From IMG/VR virus record IMGVR_UViG_3300029267_004155: a DNA stretch of 64,000 bases; one strand, written 5' to 3'. The stretch comes from a virus. Taxonomy: Duplodnaviria > Caudoviricetes. This document shows, one piece after another, positions 1-64,000 of this stretch. Below the pieces are notes generated by a model that was not told the DNA's origin, did not search any database, and was given only the letters and a program-made list of their open reading frames with translations. Positions within the stretch are counted from its first letter, which is position 1, and each line of letters begins with the position of its first letter. The position numbers and the translations under genes are program-made.

Positions 1-1
1 G

Positions 2-439
2 TTGAGCGAAAAGGCACAGGCGGCGCTGGCCGAGTTGCCGCCCGAGCCGGAGGGGCGCGGGCGCCCCAGAATCGAGTTCGCGGAAGAGGCCATGGAGGAG
101 GCTTTCCGGAGACGATTTGTCGACGGGGAGCCGATTTCGAGGATAGCCGAGGGCATGGGGCTTCCGAGACAGACGCTGGCCAGGCGGTTGAAGGATGGCG
201 GCGTCGTGTGGTGTCGGAAGAGGGGTGTCGGGTGGAAGAAGGGCATCACGAAGAGGAGGACGCGGGGACGCCCCCGCCTTGAGATTCCCAAGCCGTTGGC
301 CATGGAGGTGGTTCGGCGTCATTGTTTGCAGGGAGAGACCTTTGCCGAGCTGGGTCGTGAGCTGGGGATTTCCAGCTACGTTGTTCGGCGCGTGGTTGGG
401 GAGAGCGTGAGATTGAAAGCCGGGAGGGACGTGGGATGA
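2..439 (+). CDS. Tandem helix-turn-helix DNA-binding protein (may be 5'-partial)
   Basis: Two GRPR+HTH repeats (ISRIAEGMGLPRQTLARRL; FAELGRELGISSYVVRRVV). Confidence 0.7.
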   Translation: MSEKAQAALAELPPEPEGRGRPRIEFAEEAMEEAFRRRFVDGEPISRIAEGMGLPRQTLARRLKDGGVVWCRKRGVGWKKGITKRRTRGRPRLEIPKPLAMEVVRRHCLQGETFAELGRELGISSYVVRRVVGESVRLKAGRDVG

Positions 440-566
440 CGAGGCTGTTGAGAACTCACAGGAACGACCGCCAGGCCCTGAGCCGGGCGTGGGTCAAGTC
501 CAACAAGAGGCTCGCCAACAGGCGGGCGCGGCGGAACGGCAACGCTTTGATTCGGGAGGCGACCTG

Positions 567-770
567 ATGGACGCGGACGAGAGGGACGGGTTGACGGCGA
601 GATGGGCCGACAGGGGCCGTGACGGCTCCTGCAACTTCTGCCTGCGTCCCCATCGGAAGGTGTACGTGGTGAAGGGCAGGTCGAGCCTTCGCACGCTGGA
701 GGTCCGGCTCTGCCAGCGCTGCCGGGACGAGCTGATGAAGCAGAGCTGGTCCCGCACAGGAGGTGAGTGA
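567..770 (+). CDS. Small Zn-finger protein
   Basis: CNFC...CQRC; GGAGG RBS. Confidence 0.55.
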   Translation: MDADERDGLTARWADRGRDGSCNFCLRPHRKVYVVKGRSSLRTLEVRLCQRCRDELMKQSWSRTGGE

Positions 771-1030
771 TGGATGGGAGCAAGTGCATCATGGCCGGGG
801 TTCCGTTCTGCGTGGGGTGCCTGGACACCATGCGCGTCGTCAGGAACGACGCGATGGTGGTGTGTCCGGGCGGCGCGATGAGGCGGGCCTACAAGGGTGA
901 CCTCTACGAGTGCCGCCGCTGCGGGGCGAGGGTCTTCCAGCCGGCCATGATGGGGATTGACATCAGCCCGGGAGAGGTCGGCGAGATCGCTGCGTCCGGC
1001 GAAGAGGTAATCCTGATGGAGGGTGTGTGA
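767..1030 (+). CDS. Zn-ribbon protein with GEIAASGEE tail
   Basis: CVGC...CRRC; coupled to neighbouring genes. Confidence 0.6.
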   Translation: MMDGSKCIMAGVPFCVGCLDTMRVVRNDAMVVCPGGAMRRAYKGDLYECRRCGARVFQPAMMGIDISPGEVGEIAASGEEVILMEGV

Positions 1031-1181
1031 TGAGGCTGGTCTTTGCCAGGTTCGACGACGGGCACGAGTCTTACCTGTTTCGGGTGGGGCCCGAGTTCGA
1101 CCTTCAGGCCTGGATCAAGAGTCGCGAGAAGGTTTTCCGGCTGCTTTGCGTGGCCGGGCTGATAGTGGAGGAGGTCGACTG

Positions 1182-1814
1182 ATGAGCGAGTATTGCCTTA
1201 ATTGCGGGACCGAGCTGAACTGCCTCGACGAGGACCCGAACGGCGACAGGAACGTCGTCTGCGCGAAGTGCCGGGCCGAGGATGACCACGACTTCGACGC
1301 GGAGCCCGACGTCCGGTTCGGTCGGGACGGGAGGCTGGTCGAGGCCGAGCCGAGCCGTTCCGGCGACGAGGGCCCTGTCTGCGTCGGGTGCAGGAAGTCT
1401 CGCGAGGAGGAGGCCGGCGTGTGCTCGGCGTGCGGGGCGGAGACGGAGGTCCAGTTCCTCCCTCTCCACATTATTGGGAGCGAGGGCACCTGGCTCTGCC
1501 ACTCCTGCAAGATGACCGTGATCGGGGTGATAAGGGGCATGAGGAGCGCGGCTGGAAGGGCTGTCGTGGCCCACCGGAAGCGGCAGAGGCGGCATGGGAA
1601 GGGGATCATGACCGGGACGTCGGAGAGGATGACGGTGGACGAGATGGTGAGGGAGCGGGTGAGGGCCCACCTCCGTGGCGACTGGCCTCGCATGGCCGAG
1701 CTCGACCTTGCGGGCCAGGATTACACGAACCACGGATACTGGACGAAGGTGCAGACCTTGAGCCCCCTCAGCGACGACGAGCTGCGGGAGTGGCTCGACG
1801 AAGGAGGCGAGTGA
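1182..1814 (+). CDS. Multi-CxxC hypothetical protein
   Basis: GGAGG RBS; five CxxC pairs. Confidence 0.55.
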   Translation: MSEYCLNCGTELNCLDEDPNGDRNVVCAKCRAEDDHDFDAEPDVRFGRDGRLVEAEPSRSGDEGPVCVGCRKSREEEAGVCSACGAETEVQFLPLHIIGSEGTWLCHSCKMTVIGVIRGMRSAAGRAVVAHRKRQRRHGKGIMTGTSERMTVDEMVRERVRAHLRGDWPRMAELDLAGQDYTNHGYWTKVQTLSPLSDDELREWLDEGGE

Positions 1815-2233
1815 TGTCTGAGTGGCTTGACAATCTGAAGGTCGGCGACAAGGTGACGGTGGTCCCGGGCGGCCTCATGGCGCAGGGGCGCATCGTCGGT
1901 GGCGAGATCACGGGCGAGACCAAGACGCTCTGGAGGGTGGCCTTTGGTCGTGACGGCCAGTATGTCGGGAGCTACCTCAAGCGGAGCGGGAAGGTGAGCG
2001 GTTCCTCCTCCTCCGACTTCTATTCGGGGCGCATCGATCCCTATGACGACGAGGCGATCCGGGTCGCGGTCGAGGAGCGCCGGCGCTCCCGCCTGGCCCG
2101 GAAGCTGGAGGACTACCCCTGGAGGAAGCTCACCGGCGACGAGCTGCGGCAGGTGCAGGAGTTCGTAAAAGGGCTGGTGGACACGCGTGAGGAGAGGAAG
2201 GCGGACGCTGCCGGGAAGGAGGGCGGATCATGA
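1814..2233 (+). CDS. Hypothetical protein, SH3/KOW-like N-terminus
   Basis: LDNLKVGDKV motif; TGATG overlap with upstream gene. Confidence 0.6.
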   Translation: MSEWLDNLKVGDKVTVVPGGLMAQGRIVGGEITGETKTLWRVAFGRDGQYVGSYLKRSGKVSGSSSSDFYSGRIDPYDDEAIRVAVEERRRSRLARKLEDYPWRKLTGDELRQVQEFVKGLVDTREERKADAAGKEGGS

Positions 2234-2463
2234 TTAACGTGATTCTCAGTAGTAACCATATCCCGTCGATCCCGACGCCGTGCCCCTACCACGACTGCGT
2301 CTACAACGGCGAGTCCGAGGAGGGCGTTTGCGACGATCCGCAGATTGGCTATCTGAACGGGGACTCCAGATGCCATCGCCGAGGGGTGAAGTGGCTCCTG
2401 GGCAAGCTGGGTGTTGATCTGGGAGAGACGAAGGAGCGCCTGCCGAGGGAGACGGGCCCGTGA
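2230..2463 (+). CDS. Small Cys-rich hypothetical protein
   Basis: CPYHDCVYN...C...C; translational coupling. Confidence 0.5.
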   Translation: MINVILSSNHIPSIPTPCPYHDCVYNGESEEGVCDDPQIGYLNGDSRCHRRGVKWLLGKLGVDLGETKERLPRETGP

Positions 2464-2732
2464 CCGAGGATGACGGTTCTTGCGTCCAATGCGGCTTTTG
2501 CTGTCGGCAGCGCCCGTGCCTCTACGGGCTGCATGCCGGCGCCAGCGGCAGCGGCCCCTGCCGGTTCCTGACGGATGACGACCTCTGCTCTCTTCACGAC
2601 GAGATCGTGGAGCGCGAGCGGGGGGCCAGCTATCCGATGATGGGCTCCGGCTGCTCCAGCACGCTCTTCAACGAGAGGCGCGACGGGAAGCTGGCCCGGA
2701 GGCGTATAGTGGGACAGGAGGTGACGACATGA
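2460..2732 (+). CDS. CxxCxxCC (YkgJ-like Zn/Fe-chelating) protein
   Basis: CVQCGFCC...CRFL..DDLCSLH pattern. Confidence 0.6.
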   Translation: MTEDDGSCVQCGFCCRQRPCLYGLHAGASGSGPCRFLTDDDLCSLHDEIVERERGASYPMMGSGCSSTLFNERRDGKLARRRIVGQEVTT

Positions 2733-4168
2733 TGATGAAGCTGACATGCGTGCGGGGCCACGAGGAGGTCGATGTCCTTCTGGCCGCGCCCTGGCGGGAC
2801 ACCGAGCCGTGGAGGATGGGGGTGGAGACCGAGACCGGCATCGAGGAGGTCAAGTTCGCCCGGGTGAGGAAGGGGAGGCCGGCCATCCCGTCGCTGGGGA
2901 TCGCGAGGAAGGCGCTGGTCGGCGCCGGGCTCGACTGGGCGGCCGATTCCGTGAGGACCGCCGACGACGGCCATCTCGAGGTCGACATGGAGGACAGGTC
3001 CAGGTATGGCTGGTGGTCGCCCTGCTCGGGGCGGACGCGTTCGGACCGGAAATGGATGGTGGCCGGCCGGGAGATCGGCGAGGAGGTCCATGGGAAGATC
3101 GTCGACGCCTTCCATACGGTGTCCCGGTGGCAGGACCTGCCCGGCGCCAGCGTCAGGGTCGCCGACAAGCAGATGCCCCTTCAGAGGCTTTTGGAGATGA
3201 TGGAAGGGAAGGTCGTGAGCGCGGCCTCCCTCAAGGAGTGCCGGGCTGACGGCGAGGACCGTCCGCCCTTCCTTCCGGGAGACCGGGTGAGGGGCTCCTT
3301 CGGCGAGGGGGTTCTGGAGGCCCTGAACGCCAAGGCCAAGGTCAGGCGTCCGGACGGGACCTACAGCAACGTGTCCTGGCGGGGCATGGAGCGGATGCCG
3401 GACGAGAGGCCGGAGCGGCCGGAGGACGTCCATGGGTCGCTGGACGCCGCCTTCTCCTTCGTGGTCGAGAAGGGGGCCCGCCTCTACAGGGCGGCGACCA
3501 GGAAGGGCCCGTGGGCGATCCCGGTCTTTCCGCAGAAGGGGGAGAAGCAGCGCCGCAGGGAGGACGCCGAGCAGTGCGAGTGCCCGATATGCGGATGGGC
3601 CATGGCTCAGTCGATGGGCTACGGGGAGGAGCACATCTTCGTATGCTGCATGTGCAGCCAGAGGGCCCTGGTGGTCGACGACTCGGCCGACGGCGAGATC
3701 AGCCTTCTCATGATGCGGAGGCCGGCCAAGAACCGGTTCTGCCTGGAGGAGGCGAGGTGCTGCGCCAACTGCGGGCTCTTCGAGTTCGAGGTGGGGCGCC
3801 AGGGCAGGAGGGTGACCGGCTACTGCCGGGCGAGCAACCAGTGCGTGCAGGGCTTCAACGCGTGCTCCTGGTGGTTCCCGCGGGACCCGAGGCGGTACTT
3901 GGCGAACATGAAGCAGCATGTCAGGAATTTGGCCTTCGGGGTCGACGACGAGCGGAACACGGGCCGGCACGACATCAGGGACACGGTCTACCGGGCCGAG
4001 GACCACGAGGCCCAGAAGACGCGGGCCGACGAGGCGGTCGACGCTTACCGGAGGGCCCACAGGTGGTGCATGCTGGAGTTGAAGGGAATGGCGGAGAAGG
4101 GGACGCTGCGGGAGAGGGCGACCCCGGAGGTCAGGGAGTTCTACGGCAGGGTCCTGGACGAGGAATGA
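2729..4168 (+). CDS. Hypothetical protein with C-terminal Zn-binding motifs
   Basis: 479-aa ORF with RBS; CPIC, CCMC, CANC motifs. Confidence 0.7.
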   Translation: MMMKLTCVRGHEEVDVLLAAPWRDTEPWRMGVETETGIEEVKFARVRKGRPAIPSLGIARKALVGAGLDWAADSVRTADDGHLEVDMEDRSRYGWWSPCSGRTRSDRKWMVAGREIGEEVHGKIVDAFHTVSRWQDLPGASVRVADKQMPLQRLLEMMEGKVVSAASLKECRADGEDRPPFLPGDRVRGSFGEGVLEALNAKAKVRRPDGTYSNVSWRGMERMPDERPERPEDVHGSLDAAFSFVVEKGARLYRAATRKGPWAIPVFPQKGEKQRRREDAEQCECPICGWAMAQSMGYGEEHIFVCCMCSQRALVVDDSADGEISLLMMRRPAKNRFCLEEARCCANCGLFEFEVGRQGRRVTGYCRASNQCVQGFNACSWWFPRDPRRYLANMKQHVRNLAFGVDDERNTGRHDIRDTVYRAEDHEAQKTRADEAVDAYRRAHRWCMLELKGMAEKGTLRERATPEVREFYGRVLDEE

Positions 4169-4172
4169 CGAC

Positions 4173-5048
4173 ATGAAGGTTCTTGTGACGGGTGCGAACG
4201 GCCAGCTCGGGAAGGTCGTGATGCGGAGGTTCGAGAAGGACGGAAAGTGCGACGTCTTCGGGGTGGACCTGCCTTTGCTGAACGTGGAGGCGCCTTTCGA
4301 CGTGCAGGTGGCCGTGGAGAGCTACGAGCCCGACGTGGTGGTCCACTGCGCGGCCAGGACGGACGTGGACGGCTGCCAGGCCGACCCTGTCGGGGCCATG
4401 GCGGCGAACTGGGTCGGGACGGCCAACGTGGCCGTGGCCTGCGCGATGGCCAAGTCCAAGATGGTCTACGTCTCGACGAGCTTCGTGTTCGACGGGAAGA
4501 AGCCGGGGTCCTACGTCGAGTGGGACGAGACGGGTCCTCTCGGGGTCTACGGCCTGAGCAAGCTGAAGGGAGAGGAGGCGGTCAGGGCCCACTGCCCGAA
4601 CCATGTCATCCTCCGGACGACGTGGTTGTACGGGGACGAGGGGAAGGGTTTCCCGGAGCGCGTGGTGGAGATGGCGAGGGCCGGCAAGCCGCTGACGGTC
4701 GTGGGCGACCAGAGGGGCGACCCGACGTCGGCGACGGCGTTGGCGGACGCGATCTGGTGGACGTGCGAGGCTCGCCTGGCGGGGACCTTCCATGCCTCGT
4801 GCTCCGGGGGCGGATGCGCCAAGCACGAGCTGGCGGTGGCGGCCCTGCAGGCTGCCAGGGCCTCGGCCGAGGTGGTTCCCATCTCGACGGCCGAGTACGT
4901 CCGGGACAATTCGGCGTCGGCGCCCGGGGTCGTGTCTCCGAGGCCGCGGAACTCGTGCATGGACGGGGCGCTGCTGGCCAGGACGGGATGGGCGCTGCCG
5001 CACTGGAGAGACGAGATTATTAGGAGATTTTCAGGAAAGTCTTCCTGA
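4173..5048 (+). CDS. rfbD: dTDP-4-dehydrorhamnose reductase (RmlD/RfbD)
   Basis: GANGQLG Rossmann motif, HCAARTDVD, STSFVFDG, YGLSK (YxxxK), VGDQRGDPT, PRPRNS. Confidence 0.93.
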   Translation: MKVLVTGANGQLGKVVMRRFEKDGKCDVFGVDLPLLNVEAPFDVQVAVESYEPDVVVHCAARTDVDGCQADPVGAMAANWVGTANVAVACAMAKSKMVYVSTSFVFDGKKPGSYVEWDETGPLGVYGLSKLKGEEAVRAHCPNHVILRTTWLYGDEGKGFPERVVEMARAGKPLTVVGDQRGDPTSATALADAIWWTCEARLAGTFHASCSGGGCAKHELAVAALQAARASAEVVPISTAEYVRDNSASAPGVVSPRPRNSCMDGALLARTGWALPHWRDEIIRRFSGKSS

Positions 5049-5094
5049 GATGCCGGTTTCGCGCGTATAGTTTGACAAATATGGGAGACGAGCA

Positions 5095-5457
5095 ATGGCC
5101 AACGACTGGGCGAAGATCGAGCGCTACAGGGACAAGGAGCGGCGCGAGCTTGTCGTTTTCACTCCTTGCAGGGGTGGGGAGGGGAAGGTCGTCCGGGGTG
5201 TGTGCATGCTGAAGGTGAAGGGTGTCCATCCCCAGACGAAGGAGGTGGTCGAGAGGGAGCAGGGCTTCGAGTTCGCCTTTCCGGGCGGCACGACCGTGAG
5301 GCGGGCGATGGACACCTTCGACGCCGTGGCGGGGAAGGCCATCAAGAAGTACGAGGAGGAGCAGCTGGAGAAGCAGAAGGAGCGGTCCATCGTGGCCGCC
5401 CGCCATGTGCCCCCGCTCCTGGGGCCTGGCGGGAAGCCGATGCGGCTTGGCGGCTAG
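5095..5457 (+). CDS. Hypothetical protein
   Basis: ORF downstream of GCGTATAGT -10-like motif. Confidence 0.65.
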   Translation: MANDWAKIERYRDKERRELVVFTPCRGGEGKVVRGVCMLKVKGVHPQTKEVVEREQGFEFAFPGGTTVRRAMDTFDAVAGKAIKKYEEEQLEKQKERSIVAARHVPPLLGPGGKPMRLGG

Positions 5458-5507
5458 GTGGCCGCGAGCTCGGGCAATAAAGGCAAAAGAGGCAAGGAGA
5501 TCGGGAA

Positions 5508-6332
5508 ATGACGAAGAGCTACGACTACGACGCGGCCATCGGAAGGGCGATCAGGCTCCACTGCACGGGGAGCGAGACCGGGCAGCCCACGCACACGCAG
5601 TTCAAGGAGATTTCCGACAGGATCGGCGTCAGCGTGGGGATGCTCCGGAACTGGACCCGGGATGTCAACGGGGAGAGGAACAGGGCCGGCAGGGAGGTGG
5701 CTCCGCCTGACAGCTGCTGCGGCGACAAGCTCCTGGCGCTGGCGTGCCTGATTCCGAACGAGCTGGAAGCGTGCGGGTGGGTCGATCCTGACCCGGCCCG
5801 GACGCAGAGCTGGATGAGGGAGAGGGCCATAGGGTCGACTGTCCCGGAGCTGAAGGCGAGGCTGGGGGCGAGGGCGAGGCAGCTGACGGCCCTCAACAAG
5901 ACGGTCGACGCGCTGAACGTCGAGAACGGGGACCTGGCTCGCAGGCTCAAGGAGGCGGCCGACGAGCTTGAGACGCTCCGTCGGTCCGCCGGCGTGCCGG
6001 CGCCAGTGGCGCGCAAGGCGGCGTTGCCGGTCGACGGCGAGATCGTTGTCTGCTGCAGCTGCAAGAAGCACGACCTCGAGAGCGTGGGATGGCGGATCGT
6101 CGGGGGCCGCGTGAAGCTGGTGGTCAAGCCGTGCCCGGGGTGCGTCGACCCCCAGGTGAGGGAGAAGGCGCGCACGAGGGGCGAGTACTTGAAGAGGATC
6201 GGCCGTGGCGTCGTGAGGATGAGGAAGTCCGTCGACGAGGTCGCCAGTGACATCGAGAGGCTAGTCGGGCCGGACTTCAGCAAGTCGCCCGGGGCCAACG
6301 GGAACACCAAGGGAGAGCTGGGTGATGAGTGA
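5508..6332 (+). CDS. HTH + coiled-coil + Zn-ribbon protein
   Basis: FKEISDRIGVSVGMLRNW; heptads; CCSC...CPGC. Confidence 0.65.
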   Translation: MTKSYDYDAAIGRAIRLHCTGSETGQPTHTQFKEISDRIGVSVGMLRNWTRDVNGERNRAGREVAPPDSCCGDKLLALACLIPNELEACGWVDPDPARTQSWMRERAIGSTVPELKARLGARARQLTALNKTVDALNVENGDLARRLKEAADELETLRRSAGVPAPVARKAALPVDGEIVVCCSCKKHDLESVGWRIVGGRVKLVVKPCPGCVDPQVREKARTRGEYLKRIGRGVVRMRKSVDEVASDIERLVGPDFSKSPGANGNTKGELGDE

Positions 6333-6966
6333 CGTCAAGGCGAGGATGCTGGTGTCAGGCGAGGCCAAGTCCGGGGTCGTCTCGGAATGGTCCTGGGGGT
6401 GTCCGAGGTGCGGGGCCAGCGAGGGCGGCTTCGAGGGGCGGGCGCAGGCCCGCTCGTCCTATCGGGCCCATCGCGAGAAGGGGTGCCCCGGGAAGCCTCC
6501 GTGGACCGTGGTCGTCAGTCCTCCGGGGGCGACCCCGTTCGTCATCTCCGACGTCGAGAAGGCGCAGTCGCAGGCCGAGGCGGCGGACGAGGAGGATGTC
6601 GCGGTGATGGACAGGGCCATAGCCGAGCTCGACGGAGAGGTCGCGGTCTCGGAGGTCGCTCCGGACGAGGACGTCCCTCTGGATTCGGAGGATGGCTCGA
6701 TCCTCGACGACATGCAGGAGCCGCCTCCCTGCTTCGGCCATCACGGCCCGGAGGACGAGGCTTGCCGGAAGTGCGACCTCTCCGCGGCCTGCGAGCAGGC
6801 GACGACTGCCGTTGGGGAGCCTGACCCGGTGGAGGAGGCCGAGGCCGCGGCCAGGGAGCTGGTGGCCGCTGCGCCGGGGGTGGGGTGCTTCGGCTACCAC
6901 GACCCGGAGGCCGAGGAGTGCATGGGGTGCCGCGTCGCCAGGGAGTGCGCGGAGAACCCGGCCTAG
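6325..6966 (+). CDS. Acidic protein with two CFGxH..PE...CxxC.....C repeats
   Basis: Internal repeat of a Cys motif. Confidence 0.6.
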   Translation: MSDVKARMLVSGEAKSGVVSEWSWGCPRCGASEGGFEGRAQARSSYRAHREKGCPGKPPWTVVVSPPGATPFVISDVEKAQSQAEAADEEDVAVMDRAIAELDGEVAVSEVAPDEDVPLDSEDGSILDDMQEPPPCFGHHGPEDEACRKCDLSAACEQATTAVGEPDPVEEAEAAARELVAAAPGVGCFGYHDPEAEECMGCRVARECAENPA

Positions 6967-7174
6967 AAGGACGTTCTCATGGACCTGCGGATAAGAGAGG
7001 GGCGGCTGCGCGACGTGGCGGCCGCCGTGGCGGAGACGGTTGTCTCCCATTTCGGGGCGGACGAGTGGGAGGGCGCCGACCAGGAGGAGAGGGAGGCCGT
7101 CGTCGACGAGGTGGCGGACAACATTCAGGAGCTGCTCGGCCTGGTGGTCGAGCCGGAATGCGAGGAGACATGAC

Positions 7175-8290
7175 ATGGCGACGGTGACGTGCTACCGGGT
7201 CGAGAGGGACGTGCACGCCTCCCCGTTGGGGGGCATGCTGAGGAAGGGGACCGGCCTGGAGGTCGGTGCCGACTTCGTGAGGGTCGGCGGCCGGGAGATC
7301 GGAGGCGAGCAGGCGGCCTTGTTCGTGGGGAGGCTCCTCGCGAAGACCGACTTCCTGAAGGAGGTGGAGAGGCTGGACGACACGACCCTGGAGGCCGTCT
7401 CCGGGACAAGCGCCGTGTGGCCCGTCCTGGGGTGCCTGAGGGCGGCCGAGAGGTTCGTCGGGGCCGGGACCGGGGCCTGGCTGCCCTCCGACGACAAGCA
7501 GAGGGAGTTCATGGACATCTTCTCCGGGCATATCCCGACCGTGGACGTCCTTGAGGAGCGGGTCGGGTGCCTGGAGAGCCGGGCCGACTCTGACATCGCC
7601 CCGCTCAACCGGTGGCTCAGGGAGCGCGGCTTCACCATCGAGTTGACGGTCGACCCGGGGTCCGAGGGCTTCGCGGTCGCGTCGATCCTGGACGTGCTGT
7701 GCGAGTGGCTGGAGAGGGGGACCCGGAGGACCATCGAGAAGGCCGGGGCCTCCTACGACGCCGTGAGGCTGGATGAGGGTGTGAGCCTGGTCCAGCATCC
7801 GGACCTGCACGACCATCCCGTCGTCCGGATCGCGGCCAAGGGTGGCTACCGCGTCTGCATGACGGTGGCGTCGGGCATGCCGCCGGGGGACTTCGGACTC
7901 CACTCGAAGGTGAGGAGCCTCCGGTTCGCGGACGCCCCGGACTACCGCTACGAGGGCGTCGTCTTCCCGATGGTCTCCTATGACCGGCACGAGGACATCA
8001 GTTTCCTGTGCGGCCTGGTGGTCAGGTCCGGCGGGAAGGGCTGGCACGTGGCCGAGGCGGTTCAGCAGACGAGGTTCCGGATGAACGAGACGGGCGCCAG
8101 GGCCGAGAGCGCGGCGGCCATGAGCTTCAGGTGCTCCGCCGCTGGTGCCGCCCGTCCCCCGTACGTCCTGGACAGGCCCTTCATCCTGTGGATCGAGAGG
8201 GAGGACTTCCCGATCCCGCTGTTCACGGCGGTCTTCGCCGAGGACTCCTGGAAGGACCCGGGCAATCTGGACGACGTGAAGGTGGGGTGA
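7175..8290 (+). CDS. Serpin-like protein
   Basis: C-terminal hinge/RCL pattern QQTRFRMNETGARAESAAA...YVLDRPFILWIE...PLF...DP. Confidence 0.7.
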   Translation: MATVTCYRVERDVHASPLGGMLRKGTGLEVGADFVRVGGREIGGEQAALFVGRLLAKTDFLKEVERLDDTTLEAVSGTSAVWPVLGCLRAAERFVGAGTGAWLPSDDKQREFMDIFSGHIPTVDVLEERVGCLESRADSDIAPLNRWLRERGFTIELTVDPGSEGFAVASILDVLCEWLERGTRRTIEKAGASYDAVRLDEGVSLVQHPDLHDHPVVRIAAKGGYRVCMTVASGMPPGDFGLHSKVRSLRFADAPDYRYEGVVFPMVSYDRHEDISFLCGLVVRSGGKGWHVAEAVQQTRFRMNETGARAESAAAMSFRCSAAGAARPPYVLDRPFILWIEREDFPIPLFTAVFAEDSWKDPGNLDDVKVG

Positions 8291-8293
8291 GTT

Positions 8294-8782
8294 ATGAACT
8301 GCATGGTGCATACCAAATGCAATCCGGGGACCGAGGTCTGGCGTGCGGCCATGGCCAAGGCTCTGGTCGTCGACCGCGAGGAGATGGACGAGGACGACGA
8401 GGATGCTTTCGAGGAGATGAACGAGAGGCTCGACGAGGCCCAGTTCTGTCCTCTTTGCGTCATCGAGCTGGATGATCGGGCCAGGGCTAATCCGTCTTCG
8501 GTCCTCAAGGTCCAGCTGGAGGCTGCCGAGAACGAGCTCAGGCGCCTCAGGGCGACGAGTGAGAAGAACGCCTCCGTCGTGGCCGCGGTGGTTGGCTTCA
8601 TCAAGGAGGCGACGGGCAAGGACGCCTGCGAGATGGCTTCTCAGAGGCACAAGGGTGGCCAGGGAGACCTTGCCAACATCATTCCCAACCTGCTTCACGA
8701 GGCCGTCCTGAAGAGGGTTCAGGACGGCATGGAGAGGTGTCGGGATCGTGAGAGGGCCGACATCTTGAGGGGGCATGGCTGA
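8294..8782 (+). CDS. Hypothetical coiled-coil protein
   Basis: ORF in operon context. Confidence 0.55.
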   Translation: MNCMVHTKCNPGTEVWRAAMAKALVVDREEMDEDDEDAFEEMNERLDEAQFCPLCVIELDDRARANPSSVLKVQLEAAENELRRLRATSEKNASVVAAVVGFIKEATGKDACEMASQRHKGGQGDLANIIPNLLHEAVLKRVQDGMERCRDRERADILRGHG

Positions 8783-9291
8783 TGGTCTCGGAGTGCGGCA
8801 AGTGCGAGAGGGCGGCGACGCACGAGTACGGCCATCCGGCGATCTGCCCCGGCTGCGGGGCGGAGCACATGCCGGACGAGTACCTGTCGGCGGTCTCGGT
8901 CTGGGAGCCGAGCACGATTTCCTGCGTGGAGCTGCCGTACAGCTTGACGAACTGGGGCCGGAGGCGGTTCATGGCGGATGCGTCCGCCATTGGCTATCAG
9001 GGCTTTCTCCTGCACCTTCTGGGCGACGGGGTCGTCACGGTCCCGTGGCTTGTCGAGGAAACCAGGTCCGAGTGGTTAGGCGCGCCTTCCGAGATGGCTA
9101 CGAGCAAGGCCGTCTTCTACCTGCCCTCGGGCCATGTGGCCATGATGATCGACGAGTGCGCGAAGCCGTCGCCGATTGGCCCCGGAATCCCGTTCCCGAT
9201 CACGATGCGGGCCAGGCGGAACGGCATCGACATCGCGGTCTACACCAACATGCAGATGGTCTGGAAGGAGGGGAAGGATGCCGGCGGCTGA
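8782..9291 (+). CDS. Zn-ribbon hypothetical protein
   Basis: CGKC...CPGC; TGATG coupling. Confidence 0.55.
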   Translation: MVSECGKCERAATHEYGHPAICPGCGAEHMPDEYLSAVSVWEPSTISCVELPYSLTNWGRRRFMADASAIGYQGFLLHLLGDGVVTVPWLVEETRSEWLGAPSEMATSKAVFYLPSGHVAMMIDECAKPSPIGPGIPFPITMRARRNGIDIAVYTNMQMVWKEGKDAGG

Positions 9292-9673
9292 CTTCCCATC
9301 TGGCTGGCCGGTCAGATGCCCGGCCTGCGAGGGCACCTTCGCGTTCAGGTACGTCTCGGACCGGACGGGCAACGTCCGCCGGTACAGGTGCCACAAGTGC
9401 GGGGTCGGGTTCCTGGCGACCTGGAAGGGCAAGCCCATCCGGAGTTGTTTAGCGGAGCCGAGGAACACCAGCATGGAGAAGTGGGACTGGGCACGTATAG
9501 TTGAGGGAAGGGAGCTTCCGCCGGCGGGTGCGCTTCCGGTTCGGGATGAGGCGATCGAGGTGGAGGCTGTGGTGGTCGACGTGCCGGAGATGACTGACGG
9601 GACGCCGGCGGCGAAGGAGTTGGTCGAGCTTTACGGTCCGCGGTTGGCGGGCCTCTTGGAGGAGAGGACATGA
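9278..9673 (+). CDS. Zn-ribbon hypothetical protein
   Basis: CPAC...CHKC; RBS. Confidence 0.55.
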   Translation: MPAADFPSGWPVRCPACEGTFAFRYVSDRTGNVRRYRCHKCGVGFLATWKGKPIRSCLAEPRNTSMEKWDWARIVEGRELPPAGALPVRDEAIEVEAVVVDVPEMTDGTPAAKELVELYGPRLAGLLEERT

Positions 9674-10050
9674 GCAAGCTGAGCGAGAGTCTGGCGGCGG
9701 TGCTGGCCGCCGCCAGGGGCGTCGACGAGGAGGCCGAGGCCATCCTGGAGGCCATGGCCTTTCGGGGGTCGGACGTGCTGGAGGCCGTCATGAGGGGGGC
9801 GACGCTTCGCCTGATGGGAGATGGCCAGTCCTTCCCCGCCGCGGAGGCGAACGATTCCGTCCGGTCCTACCAGGTGCTGGTCTTCGACCCGAATGGCGAT
9901 ACTGTCAGGACGGTGGCCGAGGCGGACTCCTGGAAGAGGGGGAGGGAGGGAGATATGTCCTTCTTCCTGAGGGGCCGCAAGGTGGCCTGGTTCGCCCGGG
10001 TGGACCTCTGGCGCGTGATGCCGGAAGAGGACGAAGGGGTGGGGTCATGA
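9670..10050 (+). CDS. Hypothetical protein
   Basis: RBS; ATGA coupling. Confidence 0.55.
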   Translation: MSKLSESLAAVLAAARGVDEEAEAILEAMAFRGSDVLEAVMRGATLRLMGDGQSFPAAEANDSVRSYQVLVFDPNGDTVRTVAEADSWKRGREGDMSFFLRGRKVAWFARVDLWRVMPEEDEGVGS

Positions 10051-10349
10051 CCGTCGAAGACCATTTGCTCGTGTGTCTGGCGGAGGAGTGCGCCGAGGTG
10101 GGGCACCAGGTCTGCAAGGCCCTTCGCTTCGGCCTTGGGGATTGCAACCCGGTTGACGGGGGGACGAGCGCGAAGAGGATCGCCACTGAGCTGGCCCATG
10201 TCGTGGCGGTGGCCAGGATGCTGGAGGAGGACGACCTCATCCCGCCGGGATGGGACGACCACCTGTCCGATGCCGCTCAGGACAAGAAGGAGGCGGTCTT
10301 GAGATGGATGAAGTACGCGAAGGACAAGGGGAGGTTGGGCGATGGCTGA
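10047..10349 (+). CDS. MazG-like nucleotide pyrophosphohydrolase
   Basis: LAEECAEV..QVCKALRFG...ELAHV motif. Confidence 0.65.
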   Translation: MTVEDHLLVCLAEECAEVGHQVCKALRFGLGDCNPVDGGTSAKRIATELAHVVAVARMLEEDDLIPPGWDDHLSDAAQDKKEAVLRWMKYAKDKGRLGDG

Positions 10350-10878
10350 CGAGACGACCTGGAGAGAGGATCATCTGAGGCACGTCGAGAGGGTGCGCGA
10401 GCTGATCGGGGGTTTCATCGCCGAGCTGGCCGAGAGGGCCAGGGGCCACGACGCCAGCAAGCTGACGGACCAGTGCGAGCGGGAGGGCTTCAGCGGGGCC
10501 TTCCATCGGCTCCGGGGGCTGACCTACGGGAGCCCGGAGTACAAGGCGCAGCTGGAGGACCCGAAGGTGGGAGGGCCTCTGACGAGCGCCGTCCACCATC
10601 ACCGGGCGGCCAACCGGCACCATCCCGAGTTCCACGAGAACGGCGTCCTGGACATGGACCTGGTCGACCTCGACGAGATGTTCGCGGACTGGGTCTCGGC
10701 ATGCGACAGACACGACGACGGCGACATCTTCAAGAGCATCGAGCACAACGAGAAGCGGTTCGGCATGGGGCCTGTCCTGACGGCCGTCTTCGTGAACACG
10801 GCCCGGAGGATCAAGGCTCGGGAGGCCAGGATCTTGACGGACAACAAGAAGCCCTGCAAGGGCTGCGGGAAGGATTGA
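10342..10878 (+). CDS. HD-like phage protein (DUF5662-like)
   Basis: HDASK...HHHRAANRHHPE...DLDEMFADW. Confidence 0.7.
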   Translation: MADETTWREDHLRHVERVRELIGGFIAELAERARGHDASKLTDQCEREGFSGAFHRLRGLTYGSPEYKAQLEDPKVGGPLTSAVHHHRAANRHHPEFHENGVLDMDLVDLDEMFADWVSACDRHDDGDIFKSIEHNEKRFGMGPVLTAVFVNTARRIKAREARILTDNKKPCKGCGKD

Positions 10879-11080
10879 GCGATGTTCGAGGAAAAGATAC
10901 TCAAGCTGGAGGTCTGCCGGAGGGTCATGGCTCGCCGGGAGTTTGCCGACAGGTTTCATGATGGGAGTTGCGGGGGGAAGGTGATGAGACCTGGAAGCAA
11001 ATCAAGCCCGACAGGACTGACGATCAGTCACGAGCTTCGGATGCTGCAGGCTGCCGAGAAGCGCTTTGGTGATTTCCTGA

Positions 11081-11287
11081 TGGGCCTTCGACCACTACAA
11101 GAAGGGATGGCCCTTCTCCTACGACTCCGCGAGGGACGTGCGGACCGCGTGTGACGTATTGGGGTTCGACCGCAGCACCTTTGTTGTCGAGGGCCTGGGG
11201 GCTCACAACGCCCTCGACGACGCGAAGTACGCGGCGCTGTGCGTCCAGGCCGCGTTCAGGCAGGCGAAGGAGAGGGAGGTGAAGTGA
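11081..11287 (+). pseudogene. C-terminal remnant of a DEDDh 3'-5' exonuclease
   Basis: Frame reads WAFDHYKKGWPFSYDSARDVRT...HNALDDAKY with an in-frame TGA immediately upstream and no N-terminal DxE motif. Confidence 0.6.
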
Positions 11288-12267
11288 TGCCGAAGAGAAT
11301 ACCGGTCAAGGTGGCCAGGGAGCTGGGCAAGAGTTTGGGGCTCGACCAGCTCATGCTGTTCGGGTGGGATCGTGAGACCGGGAAGGAGCATGTCGTCACC
11401 TGGGGCAGGACCCGGGAGGACTGCGACCAGATGGCCCAGTGCGGGAACTGGTTCAAGGAGAAGGCGCGGGGATGGCCTCACAACGAGTGCTGTGCCGAGC
11501 CGAGCCGGGTGAGGCGGCTCAAGGCCGAGGCGGTCGAGCTGAAGCGGAAGGTCGAGCGGTTGAAGGCGGAGCTTGGGAGACGTGACCCCTGCACCTGCGA
11601 CGAGATGGGCGACAGTCCTTGTCCGAGGCATGCCAGGGAGAACCGGCTCCAGGAAGCGCTTCTGAAGTTGCGGGAGGTGTGTTCCGAGGCCGAGAGAAAC
11701 GGCCATGGCGCCGACCGGATGGAGGAGCCGAGGCTCCCGTTCTCGGCTCCGACGAGCTCGATGGACACCATTCAGGCGAGGATCGAGGCCGAGGAGGACA
11801 AGGCCATGATGGGGTGTGCCGGGAAGTGCGGGGCGTGCGGGAACGCGGCGGCCGCGGCCTGGGACCGGAAGGACAAGGCCGCTCCTCCCGCGACGGACGG
11901 CGTGACCCTGTTCGTCTGCTCGTCAGTCGACGAGGATGTCGCGAGGATGAGGGAATGCCTGAGCCGGGGCAGGGAGTGGGTGTCCGAAACGGCGTCCAGG
12001 GTCACGTCCAAGAGGGGAGAGACCTTCGTCTTCAAGTGTTGGCACGAGGTTCTGCGCGGCTGCAAGGGGGTGGACGTCACGACGCTGGTCTGGTCGGACA
12101 GTGTCATGCTGGGCGACGAGTACGAGGAGGCCATCAGGCGTTCGGTCCTGCCGCTTCGGGAGGTGGGCGAGGCCGAGTTCTGGGCCGGCCTGCGGGTGGG
12201 GCCTGGCGTTTACAACCCGAACGCCGTCTCGAAGGTGGATATGTGGGGGGCCGACCGCGACGGATGA
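11287..12267 (+). CDS. Mosaic hypothetical protein
   Basis: MPKRIPV... start overlaps the upstream TGA. Confidence 0.6.
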   Translation: MPKRIPVKVARELGKSLGLDQLMLFGWDRETGKEHVVTWGRTREDCDQMAQCGNWFKEKARGWPHNECCAEPSRVRRLKAEAVELKRKVERLKAELGRRDPCTCDEMGDSPCPRHARENRLQEALLKLREVCSEAERNGHGADRMEEPRLPFSAPTSSMDTIQARIEAEEDKAMMGCAGKCGACGNAAAAAWDRKDKAAPPATDGVTLFVCSSVDEDVARMRECLSRGREWVSETASRVTSKRGETFVFKCWHEVLRGCKGVDVTTLVWSDSVMLGDEYEEAIRRSVLPLREVGEAEFWAGLRVGPGVYNPNAVSKVDMWGADRDG

Positions 12268-12360
12268 CTATGCGCATGATAGATTGAAGGCAGCCGCGCG
12301 TCATGGCCTGGACGGGCTCATGAGGCGGAACGGAGGCGGGGTCCGGACACCAGAGGAGGC

Positions 12361-12684
12361 GTGACGATGGCTTTCGAGAGCAGAGAGGACTACATGGCGA
12401 GGATCGATCCTAAGACGTTGTCCAACCCTGGAAGCCATGTCGTCTCCGACGCGGACGGTCTGCTTGGGGTCTCCAGGGAGTCGATGCGGGCGGTCAGGAT
12501 CGAGGTGAACGGGGAGGTTCGGGGAAGCGTGATGCTGTGCTCCGAGCTGTCCGACGCGACCCTGGCCAGGAACCTGAGTTGGAACGACAGGCTCAACCTG
12601 GGCTACGGGGTCCTCGTCGACATGACGGCCGCGTCCGAGATCGTGGTGGACATGGCTGGCGGCATCGTTCAGGCGACGATATAG
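12361..12684 (+). CDS. Hypothetical protein
   Basis: GAGGAGG RBS. Confidence 0.5.
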   Translation: MTMAFESREDYMARIDPKTLSNPGSHVVSDADGLLGVSRESMRAVRIEVNGEVRGSVMLCSELSDATLARNLSWNDRLNLGYGVLVDMTAASEIVVDMAGGIVQATI

Positions 12685-12691
12685 GGAGGGG

Positions 12692-13225
12692 ATGGCGATG
12701 AGGTACGTGGAGGCAGAAGTGATGACGAGCCGGGAGTCGGTCGAGGCCCTCCGGGAGTTCCTGGGGCCCTTGGAGGGCGTCACCGTGCTCGCCTGCGATG
12801 ACCTGCAGAGGGCGACGAAGGGGCATGTCGCCTTCTACGAGGGCGACGACGGGGAGGAGCGGACGATCTGCTTCCAGTGGCGGTTCGCCAAGGTTCCCAT
12901 GGTGAAGGTCTACGACCGCAGGGAGTACGAGGAGGAGGAGCGTCTCAAGATCATCGGGATGCTGGAGAGCCTGGAACCTGATGATCCTGCCAGATCGCTT
13001 GAGCCTCCGACCTTCGAGGAGCTGATCGAGGAGTGCATGGGCGAAGGCTGGGTGAAGTGCGACGACCCGCAGAACAGGCGTATCGGGTTCGCCAAGTACG
13101 CCGAGCTGACAGGTGTCGCGGAGAGCAGCGTTCTTCTTTTCGACCTGTTAGACATCAAGGGTCTGGACAAGGGTCTTCGGGACCGGCTGATGGAATGGCG
13201 AGGAAAGAGGAAGGCGGGAGATTGA
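12692..13225 (+). CDS. Hypothetical protein
   Basis: RBS; GC3-rich codon usage. Confidence 0.6.
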   Translation: MAMRYVEAEVMTSRESVEALREFLGPLEGVTVLACDDLQRATKGHVAFYEGDDGEERTICFQWRFAKVPMVKVYDRREYEEEERLKIIGMLESLEPDDPARSLEPPTFEELIEECMGEGWVKCDDPQNRRIGFAKYAELTGVAESSVLLFDLLDIKGLDKGLRDRLMEWRGKRKAGD

Positions 13226-13227
13226 CG

Positions 13228-13626
13228 ATGGGGAGGTTTGGCCGCAAGGAGTTCATGGCCCAGCTCTTCGTGGTGGACTCCGTGGAGAACCGCGTTGTCG
13301 CCATGTGCGCGAAGAGTGACGATGCCGACATGGTCGTCAAGGCCCTGAACGCACGCGGGGGAGAGGCGGGGGCCGGCTCCCCGGCCGGGGAGTGCCCCCT
13401 GCAGGCGACTCATCGGCTCAGGAAGCCATTCCGGGATGCCGCGAGCCATGTCTCCATTCGGCGAGGGGCTCGGGCCTCGGTCTCTGGCAGCCGGGTGGCC
13501 TTTCTGGACAAGCGCGGCAACGTCAGGAGCGTTTCCTGTGGGAAGGGCGACAGTCGGAGCTGGTGCATGGTCTACGACGGGGCCTTCTTCGAGCCCTTGT
13601 CGGACTGGTTCGAGGAGCTGGGCTGA
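13228..13626 (+). CDS. Hypothetical protein
   Basis: Operon context. Confidence 0.5.
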   Translation: MGRFGRKEFMAQLFVVDSVENRVVAMCAKSDDADMVVKALNARGGEAGAGSPAGECPLQATHRLRKPFRDAASHVSIRRGARASVSGSRVAFLDKRGNVRSVSCGKGDSRSWCMVYDGAFFEPLSDWFEELG

Positions 13627-14030
13627 TGCCTCCGAAGACGGTGACATGCGTGGTCTGCGGCCAGGAGGTCAGCAAGCGGAAGACGCTGCTGATCGAGGGA
13701 GGCCGGGCTTGCCGCGACCACGACGAGGTGAGGGCGTGGGAGGAGCTCCGGAAGCTGGAGTCCGACATGGCCGAGGTTGGCGAGAGTCTCAGGGTGATGG
13801 TGCTGGCGGCGGGGGTTCGGACGACCCACTCGCTTGCCAGGACGCCCGTGGAGACGCTGTATGGGCGCATATCGAGCCGCTGGGGCCTGTCCACGGCCGA
13901 GAGCGTGCGCAGGAAGGTGGACGAGCACGGAGGGCCTCTGATGACGGCCGTGGAGCTGTCTTCGGTCATCGCTGACGGCCTGATGATGAGGGCGAGGATG
14001 GCCAAGCTGGAAAAGGAGATGGAAGGATGA
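13626..14030 (+). CDS. Zn-finger hypothetical protein
   Basis: CVVC...CRDH. Confidence 0.55.
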   Translation: MPPKTVTCVVCGQEVSKRKTLLIEGGRACRDHDEVRAWEELRKLESDMAEVGESLRVMVLAAGVRTTHSLARTPVETLYGRISSRWGLSTAESVRRKVDEHGGPLMTAVELSSVIADGLMMRARMAKLEKEMEG

Positions 14031-14566
14031 AGAGGGGTTTCAAGACGACGATCACGCAGGCCGCGGACGGCAACGTCGTGGCGAGGGTTGGGTGCAAGCT
14101 GTTCGTCGGAGCGCCGGCGGACCTGAAGGGGCTCGCCGCCTACTACGGGGGCGAACTGCCGAGGGGCTTCAAGCGCCTGATGGGCGGGATGGAGCCGTGG
14201 ATGGGAGGGGGGCCGGAGCCGTGTGGTTGCCAGTCGGCCGTTCCCTTGCGATGCCACGAGCTGTCGTGGGGCAAGTCGGTCGCGGCGGTGACGATGGCCG
14301 ACAACGGCTACGTGGTCCGGATGGGCGACGTCGACGTGGTCTTCAAGGCCGGGACGGACGTGGCGAGGGCGCTGGACGAGGTCTTCGAGGGGTTGGTCCT
14401 TTTCGGGGCCAGCGGGCGGCCGGAGTGCTGCGACGGCACCACGGGGCCGACGGGCACCACGGGGCCGACGGGCACCACGGGGCCGACGGGCACCACGGGG
14501 GCGGTCGAGGCTGAGGGCTCGGGTGGCGATCCTGGCGCCGTCTCCGGCGAGATGGGGGAGATATGA
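14027..14566 (+). CDS. Hypothetical protein, paralog of 23045..23452, with GTTGPT repeat
   Basis: Shared RxGCKxxxxxPxDLKGLxxY motif. Confidence 0.6.
   Translation: MKRGFKTTITQAADGNVVARVGCKLFVGAPADLKGLAAYYGGELPRGFKRLMGGMEPWMGGGPEPCGCQSAVPLRCHELSWGKSVAAVTMADNGYVVRMGDVDVVFKAGTDVARALDEVFEGLVLFGASGRPECCDGTTGPTGTTGPTGTTGPTGTTGAVEAEGSGGDPGAVSGEMGEI
14435..14499 (+). repeat. 18-bp tandem repeat GGCACCACGGGGCCGACG (about 3.5 copies, collagen-like GTTGPT)
   Basis: Seen directly. Confidence 0.9.
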
Positions 14567-14862
14567 CTCGAACGAGATTTACCGAGGTGGAGGTGGCCGA
14601 CTCCGTGGCGGGGGTCGGCACGGCGTCGATCAAGGCCGAGGTGCCGATCGACCCGGACCTGCCGCCGGCGGAGGTGACGATAGACGTGGCGGTTCCGACG
14701 AGGGGCAAGAGGAGCGTGAGCGTCTGCGCCTGCGCCTCGGCTCCGCTGCCGCCGGGGGCCAACGCCTTGAAGGCGTGCGCCCTGATGCTGGAGGAGCTCG
14801 CCGCCAGGCTGTGGGCGGACCTGGAGCTGGCGCCGGACTTGGCGCCGTTGCTGAAGGAGTGA
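14563..14862 (+). CDS. Hypothetical protein
   Basis: ATGA coupling. Confidence 0.5.
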   Translation: MTRTRFTEVEVADSVAGVGTASIKAEVPIDPDLPPAEVTIDVAVPTRGKRSVSVCACASAPLPPGANALKACALMLEELAARLWADLELAPDLAPLLKE

Positions 14863-14866
14863 CGTT

Positions 14867-15430
14867 ATGCTTTGCGAGACGGTGAGGGAGTGGATGGACG
14901 CGATGAGGGGGCACGCGTGTCCCGAGTCGGTCGCGATGGCCGACCCGAGGAGGTTCGACCCGGACGACGATCCCGAGAGCGAGGAGGACGGGAAGGCGGC
15001 GCCGCGGATCGGGTACGTCTGCCGGGGGTGCGGGGAGTCGTTCGCCGTCCGTGGCTCCGTGCTCCAGGCCGACCCCAGCTTCGAGGGCGGCTTCAAGGAT
15101 TTGTTCGCCGGCGTCGACGGGAGGATGAGGCTGGCGGTCATGATGAGCGGGGCGCCTCCGGAGGCGCCCGGGGAGATGGCCGGAAAGCCCAGGGTGATGG
15201 CCTTCCCCAAGACGCCCGAGCCGGAGGGCAACCGGCAGGCCCGGAGGCTGCTCCAGTGGGAGAAGATGGACGACGACGGCTTCGAGTGGCGTGCGCCGGT
15301 GCCAGGTGGCTGGCTCGTCAAGACCATGGACAAGGTGGTTCATTTCGATGGTGGTTCGAGGCGGGATGGGGAGGACTGGAGGCCGAGCCTCGCCTTCGTC
15401 CCCGACCCCGGGCACGTCTGGGGGAAGTGA
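14867..15430 (+). CDS. Hypothetical protein
   Basis: RBS; WRAPVPGGWLV...FVPDPGHVW tail. Confidence 0.55.
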   Translation: MLCETVREWMDAMRGHACPESVAMADPRRFDPDDDPESEEDGKAAPRIGYVCRGCGESFAVRGSVLQADPSFEGGFKDLFAGVDGRMRLAVMMSGAPPEAPGEMAGKPRVMAFPKTPEPEGNRQARRLLQWEKMDDDGFEWRAPVPGGWLVKTMDKVVHFDGGSRRDGEDWRPSLAFVPDPGHVWGK

Positions 15431-16448
15431 CATGAGGTGGTTCGTCATTCATTCGGCTCCGGGGGATGTCCGTGGGTTTAAGAGCTTCCCCGAGGAGGCC
15501 AAGGCGGAGATGGAGGAGTGGATCGCCGGGAAGGTGACGGAGGGCCACCCCGCGACCGACTTCACGGTCGTCAGGGGCTGGCGGCACGCCGTCCGGCCGA
15601 GGACGGCGGTGGTGGGCGTCAAGGTGGGAAAGGCGGTGGGAGAGGTGATTGGCGACGACCCTCCCGGCCCGGAGCACAAGGACGGAAGATGACCATGAGT
15701 CCGGAGGAGATGGTGGCCGACGCGGCCAGGAGATGCGGGGTTCCGGAGGAGGAGCTTCGGAGCTACAGCTTTCCGAAGATGTTCGGGAGTGCGGCGGGGA
15801 CGGCCGGCGATCCTCGGGACGACGAGCCGCCGGAGCCTCCTCCGCCTCCGACGCTCTCGGCCGGCCAGTTCCGGGCTTCTCTTCCGACCTTCCGCCGGCG
15901 ACCTGGCCGGCACCCGCTGACCCGGTGGCTCCAGCGCAAGCATGGAGGGGGCCGGCGGTGAGCGTGACGGTCATGATGCGGACGGACGCCGGGGTCGTGG
16001 TCGAGGCCGAGGTGAAGGAGGGGGTCTTCATCCAGATGGGGACGGCTCTCGTTGCGGGGGAGGACGGGAAGGTCCGACCCATGAACAGGGACGACTTCCT
16101 CGGCGCCGTCGGTTTCTCCCTGGGCGTTTCCCCGGACGACGGCTCGGTGCAGGCCGGCGACGAGATTATTCTGCCGGAAACCTCCAGGGACTGACATGGC
16201 GCGGCGTATGCTAGGTGAAAGGCAGGAAGGAGTCAGGCGATGAACGAAGGTGAGATAAGGCAGTTGGCACAGCTGTTCGCACTCCAGGCCGAGATGCACG
16301 CCGTGGTGGCTGAGATTGAAGCTGTCAAGATAGTGGTTGCGAATCAGAAGATGCTGAGGAAGGGGGGAAGGCCTGTTTGTGACGAGAAGGCTTTCGAGAA
16401 GGCGAGGGACGAGCTGTTTTCCATAGCCCACGCCATGCGGACCAAGAT

Positions 16449-17375
16449 ATGACGGGAAGGAGTCCGGAGATGAGGTTCAAGACGAGGCGGATCGAGGTCG
16501 AGGCGACCCGGTGGTTCAGGAATGGCGACCATCCGGAGGACGAGTCGGTGCCGGTCGAGGATGACGGATCGGTTGTTCAGGGTAAGTGGGATGAGCTGAC
16601 CGAGGGCAAGGTGGTCAGACGGTTCAGACATCCGGGCCATCCGGGTCACGATCACTGTCCGATCTGCCACGAGGTCAATCATCTTCACGGTTGGATCGAC
16701 AGCGGTGGTGATGGTCAGACCGTCTGCCCGGGCGACTGGGTGGTGACGCTGCCGGGCGGCCAGAGGGTGGCGTGCCCGCACGCCTTCTTTTCGAAGGCCT
16801 ACCTGGTGCCCGAGGCGGAGGCCGGCCCGGAGTTCGCCGGCGGCGTGACGACCGCGGAGGCCAGCGTTAAAAGGGATGCGATGAAGGCCGCGCGCCAGCG
16901 CCAGGACGAGGAGCAGCGCTGGAAGGACGAGGGCCATGCCGTATGGCATCAGCACGGTGGGATGAAGCACGCGCCCCGGGTCGACCCGGAGGTGTTCGGA
17001 CCCCACTCATATCCGCACCAGGACGGAACGAGCGATTGCTCCCATGGGTGCGGTTGCTGGATGGGGCCTACCAGGAGCGGCGGCCCGGTTGATCCGATGG
17101 GGGCGTGCCCCGAGAACGTCAAGGCCGGCCAGGTGGTTGCCGAGAAAGAGCAGCTTGGTCCCGGCTCGGAGCCTGCCGGCCAGATTCCGTCGAGCGACAC
17201 GATCTGTGTCCCGGGCATCGAGTCCTGGTTCAAGCCTCCCGAGGAGCCGGCGAGCGATCCGGCGTACGTCAAGCACGTCCTCTGTAAGGGTGTCAGGTGC
17301 CACGTGCTGAGCTGGGACGAGAACGGGACGCGCTGCTCCGAGCCCAAGTGCATCGTGAATAGGAGGGACGAGTGA
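16449..17375 (+). CDS. Phage protein with PGDW(V/I) domain plus Cys-rich extensions
   Basis: VEATRWFRNGDHP...HGWID...VCPGDWVV...F.KAY. Confidence 0.65.
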   Translation: MTGRSPEMRFKTRRIEVEATRWFRNGDHPEDESVPVEDDGSVVQGKWDELTEGKVVRRFRHPGHPGHDHCPICHEVNHLHGWIDSGGDGQTVCPGDWVVTLPGGQRVACPHAFFSKAYLVPEAEAGPEFAGGVTTAEASVKRDAMKAARQRQDEEQRWKDEGHAVWHQHGGMKHAPRVDPEVFGPHSYPHQDGTSDCSHGCGCWMGPTRSGGPVDPMGACPENVKAGQVVAEKEQLGPGSEPAGQIPSSDTICVPGIESWFKPPEEPASDPAYVKHVLCKGVRCHVLSWDENGTRCSEPKCIVNRRDE

Positions 17376-18001
17376 TGCCGGCTGTCAACCATCCCATGCA
17401 CGTGGGGATGCTCCGAAGGTGGAAGGACGACCCCAGGGGCGACCTGTACGGCTGCCAGTGGGGCGACCCGGAGGAGGGCCACGAGATCGTGACCCTCGCC
17501 AGGGACCACTACCTGCTGCCCTTGCTGGGGCCGTCCTCCACGGTGGTCGAGATAGGGCCGGGAGGGGGCAGGTGGACCAGGTACATGACGGGATGCAGGA
17601 AGGTCTACGCCGTCGATGTCTCCCGTGAGATGCTCGACGAGCTGGCGCGCTCGTTCCGGCATCCGTTCCTGGTGCCCGTCCTGGGTGGCGGCACGGACCT
17701 GGCCGGCGTGCCTGACGGCTGCGCCGACCTGGTCTGGTCGTATGACGTCTTCGTCCATCTGGAGCTGGACGCGATACGGGCCTACCTGAAGGAGATGTGG
17801 AGGGTGCTGAGGCGGGGCGGCCAGGGCGTCATCCACTACTCCGACAAGACCAAGCCGAATGGTTTGGCCAACACCGGCTTCTCCGACAACGACCCGGCGA
17901 GGATGAGGGCCGCGGTCGGGGATGCCGGCTTCCGGATCGTGGGCGAGAACGTGACCTGGAACCCGATGGGCGCGATAATCTGGTTCGAGAGGCCGGGATG
18001 A
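17372..18001 (+). CDS. Class I SAM-dependent methyltransferase
   Basis: VEIGPGGGRWT, VDVS, D.VWSYDVFVHL, RVLRRGG. Confidence 0.88.
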   Translation: MMPAVNHPMHVGMLRRWKDDPRGDLYGCQWGDPEEGHEIVTLARDHYLLPLLGPSSTVVEIGPGGGRWTRYMTGCRKVYAVDVSREMLDELARSFRHPFLVPVLGGGTDLAGVPDGCADLVWSYDVFVHLELDAIRAYLKEMWRVLRRGGQGVIHYSDKTKPNGLANTGFSDNDPARMRAAVGDAGFRIVGENVTWNPMGAIIWFERPG

Positions 18002-18621
18002 CGGTCGACACGCCAACCGGGCCGGTCGAGGTGCCGGCCAGGGCCATGAGGGCCGTCTGGCAGGGCGACGGCGTCGTGTTCGAGTGCGACGTGTGCAAGA
18101 CGGAGGGGTGGAGCTACTCGAAGAGCAAGACGGACTCGGTCAGGCGGATGGTGGCCCTGGAGGGTTGGCGGTGGGGCTTGAGGGACGTGTACGAGACTCA
18201 TGGGTGGACCTGCGGGGTCTGCTCGGCGCAGCTGACGCAGACGGACGTGAGGGCCGAAGAAGAGGAGATGGCCGATGGGTAGGAAGATGGAGATGGGGTG
18301 GCAGTTCGCGGCCGTGATGATCGTCTTCGTCATGCTGTACGGGGTCGTTAGGGCCCGGATGGACAGGGCTCGGGGCATTACGCCGCTGGGCGAGGAGCCG
18401 AAGGCTGCGGAGGTGGCTGGCGAGATCGAGAAGGAGCCGAATACGCCGTTTCTGATGCCGGTTAGGTTCGAGGTCGTGTCGAACCAGGACATACGGGCCT
18501 GGAGGAGCTTGCCGGTCGGCATCCGGGCCGTCGTGCTGCGGGACGTGGGGACCGGAGTGGAGTACCTCGTCCTGGAGGGCGGTTCGGGCGTCGCCGCAAT
18601 CGAGATCGCCGAAGGAGGAAG

Positions 18622-19035
18622 ATGATGAGCAAGATTAAAGCATTGGAAAGGCGCGTCACGCATCTTGAGAGGCGGATCGCCCACCTGGCCGATGCCAACG
18701 GTCTGAGGACGTTGGAGGAGACCGTCGGATACGAGCCTCCTGAGGAGCCCCAGGGGAGCGAGCCGGTCGAGAAGGTGGAGTCGTACCCGCTCGGCATGTG
18801 CCGGCTCGTCGACGTCACGCTGCCGTCGGGCGAGCGGTTCGGGAATGGCCCTGTGAGCGTCGAGGACAGCCTCTCGGAGGCTCTCGGCCTGCTGGAGCGG
18901 TGTCGGGTCCTCATGGGCCACTCGCCGCCTCTCAGCGACGACGTGAGGGCGTTCCTGGAGGGGCAGGGGGTCCCGGACCATGAGAGCGCCGAGTGGCAGG
19001 AGATGACGACGGGGCACAAGGAGGTCGAGGTATGA
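18622..19035 (+). CDS. Hypothetical protein
   Basis: RBS; N-terminal coiled coil. Confidence 0.5.
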   Translation: MMSKIKALERRVTHLERRIAHLADANGLRTLEETVGYEPPEEPQGSEPVEKVESYPLGMCRLVDVTLPSGERFGNGPVSVEDSLSEALGLLERCRVLMGHSPPLSDDVRAFLEGQGVPDHESAEWQEMTTGHKEVEV

Positions 19036-19057
19036 AGGCCGAGCTGGAGGAGAGTTG

Positions 19058-19354
19058 ATGGCGGGCAAGGGTGACACGCCGAGGCCGGTGAACAGGGCCA
19101 GGTACGACGAGGGCTATGAGCGGATATTCGGAACCGACGACGAGGTGGCCCGGAGGCGGCGGGCCTCCATGGGGAAGGTTCGAGGTGAGAGGGGGTCTGC
19201 TGTCGTGATGGACGATTTCGCCTTCGTCGACGGGTCGATGGCCGCGGACATGGAGGAGATCGAGCTGGCAGTCGCCAAGGGGTTGCGGCTGCCGATTCAG
19301 TTCCTGGTTGGCGACGACGGGGATGTGAGGACGAGCAAGGAGGAGAAGTTATGA
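19058..19354 (+). CDS. Small protein, GKGDTPRP...YERIF N-terminus and GDVRTSKEE tail
   Basis: RBS; motif. Confidence 0.55.
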   Translation: MAGKGDTPRPVNRARYDEGYERIFGTDDEVARRRRASMGKVRGERGSAVVMDDFAFVDGSMAADMEEIELAVAKGLRLPIQFLVGDDGDVRTSKEEKL

Positions 19355-19943
19355 AGGTCGGGAACTGGGTCGCGTTGAAGCAGGGCCTTGTCGCGGGAAG
19401 TTCTCCGGGAGCCGAGATCGTGGTGGCCAGGGGCTGCGTCGGGACGGTGATTGATACGGACGCCGGGGTTTTCGGTGGTCCTCCCAAGGTGAGGGTAGCC
19501 TTCGAGGTGGCCAGACAGGCCTTGATCGTGAGGGCCTGGGTCGTGGTTGAGGATGACTTTCTGAAGGACGGAGGGCCGAATGACGCCTTCGACTCGAAGG
19601 CTCGCTACGACAACGGGATGACGTACAGAGAGATGCTGGAGGGCTAGGGGATGGGCGTGTTGTCTGATCTGCTGGTGAGGCACGGGATCGTCCAGGAGGT
19701 GGCGGTCGAGGACCCCGAGGGCTACGACGGAGGTAGGAAAGAGGAGGCCATCGCCAAGGTCGAGGCAGAGCTTGGCGACATGAACGGCAACGCCGTGACC
19801 CTCCATCGCCAGGCGAAGGAGCAGAAGGAGGTTCTGGAGCGGGAGGTCCACCACCTGTCCGGGGCCGTCCTGACGGATTGAGGATGGTCGATGGCGGTGA
19901 TGGCGACGGACGAGGAGATGGCCATGAGATTGGCGAGGACAAC

Positions 19944-20771
19944 ATGGCGAAGGAGAAGGTCATGAGGGAGAGCAATGCTGGCAACGCGGCGAGGGCGGCC
20001 TCGCTGGGTGACAGGGTCGTGGAGATGCTTGTGGAGGCCGACGCGACCCGGGAGGAGTCGGGCGCCAGGGTGGCCGAGGCCATGAAGGGGGTCCTGGAGG
20101 GAATCAGGGCGTTCCTGGGGAGCACCTCGCTGGAAGTCGCGCTCGTGAGCGCGACCTGCTGTGACAGGCAGCGCTACGAGATCGTCCTGAGCGGGGAGTC
20201 CCTGGCGTCCAGGCTCTCGCTGGTCCGCGTCAGCATCGACCAGGACGGCGTCGTGATGCTCGGCTACGGCACTCTGATGTCCGGCATGGGCTGGAACAGG
20301 GTCTGGGGCGAGCTGGACGATTCCCTGGCGGACGCGATCCCGGTGGCCGACATCGTCAAGATCAAGAGGGAGTGGGTTCGCTGGAGCGCCCCGGCCACGC
20401 CGAGGGAGCCGGTGACGTGGCCGGTCAGGAGCGTCGAGTTCATGGGGGAGGTGGCTCCGGGGACGTGGAAGATGAGGATAGACGTGGCGGTCGACGGGGA
20501 GGTGAGGGAGGGGGACGTCCTCTCCGTCGTGGCCGGCAACCGCTGGAGGGTCGAGTCCAGCCTGGGCGACGACGTCTTCACCTGCGTGGGGCCCGACCCG
20601 GACCTGCCGCCCCGGGGCGCGCTGGCCGACGGCGACGTCGACGTCGAGGTCGTCAGGTGGTGGGCCAGGCAGATGTCGATGCTCGCCGACTCCTTCGACG
20701 ACAGGCGCAGGAGGAGGAAGTGCCTCAAGGCGGCCAGGCTCATGTTCGAGGTGACGGGGGGACGGGAATGA
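19944..20771 (+). CDS. Hypothetical protein
   Basis: Long ORF; GAGG RBS. Confidence 0.55.
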   Translation: MAKEKVMRESNAGNAARAASLGDRVVEMLVEADATREESGARVAEAMKGVLEGIRAFLGSTSLEVALVSATCCDRQRYEIVLSGESLASRLSLVRVSIDQDGVVMLGYGTLMSGMGWNRVWGELDDSLADAIPVADIVKIKREWVRWSAPATPREPVTWPVRSVEFMGEVAPGTWKMRIDVAVDGEVREGDVLSVVAGNRWRVESSLGDDVFTCVGPDPDLPPRGALADGDVDVEVVRWWARQMSMLADSFDDRRRRRKCLKAARLMFEVTGGRE

Positions 20772-21301
20772 CGAAGGTCGAGATCAGGGACGCGACCCAG
20801 TTCTGCGAGCTCGTCCGGCTGCTGAGGGCCATGGCGGAGCGGGCGGGCCTCGTCGTGCGGCCGTTCGAGACGCCGGCCGAGGGCGTCGTCGGCTACTCGG
20901 TCGTGGCCGACTCGAAGGACGAGCCGCTGCCGGAGGTGGGCGTCTCCTTCAGGGTGGACCGTGAGCTGGATGTCGAGGTGGTCTCCATGGAGCACGCCGG
21001 CCACCTGCCGCCTGGCGAGGTGCTGGTCATGGGCGAGAACGGCCGGCGGAGCGGCCTGGAGAAGCTGATGGAATGCCTGAGGGGGGCCGAGTGGGTGAGG
21101 GCCGACGACGCGAGGAGGCTGCTGGTCGGCTTCGCGAGGCCGGACGGGGACAGGATCGCCGTCAGGCAGTTCAGGTTGATGGAGCTGAAGATGGGTCTGG
21201 CCAGCGAGGGAGTGGGCGCGGAGGTGAACAGGCTGCGGGGCGAGAAGGATGGCGACGGCTTCAGGAAGATGCTCTCGGCCATGGCCGGGGAGGAGCTGTG
21301 A
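20768..21301 (+). CDS. Hypothetical protein
   Basis: ATGA coupling. Confidence 0.55.
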   Translation: MTKVEIRDATQFCELVRLLRAMAERAGLVVRPFETPAEGVVGYSVVADSKDEPLPEVGVSFRVDRELDVEVVSMEHAGHLPPGEVLVMGENGRRSGLEKLMECLRGAEWVRADDARRLLVGFARPDGDRIAVRQFRLMELKMGLASEGVGAEVNRLRGEKDGDGFRKMLSAMAGEEL

Positions 21302-21302
21302 C

Positions 21303-21539
21303 ATGGCCGACGGCAGGTCGTTTCTCGCCAGGAGGATGGCCGACGAGGTCGAGTCGAGAGGCGACGCCGTCGTCTGCCGATGCGGGAGGTGCGGCTGGCA
21401 GGGCTACCTGGAGGAGGCCCATGTCGAGCTGGACGAGCAGGTCTTCACGGGATGGCGCTGCCCGAGGTGCTCGGGGCGGGTCGTCCTGGAGAGGGTGCTC
21501 GGAGGCGACGTCCTGGCGGCCGGGGAGGGGACGAGATGA
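21303..21539 (+). CDS. CxxCGWxG Zn-ribbon family protein
   Basis: CGRCGWQG...CPRC...GGDVLAAGE. Confidence 0.65.
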   Translation: MADGRSFLARRMADEVESRGDAVVCRCGRCGWQGYLEEAHVELDEQVFTGWRCPRCSGRVVLERVLGGDVLAAGEGTR

Positions 21540-21901
21540 CGGTCTTCAAGTGCGGGGCCTGCGGGTGGCGGGGAGACACGAACGACGTCGGGTGGGACCT
21601 GGCCAGGGCGATGCGGGCGTGCGGCGCCTGCGGCTCGACGAGCCTGCGGGTCGTGGCCAGGCTGCCGAGCGGGGACGTGATGGCCGAGGATGAGAACATG
21701 AGGGCGCACGAGGCCGCGGCCAGGGCGGCCTGCGGAACTCCCGACGGGGACGTGATGGGCGTGGACGAGGAAATGAGGATGGGCCTTGCCATTGAGGAGT
21801 CGAGTCGTGGTAGAGATGACAGTAACCCAACACTTGAGGCAACATCTGCTGACCCGTCCCCGAGGAGGGGTGAGGAACGCCCTCCGTCTGCCTCCACTTG
21901 A
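21536..21901 (+). CDS. CxxCGWxG Zn-ribbon family protein
   Basis: CGACGWRG...CGAC...GDVMAEDE. Confidence 0.6.
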   Translation: MTVFKCGACGWRGDTNDVGWDLARAMRACGACGSTSLRVVARLPSGDVMAEDENMRAHEAAARAACGTPDGDVMGVDEEMRMGLAIEESSRGRDDSNPTLEATSADPSPRRGEERPPSAST

Positions 21902-22184
21902 AGATATGCGGGAAAGTCAATGGAGCTCTGAGTTTGAGCAGTTTCAGAGGAACCGGCTCATTTTCGGAGCTCATCGGTATGGAATGGAGTTTGGAAATGC
22001 TTCATATGACTACGTCGGTGCTCTGAGGACTCGCCTTCGTGAGTATGAGGAGACTGGAAATCTCGAGTTCCTTGTTGACGTGGCCAACTACGCGATGCTC
22101 GAGTTCGTGGTTGGAAGGAGACGAGGGAAAGAGATGAGGCCCGTGGATGGAGGAACTCATTGTGGGAAGAAGAACGTCAGGTGA
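21816..22184 (+). CDS. Lower-GC inserted phage protein (RNRLIFGAHRYG...TGNLEFLVDVANYAMLEF)
   Basis: Visibly more AT-rich than neighbours; flanked by ~50-bp direct repeats. Confidence 0.6.
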   Translation: MTVTQHLRQHLLTRPRGGVRNALRLPPLEDMRESQWSSEFEQFQRNRLIFGAHRYGMEFGNASYDYVGALRTRLREYEETGNLEFLVDVANYAMLEFVVGRRRGKEMRPVDGGTHCGKKNVR

Positions 22185-22205
22185 GTTGGAACTCCCGACG
22201 AGGAG

Positions 22206-22679
22206 ATGGGCGTGGACGAGGAGATGAGGATGGGCAGGGAGTGGGTGCCCGCATGCCACGACTGCGGATGGTGGGGGGTCGACGACGACCTGGCCGGCGA
22301 CAACAACGGGAGCCGGACCCTCTGCCCGAGATGCCTGGGCGGGAACGTCGGGAGGCTGTGGGTCGAGAAGGGCGTCGTCGAGGCGGTGAGCGAGGCCCCG
22401 GACGGCTTCCGCAAGGGCTCCGTCCACGTCCTGGAGAGGACGACGGAGAGGGACGAGCCGCTGAGAAGGGCCTCCGACAACGTTCTCCATGGGGCCGTTC
22501 ACGCAATGGACGAGGAGGCGGACGAGAGCGAAAGGCTGAACAAGGCGTTCGCGGCCGTGGAGGCCCACGACGTCGACGTCAGGTCGGTGATGATCTTCGG
22601 AACCGACGACGAGCGCGACAAGGTCCTTGGCGACCTGAGGGACTTCGGGGGCCGGATGGGGACGTGGCCGTCGAGATAG
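22206..22679 (+). CDS. CxxCGWxG Zn-ribbon protein with capsid-like C-terminal segment
   Basis: CHDCGWWG...CPRC; LNKAFAAVEAHDVDVRSV. Confidence 0.55.
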   Translation: MGVDEEMRMGREWVPACHDCGWWGVDDDLAGDNNGSRTLCPRCLGGNVGRLWVEKGVVEAVSEAPDGFRKGSVHVLERTTERDEPLRRASDNVLHGAVHAMDEEADESERLNKAFAAVEAHDVDVRSVMIFGTDDERDKVLGDLRDFGGRMGTWPSR

Positions 22680-23044
22680 CCAAGTGGAGAAGGGTCGTGA
22701 CGGGCGACGTCGAGGACGAGAGGATGTACGTCCTGGAGGAGAAGGTCGCCAAGGAGTGGTTCGAGAACGGAGAGGTCGTGGCGTATGATGAGGTGTGACG
22801 ACGAAGGCTGAGAATGGAGGACGAGGCATGAGGAGGTACATGGTGACGATGGCCGAGTCGATCGCGATCTCTTACGAGACCGTGGAGGCGGACTACGTCG
22901 AGGTCGAGAATGGCTGCCTGGTCTTCTGCAGGCATGTCGATGACGAGAAGGGAAAGGACGACGTGATCCAGGCCTTCGCCAAGGGGGCGTGGGCCAGGGT
23001 CGAGGAGATCGAGAGTCGAAACGAGGAGAAGAAGGAGACGAGAG

Positions 23045-23452
23045 ATGAAGCACGCGCATGAGGTGACGGTGGCCCCGATCATGAACGGGGTCCTGGTGAG
23101 GGCCGGATGCAAGACGCTGTTCGCCAAGCCGGAGGACCTGAAGGGCCTCGAGGGCTACTTCGCCAAGGGCGACGCGGCCAAGGTGCCGGCCAGGTTCAAG
23201 CGGTGGGTCAGGGACGGCGAGGCCTTCAGGGGCCCCGAGGGGCCTTGCGCCGAAGAGACGGAGAGCTGCCTCGACATCAAGGAGGGCATGTCGAGGCCGT
23301 CCTTCCTGGACAAGAGCGGAGCCGTGGTCGTCCACAGGATCACCAACGGCTTCGTGGTGGAGTGCGACAGGCAGTGCTGGGGCGTCGAGCCGGGCAAGGA
23401 CGAGAAGCCCGAGGATACCGTTTACGGGCTCCTGGCAGGCGTGCTGTCATGA
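23045..23452 (+). CDS. Hypothetical protein, paralog of 14027..14566
   Basis: RAGCKTLFAKPEDLKGLEGY. Confidence 0.6.
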   Translation: MKHAHEVTVAPIMNGVLVRAGCKTLFAKPEDLKGLEGYFAKGDAAKVPARFKRWVRDGEAFRGPEGPCAEETESCLDIKEGMSRPSFLDKSGAVVVHRITNGFVVECDRQCWGVEPGKDEKPEDTVYGLLAGVLS

Positions 23453-23904
23453 GGTGGAGGGTCATGGCCCCGCTCAGGTTCGTCGGCCTGGCGGTCCGCC
23501 TCAAGGCCGAGGTCCTCGGCCGGGCCGGATGGCGGCGGGTGACGTGCCTTTGGCGCGGCCGGAGGCCGATCGGGCAGGCGGGGCCGGAGGCCGATCGGGC
23601 TCGGCAAGCCCAGGCGCGTTGAGGTTCCGCTGTTCGAGACCGTGGCCTGCCCGGCCATCCGGCTCGATGACGTCAAGGCCAGGCGCCTCGTCCTGTTCGG
23701 CGACGATTCGGACATAGTCTCGCTGGTCAGATGCTCCGAGTGCGGCTGGCTGGGCGAGTCGTGGAGGCTGAGGAGGCTCCCGTTGCGGGCGTGTCCCCGG
23801 AAGCGATGCCCGAGATGCGCGACGGACGAGGTCGGGGCGCTGGTGGCCATGGACCTGGGCGGCACCGACGTGGGCGTCTGGGAGGAGCGGAAGGAGGAGA
23901 CGAC

Positions 23905-24336
23905 ATGAGCAGGCCGCCGCCATGCGACCGGGAGGTCTTCAGGAAGGGCCGGAGCATCATGGCCTGCGACACGGGCACCGCCGAATGCCGGGCGGAGGAC
24001 TTCGAGGCCTGGATCGTCAGCGTCAGGAGAAGGCTGCCGAAGGGCAGCGGGATCGACTGGCACTACTTCGGGGGCGTGGCCAACGTCCTGGCCCTCGGGG
24101 ACCGTGAGGCCGTTCTGGACGCCGTCGGGGGCATGATGTCCTCCTGCCCGGCCAGCGTCATGCGATGGGTGGGGGAGGGCGAGATCGGGCCGCACCGGTC
24201 CGGGGTCACCCCGGCCCCGCAGGGGGCCATGGGCGCGAGCTACGGGCCGGACGGCGGGGAGTTCCTCCTGGAGGGAAGCCGGGCCCCGGAGCCGGGCGAC
24301 GTCGTGGCGGCCGACGACGAGAGGGCCGGGCCGTGA
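23905..24336 (+). CDS. Hypothetical protein (IDWHYFGG) with GDVVAADDE tail
   Basis: RBS; coupling. Confidence 0.6.
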   Translation: MSRPPPCDREVFRKGRSIMACDTGTAECRAEDFEAWIVSVRRRLPKGSGIDWHYFGGVANVLALGDREAVLDAVGGMMSSCPASVMRWVGEGEIGPHRSGVTPAPQGAMGASYGPDGGEFLLEGSRAPEPGDVVAADDERAGP

Positions 24337-25067
24337 TCCTGGCCAGATGCGCCAAGTGCGGGTGGAGGGGGGTCGACGAGCATTGCTCGAAGGAGCTGGT
24401 CGAGTGCCCGAGATGCGGGAGGCCCGTCGTCGGGCTCTCGATCATGTTCGAGCCGGACGTCGTGGCGACGGACGAGACGAAGGACGAGGAGAGGGAGCGG
24501 GACATGAGAGACGGAGGGGACGAGGAGATCGAGGCGGTCTCCATGACGAGGTGCTCCAGATGCAACCACGAGGCCAGCTCGAAGGAGTGGGAAGGGAGCA
24601 AATGCCCGGAGTGCGGCTCCGGGTGCGCGTTGCAGTGGATAGTGGACCACCCCGGGGAGGTCGAGGTGTTCGAGGACGGGGAGGTGGAGGTCTACGAGGA
24701 CGGGGGAGATGAGGTGTGGGGTGAGCGGATCGAGGCCAGAGGCTGGGTCACCATCTGCAACGGGTGCGGGTGGCAGGGGGACTTCGAGAGGGACATGAGG
24801 GAGAGGGGGCCGAGGGGCTGGGAGTGCCCGGAGTGCGGATGGGGAGTCGGGGAGGCCGTCAGGGTGGACGACGGCGAGGTCTGGGCCAGGAAGGAGAGGG
24901 CGGAGGACGCCATGCCGGACGTCGAGGCGTTCCCTGCCGGAGGGACGACCCGGGACCCCTCCTGGGCCGACGTGATGGGGGCCTACGACAGGCTCCTCGA
25001 AGGGAGGGCGAAGGACAGGATGCTCGACGGGGCCGTCCTCGCCGAGCGGGAGAGGAGGGAGCCGTGA
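24333..25067 (+). CDS. Triple Zn-ribbon family protein
   Basis: Three CxxC..CPxC units, each followed by a [GP][DE]V.x.[DE]-type motif. Confidence 0.65.
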   Translation: MILARCAKCGWRGVDEHCSKELVECPRCGRPVVGLSIMFEPDVVATDETKDEERERDMRDGGDEEIEAVSMTRCSRCNHEASSKEWEGSKCPECGSGCALQWIVDHPGEVEVFEDGEVEVYEDGGDEVWGERIEARGWVTICNGCGWQGDFERDMRERGPRGWECPECGWGVGEAVRVDDGEVWARKERAEDAMPDVEAFPAGGTTRDPSWADVMGAYDRLLEGRAKDRMLDGAVLAERERREP

Positions 25068-25327
25068 GGCACTACAGGTGCAGATGCGGGAACAGGAAGA
25101 TGTGGGGCTCGATGCCGCCAAGCCCGTGCCAGGGCTGCCCGAAGTGCGGCACCACCATGGCCCATGATCCGGCGAGATGCAAAACGCCGGAGCCGCACGA
25201 CTGGACCACCGAGGAGACCGTCGGGGATGGCGACACCGTCAGGAGAACGACGCGCTGCCGAAGGTGTCATGAGAGGATGGACGACTCGACGGACGTGGTG
25301 GCCGAGGACGAGAAGGTCGAGCCATGA
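25064..25327 (+). CDS. Cys-rich small protein
   Basis: CRCG...CQGCPKCG...CRRC; DVVAEDE tail. Confidence 0.55.
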   Translation: MRHYRCRCGNRKMWGSMPPSPCQGCPKCGTTMAHDPARCKTPEPHDWTTEETVGDGDTVRRTTRCRRCHERMDDSTDVVAEDEKVEP

Positions 25328-25584
25328 GACAAGTCGGAGTCCAGGGGCCGCAGGGCTGGCCCGAGGAGGCGACGGGGTCGTGGTCGCCTGCTTCGAGGAG
25401 GTGACGACATGACTGAGGAGTACGTGGTGCTGACGGTCAGTCGCTGCCCGAGATGCGGGTGGGAGCTGTCCAGGCACGTGGTGGAGATGCGGCTTGGGGA
25501 CGTCGTGCTGTTTGACGAGAGGGACGTGGGGGCGCTGGACGAGCAGGGCGACGTCCAGGTGGCGGACGACGAGAGGAGGGAGCC

Positions 25585-25947
25585 GTGCTGAAGACGAACA
25601 AGTGGAGCCTGAACGTGGCCTTCTCCCACGTGGAGAGCATGGACTACTTTGTGGTGGGCGTCCTGGCGAGGGAGCCTCTGGAGTGCGAGGACGGACTCTG
25701 GGAGTCATTCCCGCCGGTGGGGGTGAGCAAGGACGTCGCCAGGTCCGACGACAGGGTGGCCATGATCCTGGTGGGCGTGAGGGACCGCAGCTCCATCGCC
25801 GTGGGCTTCGCTCTCCAGGAGGACGGAGACTGGGAGTGCCTGATGACCGACGAGGAGAAGGACGAGCACCTGCGAGCCTTGAACGCCAAGGCGGAGGCGA
25901 GGATGAAGGCCCCGCCCGACGAGCCGAGGGAGGGGCCGGGGTCATGA
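25585..25947 (+). CDS. Hypothetical protein
   Basis: RBS; coupling. Confidence 0.5.
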   Translation: MLKTNKWSLNVAFSHVESMDYFVVGVLAREPLECEDGLWESFPPVGVSKDVARSDDRVAMILVGVRDRSSIAVGFALQEDGDWECLMTDEEKDEHLRALNAKAEARMKAPPDEPREGPGS

Positions 25948-26315
25948 TCCTCGCGAGATGCACCGAATGCGGCTGGCACGGAGTCGACGAGCAGGTCGAC
26001 CAGGTCCTGGTCGCGGCCCCGGACGGAAGCAGGGGGCGACCGTGCCCCGAGTGCGGGCTGCCGAATGTCGCGCTCTCGATCCAGTTCGATGACGAGGGGG
26101 TCGTCGTCGCCACGACCGAGGAGCTGCTGGTGATCGACGGCCTGCCCGGGGTCTCCATCTGCGAGGCCTGCGGATGGGAGGGGGCTCCGTGGGAGCACGA
26201 CCAGTCGACCTGGCCGGCCCGGTGCCCGGCGTGCCACAGGAAGGCGATTGAGAGGACCATCCCGGGGCTCAGGCCCGGGGAGGTCCAGGTTCTCAGGGAG
26301 GAGGCGATGCCATGA
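25944..26315 (+). CDS. Double CxxCGWxG Zn-ribbon protein
   Basis: CTECGWHG..CPEC; CEACGWEG..CPAC..GEVQVLREE. Confidence 0.65.
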   Translation: MILARCTECGWHGVDEQVDQVLVAAPDGSRGRPCPECGLPNVALSIQFDDEGVVVATTEELLVIDGLPGVSICEACGWEGAPWEHDQSTWPARCPACHRKAIERTIPGLRPGEVQVLREEAMP

Positions 26316-26672
26316 GCAAGATCATGAGGCCGACCTTCCCGCCGATCATGACCTTGCTGACATGCCACAGCCGCGGATGGTCGGGGAATACGGACGAGCA
26401 GGGGACCTTCAAGGATGAAGCGGGAGATAGATGGATGTGCTGTCCGGAATGTAAAAGCGTGACGCTCGGGAGCGAGGCCGTCGAGACGGGCTTCGTCGGA
26501 GTCAGGGACGAGACCATGATGAAGAGACTAACGGCATGGAGATGCAAGAACTGCGGCCGGGAAGGAACCCCCGATCATCTGCCCGAGATGCCAAGGGGAG
26601 AGCTTTGAGAGGGTCGTGGCGAAGGAGGGGGACGTCTGGGCCACTGACGAGAAGATCGGGAGGGCGACGTGA
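26312..26672 (+). pseudogene. Frameshifted double Zn-ribbon family gene
   Basis: CKNCGREG frame continues in +1 frame as IICPRCQ...EGDVWATDEK; first unit has CHSR in place of CxxC. Confidence 0.6.
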
Positions 26673-26943
26673 CAGGAAGGTTCCATAGGAGGTGCCACGA
26701 GCGCGGATGGGACTGCGACGACGCGGACCATGACGAGATCAACGTCCCGGGGCCGTGCCCGAGATGCGGCAAGCTGCTCAGGAGGGGGAGTCCGGAAGGG
26801 CACCGAGAGGACCTTGCGGAACCGGACGAGCCACGGAAGAAGAAGCGAAGCCTACGGCTTCGAGGCGACGACCGGACGACGCCACGAATCGGAAAGGGCC
26901 ATCCTCAGGGACGGCCTCCCGAAGGCCGGAAGCCAGCGAAATG

Positions 26944-27146
26944 TCGGAGAAAAAAGCGATGCGGCTCTTTCTGGAAATCCACGGATGGCATGGAACGTGC
27001 CCGGGCGTCGTCACGGCAGGACCACCGTCCCGGTGAGGCGTCAAGGAAAAACCGATGGGACTTTTCCTGGAAATTCACGGGCTTGAAAAAACGTCGGGAA
27101 AAAACCGATGCGATTCTTTCTGGAAATTCACGGATGGCATGGAACC
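26944..27146. repeat. Three imperfect direct repeats (AAAAA.CGATG....TTT.CTGGAAAT.CACGG)
   Basis: Copies at ~26944, ~27045 and ~27093. Confidence 0.8.
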
Positions 27147-27311
27147 TGCCGTGACGGGGGCCGCGATCGAAGACGATCGAAGACGATCGTTTCGGGAGTG
27201 GGGGGTCCCGTGACCTGGGCTGTGTGCAATGGGCGCACACGTACAGGGGCGCGCATTTATCGTATGGTAGGGGCGTGGACAATTTCCGCATGGCGGGTCT
27301 GGAGGTGAGCG

Positions 27312-27608
27312 ATGAGGTGGTGTCCGGAATGTGGTGGCTCCCGGTTCGAGGGGCGTCGTTGGGAGATAAGGACGGTGGTGGTGGACGGTGACGGCGTTTC
27401 CCTGCCCGGGGATGGCGGCGTCGCGGGCTGGGAGCCGGAGACCCTGACGGTCGGCGTGCACTGGGGCCCGTACGTCTGCCTGGGGTGTGGGCGGAAGACG
27501 GCCGAGCTGGAAGACCTGCCGGAGACGGGCGACGTGCTGGCCGAGGGGGAGGCCGGAGGCCGAAGGGGGCCGGTCCGGAGGCCCCGGAGGCCTCCCGACG
27601 TCGCATAA
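27312..27608 (+). CDS. Zn-ribbon protein with GDVLAEGE tail
   Basis: CPEC...CLGC; GGAGG RBS. Confidence 0.55.
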   Translation: MRWCPECGGSRFEGRRWEIRTVVVDGDGVSLPGDGGVAGWEPETLTVGVHWGPYVCLGCGRKTAELEDLPETGDVLAEGEAGGRRGPVRRPRRPPDVA

Positions 27609-27626
27609 TATCATATTATGTTTAAT
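27598..27626 (+). other. dif-like XerC/XerD site with 7-bp spacer
   Basis: ACGTCGCATAA-TATCATA-TTATGTTTAAT vs E. coli dif GGTGCGCATAA-TGTATA-TTATGTTAAAT. Confidence 0.75.
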
Positions 27627-28624
27627 TCACGACGGAACTAATTGGACGTTTCGCGTCGCAAACGCGCCTGCCGCAGGTACTTGCGGCTACGAGAAAAAGA
27701 GGGAAATTCGGCATGCAACCTGCTATGGGTTATCAGGGGGGAATCGAGCCTTTTTTTCGCGCTGCTACAAAGAAGGTCGTCGATTGTAACGGTGGACGCC
27801 TGGTGGTGGTGGGCGGGGAGCTGGGCGAGTCCGCGGAGGTGGTGGTCGACGCGTCGGTGGAGGAGCTGAGGGCCGTCAGGGCCGGGGAGGTGGTGGCGGG
27901 TTCGGAGGCCATGGCGCCTGCCGGGGTCCGGGGAGGTGGTCGGCCCGGAGGTCCTGGGGCCTGCGGGGGCCTGCCCGGAGCCCGTCTCAACCGCGTCTCA
28001 ACCCGGCGGGGGCCTCCCGGGAAATAGGACGGCTATCGATCCGGCCTTCCGGGATCGGACCCCGGGGCGCTGTCGCGCGTCGGCGATTTTTTCGGAAATC
28101 CGAAAATCGGGAATTGGCCTTTTCGGGGCTTTCACATGCGCTCGCGTGCGCGTGTGGGGGAGGTGGTCTGATGGGTGAGGTGGTCGAGGGCTACGTGGTC
28201 CACTGGTGCCCGTCCTGTGGACGCCTGTGGGTATGGGAGAGCCGGCGGCTGCCTGACGAGATGGTGGTGTTCGACGTGGTCGAGAGGTGTGACGACGGGG
28301 GTTTCTGCTGGCATGATCGTGACGAGGTGGTTTTGCGGTTCTCTCCTGGGGAGGTCGGGGTTTGGCGCGAGGATGCTGGGTGGCCGGCATCCACAGGGAG
28401 CCGGGGCTGGAGGCGCATGGCGGTCTCCGGTGTCCCGTCTGCGACTTCCGGTTGGCGGGTGGCCACGTCGGGGGTGCCCGGGGTGCGGGGCGAGGCCCTT
28501 TCCCCTGTCGGGACGGGAGGAGTCGGGGGAGGTCGCCTGCTCGGGGAGGTTGAGTTTCTGGGAGGTGGTGGCTGTCTCGGAGGGGGTTGGGGGCGTATAG
28601 TGTCTTGACGGCCGGCGTCTTCAT

Positions 28625-28972
28625 GTGGATGACGGGTTCGTGTCCGACTCGCCGGGCTTGCCGGCCGCGAAGCTGTTGGTCCGTGCGGGTGCTCCTGAGG
28701 GGGCGACGGCGGGCGTCCCCGGTAACGGGCCCTTCCCGCCATTCCTGGAGGTTCGGGTGAGGCTGGTGGGTCACGACGAGAGTTGGTGGGCGTGTCTGTC
28801 GTGCGGTCACGTGGTCCACCGGGTCAGGAGGGGCGCTGTCCGGGACGGCTGCTCCTGCGGGGCTTGCGGGAAGGCGGCCTGGTGGGAGCGGTTCGTGATC
28901 GGCGAGGTGGTCGCCGTCCGCGAGGAGGTGTTCGACGTTCGCGAGGAGGTGTTCGATGGAGAATCTGGTTGA
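28625..28972 (+). CDS. Zn-ribbon protein with GEVVAVREE tail
   Basis: CLSC...CGAC. Confidence 0.5.
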   Translation: MDDGFVSDSPGLPAAKLLVRAGAPEGATAGVPGNGPFPPFLEVRVRLVGHDESWWACLSCGHVVHRVRRGAVRDGCSCGACGKAAWWERFVIGEVVAVREEVFDVREEVFDGESG

Positions 28973-29400
28973 CATCTTGACGCGCGGCCTTGCCGAGGTT
29001 CGGGCGGTCCGGGCCTCGGGGGCGGTTCGCGAGTGGGTCTCCGGGGACGTGTCGGTCTCCCTTCTGGAGGTTCCGGACGGGCGGTCCCGCGCCGTGGCGC
29101 GCTCCCCCGATGGCCGGGACGTGCTCGTCCTTCTCTTCGAGGACGCCGGGGCTCTTCGCGAGCTGGTCGAGGGCGTGGTCCGGGAGGCCGGGGCCCTTCG
29201 CGAGCTGGTCGGGGCCGGGGGCGGCACGAGGCTGATGGTCGCCGTCCGGGGGTCTCTGACGGGGCTGGCCCTGGTTGGCGACGGCTGGCGGTGGGCGGCG
29301 GTCGACGGCCCTTGACGGGGCCGTTCCTGCCGCGGGTCGGCGCTTTTCCCGGAGCCGTCCGGCGGGATCGGGCTTTTCACCGTGGGCGAGGAGGCTGGTG

Positions 29401-29820
29401 ATGGTTTCGGAGTGCGTGGTCTGGCGTTGCGGGCGTTGCGGGTGGGAGGGCGTGGGTGACGGGAGCTGTCCTGGTTGCGACAGGTCCGGGGCCTTCTGGA
29501 CCGACGACGGCCTCATGCGTCCTCGCGAGGCGGGGTCCTTCGAGGACGGCGAGGTCCTGGCGAGGCACGAGGAGCTGGGGCGGCTCGCCGGATGGATTGT
29601 CTTCAGCTGCCCGGGTTGCGGCTGGGTTGGCCGCGGGGCGCCCACGGAGGTGCTTCCTGACGGCTCCTGGGGGTCCGGGAGGGTTTGCCCCGGGTGTTCG
29701 AGGCTCGGCGTGTCCGAAGAGGGTTACGTGTCCGCGGACGGCCTTGACGTGACGGCGGCGGCGGAGGTGGTTCGGACGAGGTTTCGGGGGCGTGGTGGTC
29801 TGAGAAGAGGAGGTTGTTGA
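29401..29820 (+). CDS. Double CxxCGWxG Zn-ribbon protein
   Basis: CGRCGWEG..CPGC..DGEVLARHEE; CPGCGWVG..CPGC. Confidence 0.65.
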   Translation: MVSECVVWRCGRCGWEGVGDGSCPGCDRSGAFWTDDGLMRPREAGSFEDGEVLARHEELGRLAGWIVFSCPGCGWVGRGAPTEVLPDGSWGSGRVCPGCSRLGVSEEGYVSADGLDVTAAAEVVRTRFRGRGGLRRGGC

Positions 29821-30246
29821 TGAGGCGGACGGGTAGGAGCCTGATGGCGTGCGCGTTCTGCGGCGAGCTTCTTCGCGGGAAGGAGCTTGCTCCTCCTGGC
29901 CGGGTGGCCTGGAGGTGCGCGGTGGGGCGTCCGGAGATGGGCGACGGGAGGGAGCTGTGGAGGCCCGCGGCCGACTACCACGGCCTGCGGCTTCCGGCCA
30001 GGTGCTGGCTCCGGAGGGGGGAGGTGGTCTGTGCCGAGGTGTCTTGAGGCGTGCTCCGGGTGCGGGTTCCTGAGCGGGGCGGCGACGGCCTTGGGCGAGA
30101 CGGTGCCTGCTCGCCGTGGTGGTGGACGAGCGCGGCCCGCGGGGGGAGCCGCGGGCTCGTGGTGGGCCGTTCGAGGGCACGGAGCTGCCGGCAGCTCCGT
30201 GCCCGTACTCGACGGGCGAGGTCGGGGCCTTGGACGAGGAGGTTGG

Positions 30247-31194
30247 ATGAGCGTCACGAAGGAGGGGATCATAGCGAAGGCCCTGTCGACTCCGGAGGGT
30301 CGCCAGGAGCTGGCCCGGGCGATGTGGCCGTACGCCTGCGACGTCTGCGGGCGCTTCCCGATGAACTGGAAGGGTCTCGGGGTGAGGCCGGTGGAGACGT
30401 GCCCGGCGTGTGGCGCCGTCTGGTTCGACGCCGAGAGGAAGTGGGTGCCCGACGGCGACGTTGGGGCTTCGGACGAGGTTTCGGGGGCGTGGTGGTCGGA
30501 GAAGAGGAGGTGCGACGTGATAATAGGTGAGAACTTCGCGTGGGGCCACATTCCGAGGACCGGCGGCACCTTGACGGCCTGCCGGTTCGTCGAGGCTGCC
30601 AGGCTGTGCGGCGCGGCCTTGTCGGTGGACGGCGACCTGTCTCATTCCAAGCACGACCCCTTCCCCGCCCGGGCCGTGGAGGGCAAGGTCCTGGTCCTGA
30701 GCGTGCGCAGGCTGCCGTCCCTCTACCTGTCCTGGCTCGTGATGATGTCTGGCAGGCTGCGCCCCGGCGATCCCGTCTGCGGGGACTACGGGGGCGGGGT
30801 GTGGCCCTGCTACGTGCCTCTGCCGACGCCCACCAGGGGCCAGGTGCTCGGGGTCGAGGACTACCGCGTGCGCGACTTCGTGGACGTCTACGGTCCCCTG
30901 CGGTGCTTCCCGGACGCCTATCTCAGGTCCTTCACGGACGACGGGAGGCTGAAGGTGGACCACCACATCCGGCTGGAGTTCCTCGACCGGGATTTCCGGC
31001 GGGTGGCCGTGGCGCTGGGGATGGACTACGACGAGGACGCGTTCCGGCCCGTGGCGCCCGGGGCCAAGGTCGTCTTCTCGTACGACCACGACGTCGCGGG
31101 GTATTTCTCGGAGGGCGACCTGGAGGTCCTGTACGCCAACAACCCCCTGTGGGCCGCGATGGAGGCCGAGGTCTATGGCGGGGTGCCCGGATGA
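30247..31194 (+). CDS. Zn-ribbon fused in frame to a sulfotransferase-like domain (possible internal start GTG 30517)
   Basis: CDVC..CPAC..GDVGASDE, then WGHIPRTGGT (5'-PSB-like) and IRLEFLDRDF. Confidence 0.6.
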   Translation: MSVTKEGIIAKALSTPEGRQELARAMWPYACDVCGRFPMNWKGLGVRPVETCPACGAVWFDAERKWVPDGDVGASDEVSGAWWSEKRRCDVIIGENFAWGHIPRTGGTLTACRFVEAARLCGAALSVDGDLSHSKHDPFPARAVEGKVLVLSVRRLPSLYLSWLVMMSGRLRPGDPVCGDYGGGVWPCYVPLPTPTRGQVLGVEDYRVRDFVDVYGPLRCFPDAYLRSFTDDGRLKVDHHIRLEFLDRDFRRVAVALGMDYDEDAFRPVAPGAKVVFSYDHDVAGYFSEGDLEVLYANNPLWAAMEAEVYGGVPG

Positions 31195-31412
31195 GAAGGT
31201 GTCTCGACGCGTGTAGGGGCTGTCGGTTCTGGCGGGCGCGGGTGCGGCTCGGCGCCGACGACCTCTACAGGTGCGTGTGTTTCGTCGTTTCCTTCGGTGG
31301 CGGGGTGATGGCGGAGGACTGGGCCTCTCGGGGCGTCTACGAGGGTCGCCATCTCCCGGCCGGGTGCCTGGCCCTCGGCGATGTTGCGACCGTGGACGAG
31401 GAGCTGTCATGA
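31191..31412 (+). CDS. Cys-motif small protein with GDVATVDEE tail
   Basis: Paralogous to 29820..30047 and 34568..34924. Confidence 0.55.
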   Translation: MRRCLDACRGCRFWRARVRLGADDLYRCVCFVVSFGGGVMAEDWASRGVYEGRHLPAGCLALGDVATVDEELS

Positions 31413-31681
31413 GCGACGCGGGCCGCTTGACCGCCGACGACCTGAGCGTGGCCTTCGAGAAGATCGAGAGGACGGACGCTCAGGCCGGGGCCGTGACGGT
31501 GGGCGTCGAGGCCTGGGAGGAGCTGGGGAGGATGGGGTCCGACGCCCTGGTGCCCGCGACGGAGGAGGAGCTGTTCAGGAACGGCTTCGTCGGGTCGATC
31601 TGGGGCGCCAACCTGCATGTCTCGTGCCCTCCTGGCGAGGTGATGGCGAGTGACGAGGTGATCGAGAGGCGTATGGTGTGA
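31409..31681 (+). CDS. Small protein resembling a major-capsid fragment
   Basis: LTADDLSVAFEKIE...ELFRNGFVGSIWGANLHVS..PGEV; similarity recalled, not searched. Confidence 0.45.
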   Translation: MSDAGRLTADDLSVAFEKIERTDAQAGAVTVGVEAWEELGRMGSDALVPATEEELFRNGFVGSIWGANLHVSCPPGEVMASDEVIERRMV

Positions 31682-33341
31682 CGACGGACGCGGATGAGAG
31701 GAACGGGATCGTGGCGGTCGACGGGACGAAGGACGGGACCGGGGTGGCATGATGGTTTTCTCGAAGGTGTTCGGGACGATGGCGTCGGGAAGGAGGCTGT
31801 CCGCCGACTGGGCACCGGCGGTCGCGGCCTGCGGTCTTTGTCATGCCTCTGTCCTGAGGGGCGACGGCGAGGGCAACTTCGCGGCTCTGGGCGTCTGTCC
31901 GAGGTGCGGGGCCGTCCGCGTCGGCGTGACGGGGAAGTGGGTCCTGGGCGAGGTGGTGGTGAGAGAGGAGGAGAAAGCGGATGGATGAGAAGGCGTCCGG
32001 GGTCGGGAGGTTCAGTCCCGGGGTGATGGTGCCCGGCGTGGGCCTCGTCGAGGTTCCTGGCTGGATGTGGGTCCTGGCCTTCGCCCTCCGCGGGGTGCCC
32101 TGGGCCATGGAGGAGGTCTCCGGCCCGGAGTTCGGGGCCGTGGTCCGGGCCTGGGTCGAGGAGGACGCCAGGCGGAAGGCCTCGGCCGGGATCGACCGGT
32201 GTCTCAAGGAGGTGGCCAGGCTGAGGAAGGAGCTGGGGACGTGACCGAGAAGTTCTACAGGGAGCTGTGCGGGTTGCTGAACCGGCTGCTGGAGGCCGAT
32301 CCGGCGAAGGCGGAGGCCGTGGCGGAGTCGGGGCTGCTGGAGCTGGCGAACGAGAGGCGCCCGCAGGTCATGGGGCCGCTGGTGGCCCATTGGCACGAGG
32401 TCATGGTGGACGAGGTTTCCCAGGGCGGCAGACTGACGGCGTTCGAGCTGTGGCTTGGCGCCCGGGACGCGAAGCCGAAGGAGAAGGTTCATGAGGTCGG
32501 CGGTGAGCATGGGGATGAAGCTATGGTGGATGAGGCGGCCGAAGTGCCGCGATTGCCGGAAGGTGCGGCTGCTAGGCGCGGAGGCGAGAAGGACGCGCCG
32601 GTGCGCGGCTTGCAGGAGGAAGGCGGATGCTCGAGAGGCTGAGATGTAAGATGTTCGGGCATGTCCGGGGCTCGGAGGAGATTGAGGAGTCGGTTGGCCG
32701 GCTTCGCGAGCCCGGCGGCCTCATGCGTGAGGGTTCCCGGCCATCTCGGGATGATGGCTTGCTGTGAGGTTGGGATGTTCGGGGTGGGATGAGGAGACGA
32801 CCATGAACGAGGATAGGTGCATGCTGGGGCCGACGAGCTCCGAGGAGATTCCCTGCTACGTGACCGCGGAGGAGAGGCCCGTCGAGCCGACGTGGTTCGG
32901 CCGGCTGTGCTGTCTGGTGCTCGGGCACGTGGAGGTGGTGAGGCTGGAAGAGAGCGTCGGCGAGCTCAGGGAGCCTGACGGGGAGCCTCGCGAGGTGGTG
33001 GTTCGCCTGTTGATTACCGAATGTCTGCGCTGCGGGAAGCTGATTGCGCTTCATCCGGCGGGCGTCGCGAGGGACCCGGCTCGGGGAGGTTGGATGGAGA
33101 AGGCGGATGGCGTGTGACTCGGGAGGAAGTTTGTGGAGACGACCATGACGTAGGAACGGGAGGTGCGCGAGAGTTGGTGAAGCGAAGGGCGGCAGCCGAC
33201 TGCCGTGGGGCTCTTTGTTCCCAACCTGCCGAGGGTGCCGCGTGGCAGACGGCACGAGGTTCGATTCCTTCCCTCCCGTCCAATCGAGGCCCGCATGCCC
33301 GGAGGTCCGGAGGGCGCGGAGTGCAGGAGAAAGGTGGGCAC

Positions 33342-34577
33342 ATGATCGACTTGACTGACGCGACGTTCATGATCGCGATGAGGGCGGACTCGGAGGAGCG
33401 TGTCCGGATGCTCCGGATGGTGGTCGACTACCTGGGGTCGGTGGTGGACGCCCCGATCCTGATAGGGGAGGAGGGTCCGGAGCCGACGCTGGAGGCCCTT
33501 TTCCCCGGGTGCGAGCACGTCTTCGTGCATTCGGCCGACGAGGTCTTCCGGAGGGCCAGGCTGCTGAACGCGATGTGGGCGCGCGTGCGCACGCGGTACG
33601 CCTTCAACCACGACGGCGACTGCTGGGTGGCCCCGGAGGGCTACCGCCGGGCGGTCGAGATGCTTAGGTGGTCGGACGTGGACGTGGCCTATCCGCACGT
33701 CCGGCTCAGGGACCACGTGGAGCTGCCGGGTCCTGGCGTCGGGTGCTCGGAGCTGGGTTCGGCGCCGTCGGTCTCCACGGCGTGGCGGCAGTACGGAGGC
33801 CTGATCGGCTATCGCCGGGAGGCCTTCGTCCGGGCCGGCATGGAGAACGAGAAGTTCGTCAGCTGGGGCTTCGAGGACGTGTCCAGGCTGGAGCGCCTGG
33901 AGAGGCTCGGGCAGAAGGCCGTGTGCGTCAGGGACTTCAGGCTCAGGCACTTCCTGCATGCCAGGCCGTTGAACAGCGACATGTCCAGCGAGTACGTCTC
34001 GGGGAACGAGGCGGAGCTGTGGCGGATGAGGGGGATGAGCCTGGAGGACCTGGTCTGGTACGTGTCGAGCTGGCCGTGGTCCGCCCACGTCCACGGGGAC
34101 GGCCATCTCCTGTTCGACCGCCACCCGTCGATGGCCAGGGTTCACGGGTGGGCGTCGAACGCGGGGCTTCACGAGGACGGGTTCCTGAGGAAGGAGTGGG
34201 CGTACGGGAGGATGGTTCTCGCGCTGAGGCCCGAGGAGGACGGCCCGGTTGGCGTCGCGCTCCCTTTCCGGCCCGGCGGCTACGCCTTCGATCCACCGGA
34301 CCTGCGGGAGGCCGCGCTCGTGGTCCGGTACGTCGGGTCCGATCCGTTCAGGCTGGCGCTGTTCGACGGGGGAGGGCGGCCCTCGAAGGAGGTCGTGGTC
34401 GAGCCGCGCGACACGTCGGGGTCGTGGTCGGGCGTGGAGTGGCAGGAGGTCTCGGTGCCGATGCTCGGGATGTTCGGGCAGCCGGGGCCAGCAGGCGGCC
34501 TGATGACGCTGGCGTTGAACTTCGCCGGGCTGACCAGGGACTTCGCGATAGGGGAGGCGGGGTTGAGATGGGGCTAG
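33342..34577 (+). CDS. GT-A glycosyltransferase (GT2/GT7-like) with C-terminal extension
   Basis: F.RARLLN, HDGD (DxD), GMENEKFVSWGFED, HFLH. Confidence 0.8.
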   Translation: MIDLTDATFMIAMRADSEERVRMLRMVVDYLGSVVDAPILIGEEGPEPTLEALFPGCEHVFVHSADEVFRRARLLNAMWARVRTRYAFNHDGDCWVAPEGYRRAVEMLRWSDVDVAYPHVRLRDHVELPGPGVGCSELGSAPSVSTAWRQYGGLIGYRREAFVRAGMENEKFVSWGFEDVSRLERLERLGQKAVCVRDFRLRHFLHARPLNSDMSSEYVSGNEAELWRMRGMSLEDLVWYVSSWPWSAHVHGDGHLLFDRHPSMARVHGWASNAGLHEDGFLRKEWAYGRMVLALRPEEDGPVGVALPFRPGGYAFDPPDLREAALVVRYVGSDPFRLALFDGGGRPSKEVVVEPRDTSGSWSGVEWQEVSVPMLGMFGQPGPAGGLMTLALNFAGLTRDFAIGEAGLRWG

Positions 34578-34924
34578 ACAGGGAGACGTGCCGGGGGTGC
34601 GTCTTGACGTACGTGAGAAGAACCTTCGTGCCCGGCGCCTTCGACGACGAGCAGCTCGACCTCTTCGCGAGGGATTGGGAGAGGGGGGAGGTGCGGTGTC
34701 CCGGCGTGTTGCGGCTGCCGGCCACGGAGACGCCGATGAGGGTCGGCGAAAGCGGGCGCTTCATCTTCGAGAGCTTCGTCGGGGTCGGCGGGCCGATTCC
34801 CGGCTGCTGCCTGGAGAAGGAGGGGCAGCTGGGCCCGGAGGCGTGGGGCGCGTACCTGAGGGCCCTGGAGCTGAACGGGGAGCTGTTGCCGGGCGAGGTC
34901 GTGGCGACGGCGGAGGAGAGATGA
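34568..34924 (+). CDS. Cys-motif protein with GEVVATAEE tail
   Basis: CRGC...C...PIPGCC. Confidence 0.55.
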   Translation: MGLDRETCRGCVLTYVRRTFVPGAFDDEQLDLFARDWERGEVRCPGVLRLPATETPMRVGESGRFIFESFVGVGGPIPGCCLEKEGQLGPEAWGAYLRALELNGELLPGEVVATAEER

Positions 34925-35223
34925 GCATCCTCGACGACATGGACCTGAGCGACCCGGTCGTGGTCCGGATGGAGTGGCAGGACGACAAGTACGATTCGGG
35001 GCGGTGGCTCGGGGAGCACGAGTGGCAGTGCGCGTGCGAAGGGTGGAACGGAAGGCCGGTGGCGCCTCGCAGGGTGCACAGGAGGCTGAACGTTAAGCGT
35101 GGGCAGATTTTGACGGCGGTGACCTGCGACGCCTGCGAGCGTTGCGGGTGCGGCGTCACGGTGATGTTCGTGGCTCACGACGACGGGAGCGTGGAGGCGG
35201 CCGATGAAGACGACCCACGGTAG
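34921..35223 (+). CDS. Zn-binding small protein with DGSVEAADE tail
   Basis: CAC...CERC. Confidence 0.55.
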   Translation: MSILDDMDLSDPVVVRMEWQDDKYDSGRWLGEHEWQCACEGWNGRPVAPRRVHRRLNVKRGQILTAVTCDACERCGCGVTVMFVAHDDGSVEAADEDDPR

Positions 35224-35443
35224 TTTTGCCGTGACGATTCCGTGGGACGGGACGCACGAGTGTGGCCGGTGCGGGCACCGGTGGCGCGAGGCGGCCGAGA
35301 AGGACGTGGTTCCAGGAGTGGTCGAGCAAGTCGCGGCCTTCGAGGAGTGCCCGTCCTGCGGCGGGAGGTTGTGGACGCTGTTCCGCGGCTACCGCGACGG
35401 GAGCGTCGGGACGGAAGGAGAGACATGGATTGGCAGTGGATGA
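35204..35443 (+). CDS. Zn-ribbon protein
   Basis: CGRCGHRW...CPSC. Confidence 0.55.
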   Translation: MKTTHGSFAVTIPWDGTHECGRCGHRWREAAEKDVVPGVVEQVAAFEECPSCGGRLWTLFRGYRDGSVGTEGETWIGSG

Positions 35444-36322
35444 TCTTGTGCGTCTGTGGCTGAGGCGTATAATGGTGGCGGAGGCGAGATGGAAAAGGCC
35501 ACTTTGACCGACATACTGGACATGTGGATGATGCGGACGCCGAGGCTTTTCAAGAGCGACGCGACCGCCTTGAGTTTCCTGGAGGCCTGCGCCGGGGTGG
35601 CGCGGGGAGAGGTTGGGCTCGCGCGACCGCCGGAGCTGCTGGCGGCCGGGGGCTTCTCCTCCTCCGGGGTTGACGCTGAGGAGATGAGGAAGGAGCTGGC
35701 CTTCGTGGCCGGAGAAGGAGCGGACGATGACAGACCAGGCGGACCAGGCGGAGTTGACGGCGAGGGAGTCGGAGGACAGGAGGAAGTGGCCGGAGAAGGA
35801 GGCGGAGGACACGAGAAGGTGGCCGCGGAAGGAGCAGGAGGCGGGAGGCCAGGCGGAGCCGAGGGCGAGGGGGTCGGAGGACAGGAGAAGGGGACCGGAG
35901 GACAGGAGAAGGGGGTCGGAGGACAGAGGAAGGGGGGCGAGGGACCAGGGGCCTCCGGGGAACCCTCACGTCCAGCACATGAGGGGCGTGATCCTGGAGA
36001 CGATCCGGGCCGTGCAGAAGGAGAAGCACGACTGCCTGGACTGCTTCCAGGCTTTCGCCCGTAGCGCCCGGGACGAGGAGGAGCTCAAGAACGTGATGAA
36101 CGGCATGATGCTGGTGGGGAGGCTGCACAGCAATGACGCCTGACGAACAGCTGATCTGCACCCGGTGCGGCGCCGAGATCGAGAGCATGATGGATGTGGG
36201 CTATCTGGGGCCGAGGGACCGGGGCGACAGGAGCTGCCACCCGTTCATGGAGTTCGAGACGGTCTGCCGGGAGTGCGAGGACAAAGGTGCCGAAGGCACG
36301 TCGGGAAAATCCGGCGACGGGG

Positions 36323-36352
36323 TTGGCAAGTCGGCGCCCGAGGGTGTATAAT
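36323..36352 (+). promoter_or_regulatory. Sigma70-like promoter of tRNA operon 1
   Basis: TTGGCA-18 nt-TATAAT with extended TG. Confidence 0.7.
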
Positions 36353-36420
36353 GGGATTTTGGACGACGGGTGAGGGTCCTGGCCAATTCCAGGGCTGGAC
36401 CCCACAAACCGAGAGAGACG

Positions 36421-36510
36421 ATGGACAAGCAGAGTCGCAACCTGATGTTGGCATGTTGTGGGCGGGGATATTCCTCGTTCCGCCTTACGCCTGCGTCCGG
36501 GCTGCGTTGA
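36421..36510 (+). CDS. Attenuator leader peptide 1 (MDKQSRNLMLACCGRGYSSFRLTPASGLR)
   Basis: Codons match operon-1 tRNAs; its 3' end contains the antiterminator strand. Confidence 0.8.
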   Translation: MDKQSRNLMLACCGRGYSSFRLTPASGLR

Positions 36511-36562
36511 CGCTCGTCGAAGCCCCTAGGCCCCCGGACGCGAAAGCCTCCGGGGGTTTTTC
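36493..36562 (+). terminator. Attenuator 1 antiterminator/terminator switch
   Basis: GCGTCCGGG (36493-36501) is complementary to terminator 5' arm CCCGGACGC (36533-36541); hairpin + U-tract. Confidence 0.85.
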
Positions 36563-36569
36563 TGTTTCT

Positions 36570-36660
36570 GGAGGGCGACCGGCTGCACGAGGAGCTCGAT
36601 TTGAAATCGGGTAGGCCCTGGAAACGGGGTCTCGGGGTTGGAGTCCCCGGCCCTCCTCCA
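36570..36660 (+). tRNA. tRNA-Ser(UGA), atypical D/T loops
   Basis: Cloverleaf, long variable arm, CCA. Confidence 0.8.
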
Positions 36661-36669
36661 GGATTGAAA

Positions 36670-36754
36670 GGCCCAGTGGCGGAATTGGCATACGCGCCCG
36701 ATTCAAAATCGGGTCCCTTCGGGGATGGGAGTTCGACTCTCCCCTGGGCTACCA
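36670..36754 (+). tRNA. tRNA-Leu(CAA)
   Basis: Cloverleaf, CCA. Confidence 0.92.
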
Positions 36755-36816
36755 GCAACAAATGGAACGAGATAGCGAGTCCGGGATCGAGAGAAGGAGA
36801 TGATCGACGACGAGAT

Positions 36817-36902
36817 GCGTCGGCTGAGCATTTGGCGAGCTCCCCGGTCTGTAAAATCGGCGCCTTCGGGCTTTGATGGTTCGACTCCATCTCGGCGCAC
36901 CA
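36817..36902 (+). tRNA. tRNA-Tyr(GUA)
   Basis: Cloverleaf, variable arm, CCA. Confidence 0.85.
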
Positions 36903-36915
36903 ACAACTGAACAGT

Positions 36916-37002
36916 GGTCCCGTGCCGGAATTGGCATACGGCCCCGGTTGAGGGCCGGGGGCCCGAGAGGGCGTGGGAGTTCGAGTCTCCCCGGGGTCAC
37001 CA
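36916..37002 (+). tRNA. tRNA-Leu(GAG)
   Basis: Cloverleaf, CCA. Confidence 0.9.
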
Positions 37003-37010
37003 GGAATCAT

Positions 37011-37101
37011 GGAGAGCATCCGGCCGGATGAGGAGCGCGTTTCGAAAGCGCGTAGGTCCCGGGAACGGGGCTTCGGAGTTCGAGTCTCCGGCTCTCCGCC
37101 A
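37011..37101 (+). tRNA. tRNA-Ser(CGA)
   Basis: Cloverleaf, long variable arm, GCCA. Confidence 0.85.
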
Positions 37102-37199
37102 AGATGTGGACCGGGGCTTCAAACCTCGGTGCAACCCATTAACGTCTTGTGGGGTATGCAAAGGCGTGACTTCGCCGGGTGGAGAGAACCCGGCAACAA

Positions 37200-37285
37200 G
37201 CCCGGGTGGTGGAATTGGCAGACACGCTGCGCTCAGACCGCAGTGCCGAAAGGCGGTGAGGGTTCGACTCCCTCCTCGGGCACCA
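37200..37285 (+). tRNA. tRNA-Leu(CAG)
   Basis: Cloverleaf, CCA. Confidence 0.92.
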
Positions 37286-37294
37286 GATTTAGAC

Positions 37295-37371
37295 GCAGTG
37301 GTAGCTCAGCCAGGTAGAGCTTCCGCCTTCCAAGCGGAAGGTCGCGCGTTCGATTCGCGTCCACTGCACCA
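37295..37371 (+). tRNA. tRNA-Gly(UCC)
   Basis: Cloverleaf, CCA. Confidence 0.9.
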
Positions 37372-37387
37372 TTGATAGGAGGAAGGA

Positions 37388-37564
37388 GTGAGGGCGCCAA
37401 ACTCGGTGATACGCGAGCGACTTGACCGTTGGTGCAAGCCGTGTCGTAAGATGGACGCCAAGGCGATGGTGTGCTTGGTGGAGAGGTGCAACGTCAGACG
37501 AAAGGCGTCGTTGGCAGAAGAGTCGTGCCCGATGGGTTTCTGGGGGAAGTACGAGGAGATTTGA
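37388..37564 (+). CDS. Small Cys-rich protein (DUF6171-like) inside the tRNA array
   Basis: ERLDRWCKPC...C....C...K....SCPMGFW; AGGAGG RBS; below the ORF-track size cutoff. Confidence 0.55.
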   Translation: MRAPNSVIRERLDRWCKPCRKMDAKAMVCLVERCNVRRKASLAEESCPMGFWGKYEEI

Positions 37565-37569
37565 ATAGT

Positions 37570-37660
37570 GGAGAGCGTCCGGATGGACGAGGAGTCGGTT
37601 TGCTAAACCGGTAGGCCCTGGAAACGGGGTTTCGGGGTTCGATTCCCCGGCTCTCCGCCA
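37570..37660 (+). tRNA. tRNA-Ser(GCU)
   Basis: Cloverleaf, long variable arm, GCCA. Confidence 0.87.
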
Positions 37661-37738
37661 AAGATTGTGTCCCGACCGGTGCTCGGGCTTGGCAGCCCGA
37701 CGGGTCCAAACGCCCGGCCAGAACTGGAAGGGACTTTC

Positions 37739-37815
37739 GGTGAGGTAGCTCAGTCCGGTAGAGCACTCGGTTGAAGCCCGAGGCGTCGTTGGTTCGATTC
37801 CGACTCTCACCACCA
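37739..37815 (+). tRNA. tRNA-Phe(GAA)
   Basis: Cloverleaf, CCA. Confidence 0.9.
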
Positions 37816-37820
37816 ATTTG

Positions 37821-37904
37821 GCCCGAGTGGCGGAATGGCAGACGCGGCCGGTTTAAGTTCGGCTGTCGAAAGGCGTGCAGGTTCGATCCCTGTCTCGGGC
37901 ACCA
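37821..37904 (+). tRNA. tRNA-Leu(UAA)
   Basis: Cloverleaf, CCA. Confidence 0.9.
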
Positions 37905-37942
37905 AGGTGTAGCAGTGTAGCAGTGTAGCAAAGGAGATTTTT

Positions 37943-38018
37943 GGCGGGGTGGCTGAGAGGTTTAGGCGCGCGGTTGCAACCCGCGTTCATGAGGGTTCGA
38001 GTCCCTCCCCCGTCTCCA
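37943..38018 (+). tRNA. tRNA-Cys(GCA)
   Basis: Cloverleaf, U73, CCA. Confidence 0.9.
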
Positions 38019-38025
38019 TTTTCGA

Positions 38026-38196
38026 TGAGGCCGTCCACCTAATGGCAAGGGCCGGAGCGGAGCGCCGCATAGCCCGTCGAGGCGCAAGCGCGACGGGTGA
38101 CGCCTGCGAGTCCAAAGGGCTGTGACATGGCCAGCCACGCGGGCTGCGGAATGGGCAGGACGCACCGGGATGCGGGTTCGAGTCCCGTCGGCTTCA
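38026..38196 (+). ncRNA. tRNA-like RNA with ~105-nt structured insert replacing the anticodon loop
   Basis: Acceptor TGAGGCCG/CGGCTTCA, D-like loop TAATGGCAAG, T arm GCGGGTTCGAGTCCCGT. Confidence 0.6.
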
Positions 38197-38204
38197 GACT
38201 TTGA

Positions 38205-38295
38205 GGAGAGCATCCGGCTGCATGAGGAGCGCCGTTGGAAACGGCGTCGGTCCGGGAAACCGGGCTTCGGGGTTGGAGTCCCCGGCTCTCCGCCA
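38205..38295 (+). tRNA. tRNA-Ser(GGA), atypical D/T loops
   Basis: Cloverleaf, GCCA. Confidence 0.82.
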
Positions 38296-38327
38296 GTATG
38301 TTAAGGGCAACCCAAAGGAGGTTGCTG

Positions 38328-38993
38328 ATGAAGATCGAGGGCTGTCGGGTGGCCGCGGCGATGGTCGTCTATCACACCTACGGCCTGATGAGGAAGGCGG
38401 TGGCGTCGGTGAGGAGGTTCTATCCGGACATCGACTTCTTCGTGGTGGACAACACCGAGGGGGTCGCTCCGAGGAACGTCAGGAAATGGGCGAAGAGGAA
38501 CCGGGTGAGGCTTATCCGGGTGGGGTCCAACATCGGCCATGGGCCGGGGATGAACGTGGCGCTGTGGGCGACGGAGGCCGACGTGCTGCTGATGCTGGAC
38601 AGCGATACGGAGATGTACGAGCCGAACTTGCTGGAGGACGCCCTGGCGAAGGTCGGGGGCCGGAAGACCAGGTGGTACGGGATAGGGCCGGTCGCGCCGG
38701 TGAAAAGGCCGGTGGGAGGCGAGAAGGTTTCGTACCTTCATTCGTCGACGTGCCTCTTCCATGTCGGGTACTATCGGCGGTTCGAGCCGTTCACGGACCA
38801 CGGGCTTGCGCTGGTGGCGCCGATGTACGAGCTGAGGGTCAAGAGGATGGAGTCGATGCTGGTGGACTTCCCGGTCCAGGACTACGTGCATCACCTCTGG
38901 AGAGGAACCAGGGACTTTTGCAGGGGCCACCAGCTGGACAGGTCTTACGAAAGCCGGAAGTCGGCCTCCTGGTGGGAGCCTGGGAAGTTTTGA
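38328..38993 (+). CDS. Glycosyltransferase family 2
   Basis: VVDN, NIGHGPGMN, LMLDSD. Confidence 0.85.
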   Translation: MKIEGCRVAAAMVVYHTYGLMRKAVASVRRFYPDIDFFVVDNTEGVAPRNVRKWAKRNRVRLIRVGSNIGHGPGMNVALWATEADVLLMLDSDTEMYEPNLLEDALAKVGGRKTRWYGIGPVAPVKRPVGGEKVSYLHSSTCLFHVGYYRRFEPFTDHGLALVAPMYELRVKRMESMLVDFPVQDYVHHLWRGTRDFCRGHQLDRSYESRKSASWWEPGKF

Positions 38994-38999
38994 TAATGA

Positions 39000-39077
39000 G
39001 CGCCCGTAGCTCAGTCTGAATAGAGCGCCCCGCTACGGACGGGGAAGTCGCAGGTTTGAATCCTGCCGGGCGTGCCA
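39000..39077 (+). tRNA. tRNA-Arg(ACG)
   Basis: Cloverleaf; A19/U56 variant. Confidence 0.88.
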
Positions 39078-39084
39078 ACTTTGA

Positions 39085-39160
39085 GGACCTGTAGTTCAGT
39101 TGGAAGAACATCGGTCTCCGAAGCCGAAGGTCGCGGGTTCGAGTCCCGCCGGGTCCTCCA
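39085..39160 (+). tRNA. tRNA-Arg(CCG)
   Basis: Cloverleaf, CCA. Confidence 0.9.
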
Positions 39161-39167
39161 GAATTAT

Positions 39168-39244
39168 CCGTCTGTAGCTCAGTTGGTTAGAGCGGTCGTC
39201 TCATACGCGACAGGTTGTAGGTTCGATCCCTACCAGACGGACCA
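39168..39244 (+). tRNA. tRNA-Met(CAU), elongator-type
   Basis: Cloverleaf, paired 1-72, CCA. Confidence 0.85.
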
Positions 39245-39347
39245 TCCTCTTTGAAGACGGGCCTCTGGCGGTGTACAATAGGCCAGGAGGTGCGCCGCGA
39301 GGCTTGAGGCGAGGTGACGATCGACGACTACGAGAAGGAGCGGGGCG

Positions 39348-39971
39348 ATGACGGGAGTGCTTGACAGGCGGGTCCTGGTGCTTGACGGCTCGTGGAGGCC
39401 GGTGGACGTGACGAACGTGGTCGGGGCCCTGTGCAAGGTGTGCGCGGGGAAGGCCGACGTCGTCGACAATGACTACTCCCTCTACGGCTTCGAGGAGTGG
39501 GTCGAGAGCTGGTCCGACGCGGCCAGGGCCGCGGAGATGGCCGAGTCGGGGCGCCCCCTCGTGCGTTCCAGGAGCTTCGCCTTCCCGGCGCCGGAGGTCA
39601 TCCGGCTCGTCCGGAAGGTCCGCTTCTGGCGTCGTCGGGCCAAGCTCTGCCGGAAGGCGATCTTCGCCCGCGACCGGAACGTCTGTCAGTACTGCGGCAA
39701 GAAGCTGCCGGCCTCCAAGCTCAACATCGACCACGTGGTCCCCAAGTCCAGGGGTGGAGGCACGACCTGGGAGAACCTGGTTCTCTCGTGCGTGAGGTGC
39801 AACCACAAGAAGGACAGCCGGACGCCCAGGGAGGCGGGCCTGACGCTCCTGAGGGAGCCGAGGGAGCCGCACTGGGCCGTCGTCAACAGGCGTGGCATCC
39901 TGAGGGACCCTCCCAGGTCGTGGGAGGACTTCCTCGGCGCCATGTACTGGGACGTCGAGCTGGAGGGCTGA
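39348..39971 (+). CDS. HNH endonuclease
   Basis: IFARDRNVCQYCG...NIDHVVPKSRGGGTTWENLVLSCVRCNHKK. Confidence 0.93.
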   Translation: MTGVLDRRVLVLDGSWRPVDVTNVVGALCKVCAGKADVVDNDYSLYGFEEWVESWSDAARAAEMAESGRPLVRSRSFAFPAPEVIRLVRKVRFWRRRAKLCRKAIFARDRNVCQYCGKKLPASKLNIDHVVPKSRGGGTTWENLVLSCVRCNHKKDSRTPREAGLTLLREPREPHWAVVNRRGILRDPPRSWEDFLGAMYWDVELEG

Positions 39972-40048
39972 CGGGCCGGTTCTCGGAAAAATCTCCGAGG
40001 GGGCTGGTAAGACTGGCGTTGACGGCGTATGATAATAGGCAAGGAGCA

Positions 40049-40129
40049 ATGTACTCAATGAACCCGATGGCCAGACACGAAGCGATCGAGCAGCCCGCGA
40101 ACGCGGGTGCCGGGGGTGCTGTGTTCTGA
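40049..40129 (+). CDS. Attenuator leader peptide 2 (MYSMNPMARHEAIEQPANAGAGGAVF)
   Basis: AAGGAG RBS; TATGATAAT upstream; codons match operon-2 tRNAs. Confidence 0.82.
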   Translation: MYSMNPMARHEAIEQPANAGAGGAVF

Positions 40130-40186
40130 CCCTGATAGGTCCAAGGACCCCCGGCACCCCGAAAAGGGCGTCGGGGGTTTTTCTTT
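40105..40186 (+). terminator. Attenuator 2 antiterminator/terminator switch
   Basis: GGGTGCCGGGGGT (40105-40117) is a perfect 13-bp complement of ACCCCCGGCACCC (40147-40159); hairpin + U-tract. Confidence 0.9.
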
Positions 40187-40222
40187 GGAGTCGAGAGAAG
40201 GAGGGCGAGTCACGAGCAGGAC

Positions 40223-40300
40223 GGGCCGGTAGCTCAGTTGGCTAAGAGCACCTGACTTGCAATCAGGATGTCCAGGGTTCGATCCCCTGTCGGTCCACCA
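40223..40300 (+). tRNA. tRNA-Ala(UGC)
   Basis: Cloverleaf, G3:U70, CCA. Confidence 0.92.
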
Positions 40301-40311
40301 ACAATTCAGAT

Positions 40312-40389
40312 GCGCCTCGGAGCTCGGTCAGGAAGAGCGCCCGGTCGTGGCCCGGGAGGCCGCGGGTTCGAGTCCCGTCGGGGCGCCCA
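40312..40389 (+). tRNA. tRNA-His(GUG)
   Basis: 8-bp acceptor with G-1:C73; C33. Confidence 0.85.
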
Positions 40390-40398
40390 GGATCATGC

Positions 40399-40476
40399 GG
40401 TGGCGTAGCTTAGTTGGCCGAAAGCGCTGTCCTGTCACGGCAGAGAACGAGGGTTCAAATCCCTTCGTCACCGCCA
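40399..40476 (+). tRNA. tRNA-Asp(GUC)
   Basis: Cloverleaf, GCCA. Confidence 0.9.
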
Positions 40477-40483
40477 ATATCAC

Positions 40484-40559
40484 GGCCACGTAGCTCAGCG
40501 GCAGGAGCGTCCGGTCCACACCCGGATGGTCGAAGGTTCGAGTCCTTCCGTGGTCACCA
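40484..40559 (+). tRNA. tRNA-Val(CAC)
   Basis: Cloverleaf; C33. Confidence 0.87.
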
Positions 40560-40565
40560 GTTCGA

Positions 40566-40639
40566 TGCCCGGTGGTGTAATGGCAGCACAGCTGGTTCTG
40601 GCCCAGTCGGTCAGGGTTCGAGTCCTTGCCGGGCAGCCA
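40566..40639 (+). tRNA. tRNA-Gln(CUG)
   Basis: Cloverleaf, U1-A72. Confidence 0.9.
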
Positions 40640-40647
40640 GATATCGA

Positions 40648-40724
40648 GCGCCCGTAGCTCAGGGGATACGAGCAGCGCACTTCTAATGCGCGGGTCGAAG
40701 GTTCGAATCCTTCCGGGCGTGCCA
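40648..40724 (+). tRNA. tRNA-Arg(UCU)
   Basis: Cloverleaf, GCCA. Confidence 0.9.
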
Positions 40725-40726
40725 AT

Positions 40727-40803
40727 GGGCGGTTAGTTCAGATGGCTAGAACGTCAGCTCGACATGCTGAAGGTTGCGAGTTCGAGTCTCGCACCGCCCA
40801 CCA
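40727..40803 (+). tRNA. tRNA-Val(GAC)
   Basis: Cloverleaf; C33. Confidence 0.88.
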
Positions 40804-40834
40804 TCAGTCAAGGAGAGAGGCGAGAGCAACATGT

Positions 40835-40911
40835 CGGCCCATAGCTCAGTTGGTAAGAGCGAACGGCTGATAACCGTTAGGTCGGAGGTTCGATTCCTCC
40901 TGGGCCGACCA
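40835..40911 (+). tRNA. tRNA-Ile(GAU)
   Basis: Cloverleaf, CCA. Confidence 0.92.
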
Positions 40912-40925
40912 ACAATTGAATATGT

Positions 40926-41000
40926 GTCCCCATCGTCTAGCGGCCAGGATGCGAGGCCCTCAACCTCGTGACGCCGGTTCGAGTCCGGCTGGGGATGCCA
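40926..41000 (+). tRNA. tRNA-Glu(CUC)
   Basis: Cloverleaf, GCCA. Confidence 0.9.
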
Positions 41001-41112
41001 GGATTGAGGGCTGCAATATGGCCGGAAAGCAAGTCGCGGGCTTTGCCGAGTTCCAAGACGCGCAGAAGCGGGTAGACGGCAGTCCTGGGGGAGCGGCAAA
41101 CTCCCCCGAACT

Positions 41113-41189
41113 CGGGATGTGGCTCAGTCTGGTAGAGCGTCCGGCTGGGGGCCGGAAGGTCGCAGGTTCGATTCCTGCCATCCCGACCA
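41113..41189 (+). tRNA. tRNA-Pro(GGG)
   Basis: Cloverleaf, C1-G72. Confidence 0.92.
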
Positions 41190-41199
41190 TAGACTTGAG

Positions 41200-41278
41200 A
41201 GCGGGGTGAATGTCGATTTGGTAAGACGCCAGGCTCATAACCTGGAGCATGTGGGTTCAACTCCCACCCCCGCCACCA
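41200..41278 (+). tRNA. Initiator-like tRNA-fMet(CAU)
   Basis: A1.C72 mismatch, TTCAA T loop, irregular D arm. Confidence 0.75.
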
Positions 41279-41343
41279 ATATCGGGACGTGACGAGCGGT
41301 TTGACTCCGTCGCCTGAAGCGTGAATGGGCAAGCGTCCCACTT

Positions 41344-41418
41344 GGCCCCATCGTCTAGTGGCAAGGACGTCGGGTTTTCATCCCGGAGACGGGGGTTCGA
41401 TTCCCCCTGGGGCTACCA
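41344..41418 (+). tRNA. tRNA-Glu(UUC)
   Basis: Cloverleaf, CCA. Confidence 0.9.
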
Positions 41419-41426
41419 GTTTTAGA

Positions 41427-41498
41427 TGGCCCGTAGCTCAGCGGTAGAGCATGCGACTCATAATTGCGGGGTCCTCGGTTCAATCCCGAGCGGGCCAA
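41427..41498 (+). tRNA. tRNA with CAU anticodon (probable Ile2), no encoded CCA
   Basis: Cloverleaf; ends ACTA. Confidence 0.75.
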
Positions 41499-41667
41499 CT
41501 AGTTTTTTGTTGCGATGATGGCCGGTACCGGCGAGGGAAAGTCATCAGATGGGCGCCAACCGGGTATTGCTCGGAAGAAGGCACTGTCGGAAATCGGTGG
41601 TGGGGTGACGTCCGAAGCCGCCGTTCGCCGACGCCCGTTCCGTCTGGCGGCGGCCGCGACATCTTAT

Positions 41668-41744
41668 CGGGATGTGGCTCAGTCTGGTAGAGCGCCTCGT
41701 TCGGGGCGAGGAAGCCGGAGGTTCAAATCCTCTCATCCCGACCA
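41668..41744 (+). tRNA. tRNA-Pro(CGG)
   Basis: Cloverleaf, CCA. Confidence 0.92.
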
Positions 41745-41749
41745 GTTTT

Positions 41750-41826
41750 CGGGCGGTGGCGCAGTTTGGAAGCGCGCGGCGTTTGGGGCGCTGAGGTCGC
41801 CGGTTCGAGCCCGGCCCGCCCGACCA
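41750..41826 (+). tRNA. tRNA-Pro(UGG)
   Basis: Cloverleaf, CCA. Confidence 0.9.
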
Positions 41827-42006
41827 GTCTCGGGATGTGTCCAGACGTGGAGAAACTGGACCGCAAAAACAAAAAACTCTCGCAGTAACGAGACCCGAAA
41901 GGGATAGGAAGTGAGGAAACTGCGTCAACAACACTCGGCCTCCGTAGCTCTGGGCGCTTACACCTACGGACCTTTTCGCAGGCAGGAAGATGGAGGAAGA
42001 CGATTG

Positions 42007-42894
42007 ATGGACCTGATAGTGGAAACCGACATCGGGCACGATCCCGACGACTACTTCACGCTGTGCCACCTGCACGCCGCGGGTGTCAGGATCAGGGCGA
42101 TCCTCGTCTCTCCCGGACACCGGTACCAGGTCGCCATCGCGAGGGCCTTCTGCGCGGAGGTCGGCCTGGATGTCCCTGTCGGGATCGCGAAGGAGACGAG
42201 CGTCGTCAAGACCGGAGGGACGTCGTTCCACATGGCGCTCCTGAGGAAGATGGGACATCCGACCGAGGCGGACCCCGACGGCTTCGGCCACGAGCTTCTG
42301 GGCGGGGTTCTCGAGGACCATCCGGACAGCGACGTCTTCATCTGCGGGCCGGTGAAGAACGTGGGCCGCTACATGATCGAGCATCCGGAGAGGGAGTTCG
42401 GGCGGGTCACGATGCAGGGTGGCTTTCTGGGATACGACCTTCATGGCCATGACGTCGAGAGGCTTCCCAAGTTCAAGGGCAAGGTGGCCGTGCCTACCTT
42501 CAACTTGAACGGGTCGAAGGACGAGGGCTTGTTCCTGGCGTCGCGGGCGAAGGTCGGGGACCTGAGGTTCGTCGGCAAGAACGTCTGTCACACGATCCTG
42601 TACGACAGGGCGAGGCACGAGTGGATGAGGCGCAGGAAGCCTTCCTGCCGGGCGATGGAGCTGTTCATGGAAGGCATGGACCTCTATCTCTACGGGAAGA
42701 GGCACCGGGAGAAGAAGTTCCACGACCCGACCGCTGCCGTGTGCCATCTGCATCCCGAGATCGGGACCTGGGTTGGCGGAAGGTTGTACCGGGAGGGAGG
42801 CTGGTGGGGGACGAAGGTCGAGGAGGGGACGAACACCAGGGTCTTGGCCGATGTTGACCGGGAGGGGCTTTGGGACTTTATCAGAGGGTGTTAG
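42007..42894 (+). CDS. Inosine/uridine-preferring nucleoside hydrolase family protein
   Basis: ETDIGHDPDD, GPVKN, MQGG, TFN, FHDP motifs. Confidence 0.85.
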   Translation: MDLIVETDIGHDPDDYFTLCHLHAAGVRIRAILVSPGHRYQVAIARAFCAEVGLDVPVGIAKETSVVKTGGTSFHMALLRKMGHPTEADPDGFGHELLGGVLEDHPDSDVFICGPVKNVGRYMIEHPEREFGRVTMQGGFLGYDLHGHDVERLPKFKGKVAVPTFNLNGSKDEGLFLASRAKVGDLRFVGKNVCHTILYDRARHEWMRRRKPSCRAMELFMEGMDLYLYGKRHREKKFHDPTAAVCHLHPEIGTWVGGRLYREGGWWGTKVEEGTNTRVLADVDREGLWDFIRGC

Positions 42895-42913
42895 GGCCCG
42901 TCCGGCCATGGAT

Positions 42914-42987
42914 TGCCCCGTGGTGTAATGGCAGCACAAGTGTCTTTGGAGCACTCGGTTCTGGTTCGAGTCCAGGCGGGGCAGCCA
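42914..42987 (+). tRNA. tRNA-Gln(UUG)
   Basis: Cloverleaf, GCCA. Confidence 0.9.
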
Positions 42988-43049
42988 TCTCCTGGGCGCG
43001 GGCAGGCCGGGGCCGGCCTCGATCCCCGTCGGAAAAACCGAGAGGTCGC

Positions 43050-43078
43050 TTGGCAAATTCGGGCGAGCGGCGTATAAT
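43050..43078 (+). promoter_or_regulatory. Sigma70-like promoter of tRNA operon 3
   Basis: TTGGCA-17 nt-TATAAT. Confidence 0.75.
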
Positions 43079-43102
43079 AAGGCAACGAAAGGCAACTACG
43101 TC

Positions 43103-43186
43103 ATGCTGACGGGAACCACAACGAAAGACAATACCTGGGGCGGCAAGCCCGCCCACGGGGGTCTTTCGCTTGGAGTTCAAGCGTAG
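43103..43186 (+). CDS. Attenuator leader peptide 3 (MLTGTTTKDNTWGGKPAHGGLSLGVQA)
   Basis: GAAAGG RBS; codons match operon-3 tRNAs. Confidence 0.8.
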   Translation: MLTGTTTKDNTWGGKPAHGGLSLGVQA

Positions 43187-43243
43187 ACGGTGGCGAGCGC
43201 GCTGTGAGACCCCCGGCCCGAAAGGGCGCGGGGGTTTTTCTTT
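43156..43243 (+). terminator. Attenuator 3 antiterminator/terminator switch
   Basis: CGGGGGTCT (43156-43164) is complementary to AGACCCCCG (43207-43215); GAAA-loop hairpin + U-tract. Confidence 0.85.
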
Positions 43244-43319
43244 GCGGCAGTAGCTCAGTCGGAAGAGCACCTGCTTGCCAAGCAGGAGGCCACGGGTTCG
43301 AGCCCCGTCTGTCGCACCA
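43244..43319 (+). tRNA. tRNA-Gly(GCC)
   Basis: Cloverleaf, CCA. Confidence 0.9.
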
Positions 43320-43330
43320 GGTTTCATGAT

Positions 43331-43407
43331 AGGTCCGTAGCTCAATCGGCTAGAGCACCGGTCTCCAAAACCGGCGGTTCTCGGTTCGACCCCGAGCGGG
43401 CCTGCCA
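43331..43407 (+). tRNA. tRNA-Trp(CCA)
   Basis: Cloverleaf, GCCA. Confidence 0.92.
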
Positions 43408-43411
43408 AGAA

Positions 43412-43487
43412 CGGCTCGTAGCTCAGTTGGTAGAGCATCCGCCTTTTAAGCGGAACGCCGAGGGTTCGAGTCCCTCCGAGCCGACCA
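43412..43487 (+). tRNA. tRNA-Lys(UUU)
   Basis: Cloverleaf, CCA. Confidence 0.92.
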
Positions 43488-43568
43488 GAAATTCGGAGCG
43501 AGTGGAAAACCTTGCTCGTTCGGCAATGTAGGGTGGAGACGAGGTTCAACAGAAGGAGATGTGATCGA

Positions 43569-43642
43569 GGTTCCGTAGCTTAGAGGTAGAGCGGGCGGCT
43601 CGGACCGCGTGGCCGCAGGTTCGAGCCCTGCCGGGACCTCCA
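43569..43642 (+). tRNA. Aberrant tRNA with 6-nt anticodon loop (CTCGGA; possibly Arg(UCG)-derived)
   Basis: Intact acceptor, D and T arms and CCA; short anticodon loop. Confidence 0.6.
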
Positions 43643-43663
43643 ACTCGACAGGAGAGTCTATTC

Positions 43664-43740
43664 GCACCCGTAGCTCAGTTGGCTAGAGCGGCTGACTCTT
43701 AATCAGCAGGTTCTCGGTTCGAACCCGAGCGGGTGTGCCA
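43664..43740 (+). tRNA. tRNA-Lys(CUU)
   Basis: Cloverleaf, GCCA. Confidence 0.92.
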
Positions 43741-43751
43741 ACAATTCAGAT

Positions 43752-43847
43752 GCCGATGTGGTGTAATGGTAGCACACCGGGTAAACCGGAGGTTTTCCTC
43801 GATCAGCGCGCGTAGTCGAGGCGGTTCAAGTCCAGACATCGGCTCCA
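43752..43847 (+). ncRNA. Thr-like tRNA derivative with shortened anticodon arm and extra hairpin
   Basis: GCCGATG/CATCGGC-TCCA acceptor; CCGG-GTAAA-CCGG; inserted CCTCGA...TCGAGG stem. Confidence 0.6.
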
Positions 43848-43965
43848 ACAACTTAGGCGACACCTGCCTGTCCGAAGAAGGTCCGGCGACGAGCGGGGAC
43901 GAACCCGTGGACGACCAGGCTGGAGGAGAAGTGGTGTGACTCGGGTGAGAGCAGGCCCGCATTAA

Positions 43966-44042
43966 GCCCGGATAGCTCAGTGGCTAAGAGCAGCCGATTC
44001 GTAATCGGCAGGTCGAGGGTTCGAGTCCCTCTCTGGGCTCCA
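43966..44042 (+). tRNA. tRNA-Thr(CGU)
   Basis: Cloverleaf, CCA. Confidence 0.92.
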
Positions 44043-44045
44043 GAC

Positions 44046-44119
44046 TCCCCCATGGTGTAATGGTAGCACGTAGGACTGTTAATCCTTTGGTCCTGGTTCG
44101 AGTCCAGGTGGGGGAACCA
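44046..44119 (+). tRNA. tRNA-Asn(GUU)
   Basis: Cloverleaf, CCA. Confidence 0.9.
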
Positions 44120-44169
44120 ACTCAAGCCGGGTCGACGAGATCGGCCGTCAGGGAAAAGGAGGCAGGGAC

Positions 44170-45612
44170 ATGAAGAGGGAAGAGACGATTCGGAAGCTGT
44201 ACGAGTGCGTTCAGACGCGTCCGCGTCCGGAGGATGTTGCCGAGGTCGTGCTGGAGGCATTGCTTCCGCGGCTGTCGCTGGCCCAGAGGAACGTCTTGAA
44301 GCAGGCGACCAGGATCTCGACGAGGAGCCACCTCCTGGGCTACTCGTCCATGGCCGCGGACTTCCATCGCCCGACGGGCATGGAGAAGCCGGTCAAGGTG
44401 GCGTCCGAGCTCTTCTCCGTTCCGATGCTGTCGGTGGAGGAGTGCCTCGACCCGGAGAGGGTGGAGGTCTTCGTCCAGGGCGTGTCGTCGGCCATCGGCA
44501 AGAGCTACGGGCAGTCCGACTTCCTGAAGCACCGGATGAACCGGGAGCAGCGGGCGCAGGCGGGCCTCGACATGGGGCACCGCGCCTACAACAAGCGCTT
44601 CAGGCTCCTGGGCCGGATGGAGTCCAAGCTCCTGAGGATGGTCCGCGAGCGGAAGAAGTACGTCCTGACCCGGATCGGCAAGAGCGGCTTCGCCGTGGAG
44701 ATCGACTTCGACGACTTCTCCGCCGACCTGGGCACGGCCTGCTTCGTGGCGTACATGAGCGCGAGGATGAGCCTTCGGAGCACCTTCACGAACGACTCCC
44801 AGGTTCGGGCCTTCGACGTGGTGGCCAAGATGCTGTACGACCGCCTGACCAAGTCCAACACGGCCAGGTGGGACGTCGTGGCCGCCGTCTATCCGGTGGA
44901 CAGGGTCCTGAGGCTCCTGACGGACTACCAGAAGGGCGCCATGCTCGCGAGGGCGTGGGGTCTCCTGGAGGACGCGTGCGACCTTCTCACGGAGGTCTGG
45001 GAGGGTTCCGGCGGCGGCATCGACCTGGAGAGGATGGTGGTGCGGCGCGGGTGCGACTCGTCGACGTGGAACCAGTCGGCCGGCGGGTGGAACAAGGCCC
45101 GGGACCACTGGGTGTCGATGCTTCACGCCATGGGCATGGGCTCCATGCTTGAGGCCCTGTGCCCGGGCAAGGTCATGAGGCTGATGGCGGCGGACGTGGT
45201 CCGTTGGCACCTGGCCTCGGGCGGCGACGTCCATCCGGGGACCAAGGTGTGGGCTGAGCTTCCGTACCCGTGGGACGTCGTCGCGGGCAAGGAGCGGTGC
45301 ACGAAGGAGATGGTGGTGGCCGCGTGCGAGAGGCACGGCGTCGAGCCGGCGTCCTGGGTCGGGCCGAGGAGGCGTGCCCGGGCCGTGGAGTTCACGCCGA
45401 CCCCCGAGCTGGTGCACGGCGTCGCCGTGTCGAGCCCGGGACTGGCTCTCGCCCTGCGGAGGGCCGGGGTCTTCTCGGCCAAGGCCCTCAGGGCCGAGCA
45501 TCTCCCGGCCGGCGGCTTCCATGTCGACAGGGACGGCGACGGCTTCGCGCTCGGGGCGACCGACGCGAATTCTCACGGGTCGGGCCGGAAGGTCCGGGCC
45601 GCGGGCGTATAG
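44170..45612 (+). CDS. 480-aa helical protein of unknown function at the end of the tRNA array
   Basis: AGGAGG RBS; motif-rich C-terminus (DSSTWN, CPGKVMRLMAADV, PTPELVHGV). Confidence 0.8.
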   Translation: MKREETIRKLYECVQTRPRPEDVAEVVLEALLPRLSLAQRNVLKQATRISTRSHLLGYSSMAADFHRPTGMEKPVKVASELFSVPMLSVEECLDPERVEVFVQGVSSAIGKSYGQSDFLKHRMNREQRAQAGLDMGHRAYNKRFRLLGRMESKLLRMVRERKKYVLTRIGKSGFAVEIDFDDFSADLGTACFVAYMSARMSLRSTFTNDSQVRAFDVVAKMLYDRLTKSNTARWDVVAAVYPVDRVLRLLTDYQKGAMLARAWGLLEDACDLLTEVWEGSGGGIDLERMVVRRGCDSSTWNQSAGGWNKARDHWVSMLHAMGMGSMLEALCPGKVMRLMAADVVRWHLASGGDVHPGTKVWAELPYPWDVVAGKERCTKEMVVAACERHGVEPASWVGPRRRARAVEFTPTPELVHGVAVSSPGLALALRRAGVFSAKALRAEHLPAGGFHVDRDGDGFALGATDANSHGSGRKVRAAGV

Positions 45613-45625
45613 TAGGAGTGGATGC

Positions 45626-45787
45626 AGGTGTGTAGCTCAGTGGTAGAGCGTCCCGGCTCTTTTTCCGGGAGGACGCAGGTTCGAGCCCTGCCTCACCTGC
45701 CAATCTTGTCTCGACGTAGCTCAGTGGTAGAGCGTCCCGGCTCTTTTTCCGGGAGGACGCAGGTTCGAGCCCTGTCGTTCGAGGCCA
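45626..45787 (+). ncRNA. Two tandem near-identical tRNA-like RNAs with an 8-nt CUCUUUUU loop
   Basis: 59-nt duplication (45632-45690 and 45716-45774); both end in GCCA. Confidence 0.7.
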
Positions 45788-46366
45788 TTTGGTTTTCGAC
45801 CCCTGTCGGTTCGACTCCGACGTCCGGCTCCTATACTAGTTGCACGGGAGGCGGCCACACCGGTTGGAAGGGTGGGCCCGGGGGTCTTTCTTGACGTCCC
45901 CGGCTCAATGGAGAGCTGGGCACTTGTGGCGCCCAGACGCCAGTTCGATTCTGGCAGGGGCTCCATCCTCCGTTCCGCGTCCCTGGTCCGAGCCCGAGGG
46001 CAGGCCGCGTCTTTCTTCTCCTCCTTGGCGGCGTATAATCCCATGACGAATCATGGAGGGCGCTGACGACGTAGAATGGGATGGAGAGCTTTGCGGACTG
46101 GTGGCGGTAGCCAGAGAGCGAGAACAAGGAGATGCGAGATGATCTATCGGGGCAAATGGTTCACGGTGAGGGTCGAGGAGCTGGCGGAGGTTGGCGTCTC
46201 GACGTCGCAGGGGAACAAGGGTGAGGTCGTGCGCGGGCTGCACGTGACGCACAGGTCGGGGACGCAGAACCGGACGTCTTACGCCGACGAGGCGGAGCTC
46301 ATGAGGGACTACGAGGGGCTCGCCGCGGCCATGGAGAAGGTGGACGACAAGTAGGAGGGGAGAGCC

Positions 46367-47005
46367 ATGTTCGACGGAGTCAAGCTGTCGAAGAAGTTCC
46401 TGTCCAGGCGAGACACGTTCTTCGTGTCGCCGTCCTGGTTCGGCTGTGGGCACTGGGCGGTCCGGAGGGAGATGCTTCTTTCCCCGGACCTTTCCGGCCT
46501 GGGAGCTGGCGGGGTGGAGCTGACGACGGGCGAGATTGCCACGAAGCTCGGCCTCGAGCCTTACAGGGCGCAGTGGCATTGGAGGGAGGACGACATGTTC
46601 GAGGCCATGCTCTGCCCGGAGCCGGACGGTGCCGAGAGGTTCCGCCGGCAGGAGTGGGTGAAGGTGGGCTGCGACTCGGGTCGGAATGTCGACTCGGTCC
46701 TGTTCCAGGGGGATGACTCGGGGACCCCGTGCTTCATCGACAGGGACTTCGTCCAGACGTTCGACGTCGACGAGCTCGTGATGGGCGCCGGCGGGAAGGT
46801 CGCGATGCACGATCCGGAAAGGCGCGTCGTCATCGCCAGGAGGGTCGGGGACCTTCCGCGCGTGATGGTGACGAAGGATCGGGTCATCCGGGAGGAGGAC
46901 CTGATGGCGGCGGTCCGGGACGCGTGCGCCGAAGCGAAGCTCGATCCGGGTGTCGGTGGCCAGCTCTCGTATGCGATCGGCAGGAGGATAGGGGTGGCGG
47001 TGTGA
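46367..47005 (+). CDS. Hypothetical protein
   Basis: GGAGG RBS. Confidence 0.6.
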   Translation: MFDGVKLSKKFLSRRDTFFVSPSWFGCGHWAVRREMLLSPDLSGLGAGGVELTTGEIATKLGLEPYRAQWHWREDDMFEAMLCPEPDGAERFRRQEWVKVGCDSGRNVDSVLFQGDDSGTPCFIDRDFVQTFDVDELVMGAGGKVAMHDPERRVVIARRVGDLPRVMVTKDRVIREEDLMAAVRDACAEAKLDPGVGGQLSYAIGRRIGVAV

Positions 47006-47309
47006 CATGGCCTGGCTGTGTGTTCGAATATGCAGTCTCGTGCGTGATTTGGACCGCCGTCGGGCGCCGGCTGGCACCGAGGCTTGATTTTTCTGTGAGA
47101 TCGAGTATAATATTGACAAGAGAGGCTACCCGCGGGTCCTTAGGGGCCCGGGCTGGGGCAGTTGCCGACGACACCCCGGGATTGTGCGCCGGGATGGCAG
47201 AGGACGCGGTGTCGGTCGGGAAGCCGATCTCCAAGTTGGCCCGCCGAGAGGCGGGCCTTCCTCTTTTTGGGGATGGCCCGATGCCGGGGTGGCTCGTCGA
47301 CGCGGGCGC

Positions 47310-48050
47310 TCATCCCCACGGCGGATCGTCGGGATAGCCGAAGGCGTCGAAGTCGGCGGAGAAGATTCTCCTGACGGCCCGCAGGAGCCGGTCGTCGTAG
47401 AAGTGTCGGTACGGGGGCACGCCGGCGCTGGTCGGGTAGAAGCGCGTGTCCGGGTCGCACCTCATCGCCGGGACGACCGTCTGGTGGTGGGAGGGGGTCG
47501 GGAGGCCGTCGAAGGAGTAGTCCGTCCCGTGGAGCCGGTTGAACTCGGAGAGCCCGCTGGCGGCGTCCTCGATCCTGACGACGTGGTAGCGGTTCGGGAA
47601 GGTCCTGTCGTGCAGGCTCAGCTGGGAGCCGACGTGAGGGTTGAAGGTCTCCAGGTCGAGGCGTTCGAGCTCGGAGACGAACTCTCGGAAGGTCATGCCG
47701 GCGAACCTGCGGGGCCATTCGAGGTGAGGCCCCGCGGTCCTGGCCATGACGACGGCGTGGAAGTAGCTGCTGACGGTCCTCGCGTATGGGTTCCTGGACG
47801 TCCGGATGCCTGGGACTGACGGGTCGGAGAGGGCGTCGAGGGTGGCCGGGTGCGCGGCGTGGTGGGGGCCGATCCGGTAGACGTGCACCCACGGGTCGTG
47901 CCGGAGGGCCTCGTCCAGGAGGCCGATCGATCTGAGGACGGCCTGGACCAGCATGGTGCAGCCGGCCTTGTGGTTCAGGCGAGCCAGGACGCCCCGAGAC
48001 GGGTCCAGCATGAGGTAGAACTTGAGATAGTGGTCGAGGTGGTTGTCCAT
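47310..48050 (-). CDS. Sulfotransferase family 2 protein
   Basis: NHKAGCT (5'-PSB-like), RNPYARTVSSY (3'-PB), NPHVGSQ, VRIED, DFDAFGY; the only clear minus-strand gene. Confidence 0.8.
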   Translation of the reverse strand: MDNHLDHYLKFYLMLDPSRGVLARLNHKAGCTMLVQAVLRSIGLLDEALRHDPWVHVYRIGPHHAAHPATLDALSDPSVPGIRTSRNPYARTVSSYFHAVVMARTAGPHLEWPRRFAGMTFREFVSELERLDLETFNPHVGSQLSLHDRTFPNRYHVVRIEDAASGLSEFNRLHGTDYSFDGLPTPSHHQTVVPAMRCDPDTRFYPTSAGVPPYRHFYDDRLLRAVRRIFSADFDAFGYPDDPPWG

Positions 48051-48390
48051 CGGTGCTCCTTTTGACGTATAGTAGGCCGTAAGGAGATTGTCTGCAAGGA
48101 GGTCGCGATGAGAGATGGGCTCGGGGTGCTGCTCGTCGAGGGCGGCGACGGAAAGGTCGCGGTGCAGCTGTTCGAGAGGCCGGAGGTGATGGCCGAGAGC
48201 CTTGGGCATCTGAAGGGGCGCGTGTCCGACGACCCGTCCAGGGTGACGGGCCTGACGGTGAGGTGGCCGGAGGGCGGTGGCGTCTCGGTGGAGGCCGTGG
48301 CGGTCGACTTGCCGGAGCCGCCGGAGACGCCCTGGGGCTGGAGGGTCGGCGAGGGTCCGATGAACGATCCGCAAGAAGGAGGCGACGCCG

Positions 48391-48822
48391 ATGTTTCTTG
48401 AACTGGAGATATCCGACAAGGTCGACAAGGACTGGGCGATCGGGATGCTGGAGACGCTCGACTTCGTGGCCGGGGCGGCCGAGACGACGGTGAAGGGGGA
48501 GGTCTGCGAGGCCTGGGGGAAGCTCCTGGCCGAGGTGGGCGCGGAGCTCTACCAGCTGGAGGACGGGAGCGATCCCAACTGTCCGCTGAACGCCTTGCGC
48601 GGGGAGATCGAGGACGCGATCGGGACCAGCTGCTCGAAGGGGCACAAGGACTGGTCCCGGGTCATGAGGGTCGGCGCCGTGTCGGCTTCGGTCCCGGCCC
48701 CGGCCCCGGAGCCGAAGGAAGAGGGTCCGGACGTCGGCGTCTGGACCGACGGGAGCGATCCGAAGGGCCTGATTGACCTGATCGGCCATGTTGAGATCGT
48801 GGACAGGGTCGAGGAACTCTGA
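48391..48822 (+). CDS. Hypothetical protein
   Basis: AGGAGG RBS. Confidence 0.55.
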   Translation: MFLELEISDKVDKDWAIGMLETLDFVAGAAETTVKGEVCEAWGKLLAEVGAELYQLEDGSDPNCPLNALRGEIEDAIGTSCSKGHKDWSRVMRVGAVSASVPAPAPEPKEEGPDVGVWTDGSDPKGLIDLIGHVEIVDRVEEL

Positions 48823-48905
48823 CTTTTTTTCAGGAAAACGCACGCGACGCGTGGAAAATCGGCCTCTTTTGGCAATATGGGGGTGGAGTTCAAGCCAAGG
48901 AGGAA
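48820..48905 (+). promoter_or_regulatory. Conserved promoter/RBS module, copy 1
   Basis: TGACTTTTTT...CGCGTGGAAAATCGGCCTCTTTTGGCAATATGGGGGT...CCAAGGAGGA. Confidence 0.8.
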
Positions 48906-48910
48906 CCTAG

Positions 48911-51052
48911 ATGCCAGTTGGATACTACAGCAAGGAACAGGCGCAGGACGCGGTGGTCGCTGCCGGGCTCGGCGCGGCCGGACTTGACGGTGTCAGGGTT
49001 GTTTGGCACGACGAGAAGATCGTTCCCAACGCCGATCCCGACAAGGGCGTCGTCAACCTTCCCCGCCTCGCTTGCGCCGAGGGGTTCACCCAGGAGGAGC
49101 TGACCGTCCTCCGGGGCAACACCGACCACGAGATCGGCCACTGCAAGGAGTCCGTCGGGGTTTCCAGGCGCCAGTGGCCCAAGGGTCCCCTCTTCGGAAT
49201 TTGGAACGCGATCGAGGATCGCCGCATGGAGCGCGCCTTCTCGAAGGAGTGGCCCGGCATCCGGTCCACCTTCCGCGACGCCCTCGGCATCGCCAACAGG
49301 AAGATCGGCGGCAACATCCTCGACGGCAAGGAGTATCCTCCACTGTGGGAGGCGCTCGCGGCCATGAGCTTCCAGTCCGAGGGCGAGGCTCCGACGTGGA
49401 AGCTCACCGACAAGGCCGACCACTACTACCAGGCCGGATATGCCACCTTCTCCGAGTGGCGCGAGTGCGAGACGGCCAGGGACGCCCTGGACCTCGCCAA
49501 GCGCCTCCACGCCGTTCTCAATCAGGCCAACAAGGACTGGCAGGAGAAGCAGGACGACGGTCAGGGCCAGGGCTCTGGCGACGGCGAGGACGAACGGGAC
49601 GGGCAGGACGGGCAGCCGGGCGAGAAGAAGTCCGACGACAGCGACGGCGAGGGCGGCCAGGATGCCGGTGGCCAGGATGCAGGGGAGCCTGCTGGAGAGT
49701 CCGACGAGGAAGGTGACAAGGACGCCGGCGACGGTTCTGGTGCTGGCGGCTCGAAAGAGCTTGATGACGATGGTGACGACTCCGGCGACTCCGAAGACGG
49801 GCAGTCTGGCGGGGGAGGTTCGGACGATGGTGACGACTCCGGCGACTCCGAAGACGGGCAGTCTGGCGGGGGAGGTTCGGACGATGACGGTGACGGACAG
49901 GGCGATGGAGCCTCCGGGGGCGGCGAGCCGGACGAGGGCGGCGAGCCGGACCGGCACGACGGGGCCGAGGGTCATGGTGGCGGCGGCCGGGGGCCCGGTG
50001 GTGGCCACAGGGACGAACTGCCGGACGACGAGGACGTCGACAGGGGCTTGACGCCCGAGGACGTCGAGAGGGCCATTGCCGAGGACATGGACGGGGACAA
50101 CCCCATCGACCTCGTCAAGGGCGAGATCGTCGTGGAGGCGATGGAGCGAGTCGAGAGGGACGCGTGGAGCTCGGGCGCCAGTCCGTACACGGCCCTCAGG
50201 CACACTGATGAGCACACGGTCCCGGCTGGCGACAGGGACGAGTTCATGGCTCTCAGGAAGAGTATCCAGACTTCCGTCTTCGCGCTGACCCGGATGCTGG
50301 AGCAGGCCCTCAGGGCCATGGCCAGCTGTCGCAGGTTGCGAGGCAAGCGGTCGGGCCGGCTGGACGCCACCCGGCTGGTCCACGTGGCCAAGAGCCTCTC
50401 CAGGGACGTCTTCGAGCGCAAGCGCCTCGGGTCCAAGCTGGACACGGCGGTCGTCCTGGTCATCGACGAGAGCGGCTCCATGTGGGCCTGCAGGGAGATA
50501 GGCAAGGTCGTGGCGGCCATGGGCGAGGCCATGTCGGCCTGCAACATCCCCTTCGAGATAGTGGGGGCGACCACCAAGTACAGTGGCGGGGCCAGGAGGT
50601 GTCCGTGCCTGGACGGCTTCACCCGGACCAACCCCGTGGTCTACATGCACTACAAGAGCTTCGGCGAGCGGTGGGCCGGCGTGGCTCACAGGATTGTCGA
50701 GATAGCGGCCCGCAAGCACCACATCGACGGCGAGGTCGTGGAGCACGGGGCTGCCCGGCTGCTGGGGCGCCGGGAGTCCCGCAAGGTCGTCATCAGCCTC
50801 TCGGACGGCGACCCCTGCGGCGGGCAGGGCAACGACCGGGAGCTGGCGAGCAACCTGGTCCGCGTCTGCAAGCGGGCCCGGGAGGCGGGCGTCGAGGTCT
50901 ACAGCCTGAGCATCGACACGACGACTCCGGCTCGCTACTACGGCAAAGAGAACAGCGTGGTCATGAAGAAGGGCGACGACTTCGGCAAGGAGTTCGCCAG
51001 GAACTTCGTCAAGATACTCACCGACGGGCGGTTGAAGGTCGCCGGGGTCTAA
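48911..51052 (+). CDS. CobT-like vWA protein (HExxH N-domain, acidic linker, vWA)
   Basis: [33 protein letters not shown]. Confidence 0.85.
49766..49886 (+). repeat. 57-bp tandem duplication in the acidic linker
   Basis: [19 protein letters not shown] x2. Confidence 0.9.
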
Positions 51053-51064
51053 GGAGGGACGACG

Positions 51065-51616
51065 ATGCAAAAGAGAGCGATATGGCAGAAGGTCGGGCAC
51101 TGCGTCAAAGGCTCGAGCGACAAGCTGTACGTCGTGGTTGTGATCGAGGGGCCGACGTTGGGCGAGTTCGAGGTCGTGGCCAGGTGGGGCAAGCGGCGGC
51201 TGACCGGTCCCCAGCAGAGCAAGACGTACCACGAGTGTGGCTCTCTCACCGGGGCCTTGTGCGAGGCCGAGAAGCTGTGGAAGAAGAAGGTCGATAAGGG
51301 GTATGTGGACATCGACGCGCCGGGGTACGACGGCCCGATCTACTGGGACTGGCTGCGCGGGACCGACTGGTACACCGCAGGGGCCGAGGGCGCCCGGATC
51401 ATGCGGGGCAGCCAGCCGGCCATGCCGGCCGCCAAGTTGAAGGAGAGGACCTTCGTCGTGGTCTGCGTCAACGCGGGCGGCGTGGAGGACAGGTTCGTCG
51501 AGGGTGAGCAGTACGCGGCCGAGGGGCATTCCGACTCCGAGATGCTGTGGGTCACCGACATGAGGGGCAAGAGGGACGAGTGGTTCATGGAGCGTTTCGA
51601 GCGCCTGTCCGTCTGA
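51065..51616 (+). CDS. WGR-domain protein
   Basis: GSSDKLY...VARWGKR...KKKVDKGY. Confidence 0.75.
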   Translation: MQKRAIWQKVGHCVKGSSDKLYVVVVIEGPTLGEFEVVARWGKRRLTGPQQSKTYHECGSLTGALCEAEKLWKKKVDKGYVDIDAPGYDGPIYWDWLRGTDWYTAGAEGARIMRGSQPAMPAAKLKERTFVVVCVNAGGVEDRFVEGEQYAAEGHSDSEMLWVTDMRGKRDEWFMERFERLSV

Positions 51617-51627
51617 GGAGGTTCGAT

Positions 51628-52290
51628 ATGATGTTCGTCAAGTATGTCGGCTCTGGACGGGAGGGGGCGGTCCTGAGGAAGGGGCGCGTGTACCTGGGGC
51701 GCCCGGCGCTGGAGGACCATGCCGCGGTGGACGTGGACAAGGTGGTGGTCGTCGGCGACGACGGCTCCGAGGTGTCGTTCCGGCCGGCCGACTCGGAGGG
51801 CTCTTTCGAGTTCCTGGACTTCGTCTACGCGGTGGTTCTCCGGGACTGCGGCGTGGGGGCTGCCGGGGACGTCGTGAGGTTGGAGGGGGCGGACGACGAC
51901 GGCTACTACCTGGTGGCGGGGAAGGGGCATCACAACGCGGCCTTCTTCGAGATCATGGACGAGTCGAACCTGGCCCCGGGCTTCTGGGTCCTGGACCTGT
52001 CCGACGGCCGCTGGCGGCAGATCACGCGCGTCGCGGCGTGCGGGTGGGTGGCGATCGAGGGCCTGTCGTCGATGCGGCCGTTGACTGACTTCGCCTTTCC
52101 GGTCGGGGGCGGAGGCGTCCTGGCAGAGCCGGTGGCGCGCTGTGTGGACGTGGCCGGCGAGCCTGGGCTGGAGGAGGGCCGGGTCTACCGGATGACGGGG
52201 TGGGACAGGGTCGGAGGCATCGTGGAGATCGTGGTCGACGATGTCGAGAGGTCCTTCATGGAATCCAGGTTCGAGATAGGGGACGTTTGA
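51628..52290 (+). CDS. Hypothetical protein
   Basis: GAGGAGG RBS. Confidence 0.6.
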   Translation: MMFVKYVGSGREGAVLRKGRVYLGRPALEDHAAVDVDKVVVVGDDGSEVSFRPADSEGSFEFLDFVYAVVLRDCGVGAAGDVVRLEGADDDGYYLVAGKGHHNAAFFEIMDESNLAPGFWVLDLSDGRWRQITRVAACGWVAIEGLSSMRPLTDFAFPVGGGGVLAEPVARCVDVAGEPGLEEGRVYRMTGWDRVGGIVEIVVDDVERSFMESRFEIGDV

Positions 52291-52378
52291 CTTTTTTCAG
52301 GAAAACGCGCGCGACGCGTGGAAAATCGGCCTCTTTTGGCAATATGGGGGTGGAGACACGGCCAACCAAGGAGGAACC
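52288..52378 (+). promoter_or_regulatory. Conserved promoter/RBS module, copy 2
   Basis: Near-identical to copy 1. Confidence 0.8.
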
Positions 52379-52381
52379 GAG

Positions 52382-53596
52382 ATGGCAACGAAGGCGAACG
52401 AGAAGCAAGTGGCGGACAAGGTCGAGCAGCTGCTCGGCACCGAGGTCCGCATCGAGGTCAAGGCGGACGATCCTTCCGTCGTGGACATCGCCAAGGACCT
52501 GCGCCTGGCGCGGGTGCTCCTGGCGTTGACGACCAGGGGCATCGCGATCGAGCGGGCCGGCAACGTCATGACCATCTTCCGCATCGGGGCCGCGCGGCCG
52601 GCCCAGGCGGGGCCGCCCAAGGGTGTCGTGGTGCCCGATCCTGACAGGCCGGAGGCCACCGCCACCCCGAAGGTGGACCGGAGCCGTCACAGCTCCCGCC
52701 CGTACGCCAAGGAGAAGGACGTGCTCGACGTGGTCACGGACGACGCGAGCCACGTCCTCATGTTCGTCGGGCCCGCGGGCTGCGGCAAGACCTTCGAGGC
52801 TCGCCGCATCGCCGAGCTGACGGGACGCAAGTTCTACCGCCTCCAGTGCCATGGCGACATGACCTCCGCCGACCTCTTCGGCGAGAAGACCGTCGAGGTC
52901 GACGAGAAGACCGGCCAGTCGGTCGTCGTCTACAAGCCGGGCACCGTGGTCCAGGCCTGGCAGGAGGGGCTCGACGAGGACGGCAACGAGACCGGCCAGG
53001 CGGCGCTTCTCCTGATCGACGAGTGGGCGGCCATGCCGACCCACCTGTTCATCGCTCTCAACGCCTCCCTGGAGTCGGACGACCCCCGGCGCAGGCTGGT
53101 GGTCGAGGCTGACGGCGGCAGGCTCATCCGGAGCCACAGCGGCCTCCGCATCATCCTCACGAGCAACCTGGCGGGGCGCGGGGCCTCGACCATGGGCGAG
53201 GCCCTTCACACGGCCCAGGCGGACGCTCAGGACATCTCGGGCATCAACCGGGTGGCTGCCACTTTCCGCTTCGGCTATGACAGGAAGCTGGAGAAGGGCA
53301 TTCTCATGGAGAAGGTGGGCGACGACAGGGTGGTCCGGGACATCCTGCGCCTCCGCGACCAGATCAGGGCCCAAATCAAGACCGAGCGCCTGCGGGAGCC
53401 TTTCGGCACCCGGCACTTGATCGCCATAGCGAACCTCTATCGCATCTGGGGCGACCTCGGGAAGGCGCTCTACCTGTCCATCATGACGGGCATGGCGCCC
53501 GATGAGCGGGCGGTCGTCAACGAGACCGCCAAGAACGTCCTCGACCGCGACCTCATGAAGGAGATCGAGGACGACGAGGACATCGACTACATGTGA
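52382..53596 (+). CDS. CobS/MoxR-like AAA+ ATPase
   Basis: GPAGCGKT, LLIDE, TSN, GTRHL. Confidence 0.88.
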   Translation: MATKANEKQVADKVEQLLGTEVRIEVKADDPSVVDIAKDLRLARVLLALTTRGIAIERAGNVMTIFRIGAARPAQAGPPKGVVVPDPDRPEATATPKVDRSRHSSRPYAKEKDVLDVVTDDASHVLMFVGPAGCGKTFEARRIAELTGRKFYRLQCHGDMTSADLFGEKTVEVDEKTGQSVVVYKPGTVVQAWQEGLDEDGNETGQAALLLIDEWAAMPTHLFIALNASLESDDPRRRLVVEADGGRLIRSHSGLRIILTSNLAGRGASTMGEALHTAQADAQDISGINRVAATFRFGYDRKLEKGILMEKVGDDRVVRDILRLRDQIRAQIKTERLREPFGTRHLIAIANLYRIWGDLGKALYLSIMTGMAPDERAVVNETAKNVLDRDLMKEIEDDEDIDYM

Positions 53597-53621
53597 CCTC
53601 GGCGGCTGGCCGTGCCGCTCC

Positions 53622-53655
53622 GGGCCGGGACATCAAGGTCCCGGCCCTTTTTCTT
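53622..53655 (+). terminator. Intrinsic terminator
   Basis: GGGCCGGGAC-ATCAAG-GTCCCGGCCC followed by U-tract. Confidence 0.85.
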
Positions 53656-53721
53656 TGTCCGGATCGCTTGCTTTCGGGGTTGTCCTGCGCTATTTGTTAG
53701 TCAACCGGAGGTGGCCCGCGT

Positions 53722-54129
53722 ATGGATGGAAACGACAGGTACCTGATCTACCGGATGCTCGGTCGGCGAGTCGACATGACCCCGCCGAGAAGAAGCCGTC
53801 GCGCGTGCCACGTGGTGGGCGTCGTGGAGAAGGTGGTCCGGAACATCTTCGACAACGTCGTGGAGCTGACGGTGGCCGGCCGGATGTTCTCCTTCGACGA
53901 GCCGAGCGCGATATTGGCGCAGGAGGATGACGTCGTCTTCGTCTACGGCGGCAGGATCGCCGCGGCCGACGACGAGGTCTTCCGGCAGGTTGGTGAGAAG
54001 GCCCACTCCGGCGAGAACATCTATGACGTGATGAGGCGCACCGAGGGCCGCTCGGAGAGGCTGCTCCGTTTCCGCCTGGGGCCTTCTGAGAAGGTCCGGC
54101 GCGTCCGGCGACGCCCGGCCATGGTCTGA
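53722..54129 (+). CDS. Hypothetical protein
   Basis: GGAGG RBS. Confidence 0.6.
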   Translation: MDGNDRYLIYRMLGRRVDMTPPRRSRRACHVVGVVEKVVRNIFDNVVELTVAGRMFSFDEPSAILAQEDDVVFVYGGRIAAADDEVFRQVGEKAHSGENIYDVMRRTEGRSERLLRFRLGPSEKVRRVRRRPAMV

Positions 54130-54149
54130 TCCTTTCTTTTGATCTTTCC

Positions 54150-54240
54150 TGACTTTTTTTGCTCCTCCGCGTGGAAAACCTGCCTCTTTTGGCAATATGG
54201 GGGTAGAGCGTGCGATGAGAACGGCCAACCAAGGAGGACC
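54150..54240 (+). promoter_or_regulatory. Conserved promoter/RBS module, copy 3
   Basis: Shared core motif. Confidence 0.8.
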
Positions 54241-54246
54241 GACAAG

Positions 54247-55383
54247 ATGACAGAGACCATCAACGAAGGCACGGGCGCGGGGCTGGGGGTCAACGTCTGG
54301 TACACGGTGCCGCAGGGCATCGTCATTCCGGCGGAGGATGCCCAGGCTGCCGCGGTGAGAAACGGCTTCCAGGAATGCGACTTCCCGGTGCCGAGCCCGC
54401 GGACCGAGGTGTCCCGCGCGGCGCACTCCCTGCAGGATCGCCGGCACAAGAGCAACCGGCGCGTGACCGAGAAGACCAAGGACAACGACCGCTACGTGGT
54501 CTATGGCATCCTCGACCAGACCCGCAAGGGCGACGAGGAGGTCGCGTTCGAGCAGGGCACGACGGTCCGCTTCGACAAGGAGACCGGACGGGTGGACGCG
54601 GAAGGCCCGCTTGCCGAGGACTTCCAGAAGCGCTACAACAAGGTCAAGGGCGCGGTCACGGATGACGACGTCCGCATCTTCCTGCGCCGGGTGGTCGGCA
54701 TGTGCTTCGGGGTTCCGAAGCGCCCGACGGGCGGCATCTGGTTCGTCCCCGGCCACGTGGCGACCATCGTCGAGAACGCGCAGGCCGTACTGGACGAGCT
54801 GAAGACTGGGGCCAAGCTCTACCTCGAAGGCGTCGTGAACGGCGTCAGGGAGCGGGAGAACGTCTGGGAGTCGGTCGAGGGCGAGATCGAGAAGAGGATC
54901 GAGGAGACCCTCCGGGCGGTCGAGCGCATCGGCAAGCGGGCGGCCGGCCTCGTTGACCACGAGGCGACGATCGCCGGGCTTGACGAGCTCATGAAGGTGT
55001 ACTCCAACATCCTGGGCGAGGAGGCCCGGCACGAGGCGCTCGCGGAGAAGCTGTCGGACGCGGCGCAGACGGTCGCGGCCAAGATGGCTGCCATGCAGGC
55101 CACTCGGATGGTCCGCAAGGCCAAGGGTCGCAAGAAGGGCGGTTCGACCGCGTCGGGCGGATACGGGACTCAGGTCGTCGAGGCCGTCAAGGGGGTCCTG
55201 GGGGCGGCTGGCGTCCCGCTCCACTATCGGGACATCGCCGACAAGGCGTTCGAGGCGGGCCTGGCCAAGCGTGGCCGCGACCCCCACAAGACCGTGGCGT
55301 CGTGGATCGCCGAGGCTGGCCGGGACGGGGCCGACAGCCCCTTCGTCCGGGCGGGGCGCGGGACCTACACCCTCGCCTCCTGA
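54247..55383 (+). CDS. DUF6744-like protein with C-terminal HARE-type winged HTH
   Basis: PTGGIWFVP; VLGAAGVPLHYRDIADKA..GL...PHKTV...FVRAGRGTYTL. Confidence 0.7.
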   Translation: MTETINEGTGAGLGVNVWYTVPQGIVIPAEDAQAAAVRNGFQECDFPVPSPRTEVSRAAHSLQDRRHKSNRRVTEKTKDNDRYVVYGILDQTRKGDEEVAFEQGTTVRFDKETGRVDAEGPLAEDFQKRYNKVKGAVTDDDVRIFLRRVVGMCFGVPKRPTGGIWFVPGHVATIVENAQAVLDELKTGAKLYLEGVVNGVRERENVWESVEGEIEKRIEETLRAVERIGKRAAGLVDHEATIAGLDELMKVYSNILGEEARHEALAEKLSDAAQTVAAKMAAMQATRMVRKAKGRKKGGSTASGGYGTQVVEAVKGVLGAAGVPLHYRDIADKAFEAGLAKRGRDPHKTVASWIAEAGRDGADSPFVRAGRGTYTLAS

Positions 55384-55463
55384 AGGTGTCACGGGAAAGC
55401 CGGAGGGTGTCCTCCGGCTTTTCTGTTCAAGGCGTATAATGGGAAAAGAAGGAGGATCATGAC

Positions 55464-57383
55464 ATGGGCGTCAACGAACGGATAAGAGAGCTCGAAGGGC
55501 TCGTGCGGTACCACTCCGACATCTACTTCAACGAGGCGAAGCAGGAGATCACGGACGCCGAGTACGACGAGCTGGTGGCCGAGCTGACGGAGCTCGACCC
55601 GGAGTCCCCGGCGCTGGTGGAGGTCGGCTCGGTGCCGTCCTACGGGCGCAAGGTGAAGCACAGCTCGACCATGGGCTCGCTGAAGAAGGCGACGACCGTG
55701 GACGAGGTGATGGCGTGGCACGAGGCCTGCGGGGGTGGCGACATCGTCCTGATGCCGAAGATGGACGGCCTGGCCATAAGGCTGAACTACAGGAGCGGGC
55801 GGTTCGTCCAGGCCGCGACACGGGGCGACGGGGAGATCGGCCAGGACGTGACCGACAACGCCAGGGGCGTCGACGGGGTGCGCGAGGAGATCGAGGACAA
55901 GGGGCCCGTCGAGATGCGGGGCGAGGTCTACATGCCGAAGGACGTCTTCCGGGGTTTCCAGGAGACCGGCTCCATCGACTTCGCCAACCCGAGGAACGCG
56001 GCGGCCGGCAGCCTGTGCGCCAAGGACCCGAAGGTGACGGCGAGCCGCGGGCTCTGCTTCCGGTGCTACGAGATCACGGGAGTCCACGGCCTGGAGTCGG
56101 AGACGGCCCGGCACGTCTACGCGAAGAACGAGCTCGGCGTGCCGTACGTGTCCATGAAGAGGTTCCATGACGGGCCGAACCTGAGGGCCGAGCTGGAGGC
56201 CGAGCTTCACGACTGCGAGTTCTCCAAGCGCCAGAAGATGAACTTCGAGATCGACGGCATGGTGCTGGCGATCGGAGACCTGGAGACGCAGGAGGAGCTC
56301 GGGTGGTCGGGGCGGCGCCCCAATGGGAAGATAGCCTACAAGTTCCGCCCCGAGCAGAAGGTCGCCGTCGTGCGCAGCGTGGATTGGCAGGTGGGCAGGA
56401 CCGGGCGCATGACGCCCATGGCGAGGATCGAGCCCACGGCCCTGTCCGGGAGCGTGGTCAAGAACGTGACGCTCCACAACCAGAAGTTCCTGGAGGAGCT
56501 GGGGCTCTGCGCCGGCTGCCGGGTGCTGGTCCAGAAGGCCGGCGACATCATCCCGCAGGTGGTGCGGAAGACGGACGGGCCGGAGGGCGCCGCGATTCCG
56601 AGGCCGGGGGTCTGCCCGTCCTGCGGGAGCAAGCTGAGGTTCGACGACGTGAACCTCTGGTGCGACTCCGTCTCGTGCCCGGCGAAGCTGGAGGAGAGGG
56701 TGCTCCACTACCTGAGGCGCATGGACGTCCTCGGGGTGGGGCCGGCGCTCGTCTCGGCTCTCTGTCGGAAAGGCCTCGTCAAGAGGCTGCCGGACTTGTA
56801 CTCCATCCCCTTCTCGGGGCTTCAGGAGGCGGCCGGGGGGACGCAGGCGGCGAGGAACGCCATGGAGGCGATCCTGGGCCGGAACGAGGTCCCGCTGCAC
56901 CAGTTCCTTTCCGCTCTCGGGGTTGGCGGGCTCGGGCGCACGACGTCCAGGGCGGTGGCGAAGGAGTACCGGTCCCTCTCCAAGATCGTGGCGTGTCCGG
57001 ACCTTCCCCTCATGGTTGGCCGGCTGGTCGGGCTGGACGGGATCGGGGAGACGACGGCCGGCTCCATCGCGCTCGGGCTGGCGGAGATCGCGAAGGAGGT
57101 CGAGGAGCTGGCCGGGATCATAGAGGTGCAGGACGTGGCCGAGGCCGAGGGGCCTCTGGTCGGACGGAGCTTCTGTCTGACCGGCGCCATGAGTCGGCCG
57201 AGGAAGGCGATAGCCGCGGACATCGAGGCCGCGGGCGGCGAGGTGAGGTCGAGTGTCGGGAAGGGATTGGACTTCCTGGTTCAGGCTGACGCGTCCAGCA
57301 CGTCAGGCAAGACGAAGAAGGCAGTGGCCAACGGGACCGCCATCATCGGCGAGGACGAGCTGGTCGAGATGATGCGGGGCTGA
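55464..57383 (+). CDS. ligA: NAD-dependent DNA ligase
   Basis: ITDAEYDEL, KMDG, TRGDG, RGE, ANPRNAAAG, QVGRTG, KAGDIIPQV, Zn finger, HhH, BRCT. Confidence 0.97.
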   Translation: MGVNERIRELEGLVRYHSDIYFNEAKQEITDAEYDELVAELTELDPESPALVEVGSVPSYGRKVKHSSTMGSLKKATTVDEVMAWHEACGGGDIVLMPKMDGLAIRLNYRSGRFVQAATRGDGEIGQDVTDNARGVDGVREEIEDKGPVEMRGEVYMPKDVFRGFQETGSIDFANPRNAAAGSLCAKDPKVTASRGLCFRCYEITGVHGLESETARHVYAKNELGVPYVSMKRFHDGPNLRAELEAELHDCEFSKRQKMNFEIDGMVLAIGDLETQEELGWSGRRPNGKIAYKFRPEQKVAVVRSVDWQVGRTGRMTPMARIEPTALSGSVVKNVTLHNQKFLEELGLCAGCRVLVQKAGDIIPQVVRKTDGPEGAAIPRPGVCPSCGSKLRFDDVNLWCDSVSCPAKLEERVLHYLRRMDVLGVGPALVSALCRKGLVKRLPDLYSIPFSGLQEAAGGTQAARNAMEAILGRNEVPLHQFLSALGVGGLGRTTSRAVAKEYRSLSKIVACPDLPLMVGRLVGLDGIGETTAGSIALGLAEIAKEVEELAGIIEVQDVAEAEGPLVGRSFCLTGAMSRPRKAIAADIEAAGGEVRSSVGKGLDFLVQADASSTSGKTKKAVANGTAIIGEDELVEMMRG

Positions 57384-57754
57384 GAGACGGCCCATGGAAG
57401 CGGAGATGTGGAAAGGGCCTTGGCGGGTCGGCCATGACCGAGCGGGCCGAACGGATCGAGGCCGAGCTGAAAGTGATAGGTGGTGGATGACATGGATGTG
57501 CCGAGCATGCCGGGGGAGAGGGCGCACGGCTTGTTCGTCGCCGCGGAGAGGATGGGGCTGGACGGCCCCACCCACGACATGATCTCGATGGCGATTCAGG
57601 ATGCCGAGTTCGACACCTTGAACTTCCCCGACGTGATCGCGCAGAGGCATGGGCACGGGTGGGACGGCAAGGGCATGATGGTGCGCGTGGACAATCCGGA
57701 GTCCGATGCCGACATGATCGCGGACGAGGTGATAGCGGAGCTGGAGTACATGGA

Positions 57755-58300
57755 ATGAGCGAGATGCACTTGGCCCAGGTGACGGTGGTCTTCTACGATG
57801 TCGGCGACGCCGTTCCGTGGGACGACGAGTTCGCCGTCATGCGGAAGCGGGCCGACGAGACGTCCGAGGAGCGGACCGGGAAGACGGCCCTCGGCCAGGA
57901 GCTCGAGCCGTGGCACGTCTTCACGGAGCCGAACGCCGGCATGAACGTGACCTTCGTCGGCTCGTGGAGCGACGGGTCTGCCGGTTGCCTGCTGGAGCAC
58001 GAGGTCCAGGAGATGGGCCTCTCCCACGTCATCGAGGGTTTGGAGGAGGCCTTGTTCGCCATTGCCGAGAGGAGGATGGCTGCCGAGCAGAGGAGGATGG
58101 ACGGGTTGCCGTTGCCTCCAGCGTGCCTGATGTCGTATGACGTCACGCATCCGAAGTTGCGGGCCATTTCGTTCGTGGCGGCTTTCGAGGCCAAGACGTG
58201 GAGGCGCGCGGACGACGATTGGGGCGTGGACGCGGTGTTGCTCGGCGTGGTGGACCTGGACAGGATCAAGGAGGTAGTCGAGCATGAGGACGCCGAGTGA
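57755..58300 (+). CDS. Hypothetical protein
   Basis: ATGA coupling. Confidence 0.55.
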   Translation: MSEMHLAQVTVVFYDVGDAVPWDDEFAVMRKRADETSEERTGKTALGQELEPWHVFTEPNAGMNVTFVGSWSDGSAGCLLEHEVQEMGLSHVIEGLEEALFAIAERRMAAEQRRMDGLPLPPACLMSYDVTHPKLRAISFVAAFEAKTWRRADDDWGVDAVLLGVVDLDRIKEVVEHEDAE

Positions 58301-58961
58301 GCTTTATCTCGCCCTGGGGCGCTATCTGGTGGTGAAAAGGGCGGAAGGTGGAGAAGTCCGGACTTTCAAGCGCCCCGACGGGCGTATAATGGCAGTGAGG
58401 TGGTGTCCGGACCCGAAGGCGGGCGACCGACCCACCCTGGGGCAGTTTTGCCAGGCCTACGGGCTGGAGCGGGAGAGGTGATGGTGGACAGGCAGCGACA
58501 GATGGAGGATGCGATGGGGCGCTGGTGCCAGGAGGGCTACCAGTGCATGGTCGCCGTCATGGACGACGGTGACGACAGGGCCCTGACCCGGTGCCTGTCC
58601 ACGCTGCCGCAGCCGATCGTCGTGGACCTCTGCCTCAGGCTCTCCAGGGTCATGGCCGCGATGCCGCCCTGGTGGGCCGGCGCGAAAGGGGGCGCTCTCG
58701 CCGTCAAGGGCGGCGGGGGGACCGACGAGATGGCGAGGGAGGTGGGCGAGGCTCTGGGCGGCGACGTCGTCATGGCGGTCGGCGTGGCCACGGGCCACCA
58801 GTCGGTCTACATCCGGGGGTCCGTCATGGAGGTGGTCTACCTGGCAATGCGGACGGTTATCTCGATGGAGCGCAGCATGGCCGAGGCGAGGAGGGGCGGG
58901 GAAGGCCCGCCGACGGGCCCGGGGCCGATAGGCCACTACAGCTTGAACTGAGGAGTCGACC

Positions 58962-59591
58962 ATGGACGTGGAAAGCGAGACGGCGAGGCGGAGGGCGGAC
59001 CTGGACCGGAGGCTGGCTGAGAACGCGTTGCTGGAGCGCCAGGCCAGCGAGGCCGATGACAGGATGATCGAGGTCGTCTCCAGCCTGGAGGTGGGGCAGC
59101 AGGCCCTGGTCTTCCTGGAGCGTGTGGCCAACGCCAGGCGCGGGGCCATGAAGGGCAAGATCGAGACGGTCGTGACGGAGGCGCTGAGGCTCATCTACGG
59201 GCCGGACTACTCCGTCGAGCTGACCTACTGCATGAAGAACAATCGTTCCAACCTGGACGTGGAGCTCGTCAGGAAGACCGCGGTCGGCGAGGTCAGGCGC
59301 GGCCTTGGCGGCTTCGGGGGAGGCGTGGCTGACACGATCAGCGTCCCCATGCGCCTCATGGTCCTGATCGGCTCCAGGCAGACGGACCGGGTGTGCGCGC
59401 TGGACGAGTGCTGGAAGCACATAGACCCCGACAGGGTCGAGCTCGTGGCCCAGTTCCTGAGGGCGCTGTCGGACAGGCTCGGGGTGCAGCTCCTCATTAG
59501 CTCGCATCACGAGAGGATGGTGGACGTGGCCGACCGGGCCTACCACGTGACGGAGGAAGATGGTCGTTCGATAGTTGGCAGGGTAACGTGA
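58962..59591 (+). CDS. SbcC/Rad50/gp46-like ATPase C-terminal-half protein
   Basis: Coiled coil, then GGGVADTIS (signature-like), ALDE (Walker B), ISSH. Confidence 0.75.
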   Translation: MDVESETARRRADLDRRLAENALLERQASEADDRMIEVVSSLEVGQQALVFLERVANARRGAMKGKIETVVTEALRLIYGPDYSVELTYCMKNNRSNLDVELVRKTAVGEVRRGLGGFGGGVADTISVPMRLMVLIGSRQTDRVCALDECWKHIDPDRVELVAQFLRALSDRLGVQLLISSHHERMVDVADRAYHVTEEDGRSIVGRVT

Positions 59592-59606
59592 GAAGGAGAC
59601 GGGAAG

Positions 59607-60128
59607 ATGGCTAGGCAGATAGAGGCGTCGGAGGCGCTCGTGGCGGTCGCGGACGAGGCTGCGCGGGTGAACAACAGGCTGACCGAGCTGACGGCCCAGG
59701 ACAAGGGCTACAAGCTCAAGATCGTCGAGGGCGTCAAGGGGATGTTCGAGAAGGGGGAGAAGTCCGTCGTCGTCCGGGGGACGGAGGCCGACGTGATGGT
59801 GACCGCCTCCGACAAGGTGACGATCCTGGTCGGCGAGCCGGTCTTCGAGGAGCTTGTCAGGCCGGCCATCGACTCGGGCCTCCTGGACCTGGTCGACGCG
59901 AAGAGGAGGCTCGTCGTGGCCCCGGGGGACGTGCAGAGGGCCGCGGACGCCCTGGAGGCTGCCGGCATCGGGGCGAGCATCGAGGTGGCCTACTCCGCCA
60001 AGGCGGCGGACCTGGACGGCCCGGGGTCCAGGACCGGCGAGGTGGAGCATGACAAGGCTGCCGAGGCGCTGGACAGGGTGGTGAGGACGAGCCGGGACTA
60101 CAGGGTCTCGTTCAAGTGGAGGGGCTGA
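59607..60128 (+). CDS. Hypothetical protein
   Basis: Operon context. Confidence 0.6.
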   Translation: MARQIEASEALVAVADEAARVNNRLTELTAQDKGYKLKIVEGVKGMFEKGEKSVVVRGTEADVMVTASDKVTILVGEPVFEELVRPAIDSGLLDLVDAKRRLVVAPGDVQRAADALEAAGIGASIEVAYSAKAADLDGPGSRTGEVEHDKAAEALDRVVRTSRDYRVSFKWRG

Positions 60129-60129
60129 C

Positions 60130-62706
60130 ATGGGGAAAGACAAAGATCAAGAGCAGGACCTCTCGTACGAGGGCTGCTACGGGCCGAAGCTGAGCTACTC
60201 CGAGCTCGACGACTTCCTGGCCGAGTCGTTCAGCCTGAACTACGAGATCAAGAACGATCGGGACCGGTTCTCCACCTGCGTGTGGGGTCATTCCGGTGTC
60301 GGAAAGTGCATTGCTGGGGAGTCTCTCGTCGTGACTGACGACGGGATGGTGGAGATAGCCGAGTGCTGTGACGGCCTGGGGGACGACTCCACAAGGGGGG
60401 TTGTCGACCTTAGGGTTCACACTCCGAACCGAAGCGACCCGATGCAGCAGGTAGCTTTTGTGTATCATGCCGGTTTGAAGGATGCCATCGGGATCAGGAC
60501 GAGCAATGGGAGGGAGATCGTTGGCAGCCTGGAGCATCCGGTGAAGGTGCTGACGGAATCGGGGTTCAAATGGAAGAACCTGCCCGAACTGGAGATCGGC
60601 GATTTTGTCGTTGTCGATTTTGTCAGGGTCGATGCGCCCGACATGGGGCTTCCTTCCCTTGGCGACCTCGGGAGATATTGCATCCGTGATTTTGTGGTGC
60701 CATCGAGGATGACGCCCGACTTGGCCTTCGTGCTCGGGGCTCTCGTTGGGGAGGGGGCACAGGGCTCTCGTTATGTGGTCAAGTTCTCGCAGCATGAGTC
60801 TCGTCCGCTCGGGGACGCCTACTGTCTGAGATTTGAAAAAGTGTTTGGGCTCCGGCCTGTTCGATCTTCCCACAAGGGGGATGGCAATTTCGACTACTCT
60901 GTGAACAGGACGGCGATCAGGAGGTGGCTGGCCGAGATAGGTCTTGACTATGCGGGAAGCGACGATGTGCGCGTTCCCTATTCCGTCATGCGGTCCTCGA
61001 AACGTAGCCAGTTGGGGTTTCTGAAGGCGCTCGTGGAGGCCGGGGGCTCCAACGAGTTGCATGGAATCTCGATAGGGTCGAACTCGAAGAGGATGCTGGA
61101 GCAGGTGCAGTTCATGCTTCTGCGTTTCGGCGTGATGGCCTCTCTCAGAAGGAAGACGAAGAAGGCGTGGAGGCTGAACGTTACCGGAGAGGACGCGAGG
61201 GCCTTCAATGAGGTTGTCGGCTTCTCCAGGGCCGCGGGTGAATGGCTTGATCGTTCATCCAATCCGAACAAGGATGGTGTCCCCTCCTGTTGGGCGTGGG
61301 GGTTCCTTCGGGCCATGAAGGATTCGCACCTGGCGAATGGTGGCCATGTCGGGAAGAAGGCCGTCCACTCCTGTCCGCTGAACAGCATCTATGGCGAGGG
61401 CCTCAAGAAGAGGCGAAAGGTGTGGAGCAGGGAGAAGGTTGAGAGGATTGCTGCCGTCCTGGATGCCGCCGACGAGTCGTACAGGACGCTTCTGGACTAT
61501 GTGATGGCTTATAGGTACGAGACAGTGGAGGAGACCTGGGATGCTGGTCGCATTCCCCTCTTCGATCTGTGCGTGCCGAATGGTCATGAGTTCGTGGCTA
61601 ATGGGATCGTGGTTCACAATTCTGGTAAGATCGACCAGTTCCGGAAGGTGCCGGTCAAGTGGGAGGGCGACGACTACGAGGGCTACGACGTCAGGCATGT
61701 CCCCATCGCGCAGTTCGAGGAGATGGGCGACCTGCACGGGCTCCCCGACAAGCACGTCCTGATTCGCAGGAATCACGGCAGGAACGATGAGCTGTGGGTG
61801 CCGATGGAAGTGGCCAAGGGCTACGTCAACGACGGGTGGGACGTCGATCACACGGCGGGCGTCAGGACAATGTACGCGCCTCCGGACTGGGTGCCTCACC
61901 GGCCGGGGCCGTCGATCCTCCACCTGGAGGACTGGAACCGGGCGAGCGGCCGCATCGTCAAGGGGATCATGCAGCTGATGCAGACCTACGGGATGATGAG
62001 CTGGAGGCTGCCGCCTGGCTGCAACATAGTGATGTCGGCCAACCCGGACGAGCAGGAGTACCTCGTGACGACCATCGACAAGGCGATCCTGACCAGGTTC
62101 CGCAGCGCGACCCTGAGGCACGACGCCAAGGAGTGGGCGGTCTGGGCCGACGCCCAGGGGCTCGACCCACGGGGGATCAACTACGTCCTGTCCTACCCCG
62201 AGATGATGGTCGGGGGCGAGAGGACGATGCCGCGGACGCTGTCGGACTTCTTCCGGTACTCAAAGAGGGTGCCGAGCCTGAAGGGCAAGGAGTCGGTCGC
62301 GCGTCTCAGGAGGATGGCCCAGGCGCTCCTGGACGACGTCACGGTCCATTCCATCCTGACCTTCTTCCAGAGGGACGTGGAGATGGCCGTCGAGCCGGAG
62401 CGGATACTGCTCGGGGACGAGTCGGCCTTCAAGCACGTCAAGGACCTCATGACCAGGAGGGAGAAGAGGATCGACGTGGTCGGGGTCATCTCCAGCCGGC
62501 TCTTCGCCAGGCTGGCCAACCCCGAGTGCGAGCAGACGGCGTCGGCAGTTGCCAACGTCCAGCGCTTCCTGACGCTGCCGTGCCTGGAGGAGGACATGAG
62601 GCATGCCCTCTGCCTCCGCATCAACAGGGTCCGTGACGAGGGGCGCATGGTGCAGTGGATACTCGGGAACGACGAGCTCAAGGACCTCATCATGAAGGTG
62701 GTGTGA
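60130..62706 (+). CDS. AAA+ ATPase interrupted by an intein
   Basis: WGHSGVGK|S Walker A, YAPPDW, LEDWNRA, SANP, D.AILTRF, MPRT. Confidence 0.88.
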   Translation: MGKDKDQEQDLSYEGCYGPKLSYSELDDFLAESFSLNYEIKNDRDRFSTCVWGHSGVGKCIAGESLVVTDDGMVEIAECCDGLGDDSTRGVVDLRVHTPNRSDPMQQVAFVYHAGLKDAIGIRTSNGREIVGSLEHPVKVLTESGFKWKNLPELEIGDFVVVDFVRVDAPDMGLPSLGDLGRYCIRDFVVPSRMTPDLAFVLGALVGEGAQGSRYVVKFSQHESRPLGDAYCLRFEKVFGLRPVRSSHKGDGNFDYSVNRTAIRRWLAEIGLDYAGSDDVRVPYSVMRSSKRSQLGFLKALVEAGGSNELHGISIGSNSKRMLEQVQFMLLRFGVMASLRRKTKKAWRLNVTGEDARAFNEVVGFSRAAGEWLDRSSNPNKDGVPSCWAWGFLRAMKDSHLANGGHVGKKAVHSCPLNSIYGEGLKKRRKVWSREKVERIAAVLDAADESYRTLLDYVMAYRYETVEETWDAGRIPLFDLCVPNGHEFVANGIVVHNSGKIDQFRKVPVKWEGDDYEGYDVRHVPIAQFEEMGDLHGLPDKHVLIRRNHGRNDELWVPMEVAKGYVNDGWDVDHTAGVRTMYAPPDWVPHRPGPSILHLEDWNRASGRIVKGIMQLMQTYGMMSWRLPPGCNIVMSANPDEQEYLVTTIDKAILTRFRSATLRHDAKEWAVWADAQGLDPRGINYVLSYPEMMVGGERTMPRTLSDFFRYSKRVPSLKGKESVARLRRMAQALLDDVTVHSILTFFQRDVEMAVEPERILLGDESAFKHVKDLMTRREKRIDVVGVISSRLFARLANPECEQTASAVANVQRFLTLPCLEEDMRHALCLRINRVRDEGRMVQWILGNDELKDLIMKVV
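60307..61620 (+). mobile_element. Intein with LAGLIDADG homing-endonuclease domain
   Basis: Starts CIAGESLV; SLEHPV block B; LGALVGEG and FLKALVEAGG blocks; ends FVANGIVVHN|S; visibly lower GC. Confidence 0.93.
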
Positions 62707-63047
62707 TGGCTAGGCTTGTGGTCATGGCTCAGAGGATGCCCGGGGTCGGGCGCATGTTCGTGCGCGGGACCTTCACCCAGAAGAAGAACGCGTGGGACTC
62801 CATGGTCGGCCTCGTGCCGGACCTGGAGTCCTCCATGGTGGCCTACGACGACGTCGTGGCGACCGAGTCGCCGCTCACCTACCGAAGGGTCTGCGACTTG
62901 CTGCGGAGGAACGGGAGGGCCGTCGTCGGGCGACCGGGGGGCGACAAGGAGTTCCTGCTGCTGGAGGGCGAGGCGAACGAGGTGAGGTCCTGGGACGTGA
63001 GCGACGGAGGGGCTCCTGTGCCGAACCCGGCGAGGGGGTCGGGGTGA
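62706..63047 (+). CDS. Hypothetical protein
   Basis: TGATG coupling. Confidence 0.55.
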   Translation: MARLVVMAQRMPGVGRMFVRGTFTQKKNAWDSMVGLVPDLESSMVAYDDVVATESPLTYRRVCDLLRRNGRAVVGRPGGDKEFLLLEGEANEVRSWDVSDGGAPVPNPARGSG

Positions 63048-63430
63048 GACGGGGCGGCCGCAAGTTGAAGAGGGCCTACGACTACGAGACGGGAGAGCTC
63101 CTGAGGGATGGCGACAGCTCGTGGCCCGGACGCATCATGTCGATGCGGAGGCATCCGGATCGGCCCATGGTCTACTTCCTTTGCAGGAACGACCGCGACG
63201 AGTGGACCATGATGGTCTCTCTCGCCGACGCGGTCTGCGAGCCGTGGCTGGCTCGCCAGGTTCCCGCTTCCGTCATGGAGGAGATGCTGTACGACGCCTT
63301 CGTCGGCTATGTCCTTCCCACGCCGGTGACGCCCGAGCGGTTCGCCAGGCGGTCGTCCGCGAGGCCGCAGGTGAAGCCGCAGGCGGTCGCCGTCTCCGAG
63401 TCCCTCTGGCTGCCGGCCGTTGACCTCCCT

Positions 63431-63520
63431 TGACTTTTTTCGCTGTCCGCGTGGAAAATCGCCCTCTTTCGGCAATATGGGGTGGAGCGTGTGACGAGAA
63501 CGGCCAACACAAGGAGGACG
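63431..63520 (+). promoter_or_regulatory. Conserved promoter/RBS module, copy 4
   Basis: Shared core motif. Confidence 0.8.
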
Positions 63521-63522
63521 AC

Positions 63523-63987
63523 ATGAGCGACCTGACGCTTGAGGACCTGATCCCCGGGACCATGGCGGCGAGGCTCGATGGCAAGCTGGCGATCGTGCTG
63601 GAGCAGAAGCCTGGCAATCCGAGCAACCCCGTCATTTTCCAGATGGCCGGCAAGGCGCTCGGCGCCCGGTACAAGGGGCCGGTGGCGGACTTCACGGCCG
63701 TCGTGGGGCTCGTCGACATGGATGCGCTGAGGGAGGCCGCGACGACGATGCCGGGTGGCCCTCCGCGGTCCGGCCATGCCGGGGTCGACGACGACTTCCT
63801 GGTTCCCGACAGCCTCAAGGGCATCAAGGTCGGGGACCAGATCAGGATCAGGGGGCGACGCGGGGACGAGGTCGTCACGTACGAAGGGTACAACCACCGG
63901 CGTCCGAGGTACCCGGTCAGCTTCACGACGGTGTCGGGCCGTCAGATGAAGGGCGGCGTGAGCATCGTTCTCGGGAAGGCGGGCTGA
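63523..63987 (+). CDS. Hypothetical protein with two similar halves
   Basis: AAGGAGG RBS after promoter module. Confidence 0.65.
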   Translation: MSDLTLEDLIPGTMAARLDGKLAIVLEQKPGNPSNPVIFQMAGKALGARYKGPVADFTAVVGLVDMDALREAATTMPGGPPRSGHAGVDDDFLVPDSLKGIKVGDQIRIRGRRGDEVVTYEGYNHRRPRYPVSFTTVSGRQMKGGVSIVLGKAG

Positions 63988-64000
63988 TGGACGTCATGTC

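Follow-up and report, generated by a model that had tools for sequence, protein, structure and literature searches.

Huge phages devote a sizeable share of their genes to expanded families of tiny proteins. The closest described case is Bacillus phage G, with a lineage-specific zinc ribbon expansion of about 35 copies (Iyer et al., 2021, PMC7824862). These have been suggested to be transcription factors or structural DNA-binding proteins (PMC7824862). We have analyzed a 64 kb window (the whole stretch of DNA considered here) of a 298,395 bp phage contig (ca. 298 kb), and all the carrier counts given below cover this window. By description the situation is like that of phage G, a block in a huge-phage genome given over to a small zinc-ribbon (ZnR) protein in numerous diverged copies, and many paralogues of one such ribbon in one genome are the pattern of a jumbo-phage lineage-specific expansion. 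Unlike in phage G, for which none is described (PMC7824862), the copies here have a constant tail, and the tail also ends unrelated neighbours. Besides, DNA binding was proposed for the phage G ribbons, whereas the domain cores here are near neutral (mean charge -0.8), a value that does not favour DNA binding and gives no hint of the bound partner.

Other systems share single features with this locus. The start-associated sequences of Cluster K mycobacteriophages are conserved DNA words located just 5' of many start codons. There, as here, a repeated element precedes starts in a high-GC phage, but in our case there is free variation at synonymous sites and the pattern follows the frame of the upstream gene. 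The C-terminal tip of SSB and the motifs involved in beta-strand addition are short conserved peptides, acidic and hydrophobic, found in a flexible context and sometimes multiplied. The tail is likewise short and acidic, but its sequence is unrelated to theirs and many of its copies are internal linkers. Rubredoxin-type knuckles (C-x-x-C-G-aromatic ... C-P-x-C-G) share both signatures with the ZnR family, and in a metagenomic protein made of rubredoxin repeats (P0112) each repeat is followed by a similar G-G-D-V-V ... acidic linker. No Pfam match to rubredoxin was obtained for the family, and in Foldseek searches against PDB all the rows had E>0.2 and were mostly zinc ribbons (TFIIE, HypA, rubredoxin), those of rubredoxin being non-significant.

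The tail and its zinc-ribbon family

On the + strand we found about 30 copies of the motif [PD]-G-[DE]-V-x-[AV]-x-[DE]-E, almost all located between 19 and 35.5 kb. An earlier note on this DNA had listed 23 such strings, and all of them were recovered on this strand, although the positions given there mostly correspond to the start of the carrying gene rather than to the motif. Across these 30 copies, G is present in 26, [DE] in 26 (plus 3 with S), V in 27 and [AV] in 24, while position 7 is E or D in 29. The distance to the stop codon is 10 residues or less for 18 of the roughly 30 copies and the other 12 are internal; the acidic pair is kept in 16 of the 18 terminal and 10 of the 12 internal ones. 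Tails appear at C-termini, between the domains of fused members (where they close single domains, as had been noticed before) and as tandem micro-duplications. One of the latter, at 24654-24701 in gene 24333..25067, is a 24-nt repeat present 2.7 times.

The ZnR domain is laid out as C-x-x-C-G-W-x-G, 15-30 residues, C-P-x-C-G, 8-12 residues and the tail. A regular expression retrieved 14 seed domains and an HMM made from the window copies 23 domains (i-E<0.01), so that there are at least 23 copies in about 20 ORFs, some of them fused, with 21 of the 23 HMM domains at 21.3-35.4 kb (Table 1). In an alignment of 22 domains (A1), C27, G31, C53, C56, V70 and E75 were near invariant and the fourth Cys was present in most rows. 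The two C-x-x-C knuckles, 15-30 residues apart, are thus conserved across members in the way of a generic two-knuckle Cys4 zinc ribbon. Pfam gave sub-threshold matches to many zinc-ribbon families, but no curated one (HypA, Zn_ribbon_8, DZR, DUF6510) was reached, the best scores being 22-24 bits versus cut-offs of 26-29. BLASTP ties the members together with values down to 1.8e-14. Identity among copies is only about 30% and the junction DNA of different tail copies has no detectable similarity (at most 54% identical), so the copies are old.

This family accounts for most of what had been described as a tail on otherwise unrelated proteins. Sixteen of the 23 listed strings belong to ZnR paralogues, 2 to probable decayed copies and five or six to unrelated proteins. 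These similarities indicate that most carriers, about two thirds of them ZnR paralogues, own the tail by common descent. With a conservation equal to that of the zinc ligands, this peptide of 8-9 residues provides a concrete experimental handle on these arrays.

Table 1. Tail-carrying features of the window. Scores are HMM i-E values for zinc-ribbon genes and tail matrix scores for other carriers.
Coordinates	Strand	Feature	Score or support
21303..35443	+	Main ZnR array with tails, few unrelated small genes interspersed	21 HMM domains
767..1030	+	Outlying ZnR gene, tail 980-1006	i-E 1e-11
17998..18282	+	Outlying ZnR gene, tail 18241-18267, T replacing G	i-E 9e-11
21303..21539	+	Single-domain ZnR gene, tail 21504-21527	Modelled by AF2
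21536..21901	+	ZnR gene, internal tails 21671-21694 and 21746-21769, in-frame ATG after each	
22212..22679	+	ZnR, degenerate tail; C-terminal part with weak capsid-protein-like piece	i-E 5e-5
23642..23908	+	ZnR gene, degenerate tail ~23860-23890	i-E 1e-13
24333..25067	+	Three fused ZnR domains, tails 24453-24476, 24654-24701, 24870-24893	
25064..25327	+	ZnR gene, tail 25289-25309	HMM
25409..25591	+	Half ZnR, tail repeated, 25496-25519 and 25547-25573	HMM
25944..26315	+	Two fused ZnR domains, tails 26103-26126 and 26277-26303	HMM
26312..26672	+	Two-domain ZnR gene, second domain split by frameshift; tail 26628-26651 in other frame	HMM
27312..27608	+	ZnR gene, internal tail 27528-27551	HMM
28171..28608	+	C-x-x-C protein, tail-like motif 28348-28374; low coding score	
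28625..28972	+	ZnR gene, tail 28901-28927, then 21-nt repeat x2.5 to 28956	HMM
29398..29820	+	Two fused ZnR domains, tail 29548-29574, second tail degenerate	HMM
30247..31194	+	315-aa protein: N-terminal ZnR, tail (30454-30477), larger unrelated domain	i-E 6e-15
31749..31988	+	ZnR gene, tail 31947-31970	HMM
34921..35223	+	Variant ZnR, first knuckle C-x-C; tail 35185-35208, S replacing D/E	
35204..35443	+	ZnR gene, tail 35399-35422, S replacing D/E	i-E 1.5e-16
15958..16194	+	Non-ZnR, weak tail 16141-16164, 8 residues from C-terminus	12.9
19058..19354	+	Non-ZnR, tail 19319-19345	16.1; no BLASTP family link
22664..22798	+	44-aa ORF lacking Cys; tail-like motif twice, at the end 22769-22792	14.5
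23905..24336	+	143-aa non-ZnR, tail 24295-24321	19.4 (highest); no Pfam/PHROG match
30116..30250	+	Short ORF, tail 30215-30238; probably decayed ZnR copy	18.1; low coding score
31242..31412	+	Short ORF, tail 31377-31400, partial Cys pattern; probably decayed copy	15.7
31409..31681	+	90-aa fragment-like paralogue of phage-G-type major capsid protein, tail 31634-31657 at end	18.7
34568..34924	+	118-aa non-ZnR, tail 34892-34918	16.3; no family match (Pfam, PHROG)

Conservation of the peptide at overlapping gene junctions

In the terminal copies the acidic end of the tail doubles as the Shine-Dalgarno sequence (SD) of the next, overlapping gene. We call SD-embedded the genes whose 3' end also contains the SD of the following one. 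Among them, G-[DE]-V was found in the C-terminal window of 0 of 28 located below 19 kb versus 9 of 23 at 19-35.5 kb. In addition, the last 25 residues were permuted with the last 5 (SD-coded) held fixed, and compared with a mean of 0.18 in the shuffles, C-terminal matches were observed in 8 genes (p<5e-4). The enrichment therefore persists under the control for SD and composition that had been proposed for it, and an artefact of the RBS or of codon bias was rejected. At the codon level, the synonymous choices for the G, V and A of the tail match regional usage (p=0.14, 0.96 and 0.59) and the D:E ratio in tail copies is 13:12, bearing out the suggestion of the earlier note that a peptide is conserved with varied codons.

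The DNA pattern seen 24-41 nt 5' of starts occurs only in the reading frame of the upstream gene. With regional codon usage, occurrences in frame 0 only and dissimilar junctions, nothing typical of a DNA-level start-associated repeat was found. An in-frame start-like codon with SD comes next in 9 of 13 internal tails (background 0.29), and the internal copies without a gene start behind are conserved to the same extent as the terminal ones. Because of the 0 of 28 versus 9 of 23 SD-embedded genes, and because the acidic pair is kept internally, the tail is not an SD artefact. The overlap that had been suspected is real for the acidic end, which is partly dual-coded, but the G-[DE]-V-x-[AV] core is unexplained by the SD. 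Selection acts on the tail peptide and not on the DNA. The locus is also a worked example of overlapping junctions at which an SD within the preceding gene may imitate a peptide motif or hide one, and of how the two can be separated.

Carriers outside the family

A tail matrix trained on ZnR members only matched 8 times over the 968 C-terminal positions and once over the 13,472 internal ones (p<5e-4 versus shuffle), and 8 of its 9 best matches in other proteins were within 8 residues of the C-terminus. Five or six truly unrelated proteins end in the tail, as would be seen with a portable linear tag, and BLASTP detected no link between the non-family carriers and the ZnR family. One of them is the capsid-protein fragment (PDB 6wkk_A, E=1.5e-4; phrog_2522, E=3.4e-4). 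All of these carriers are inside the array or within about 5 kb of it.

In the AF2 model of protein 21303..21539 strands surround both knuckles in a core of pLDDT 90-95, and the tail (residues 66-78) is coil with pLDDT 53-74. The two-domain model (25944..26315) was weak and both tails had pLDDT<50. The models place the tail beyond the part of the fold that is predicted with confidence, but as the alignments were shallow (22 and 7 rows) they are weak evidence for a disordered tail. A hairpin packed on the domain could also be made by the [PD]-G turn and the alternating V-x-[AV] pattern that comes after it.

Origin and possible role of the tail

On balance we favour the view that the ZnR family has a tail whose peptide is conserved, that this peptide probably provides a flexible contact or a linker, and that it was locally spread by recombination; we do not see it as a tag on 20 unrelated proteins. 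The motif would be the conserved C-terminal element of one ZnR domain family expanded in this phage lineage. Outsiders may have acquired it locally, when genes recombined or fused at their junctions; since junction DNA is dissimilar, such a spread is deduced indirectly and would be old. The tail itself may act as a strand-type peptide, acidic and flexible, that serves for contact or as a spacer and by which the family members, like the few outsiders, would reach one common partner. The reading of the earlier note, a docking or targeting tag on more than 20 diverse cargos, fits in part: the peptide is conserved, closes domains, ends a few dissimilar proteins and lies outside the predicted fold. 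The cargos are what does not hold, as most carriers inherit the tail along with one ZnR domain and the outsiders are local to the array. A free-standing address tag, that is, a portable signal for docking, packaging or degradation recognized by one phage or host hub, with ZnR simply as the commonest cargo, is unlikely in our opinion. Its occurrence on five or six proteins otherwise unlike the family, always C-terminal and including a capsid-protein fragment, speaks for it, together with the flexibility in the AF2 models and the tandem multiplication in some proteins, but two thirds of the carriers are paralogues, 12 copies are internal rather than terminal and the tail is absent from all the remaining 64 genes in the window, beyond the array neighbourhood. 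In its more specific form, a portable strand-type acidic address peptide for a single phage or host hub (e.g. capsid, portal, chaperone or protease), we consider it doubtful. If true, the hub would bring together a fast-evolving arsenal of ZnR microproteins with one enzyme fusion and the capsid-protein fragment, and a capsid or portal hub would imply packaging and injection.

A tail devoid of peptide function, arising as a by-product of gene junctions (SD and translational coupling), G-rich GNN bias and recent duplication, is very improbable. All the motif residues do come from GNN codons on a strongly G-rich + strand (GC skew about +0.2), the terminal acidic codons are the SD of the next gene and the G codon is 29-38 nt 5' of the next start in 10 of 18 cases. 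However, the core is absent from the 28 genes located below 19 kb, whose junctions have the same architecture, the enrichment outlasts a composition-preserving shuffle that retains the SD-coded residues, internal copies are equally conserved, synonymous sites have no added constraint, and the copies, with their low identity and dissimilar junctions, are not recent. This largely refutes the explanation. We also regard as a long shot that the tail mimics a capsid protein, copying as strand-turn-strand a hairpin of the major capsid protein of the phage itself, whereby the small proteins would dock on capsid subunits or compete with them. In fragment 31409-31681 the homologous stretch runs on into the tail, which is aligned to P-x-N-x-V-x-V-x-x-D-x-E of phage G gp27, and a second family member (22212..22679) has a weak piece from the same capsid region, but for the tail the resemblance comes from a single pairwise alignment, about 12 residues long and without statistical support.

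Turnover and diverged relatives

Local turnover is apparent in the tail micro-duplications, in one frameshifted copy and in the in-frame start-like codons that come after most internal tails. Diverged relatives keep the tail, which also speaks for conservation of the peptide. One of them (P0042), apparently richer in lysine and isoleucine, retains D-G-E-[IV] tails, and another (L090) has two genes with ZnR and tail at a different site, the flanking orthologues having 33% and 51% identity.

A Shared Tail on a Family of Zinc-Ribbon Microproteins

We searched the window for a short acidic peptide, [PD]-G-[DE]-V-x-[AV]-x-[DE]-E (the tail), with a pattern slightly wider than that of an earlier note, all of whose listed strings (23/23) were found in the sequence. 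The tail appears in about 30 copies, 18 of them within 10 residues of a stop codon and 12 internal. All except four lie at 19-35.5 kb, and none was found on the minus strand of the window or at the C-termini beyond 36 kb.

The earlier note had described the carriers as otherwise unrelated, but 16 of its 23 strings fall within one family of small zinc-ribbon (ZnR) paralogues, and two more in short low-scoring ORFs that are probably decayed copies. Most carriers have a common architecture, in which C-x-x-C-G-W-x-G is followed by 15-30 residues, C-P-x-C-G, another 8-12 residues and the tail. A regular expression recovered 14 ZnR domains, and an HMM built from that set recovered 23 (i-E<0.01), including those of several multi-domain proteins (see table). 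In an alignment of 22 of these domains (A1) the pairwise identity was about 26-42%, the near-invariant positions being three Cys, the Gly past the first knuckle and the V and E of the tail. BLASTP interlinked the members of the family and gave no links to the other tail carriers, while Pfam returned several zinc-ribbon families, only below threshold. The tails are acidic (mean charge -2.4) versus near-neutral ZnR cores (-0.8). One domain is divided over two reading frames; a programmed shift, an error of assembly or decay into a frameshifted pseudogene could each account for this.

Multi-domain, frameshifted and tail-duplicated features of the ZnR array
Coordinates	Feature	Detail	Basis
24333-25067	ZnR multi-domain	three domains	HMM
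25944-26315	ZnR multi-domain	two domains	HMM
29398-29820	ZnR multi-domain	two domains	HMM
30247-31194	ZnR as N-terminus of 315-aa protein		HMM
26312-26672	frameshifted ZnR copy	second ZnR domain split across two reading frames	HMM
24653-24717	tail-coding tandem duplication	24 nt x2.7, 83%	
28904-28956	tail-coding tandem duplication	21 nt x2.5, 90%	

Ribosome-Binding Sites and Codon Bias

From 1 to about 36 kb the genes are small, and most of them overlap through ATGA or GTGA, which places the Shine-Dalgarno sequence (SD) of each gene within the last codons of the preceding one. The tail might thus be only the translated trace of these sites, or of codon bias. Actually, the acidic pair is the SD of the next gene in most terminal tails, and in 10 of the 18 the G codon lies 29-38 nt ahead of the next start. 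As internal control we used 28 genes below 19 kb with the same overlapping-junction architecture, whose ends are SD-coded Gly/Glu-rich residues. None of these (0/28) carried G-[DE]-V near the C-terminus, versus 9/23 such genes at 19-35.5 kb. The acidic pair was also kept in 10 of 12 internal tails, which have no gene behind them. The synonymous codons at the conserved G, V and A followed regional usage (p=0.14, 0.96 and 0.59), D and E alternated at 13:12, and the DNA pattern of the tail at 24-41 nt 5' of starts occurred exclusively in the frame of the upstream gene. The SD-junction control, the internal copies, the codon usage and the frame restriction together indicate that conservation acts on the peptide, as the earlier note had proposed. 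In the terminal tails no more than the final two residues can be put down to the SD, and the artefact explanation is largely refuted.

Tails on Proteins Outside the Family

A 10-column tail matrix trained on ZnR members alone was scanned over the 88 non-family proteins of the window. The seven top matches (7/7), and eight of the top nine (8/9), were located 0-8 residues from the C-terminus, which amounts to 8 matches per 968 C-terminal positions versus 1 per 13,472 internal ones. Permuting positions 25 to 6, counted back from the C-terminus, while the final five stayed fixed gave a mean of 0.18 genes with a C-terminal match (p<5e-4); the enrichment therefore survives the control for SD and composition that had been expected to abolish it in the case of an artefact. 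Once two probable decayed copies were removed, five or six carriers were left (15958, 19058, 22664, 23905, 31409 and 34568), with no detectable relation to the ZnR family. All of them lie within the array of ZnR genes (21303 to 35443) or no more than about 5 kb from a family member; no carrier was seen in the window's remaining 64 genes.

One of these carriers (31409-31681) is a 90-aa fragment-like paralogue of a phage-G-type major capsid protein, aligned to residues 151-219 of gp27 (PDB 6wkk_A, E=1.5e-4; phrog_2522, E=3.4e-4). It sits in an array of accessory genes, distant from any structural module of the window, and a word-indexed search for longer relatives gave no protein beyond those of the window and the query. 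A ZnR protein at 22212-22679 has a weak 20-residue match to the gp27-like capsid region in its C-terminal half (pairwise E=0.004), and the segment adjoining this piece is also present in a metagenomic relative, P0004.

Predicted Structure and Turnover of the Array

The AlphaFold2 model of the 78-aa protein at 21303-21539, obtained with A1, showed a confident zinc-ribbon core (blocks with pLDDT 90-95) followed by a tail (residues 66-78) in coil, with pLDDT 53-74. The two-domain protein at 25944-26315, modeled from a 7-row alignment, was poor (overall 58.5, both tails below 50). Foldseek returned only zinc-ribbon rows, none significant, and the ESM Atlas generic zinc-ribbon leads or nothing. The models, built on shallow alignments, place the tail outside the predicted ZnR fold; its residues, a [PD]-G turn and then an alternation of V-x-[AV], would also suit a hairpin.

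Two tandem micro-duplications (see table) have produced proteins with two or three consecutive tails. Among the internal tails, 9 of 13 have an ATG or GTG in frame within the next 8-21 codons, together with an SD-like word (29% at random in-frame positions). This figure is generous, since some of the GTGs are part of the tandem tail that comes next. An origin of the multi-domain members by fusion of neighboring genes would fit these sequences. The junction DNA between copies had no detectable similarity (at most 54% identical, ungapped), indicating that the tail and ZnR copies are old. A DNA-level repeat or junction cassette was rejected on this ground and by the restriction of the pattern to the upstream frame.

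Relatives Outside the Window

A profile search over 1.84 billion representatives gave 729 hits, nearly all of them generic multi-zinc-ribbon proteins matched at the knuckles only. Matches that spanned the tail were limited to three proteins from outside the window. The domains of P0004 correspond to those of genes 26312 and 21303, and P0042, a two-domain protein, differs visibly in composition but has kept D-G-E-[IV] tails; the source contigs of both are under 1 kb. The third, the metagenomic protein P0112, consists of tandem rubredoxin repeats, each followed by a linker (G-G-D-V-V ... poly-Glu) that resembles the tail. The two may have converged, or such linkers may be more widely used by rubredoxin-like knuckle domains. 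Word-indexed homologue searches with A1 and P0042 recovered nothing beyond the query itself and proteins of the window. Related-locus searches with a neighboring 418-aa protein, P0004, P0042 and A1 gave nothing usable, and a DNA fragment found by the searches (L001) contained one generic zinc ribbon only.

We also ran a back-translated DNA pattern (knuckle-knuckle-tail) on viral contigs, with 3 chance matches, and on metagenomes, with more than 116 matches of which a single 1.4-kb fragment (L090, 1-1434) was a relative; the G-[DE]-V of the others is uninformative because the pattern imposes it. This fragment codes for orthologues of genes 18275 and 18622 (33% and 51% identity) with two tailed ZnR genes between them, and the window lacks them at that site. 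The first of the two has no nearby stop and may carry an indel. Together with the other relatives, the fragment indicates that the ZnR family and its tail persist in diverged relatives while the position of the copies shifts.

Nature of the Tail

The evidence best fits the tail as the conserved C-terminal element of a family of ZnR microproteins that has undergone expansion in this lineage. Such a tail would be inherited together with the ZnR domain and maintained by selection on the peptide, and the tails of the unrelated carriers would derive from local recombination or fusion at gene junctions. Four features suggest that the family shares a flexible and acidic peptide acting as a contact or a spacer: the models leave the tail outside the fold, fused domains are linked by it, it is multiplied in tandem, and a few unrelated neighbors carry it. 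The earlier note had instead proposed a free-standing docking or targeting tag on diverse cargo. Its presence on unrelated proteins speaks for such a tag, but most carriers are kin and all are clustered, so this alternative is possible but weakened. The tail might also imitate a segment of the capsid protein, an idea based on one alignment of 12 residues. We rejected a role in nucleic-acid binding in which the acidic tail would be autoinhibitory, since the ZnR cores are not basic. A prohead-protease site (S/A/G-x-E or L/I-x-E types) was likewise dropped because the P3 position of the tail is too variable.

A published case of an expanded zinc-ribbon family is that of Bacillus phage G, where about 35 zinc ribbons arose by expansion specific to the lineage, with suggested roles as transcription factors or in DNA binding (PMC7824862). 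For a shared tail of this kind our literature search found no paper.

Genome Context

The window has a G+C content of 66%, and its + strand is strongly enriched in G. Gene calling with a model of codon usage and RBS that was trained on this same sequence gave 109 genes, nearly all of them on that strand. Its proteins map to a 298,395-bp contig. Megablast of 10-12 kb pieces detected no close relatives among deposited phages, tblastn with two large window proteins gave no useful match, and a promoter and terminator scan across the array showed nothing notable. Just downstream of the array, a 138-aa protein (35727-36143) consists mostly of Arg/Glu/Asp-rich tandem repeats with periods of 33 and 21 nt. 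A 371-aa protein (7175-8290) matched the C-terminal part of the serpin family below threshold (E=1.3e-5, 25.1 bits versus a cut-off of 27). At 48911-53596 and 55464-57383, a CobT-like VWA protein and an AAA_5 (MoxR/CobS-like) ATPase are encoded a few genes from each other, and after them comes a complete NAD-dependent DNA ligase that includes BRCT. An 858-aa ORF (60130-62706) harbors an intein, which has a homing-endonuclease domain of the LAGLIDADG type.

Follow-up and report, generated by a model that had tools for sequence, protein, structure and literature searches.

In the enterobacterial leader-peptide attenuators, trpL, hisL, leuL and pheL among them, a ribosome stalled at hungry codons leads to transcription readthrough. 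Some of these systems are multivalent; the ilvGMEDA leader samples Ile, Val and Leu codons, and the thr leader samples Thr and Ile codons. The Escherichia coli pheST attenuator (pheM leader) responds to decoding of its cognate codons and controls phenylalanyl-tRNA synthetase. In T-box leaders a single uncharged tRNA is bound directly by way of a single specifier in the structured Stem I, and a ribosome is not needed. In the lambda PR'-6S RNA-tR' region, Q is a protein antiterminator that is loaded at the promoter. We found no published account in the literature of leader-peptide attenuation governing tRNA genes.

We read 64,000 nt (the window) of a phage genome of about 298 kb that hosts three attenuator-like units. 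Each unit consists of a promoter, a tiny ORF containing cognate codons, a switchable terminator and a tRNA block (Table 1). The original prediction had described this layout, with leaders of 26–29 amino acids and a GC hairpin followed by a U-tract, and the description was borne out at the coordinates given, with minor corrections. The evidence throughout is computational. Given the architecture, the codon–anticodon matching and its frame specificity, the alternative RNA pairings, and the way leaders vary together with tRNA sets among unrelated phages, we consider it likely that the three units control tRNA operons by leader-peptide (ribosome-mediated) transcription attenuation of the trp/ilv type. 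A given tRNA set would then probably be transcribed only while the codons of that set are decoded slowly. The genes under control are 38 tRNA genes, a glycosyltransferase ORF and a nucleoside-hydrolase-like ORF, rather than genes for amino-acid biosynthetic enzymes or aminoacyl-tRNA synthetases.

Like the ilvGMEDA and thr-type attenuators, the phage units have a short predicted leader ORF rich in regulatory codons, as well as an intrinsic terminator that competes with a predicted antiterminator helix and, in units 1 and 3, an anti-antiterminator helix that excludes the latter. Whereas those attenuators control enzyme genes and sample runs of codons for one to three amino acids, the phage units would govern tRNA genes and their leaders sample 6–15 different codons, about one or more for each anticodon encoded downstream. 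Moreover, the product of a phage unit, tRNA, would act directly on the sensor in a self-referential loop, and the units are phage-borne, with three copies per genome that are each keyed to their own block. The pheST attenuator resembles them in applying leader-peptide attenuation to a component of the translation apparatus, although in that case the target is a synthetase protein, one amino acid is sampled and the system is cellular. The T-box shares a terminator/antiterminator switch that answers to the state of a specific tRNA, with translation-related targets, but the triplets in the phage units make up a bounded reading frame. The lambda PR' region likewise has a phage promoter followed about 200 nt later by a strong terminator that gates genes, but regulation by Q involves no codon logic.

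Table 1. Positions of predicted features of the three units within the 64,000-nt window.
Feature	Position	Strand	Description
Upstream hairpin, unit 1	36299..36316	+	GAAAAU loop; adjoins the P1 -35; read from the sequence
Promoter P1 (predicted, sigma-70-type)	36323..36352	+	TTGGCA-N18-TATAAT; 11/12 consensus positions
Leader ORF 1	36421..36510	+	29 codons; ORF with codon match to block 1
Putative antiterminator strand, unit 1	36493..36501	+	9 bp with terminator 5' arm 36533-36541; ends 7 nt before stop
Predicted intrinsic terminator 1	36531..36561	+	26-nt GC hairpin 36531-36556 (-20 kcal/mol) and T5
tRNA block 1	36570..39244	+	Ser(UGA), Leu(CAA), Tyr, Leu(GAG), Ser(CGA), Leu(CAG), Gly(UCC), Ser(GCU), Phe, Leu(UAA), Cys, Ser(GGA), Arg(ACG), Arg(CCG), Met
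Glycosyltransferase ORF	38235-38993		Within tRNA block 1
Upstream hairpin, unit 2	39982..39999	+	CTCGGA / TCCGAG stem, A-rich loop
Promoter P2 (predicted)	40004..40033	+	CTGGTA-N18-TATGAT; homologue of P1 and P3, weaker
Leader ORF 2	40049..40129	+	26 codons, three in-frame ATGs; ORF with codon match to block 2
Putative antiterminator strand, unit 2	40105..40117	+	13 bp with 40147-40159; ends 10 nt before stop
Predicted intrinsic terminator 2	40148..40182	+	30-nt hairpin 40148-40177 and T5
tRNA block 2	40223..42987	+	Ala, His, Asp, Val(CAC), Gln(CUG), Arg(UCU), Val(GAC), Ile, Glu(CUC), Pro(GGG), CAU, Glu(UUC), CAU, Pro(CGG), Pro(UGG), hydrolase ORF, Gln(UUG)
Nucleoside-hydrolase-like ORF	41911-42894		327 aa; in block 2, before Gln(UUG)
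Upstream hairpin, unit 3	43028..43041	+	In front of P3
Promoter P3 (predicted, sigma-70-type)	43050..43078	+	TTGGCA-N17-TATAAT; 11/12 consensus positions
Leader ORF 3	43103..43186	+	27 codons; ORF with codon match to block 3
Putative strand 1, unit 3	43123..43129	+	GAAAGAC, within the regulatory codons; pairs with strand 2 in the full-length fold (anti-antiterminator)
Putative antiterminator strand, unit 3	43156..43164	+	9 bp with 43207-43215; ends 19-20 nt before stop
Predicted intrinsic terminator 3	43210..43239	+	25-nt hairpin 43210-43234 and T5
tRNA block 3	43244..44119	+	Gly(GCC), Trp, Lys(UUU), degenerate tRNA, Lys(CUU), deformed Ser(GGA)-like gene, Thr(CGU), Asn

In our model, host RNA polymerase would initiate at the sigma-70-type promoter and produce a short leader transcript, on which a ribosome would translate the ORF of 26–29 codons, in large part codons read by the tRNAs of the block behind it. 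Fast decoding would bring the ribosome to the 3' end of the ORF, where it would cover the strand that is able to pair with the 5' arm of the terminator, such that the GC hairpin and its U5 tract form and transcription halts ahead of the tRNAs. Conversely, scarcity of a charged tRNA would slow decoding of a sampled codon and stall the ribosome upstream, in which case the antiterminator would form and polymerase would continue into the tRNA genes. Their products would in turn relieve the stall, a negative feedback. The model presumes that transcription and translation are coupled in these units, and that slow decoding leads to readthrough is presumably the direction of the response. The three units would thereby constitute independent feedback regulons that each answer to a tRNA set of their own.

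We also considered, as a speculation that we regard as possible but rather doubtful, that the attenuators serve as counter-defence sensors of tRNA depletion by host anticodon nucleases or by other defences. If so, tRNA cleavage of the PrrC/RloC type, of the VapC type, or linked to retrons or PARIS would cause stalls on the checklist codons and switch on exactly the block that replaces the damaged tRNA species. The blocks would, on this view, act as inducible rescue regulons specific to the damage and not as simple supply regulators.

P1, P2 and P3 are related in sequence, and each lies 150–200 nt upstream of its own terminator. P1 and P3 are the only two matches in 64 kb to a TTGGCAA...TATAAT-type pattern. 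Similarly, terminators of the G3+T5+ type (GGGGGTTTTT) occur exactly three times in the 64-kb window, each between a promoter and a tRNA block. The terminator hairpins have predicted stabilities of -20 to -22 kcal/mol and are positioned 4–40 nt upstream of the first tRNA; in unit 3 the T-tract is separated from tRNA-Gly by just 4 nt. These terminators are presumably functional in the host of the phage. The tRNA content was as originally listed, to which we add two CAT tRNAs in block 2 (41201 and 41427) and the two odd genes of block 3.

A short ORF with a start and a stop codon is situated between the promoter and the terminator in all three units of the window and in nine units of distant phages. 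In the three window units the stop codon precedes the hairpin by 18–23 nt. The Shine-Dalgarno signal is weak for leader 1, and that of leader 2 lies just 2 nt before the first ATG; the ORFs read as leaders that are presumably translated. We counted matches between leader codons and tRNAs under strict wobble rules, leaving out the start codon. The tRNAs of block 1 read 20 of the 28 codons of leader 1, which contains a cognate codon for each of the 15 block-1 anticodons. Leader 2 has 14/25 codons read by its block and covers 14 of 16 block tRNAs; for leader 3 the values are 9/26 codons and six of seven tRNAs. Thus, a cognate codon is present in the own leader for 35/38 tRNAs. Codons 6–17 of leader 2 (PMARHEAIEQPA) are cognate to block-2 tRNAs by codon or amino acid, and codons 3–15 of leader 3 (TGTTTKDNTWGGK) specify Thr, Lys, Asn, Trp and Gly, followed by non-cognate codons in the second half of the ORF.

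A leader containing many codons cognate to the tRNAs of its operon would also be expected of a T-box-like riboswitch, in which the untranslated leader RNA would bind the tRNAs directly by codon–anticodon pairing and tRNA charging would set the terminator; T-box leaders likewise sense tRNA and finish in terminator/antiterminator pairs. However, the cognate triplets form one continuous frame from ATG to stop in every unit and lineage, and a single-specifier Stem I with an acceptor-binding bulge is not conserved among the units. In addition, a search of positions 35500–46500 on both strands with the Rfam T-box model returned no match at E<=1. We therefore regard a T-box-like mechanism as highly improbable.

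The original prediction that the codons of each leader match its own block was borne out jointly. The 43/79 own-block matches exceeded every one of 20,000 random deals of the tRNAs among the blocks (mean 28, maximum 42; P<=5e-5), and the excess persisted when isoacceptor families stayed grouped. Taken singly, the enrichment was modest for leader 3 (P 0.03) and not significant for leader 2 (14/25, P 0.23 vs coding usage). The proposed isoacceptor splits were also found: Arg CGN and AGA codons and Gly GGR and GGY codons are divided among the leaders as the matching tRNAs are divided among the blocks.

Distant relatives were reached by way of the nucleoside-hydrolase gene and by searching five huge-phage records in IMG/VR for tRNAs. 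The same design, with other tRNA sets that the leaders follow, occurs in AT-rich huge phages that are very distant. In L130, the tRNAs Arg x3, Trp, Ile, Asp x2, Met and His x2 lie behind a leader that contains IIDMHIRRWDR, and Pro/Glu x5 lie behind one that contains EPEPEEPP. In L264, QQPQPQQPR consists of exactly the six cognate codons of the downstream Pro x3, Gln x2 and Arg(CCU). The leaders of L267, L269, L272, L261, L262 and L263 likewise match their downstream tRNAs. The design is also found in phiCbK, a cultured Caulobacter phage whose record has terminators annotated upstream of the tRNA blocks. Here Phe, Val x2, Ile x2 and Gln x2 follow a leader that contains QFVRQIQVVRNI, and some leader codons are unexplained, such as CGN Arg codons vs an Arg(UCU)/Gly(UCC) tRNA. 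Within the huge-phage arrays, many single tRNAs lack a separate leader. Pairs of a leader ORF and a terminator in other phage arrays, which had been proposed as a check, were thus found in both the distant huge phages and phiCbK.

Swapping of tRNA sets among 15 units chosen by rule provided a test of covariation. None of 200,000 permutations reached the observed sum (P<=5e-6), a value to be read with the fact that the 15 units are not fully independent, since some of the relatives' units are homologues (L263 and L264). The own tRNA set ranked first in 8/15 units and third or better in 13/15, and the mean z-score was 2.9 for own sets vs 0.03 for other sets. Among the 12 clear units, own leaders covered 90% of the block tRNAs, vs 42% for other leaders. 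Codons matching the own set accounted for 148/324 (46%) in the ORF frame, vs 47/312 and 58/312 (15–19%) in the shifted frames.

These results bear on the possibility that the leaders are independent sRNA or micropeptide genes with their own terminators, that the tRNAs are transcribed from elsewhere, and that the resemblance reflects base composition or chance. A promoter, short transcript and terminator are the anatomy of an sRNA gene too, and local base bias could mimic matching because the first codon letter roughly sets the tRNA blocks apart. Nevertheless, we judge this explanation to be exceedingly improbable: the match is lost in the shifted frames, neither random tRNA deals nor set swaps ever attain it, the peptides are not conserved across units except for the tRNAs that they sample, and the 4–40 nt gaps that separate the terminators from the first tRNAs contain no further consensus promoter.

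A central feature of the attenuation model is a leader strand that can pair with the 5' arm of the terminator. Complementarities of 9, 13 and 9 bp had been reported between the 3' part of the leaders and the terminator arms, and we found all three (Table 1). These duplexes were stronger than those of dinucleotide shuffles (P 0.047, 0.003 and 0.023 for units 1, 2 and 3, respectively). In 11/12 clear units, the complementarity of a leader segment to the terminator 5' arm exceeded that of shuffles (mean z -3.1). Folding of both conformers bore out the predicted alternatives for two of the three units. Units 1 and 3 have alternative 1:2, 2:3 and 3:4 pairings, and the 1:2 anti-antiterminator helix is part of their minimum-free-energy folds; in the full-length fold of unit 1, the antiterminator strand pairs with codons 6–10. 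This helix is absent from unit 2, in which the 13-bp antiterminator outcompetes the terminator in naked RNA. According to the folding predictions, the unit 2 antiterminator is maskable solely by a ribosome near the stop codon. The units therefore appear to differ in logic.

The simple masking picture fits the units unequally because of the dominance of the unit 2 antiterminator and the position of the complementary strand in two other units. This strand lies 44 nt past the stop codon in L272, and in unit 3 it ends far enough before the stop codon that masking by a terminating ribosome is less obvious. These features could mean that the ORF acts otherwise than in a trp-like switch, through Rho-dependent polarity, through how the tRNA precursor is processed or how stable it is, or with reversed sign. 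We consider such a route unlikely, as the complementary strand in 9/12 clear units either overlaps the stop codon or ends 2–19 nt ahead of it, a position that a ribosome terminating there would mask, and all units have canonical hairpin and T-tract terminators. Every computational test that had been named as able to overturn the attenuation reading was run; none did so, and the outcomes support that reading.

The position of this strand at the 3' end of the ORF is also relevant to a mechanism in which the terminators are targets of a phage processive antiterminator (lambda Q/tR' or N/nut), the tRNAs are timed by a protein and the ORFs are incidental. A strong promoter, a transcript of about 150–200 nt, a strong terminator and then genes is a layout similar to lambda PR'/tR', and a protein might bind the conserved small hairpin that precedes each -35. 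Such a mechanism would not account for the antiterminator strand, would leave the frame-specific codon–anticodon match unexplained, and would not predict that the match covaries across unrelated phages with unrelated promoters. As a replacement for leader-peptide attenuation we find it very unlikely, although protein antitermination could coexist with attenuation as an additional layer.

Two further details of the window concern the boundaries of the units. Gln(UUG) of block 2 is downstream of the hydrolase gene yet upstream of P3. A small hairpin precedes the -35 in all three promoters.

The tRNA genes of the window, identified with ARAGORN and Rfam, are arranged in three units, each of which had been predicted to consist of a promoter, a leader ORF, a terminator hairpin with a U-tract and a tRNA block. 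Promoter, ORF and terminator scans of the window bore out this layout in all three cases. Hairpins combining a G-run with a T5 tract occur exactly three times in the whole 64 kb and nowhere else. Each lies 150-200 nt downstream of a promoter and 4-40 nt upstream of the first tRNA of its block, and each promoter-hairpin interval contains a single ATG ORF (29, 26 and 27 codons in units 1, 2 and 3) whose stop codon is 18-23 nt upstream of the hairpin stem. Because only three such hairpins are present in 64 kb, each between a promoter and a tRNA block and accompanied by one ORF, the layout is genuine and not a chance arrangement that recurs elsewhere in the sequence. The Shine-Dalgarno signals of leaders 1 and 2 are poor or oddly spaced. 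We also observed small hairpins with an A-rich loop 6-9 nt upstream of the -35 element of all three tRNA promoters; these may serve as protein or processing sites or mark the end of upstream transcripts.

Features of the window and of related loci (L-numbers denote loci from other phages or contigs)
Feature	Location	Strand	Remarks
Promoter P1	36323-36352	+	11/12 sigma-70 consensus positions
Promoter P2	40004-40033	+	weaker copy of P1/P3 sequence
Promoter P3	43050-43078	+	11/12 sigma-70 consensus positions
Leader 1	36421-36510		20/28 codons read by own block; P = 3e-5 vs phage coding usage
Leader 2	40049-40129		14/25 codons read by own block; P = 0.23 vs phage coding usage
Leader 3	43103-43186		9/26 codons read by own block; P = 0.03 vs phage coding usage
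tRNA genes	36570-45964		about 40 genes
A-rich-loop hairpins	36299-36316, 39982-39999, 43028-43041		loops GAAAAU / AAAAUC / AAAAA
Defective tRNA-like genes	43569-43642, 43752-43847, 38027-38196		anticodon regions defective or replaced
Nucleoside-hydrolase-like gene	41911-42894		inosine-uridine type
Nucleoside-hydrolase-like relatives	L130 10001-10882; L205/L213 and L167/L224 10001-10870
480-aa ORF	44170-45787
480-aa ORF homologues	L006 7291-8805; L007 10001-11743; L009 5434-7033
Suppressor-type tRNAs	L263 ~4117; L268 1652 onward; L273 2077; L277 3098; L278 2394
Last tRNA of block, phiCbK	L282 5710-5787 (= 52509-52586)		Gly(UCC)
Last tRNA of block, CcrSwift	L283 1360-1437		Arg(UCU)

The original prediction held that the codons of each leader match the tRNAs of its own block. 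Leaders were decoded with strict wobble rules and with the start codon excluded. When 155 short window ORFs were used as a small empirical null, the P values were 0.026, 0.12 and 0.019 for leaders 1, 2 and 3. Single leaders are moderately convincing at most and leader 2 alone is not, and the case for the codon match rests on joint and cross-genome tests. Jointly, 43 of the 79 leader codons were read by the tRNAs of the same block, whereas 20,000 random deals of the 38 tRNAs to the three blocks averaged 28.1 matches and peaked at 42; keeping isoacceptor families together did not change this outcome. The match was significant for the three leaders together but not for leader 2 by itself. Almost every tRNA has at least one cognate codon in its own leader (15/15, 14/16 and 6/7 for blocks 1, 2 and 3). 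The leaders also follow the Arg (CGN versus AGA) and Gly isoacceptor splits of their blocks, as had been claimed, with CGN and GGR in leader 1, AGA in leader 2 and GGC/GGT in the regulatory part of leader 3. Tails of non-cognate codons are present in the leaders as well.

Homologues of the nucleoside-hydrolase-like gene embedded in block 2 are found in many huge-phage contigs and provided a route to relatives, and searching five IMG/VR records (424-533 kb) for tRNA genes added more arrays. The comparison phages (34-50% GC) have no leader sequence in common with the window. The unit layout recurs in these phages, and the composition of the leader shifts with the tRNA set. One leader of L130 (motif IIDMHIRRWDR) is paired with tRNAs for Arg(CCU, UCU, ACG), Trp, Ile, Asp (two), Met and His (two), and another (EPEPEEPP) with Pro and Glu tRNAs only. 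The L264 leader QQPQPQQPR (CAA, CAG, CCG, CCA, CCC and AGG codons) accompanies Gln(UUG), Gln(CUG), Pro(CGG), Pro(UGG), Pro(GGG) and Arg(CCU). Similarly, leader residues K, H, N, R, Q and W go with Trp, His, four Arg, Asn, Gln and Lys tRNAs in L267, A, V, G, C and D with Val, Gly, Ala, Asp and Cys tRNAs in L269, and Q, R, A and V with three Arg, four Val, one Gln and two Ala tRNAs in L272.

Units were collected by a fixed rule that called for a hairpin of -12 kcal/mol or lower followed by at least four T residues, a tRNA start no more than 150 nt downstream, and an ATG ORF with 12-50 codons whose end lies 5-70 nt upstream of the stem. This rule yielded 15 pairs of leader and tRNA set, with two evident false candidates retained in the test; the pairs include homologous units (L263 and L264), and independent events number somewhat fewer than 15. 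The own tRNA set ranked first in 8 of the 15 pairs and third or better in 13, the mean z was 2.9 for own sets versus 0.03 for foreign sets, and none of 200,000 permutations of the set assignments reached the observed sum. The predicted covariation of leaders with tRNA content was therefore found in other phage arrays. In the 12 clear units, own leaders covered 90% of the block tRNAs, compared with 42% for other leaders. Because the tRNAs are grouped into blocks roughly according to the first letter of their codons, we considered base composition as the cause of the codon match. In the same 12 units, the fraction of codons read by the own set was 46% in the ORF frame versus 15% and 19% in the shifted frames of the identical nucleotides. 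This frame dependence excludes a base-composition artefact, which the permutation test also rejected. In a per-tRNA leader scan inside the huge-phage arrays, most isolated tRNAs had no leader, and only the heads of multi-tRNA operons had one. The design is found in lineages spanning 34% to 66% GC, suggesting wide use or repeated invention. Suppressor-type tRNAs with the anticodons CUA (several copies) and UUA were also seen in huge-phage relatives, which hints at stop-codon recoding in these phages.

The record of phage phiCbK has annotated terminators directly upstream of tRNA blocks. A 32-codon ORF with the motif QFVRQIQVVRNI lies upstream of tRNAs for Phe, Val (two), Ile (two) and Gln (two), and gp083, an S/L/P-rich ORF, lies upstream of two Pro, three Leu and two Ser tRNAs. 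The Arg CGN codons of the QFVRQIQVVRNI leader are without a matching isoacceptor. The phiCbK genome paper gives the tRNAs and terminators and does not mention attenuation (PMC3556154). This phage and Caulobacter crescentus constitute a tractable system for testing the design. The homologous block ends with a Gly(UCC) tRNA in phiCbK and with Arg(UCU) in CcrSwift and most relatives, an apparent one-base anticodon switch.

In 11 of 12 units, complementarity between a leader segment and the terminator's 5′ arm exceeded that of dinucleotide shuffles (mean z -3.1). In the majority of units, the segment overlaps the stop codon or ends 2-19 nt upstream of it. The pairings anticipated for the window (9, 13 and 9 bp in units 1, 2 and 3) were confirmed. 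Folding of both conformers gave the expected alternatives in units 1 and 3 but not in unit 2. The full-leader folds of units 1 and 3 contained the terminator (3:4) together with a 1:2 helix in which the antiterminator strand pairs with the regulatory codons, and the antiterminator (2:3) formed instead when the 3′ arm was removed; these two units are thus predicted to follow the classical four-strand design. In unit 2, the 13-bp antiterminator outcompetes the terminator even when the full RNA is folded, and termination here would require a ribosome near the stop codon. The antiterminator strand of unit 3 is distant from the leader stop codon, a weak point of the model in which the ribosome masks this strand.

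The feature is real and statistically robust. Its best-supported reading is trp/ilv-type attenuation of tRNA operons, in view of the architecture, the alternative helices, the covariation and a codon match that depends on the reading frame. A ribosome moving rapidly through the checklist ORF would lead to termination before the tRNAs, and a ribosome stalled at any listed codon would allow readthrough into the tRNA genes that read those codons. The newly made tRNAs would then remove the stall. Leader translation, its coupling to transcription, terminator function in the host and the sign of the response are all predicted from sequence. The element is not a T-box, as the Rfam T-box model had no match at E<=1 in 35500-46500 and the triplets form a bounded reading frame. 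There may be an additional Q-like antitermination layer, but this would leave the codon logic unexplained. As for purpose, replacement of tRNAs destroyed by anticodon nucleases would be compatible with attenuation of this type, and simple homeostasis that balances tRNA supply and demand during infection is no less likely.

tRNA genes are generally regarded as constitutively or temporally transcribed. The present design bears on how and why those carried by phages are regulated. If the proposed mechanism is correct, a leader that spells out the codons read by the downstream tRNAs would measure decoding capacity directly and in a self-correcting manner, would extend classical attenuation from amino-acid supply to tRNA supply, and would account for the grouping of phage tRNA genes into particular blocks. 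With the sequence rule, the boundaries of operons and the functional identity of odd tRNAs become predictable, and reporters could test the roles of phage tRNAs in codon-usage compensation, host shut-off and escape from tRNA-cleaving defences. In structure and proposed mechanism, the window element resembles the multivalent leader-peptide attenuators of ilvGMEDA and thr, as well as pheM-pheST. In contrast to these systems, the genes under the proposed control are tRNA genes, the leader covers many different codons at about one per downstream anticodon, and the product would feed back directly on the sensor. A search of openly accessible full texts returned no account of phage or bacterial tRNA genes being controlled by a leader peptide, and none is given by Naville and Gautheret (2010; PMC2965389). 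Most likely, a classical mechanism has here been put to a new use, and the feature is present in several phage lineages that are unrelated to one another.

The region recurs in identical form in sediment and seawater metagenomes, on contigs reaching 298 kb, and the element is therefore an uncultured jumbo phage. Four copies from other metagenomes (L002-L005) had zero substitutions relative to the window and thus carry no covariation information. Megablast of 36300-44200 against 50,697 phage records gave no match, distant blastn of the window region against isolate phage genomes matched only scattered tRNA genes, and the best protein matches of the CobT-like gene had at most 32% identity. By these searches, the window phage has no close relative among the 50,697 deposited phage genomes. 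An IMG/VR terminator-pattern scan returned only generic GC-rich terminators without tRNA context, and no tRNAs are present in the 20 kb of L001, an AT-rich megaphage locus that carries the hydrolase gene. The stretch that contains the tRNA region has 66% GC, with G strongly in excess over C, and its + strand carries almost all genes. Every 2-kb bin of 1-64000 has a positive GC skew (0.08-0.28), and nearly all long high-GC3 ORFs lie on the + strand, an unusually strong strand asymmetry.

The nucleoside-hydrolase-like gene is in or beside tRNA arrays, also in distant huge phages. Its family comprises 420 matches, many on contigs of 100-650 kb, and the gene may be functionally linked to the metabolism of tRNAs or nucleosides. 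The 480-aa ORF has more than 1000 homologues and no Pfam or PHROG match; its neighbours include an RNA ligase, Thg1, an RF-1 domain protein and NADAR. Homologues in L006-L009 do not adjoin tRNA arrays with leaders. Directly after this ORF in the window comes a pair of tRNA-like genes whose anticodon loops are 8 nt long (CUCUUUUU, with 'cttt' as the anticodon reading), and similar odd tRNAs follow it directly in three of four relatives examined (cgat; cttc and cttg; cttg). The 480-aa protein and the expanded-loop tRNA may be a conserved pair. The defective tRNA-like genes comprise one whose loop has 6 nt and whose anticodon is called as two bases, a 96-nt Ser(GGA)-like gene whose codon is absent from leader 3, and an element called by ARAGORN only at a lowered threshold.

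Follow-up and report, generated by a model that had tools for sequence, protein, structure and literature searches.

Attenuators of amino-acid operons (trpL, hisL, leuL, pheL, and the multi-amino-acid leaders of thr and ilvGMEDA; PMC1183508) feature a short leader ORF, control codons that match the product and precede region II, II:III and III:IV pairings that exclude each other, and an intrinsic terminator. The phage unit described here has a similar organization, but would control tRNA genes and not enzymes: for 15 tRNAs (8 amino acids) its leader carries roughly one codon apiece, while theirs carry runs of one to three kinds, the code is split over three parallel units, and the product is the decoding molecule itself. 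Assignment to the biosynthetic and synthetase attenuator family (trpL, ilvL, pheM) was rejected, as the downstream genes are tRNAs and the codons are dispersed. The pheM leader (pheST) and the trpS2 leader (bioRxiv 10.64898/2026.09.09.750475) likewise read the supply of usable aminoacyl-tRNA and control a translation component; they differ in sensing one amino acid, in having a protein product and in their location on a cellular chromosome. Synthetase attenuators respond to tRNA modification defects as well as to starvation (bioRxiv 10.64898/2026.09.09.750475).

The trn operon (L-array) of Anabaena PCC 7120, the best-studied case of an inducible tRNA array, is also long, mobile and adjoined by an HNH-type gene, silent until translation is impaired (PMC8421152, PMC10272220). 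It differs in being controlled at initiation by a protein repressor, TrcR, in a manner that is not codon-specific; the words attenuation, leader and terminator are absent throughout PMC8421152. T-box riboswitches share the tRNA-sensing terminator/antiterminator switch, but are untranslated, with one specifier codon and a conserved RNA motif; this class was rejected, the leader having no match to the Rfam T-box covariance model. As for phage tRNAs, tRNA-Tyr of T5 is reported to counter retron-Eco7 and tRNA-Lys to counter PrrC (PMC11555353), and phage tRNAs are reported to oppose other tRNA-cleaving defences, PARIS included (PMC11464382, PMC10264068). The purpose, replacement of host tRNAs lost in infection, is likely shared by our unit; the T5 case differs, being described as overexpression from a strong promoter, and the abstracts and headings of the three papers mention no demand-driven switch. 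Why phages carry tRNAs is presented in PMC10264068 as a question open for more than 50 years. In the literature searched, which leaves out most subscription papers, no attenuator of tRNA genes is described.

The window (the whole analysed stretch of 64,000 nucleotides) is part of a large phage-like contig (~298 kb; 298,395 bp) bearing its HNH and GT2 proteins, from a giant, uncultured phage. Among the genes checked are those of an NAD ligase, a MoxR/CobT pair, a protein with an intein, and members of PHROG families; a close cultured relative was not found, the best ligase identity being 33%. Cellular homologues of the HNH gene come mostly from Planctomycetota, which is only a hint of the host. 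About 40 tRNA genes form an array on the + strand, from 36570 to about 45960, organized in blocks headed by leader units, as follows.

36323..36352, + strand: sigma70-type promoter, 11/12 consensus, 18-nt spacer
36369..36404, + strand: 5' hairpin of the leader RNA, predicted fold
36411..36417, + strand: purine-rich Shine-Dalgarno-like site, modest (-3.4 kcal/mol)
36421..36510, + strand: leader ORF, 29 codons and TGA
36433..36486, + strand: putative sensing zone, codons 5-22, of which block-1 tRNAs read 16/18, at roughly one codon per tRNA
36492..36501, + strand: predicted antiterminator strand (region II), pairing with 36533-36542
36529..36567, + strand: predicted intrinsic terminator (regions III:IV) and T-tract, predicted 3' end about 36563-36564
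36570..39244, + strand: tRNA block 1, 15 tRNAs, a GT2 gene and a tRNA-like insert element
40006..40185, + strand: sibling unit 2, heading block 2; leader 40049-40129 (26 codons), 13-bp antiterminator, terminator
43050..43243, + strand: sibling unit 3, heading block 3; promoter, leader 43103-43186 (27 codons), terminator

Unit 1, at 36323-36567, thus combines a sigma70 promoter and an ORF of 29 codons with an antiterminator strand of 10 bp and a terminator, and very probably acts as a ribosome-coupled transcription attenuator, making the block-1 tRNAs on demand. The short ORF, with its start codon and modest ribosome-binding site, lies between the promoter and the putatively regulated genes; a predicted intrinsic terminator (III:IV) precedes the first of them; the cognate control codons lie upstream of region II; and the 10-bp II:III helix, which prefers its own arm, is exclusive with III:IV and would be covered by a late ribosome. 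With these sequence-level features, the unit would behave like a multi-amino-acid leader-peptide attenuator. A freshwater contig from an independent study spans 36378-36588 with zero differences, so this stretch is not an assembly artefact. The position of the -10 box is the same in two related phages, L061 and L063; in L061 a hairpin, judged by eye, is found at the matching leader position. The leader region folds better than shuffles (z -3.1), and no Rfam family, T-box included, was found over it at E up to 1. The terminator hairpin, 36529-36558, has a predicted energy of -22.9 kcal/mol, with a T-run at 36557-36561, where the T-tract includes only five T, then C-T-G. It was not called by a strict generic terminator scan, owing to a C-C mismatch; the + strand of the 64 kb has only five such hairpins, and each of the three tRNA blocks is headed by one of them.

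Block 1 includes tRNAs for Ser (four), Leu (four), Tyr, Phe, Cys, Gly(UCC), Arg(ACG), Arg(CCG) and Met/Ile(CAU); its Ser(UGA) and Ser(GGA) are detected only with relaxed ARAGORN thresholds. Transcription of block 1 appears to rely on read-through, as tRNA-Ser(UGA) starts 8 nt past the T-run and no sigma70-like promoter was found from the terminator up to 39251. For unit 2 a promoter-like site was seen by eye only, the promoter scan making no call.

By standard wobble rules, 21 of the 29 codons of leader 1 are read by block-1 tRNAs, a count that takes in the start codon and assumes that the CAU tRNA at 39168 is an elongator Met and not Ile2 (20/28 without the start). In codons 8-22 the matched ones are 14 of 15, and the sole unmatched one is Ala. 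Our recount thus agrees with the original prediction. The match is unlikely to occur by chance, when compared with phage codon usage (binomial P 3.6e-5), uniform codons (P 6e-4) or nucleotide shuffles (P 0.002); the other two frames have 10/27 and 9/27 matched codons. The only Gly codons are those of tRNA-Gly(UCC), and Arg is encoded by CGN alone, though AGG makes up 41% of the Arg codons in this phage's genes. It had also been claimed that the leader samples the class II (Ser/Leu/Tyr) tRNAs: it does sample the tRNAs of its block, but what is tracked is own-block content and not class II, as Arg and Gly codons are present where the block has them, and Val, Asn and Trp substitute in relatives. 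Sampling of isoacceptors holds in that all 15 tRNAs read at least one codon, not in that each has its own: Ser(UGA) and Leu(UAA) read only by wobble, on codons common to Ser(CGA) and Leu(CAA). The A/T-ending codons, taken earlier as a mark of a sampling peptide, do indicate the absence of gene-type codon bias, but do not distinguish a sampler from non-coding DNA: GC3, at 19/28, falls below the 88% of genes (P 0.0035) but equals local GC (P 0.33). Synonymous conservation with L061 is 13/16, against 67% for the HNH gene, a difference that is not significant (P 0.17). U-ending codons in G34-read boxes are 35/58, against a C/U-ending baseline of 10-19% (HNH genes, three GC-rich phages), and the excess may reflect composition.

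Each of the three leaders matches best the block that it heads. The number of codons matched to blocks 1, 2 and 3 is, respectively, 20, 6 and 3 for leader 1; 6, 14 and 4 for leader 2; 7, 6 and 11 for leader 3. The sum of own-block matches, 45/79, compares with 27.9 by tRNA-level and 25.3 by amino-acid-level permutation (0/50,000).

Arrays of related phages were fetched by way of the array's HNH and GT2 genes, and searched by a detector requiring only a terminator and an ORF before tRNAs; as codon content was ignored in detection, the codon match in relatives is out of sample. A unit heading a Ser/Leu/Tyr block was detected in five other phages (L061, L063, L067, L075, L033), leader ORF 1 having orthologues in L061 and L063 and equivalent leaders in the other three; units 2 and 3 are also found where contigs extend that far. 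Runs of consecutive matched codons reach 15 in L075, 14 in L067 and 15 in unit 3 of L063. The leader peptides diverge widely between phages, but their composition follows the block: the L075 block has no Arg but has Val, Asn and Gly(GCC) in addition, and its 15-codon run contains the added residues; the L067 block adds Trp, and its 14-codon run contains a Trp codon. For eight variable amino acids in the six Ser/Leu/Tyr blocks, leader and block concur on presence in 41 of 48 cases (Fisher P 1.3e-6), and the own-block trace is 69 against 59.3 (P 0.006); the phages being related, and block limits having been set by hand, these P values are optimistic and overstate independence. Doubtful tRNA calls were likewise removed by hand.

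In L063, Arg(ACG) is found in block 2, while Arg(UCU), Val(GAC) and Gly(UCC) lie behind leader 3; accordingly, leader 2 has CGC in place of the AGA of the window and L061, and leader 3 acquires AGA and GTC. Several tRNAs of L063 have changed block, with the codons following them. The last six tRNAs of the leader-3 block may also be served by an extra promoter, at L063 17796-17825. The leader-terminator unit is not universal, as none was detected in the arrays, some of them fragments, of L002/L013, L017, L019, L024, L026, L054, L073 (Rctr197k) and L079. L070, L071, L074 and L080 were dropped as relatives, being cellular or without a tRNA array; the tRNA scan of relatives' loci left out L082. 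A two- or three-codon mini-ORF, located just before or overlapping the start of leader 1, is found in L061 (8119-8127) and L063 (4423-4434) and is absent in the window; its presence suggests re-initiation.

The pairing of the leader with the terminator arm was part of the original prediction, and is confirmed as a 10-bp duplex, with one G-U, between 36492-36501 and 36533-36542. Taken alone, this duplex is no better than codon shuffles (P about 0.10), as expected of an ORF so G-rich. Over eleven units, however, leader tails pair with their own arms at -22.6 kcal/mol, against -17.5 with other arms (0/200,000 permutations), complementarity being kept in differing sequences, which in the window and L075 are unrelated. 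One compensatory pair is found, T-A in the window and L061 being C-G in L063; the four-sequence alignment of units is too gapped for counting pairs. When ten leaders are aligned on the first antiterminator codon, the block match is 74/80 at codons -10 to -3, 8/10 at codon -2 and 2/10 at each of -1, 0 and +1, the latter values being partly forced by the antiterminator pairing itself. The matched run ends, therefore, two codons before the antiterminator, about where a ribosome would begin to cover that strand. In all units the start, the open frame and the stop-to-T-run distance (46-60 nt) are kept. The attenuator interpretation originally proposed is supported by the sibling units, the orthologues, the tracking of codons and the position of the matched run.

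Folding with a masked ribosome, in one setting, gives for leader 1 a terminator probability of about 0.1 with the ribosome at codons 6-20 and of 0.9 or more from codon 23; the result is parameter-dependent, as this equilibrium switch is absent in other settings. When the pairing span is limited, the direction holds for leader 1 at three cut-offs, with variable size (0.78/0.99, 0.00/0.52, 0.00/0.07). Terminator formation is lower with a ribosome in the sensing zone than with a late one in 10/10 units at the first cut-off, and in the majority of units at the remaining cut-offs, the margins being very variable throughout; switching is inconsistent in L067 and in unit 3 of the window. A I:II helix is present in the minimum-energy fold, and the no-ribosome outcome for the terminator ranges from 0.00 to 0.99. 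When the full-length RNA is folded, the terminator prevails in every case, so the switch must be kinetic. These models are consistent with attenuation but are no proof of it.

Leader translation, termination and switching are inferred from these features, and would proceed as follows. A host sigma70 polymerase would start near 36359, and a ribosome would translate the 29-codon leader. With all codons read at normal speed, the ribosome, once beyond codon 22, would cover 36492-36501, the terminator would fold and an RNA of ~205 nt would be released 8 nt before the first tRNA. If a Ser, Leu, Tyr, Phe, Cys, Gly(UCC), Arg(CGN) or Met tRNA were missing or unusable, the ribosome would stall in codons 5-22, leaving the antiterminator strand free to capture the loop-side half of the terminator arm, and transcription would read through into the 15 tRNA genes, whose products would relieve the stall: a negative feedback. 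The block-1 tRNAs are thus probably made only when ribosomes stall for lack of them. Coupling would need host-type transcription within reach of the ribosome, which the sigma70 promoters fit. With about one codon per tRNA, and no runs of single codons, the leader would work as an OR-gate, responding to the severe loss of any one member; single control codons confer low sensitivity per tRNA species (PMC1183508). The trigger is the least certain part of the mechanism. Destruction of tRNAs by host defence nucleases is slightly favoured over poor host pools, missing modifications and starvation, all of which would look alike to the leader.

A general translation-stress sensor, where any slowing of the ribosome (by antibiotics, toxins, starvation or failed initiation) would switch the terminator and the codon match would fine-tune the response, is a variant of the attenuator reading and not an exclusive alternative to it. 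It would be in keeping with the no-ribosome model, which often gives read-through as with a stalled ribosome, so that a general block could activate the genes, with the induction of the Anabaena trn array by general translational stress (PMC8421152) and with the low sensitivity of single codons noted above (PMC1183508). Yet such a sensor, which we regard as unlikely, needs neither an own-block-only match of three leaders nor codons moving with tRNAs.

Protein antiterminators are common in phages, and control could be exerted by one of them, or be replaced by a leaky terminator, the ORF being a relic or coding for a small functional peptide. The short T-tract and a single duplex within chance suit this explanation; peptides diverging freely while their composition follows the block, a codon bias unlike that of the phage's genes, and leader-arm complementarity kept in all eleven units make it very improbable. 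T-boxes sense tRNA without translation, and the leader might similarly be an untranslated RNA binding tRNA directly, as the good folding of the region would allow, or else the ORF might be a small one occurring by chance beside an ordinary terminator; the modest Shine-Dalgarno site is compatible with both. Here too we see hardly any probability left, with the match confined to one reading frame, start, open frame and spacing to the T-run kept in all units, and T-box and other Rfam families absent at the threshold used.

The ribosome-coupled attenuator finds a parallel in a cultured phage. In phiCbK, which infects Caulobacter, a 32-codon ORF (record 51341-51439) precedes an annotated terminator and a Phe/Val/Ile/Gln/Gly block: in its codons 2-18, nine match the own block, against one for the preceding block (P 0.002). 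Moreover gp335, rich in Ser, Leu, Ala, Pro and Lys, precedes a block of those tRNAs. On sequence grounds, phiCbK has the same build of leader unit before tRNA blocks, and provides a ready test system.

Codon compensation predicts steady expression, fitted to phage codon use. A stall-sensing leader, in contrast, would mean that tRNAs are made when decoding fails, which fits the replacement of lost host tRNAs, and would make the purpose of phage tRNAs testable codon by codon. If true, attenuation would reach beyond enzyme genes to tRNA genes, whose product would itself close the loop, and the leaders could act as reporters of tRNA-targeting defences. More broadly, large phages may carry a self-tuning spare set of tRNAs, where the code is split over several attenuators, each sampling one codon per tRNA, sensing when defence nucleases destroy particular host tRNAs, and switching on only the replacement block: a proposal to which we give even chances. 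Were it true, the leader sequences would list the tRNA losses that a phage is built to sense.

Several other elements were observed in and around the arrays. Between blocks 1 and 2 of the window, at 39251-39971, lies an HNH endonuclease gene with its own promoter, whose transcript would continue into leader 2; the gene has the same array position in L007, L061 and L063. A TROVE (Ro60) gene is found within tRNA block 1 of L063, at 7759-9591, with several odd tRNA-like RNAs close by. Outside the array, the phage protein encoded at 7040-8290 of the window matches serpin weakly (E 1.5e-5, short of the Pfam cut-off); a small upstream ORF and a 480-aa protein, used as search queries, gave no matches.

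The four Ser tRNAs of block 1 (36570-36661, 37011-37101, 37570-37660, 38205-38294) share an atypical D-arm and have poor Rfam and ARAGORN scores; the type is also found in L007, L061 and L063, and pattern scans of viral contigs gave 0 and 1 (uninformative) matches. The tRNA-like element of the same block, at 38027-38200, has an alanine-type acceptor stem (G3-U70, A73) and a T-arm, with a ~110-nt insert replacing the anticodon loop, and no Rfam match. In block 3, the gene at 43752-43847 is called Ser(GGA) by ARAGORN, yet its acceptor is of Thr type (U73) and it contains an unusual insert; it was excluded from scoring. tRNA-like genes with six-nucleotide anticodon loops are located at 43569-43642 in the window and, as two near-identical copies, at 9706-9782 and 13075-13151 in L061. 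In L075, L067 and L002, tRNAs with an amber anticodon (CUA) are called close to the arrays, outside the attenuated blocks. Finally, two tandem tRNA-like genes of the window, at 45626-45702 and 45709-45787, have identical, T-rich anticodon loops of eight nucleotides, and are possible frameshift readers or nuclease decoys.

Follow-up and report, generated by a model that had tools for sequence, protein, structure and literature searches.

Leader-peptide attenuators control amino-acid operons of enterobacteria, with ilvGMEDA, thrL, trpL, hisL, leuL and pheL as examples. The purpose of tRNA genes in phages is an old question, and the main ideas are codon bias, host tRNA degradation and anticodon-nuclease defence. 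Cleavage of host tRNA by defence nucleases is an obvious source of tRNA shortage during infection. In bacteria, the tRNA L-array of Anabaena PCC 7120 is expressed under translational stress (PMC8421152, PMC10272220).

We analyzed a phage-derived stretch of 64,000 nucleotides (the window) with a focus on attenuator 2, a locus in front of a block of tRNA genes. Like attenuators of the ilvGMEDA/thrL type, it comprises a Shine-Dalgarno sequence, a short ORF, overlapping 1:2, 2:3 and 3:4 helices and a U-tract; its control codons lie where a stall would free segment 2, and a stall is predicted by modeling to result in read-through. Judged from sequence and folding models, attenuator 2 is probably a ribosome-controlled transcription attenuator that gates phage tRNA genes. 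A first-pass annotation had proposed the attenuator reading, which is now supported by the own-block matching of three leaders, an ortholog (L072), ribosome-position folding and a family-level test in other phages.

The tRNA array and the layout of attenuator 2

The window has a GC content of 66% and is packed with small plus-strand genes, including those of a NAD-dependent ligase, an AAA ATPase and a vWA protein. It is part of a metagenomic contig of 298,395 bp, which we read as a jumbo phage. About 40 tRNA genes are located in the window between 36.6 and 45.8 kb. A terminator motif occurs in exactly three copies in the 64 kb (0 in 100 shuffles). Upstream of each copy are a promoter-like site and a short ORF, and a tRNA block follows immediately downstream (Table 1).

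Table 1. Coordinates of attenuator 2, its sister units and the tRNA blocks in the window.
Feature	Position	Strand	Remarks
Putative sigma70-like promoter of block 2	40004–40033	+	weak −35 CTGGTA 40004–40009, 18-nt spacer, −10 TATGAT 40028–40033
Shine-Dalgarno sequence	40041–40046	+	AAGGAG; conserved in L072
Leader ORF, 23 codons	40058–40129	+	in-frame alternative ATGs 40049, 40067
Sensing run, 12 codons	40064–40099	+	every amino acid carried by block-2 tRNAs
Protector (1:2-type) hairpin, 6 bp	40093–40108	+	overlaps 5′ end of antiterminator strand
Antiterminator strand (segment 2)	40105–40117	+	within leader ORF; exact reverse complement of 40147–40159
Intrinsic terminator	40145–40186	+	3:4 hairpin 40145–40180, U-tract to 40186
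tRNA block 2	40223–42987	+	16 tRNA genes: Ala, His, Asp, Val (two), Gln (two), Arg(UCU), Ile, Glu (two), Pro (three), two CAU
Sister attenuator 1	36323–36561	+	promoter-like site 36323–36352, ORF 36421–36510, terminator 36531–36561; before block 1
tRNA block 1	36570–39244	+	Ser, Leu, Tyr, Gly, Phe, Cys, Arg, Met
Sister attenuator 3	43050–43239	+	promoter-like site 43050–43078, ORF 43103–43186, terminator 43210–43239; before block 3
tRNA block 3	43244–44119	+	Gly, Trp, Lys (two), Thr, Asn

Three protein genes lie inside the tRNA blocks and would come under attenuator control: a GT2 glycosyltransferase (38328–38993), an HNH endonuclease (39348–39971) and a nucleoside-hydrolase-like gene (42010–42894), which splits block 2 before Gln(UUG). 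At its default threshold ARAGORN misses the genes for Ser UGA (36570–36656), Ser GGA (38201–38294) and an initiator-like CAU tRNA (41201–41278); a tRNA-like sequence with a long insertion lies at 38024–38195. The tRNA-like gene at 43569–43642 has a 6-nt anticodon loop and is Arg UCG-like, and an odd gene at 43752–43847 combines a Thr-like acceptor with a long insertion. At 45626–45787, a tandem pair of tRNA-like genes, identical in part, has an anticodon loop of 8 nt (possibly frameshift-suppressor or pseudo-Lys tRNAs); a promoter-like site but no attenuator is found ahead of the pair. Inside the array, a protein of 480 amino acids (44170–45612) has no Pfam match. Its 1088 homologs in phages and bacteria, the named ones including Myxococcota, Armatimonadota and Chloroflexota, were of no help in locating related tRNA arrays. 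Further downstream, the gene at 60130–62706 contains an intein with a LAGLIDADG domain inside.

The promoter-like site of block 2 scored under the threshold of the promoter scan; its −10 box is conserved in L072, where the site reads TTGAAA-17-TATGAT, and the sister units have TTGGCA..TATAAT. From these boxes it would be expected to act as a promoter. TTGACG at 40019 was rejected as −35 box, being only 3 nt from the −10 box. An element CGG(G/A)AAAA is common to all three promoters (36301–36309, 39984–39991 and 43031–43038), about 15–20 nt 5′ of the −35 box, and is possibly a UP element or an activator site.

Between the promoter-like site and the first tRNA gene, the sequence features include a short ORF with a ribosome-binding site. 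The codon numbers of the first-pass annotation fit an ORF at 40049–40129, and the whole element was given there as 40020–40186. Frame, stop and the codons listed as 6–17 are indeed read from the sequence, whereas the start is likely ATG 40058, because this codon is 11 nt from AAGGAG (2 nt for 40049) and is aligned with the ATG of L072. The element itself begins about 16 nt earlier than annotated, at the −35-like box. The perfect 13-bp antiterminator of that annotation is exact; none of 20,000 leader shuffles reached a complement of this length (maximum 12), and among the 101-nt tiles of the window only attenuator 2 itself does. The strand was also correctly described as ending 10 nt before the stop, which begins at 40127. 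The notion that a ribosome at the stop covers this strand holds for its 3′ part (the G-run) only and depends on the assumed footprint. The protector hairpin was absent from the annotation and is seen here.

The 5′ arm of the terminator (40147–40159) is common to the 3:4 hairpin and the antiterminator. The U-tract is separated from the first block-2 tRNA by 36 nt, in which no promoter-like site was called; on the other side, the HNH gene ends just 5′ of attenuator 2. Two other assemblies of this phage (L398 and L400) are identical across the attenuator. All hits of an Rfam scan of attenuator 2 were far under the gathering scores.

The ortholog L072 (Ga0164310_10111120) has Ala, His and Asp tRNAs downstream and a different gene upstream. 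It shares with attenuator 2 the Shine-Dalgarno sequence, the stop position, the terminator and nine identical core residues of the leader peptide, RHEAIEQPA. All six pairs of the protector hairpin are retained: one C-G is replaced by A-U and one G-U by G-C, and every substitution is synonymous; in these two distinct sequences the compensatory pair is suggestive of a conserved structure. The antiterminator of L072 is imperfect but stable (−27.5 kcal/mol), so perfect pairing is not a conserved property. Its leader has Asp and Val codons in place of the Asn and Ala codons of attenuator 2. As a single observation, the first tRNA of L072 reads as Ala(AGC), and the GCG of leader 2 is replaced by GCC in the L072 leader. 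A degenerate search for the leader 2 peptide yielded two viral contigs, L157 and L158, which were discarded as chance hits, tRNAs and terminator being absent. A BLAST search of attenuator 2 against cultured phages gave chance-level matches only.

Correspondence between leaders and tRNA blocks

Leader 1 contains an exact cognate codon for 13 of the 15 block-1 tRNAs, and leader 3 for all six canonical tRNAs of block 3. Shuffling codons among leaders or tRNAs among blocks under three matching rules resulted in p-values of 1e-5 to 4e-5 for the three leaders against their own blocks, with 43 matches where 25 are expected (wobble rule). The leaders match their own block and not the other two. In leader 3 there are also several Thr codons (ACC, ACA) for which block 3 has no canonical cognate tRNA. 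A counterpart of leader 1 was found in L031, a 180-kb IMG/VR contig, with 10 of 11 block anticodons represented. It has a Trp tRNA in the Ser/Leu block and a Trp codon in the leader; leader 1 and block 1 of the window have neither, and Trp is found there in block 3 and leader 3.

For leader 2, all tRNA genes named by the first-pass annotation lie downstream. Its match of 12 consecutive codons is sustained by amino acid; by codon 10 of the 12 are clean, with GCC and ATG doubtful. The longest run amounts to 12 by amino acid and 9 by codon with standard wobble, the latter because GCC is read by the sole Ala tRNA (UGC) only via four-way wobble. For the internal ATG, a CAU tRNA of block 1 is the probable reader: of the CAU genes in block 2 we take the one at 41201 for an initiator and the one at 41427 for an AUA-reading Ile2, and an elongator-like CAU gene lies in block 1 at 39168. 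L072 carries Ile codons, ATA included, at this site. Eleven of the 12 codons of the sensing run are distinct, and two are rare in the phage (AGA, 4 of 376 Arg codons; GAA, 16 of 321 Glu codons; 11 phage genes). Five block-2 tRNAs, those for Asp, Val (both genes), Pro(UGG) and Gln(UUG), lack an exact codon in the run. The tRNAs of block 2 account for 10 amino acids and 49–57% of expected codons, and since this is half the code, leader 2 alone is only modestly significant (p = 0.0015–0.009 for the run; 17/25 overall, p = 0.05–0.19).

For the wider family, IMG/VR was searched with a pattern of a GC hairpin, a U-tract and a nearby T-loop, and leaders were chosen by a rule blind to tRNA identity. 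Among the matches listed, 71 of 212 terminator-tRNA junctions (33%) have a leader with Shine-Dalgarno sequence and ATG, compared with 8% of shifted controls. In 51 non-redundant leaders taken from contigs other than this one, almost all of them viral, the in-frame match was 0.415 versus 0.291 permuted (z = 8.2, p at the permutation floor of 5e-5) among the matches listed, with tRNA blocks truncated by locus ends and with relatedness handled by a 50% peptide filter only, so that the sequences are phylogenetically non-independent. Frames +1 and +2 of these leaders, again among the matches listed, showed no excess (z below 0). Synonymous choice follows the block anticodons: at codons where the block reads only part of the synonymous family, 179 agreements were counted versus 142 expected from base composition (n = 262, z = 4.7, among the matches listed). 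The leader peptides have no common sequence across the family, only the match to their own tRNA block. For example, a Ser run precedes four Ser tRNAs (L270), Leu runs precede five Leu tRNAs (L268), a Pro/Gln/His leader precedes Pro, His and Gln tRNAs (L219) and an Arg/Leu/Lys/Trp leader precedes tRNAs for those four (L383).

A 45-codon leader with nearly all 20 amino acids (L107:477–614) lies before a terminator and a degenerate-looking tRNA array and is possibly a whole-code version of the sensor. Several of the attenuator-bearing phages also have tRNA genes with amber or ochre anticodons (CUA, UUA; L031:1926–2000, L240, L206 and L313), which suggests recoding or suppression. No terminator-leader unit was found on inspection of the second block of G001 (L154).

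Read by eye, the design is present in cultured phages, with two leaders each in the Caulobacter phages CcrMagneto, phiCbK and CcrRogue, and also in Erythrobacter phage XM05 and Microbacterium phage Zooman. The same inspection identified it in bacteria: in an assembly of Hymenobacter aranciens (L446) and in a Bryobacterales MAG (L415) with three blocks, every one behind a matching leader. It is not universal, as our rule found no terminator-leader unit in the tRNA regions examined of the cultured phages Pseudomonas phage Cassandra, Stenotrophomonas phage CM1 and Streptomyces phage JustBecause. Among such leaders are phiCbK gp083 and its homologs, which 26 Caulobacter phage records list as hypothetical proteins beside predicted terminators. 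With a relaxed ARAGORN threshold, phiCbK (JX100813, L531:3683–4756) contains unannotated tRNA-like genes for Thr(GGU), His(GUG), Ala(UGC) and Ser(GCU), and unannotated Arg tRNA genes as well; these match leader codons, including those of gp083. The tRNAs are mentioned in the genome paper of phiCbK; a regulatory RNA is not (PMC3556154).

Predicted switching and its proposed trigger

The predicted helices of attenuator 2 have energies of −12.2 (1:2), −39.1 (2:3) and −26.4 kcal/mol (3:4); for the 6-bp protector hairpin at 40093–40108 the value is −10.3 kcal/mol. Folding with a masked ribosome gave a terminator probability of about 0 for A-site codons 3–14 counted from 40058, i.e. the matched run, with codon 10 as an exception (0.68), and of 1.0 from AAC, the first non-matching codon, onward. 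The same drop was obtained with a bounded footprint; the value at the stop varies with the backward reach of this footprint. In the folding model, 19 of 22 matched leaders of the family switch between early codons and stop, and capture of the terminator 5′ arm is 0.75 versus 0.45 for shuffled sequences and above the shuffles in 21 of the 22 (all among the matches listed). In 36 other units, matched residues occupy 0.54 of antitermination-permitting positions versus 0.26 elsewhere, with the position bias of matched codons present in 22 of 30 leaders (p = 9e-4), both among the matches listed. From the ribosome-position folding of attenuator 2 and of the family units, a stall within the matched run should turn the block on.

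With the ribosome absent, antitermination of attenuator 2 is predicted at 0.7–0.9 (2:3 −39.1 versus 1:2 plus 3:4 about −38.6 kcal/mol). As regards the protector hairpin as an aid to the terminator in the untranslated state, the calculated energies of the two states differ by less than 1 kcal/mol, and antitermination is favoured in the ensemble. Given this predicted read-through of its untranslated form, attenuator 2 would react to a general failure of translation as well. For L072 and both sister units, the terminator is the equilibrium fold at most or all positions. Their switch must therefore be kinetic, as in classical attenuators, and in the model L072 and attenuator 3 show a weak contrast at the stop.

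The proposed cycle would start with RNA polymerase initiating near 40040 and a ribosome following it along the leader ORF. With an ample supply of tRNAs for the sensing codons, this ribosome would move onto the antiterminator strand, no antiterminator could form, and folding of the terminator would keep block 2 off. A slow sensing codon would stall the ribosome upstream, the 13-bp duplex would capture the terminator 5′ arm, and the 16 tRNA genes would be transcribed. The new block-2 tRNAs would then relieve the stall and close the feedback loop. We infer the transcription, translation, coupling, switch direction and physiological trigger of attenuator 2 from these features, and coupling is an assumption.

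With regard to the trigger, one reading, at slightly less than even odds, has block-specific leaders take a census of tRNA isoacceptors in phages and in bacteria with spare arrays; a depleted tRNA would cause a stall that turns on its replacement block. Cleavage by host anticodon nucleases, or infection load, could bring about such a shortage, and attenuator 2 may in this way be linked to anticodon-nuclease defence. A signal given by shortage of individual tRNA species, more than by amino-acid starvation, is suggested by the use of one codon per anticodon, rare codons included, by the isoacceptor tracking in the family, and by the consideration that newly made tRNA would remedy a lack of tRNA but not a lack of amino acids. 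The same switch could be a multivalent amino-acid attenuator triggered by uncharged tRNA in amino-acid starvation. We regard this as possible but doubtful: a stalled ribosome cannot distinguish the causes, as established for the trp, his and ilv attenuators, and leader 2 matches better by amino acid than by codon, but its codons are nearly all different and follow isoacceptors, whereas amino-acid sensors repeat one residue, and extra tRNA would presumably leave the starvation as it was. The predicted read-through of untranslated leader 2 and the induction of the Anabaena L-array by translational stress (PMC8421152) would fit a general switch in which any early failure of initiation or elongation in the leader, be it from host shut-off, antibiotics or uncoupling, opens the block and the codon match only tunes the response. 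This is unlikely, because it leaves unexplained why three blocks have three block-specific leaders and why leader content shifts with block content across genomes.

Two further explanations dispense with sensing by the leader codons. An active peptide, either an arrest peptide or a trans-acting factor, might account for the identity of RHEAIEQPA in L072, and trans-acting leader peptides such as peTrpL exist (PMC7298713); we consider it very improbable, since the peptides of the family share only the match to their own block. Hardly credible, finally, is an ordinary terminator of the HNH gene combined with a chance ORF and codon match, the tRNAs being transcribed from another promoter or by means of a phage antitermination factor. 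The position of the HNH gene, the poor −35 box and the modest significance of leader 2 alone would agree with it. Against it stand the perfect complement missing from all shuffles, the conservation of peptide, Shine-Dalgarno sequence and stop in L072 despite a different upstream gene, the short distance from U-tract to first tRNA with no promoter-like site called in it, and a family match that is found in frame only (z = 8.2, among the matches listed).

Relation to known regulatory systems

With a sensor for its own slow codons, a block would supply its phage tRNAs when they are needed, and what is being monitored could be read from the leader. If the tRNA-census reading is true, phage tRNA arrays are an inducible counter-defence with its own sensor, and block organization follows from sensing. 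The leaders also point to overlooked tRNA genes, as in phiCbK. In the literature covered, which includes few subscription papers, we found no published case of leader-peptide control of tRNA genes; attenuator 2 would extend attenuation to this class of genes, for which no precedent was found there.

As far as sequence and predicted folds can tell, attenuator 2 has the features of ribosome-mediated attenuators of the trp/ilv type, including control codons that match the product of the operon, this product being tRNA and not an amino acid. It lies outside the amino-acid leader families, its downstream genes being tRNAs and the Rfam Trp, His, Leu, Thr and Phe leader models giving no match. Unlike attenuators of the ilvGMEDA/thrL type it is phage-borne, controls tRNA genes instead of enzymes, has segment 2 within the ORF, and addresses about ten amino acids with one codon each, chosen at the isoacceptor level; its product would remove the signal itself. 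In contrast to trp super-attenuation, termination is not predicted for the untranslated state.

The attenuator of pheM/pheST and the T-box riboswitches likewise tune genes of translation supply to tRNA charging by conditional termination. Their targets, however, are synthetase or biosynthetic genes, and T-boxes bind tRNA directly, without translation. No T-box was matched in attenuator 2 by Rfam at gathering score or at E-values up to 10, and no passage on T-boxes before tRNA genes was found in PMC2494555. The mycobacterial leaderless polycysteine uORF attenuators (bioRxiv 10.1101/834739) are also short ORFs rich in the sensed residue, and several relatives of attenuator 2 appear leaderless like them; they differ in sensing one amino acid and in their protein-coding targets. 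PMC8421152, on the Anabaena PCC 7120 array, uses neither the word "attenuator" nor the word "terminator". This TrcR-repressed trn operon resembles the phage locus as a long, mobile tRNA array with a link to an HNH endonuclease, but it is controlled by a protein repressor (PMC8421152, PMC10272220), whereas each phage block has one predicted RNA switch in cis.
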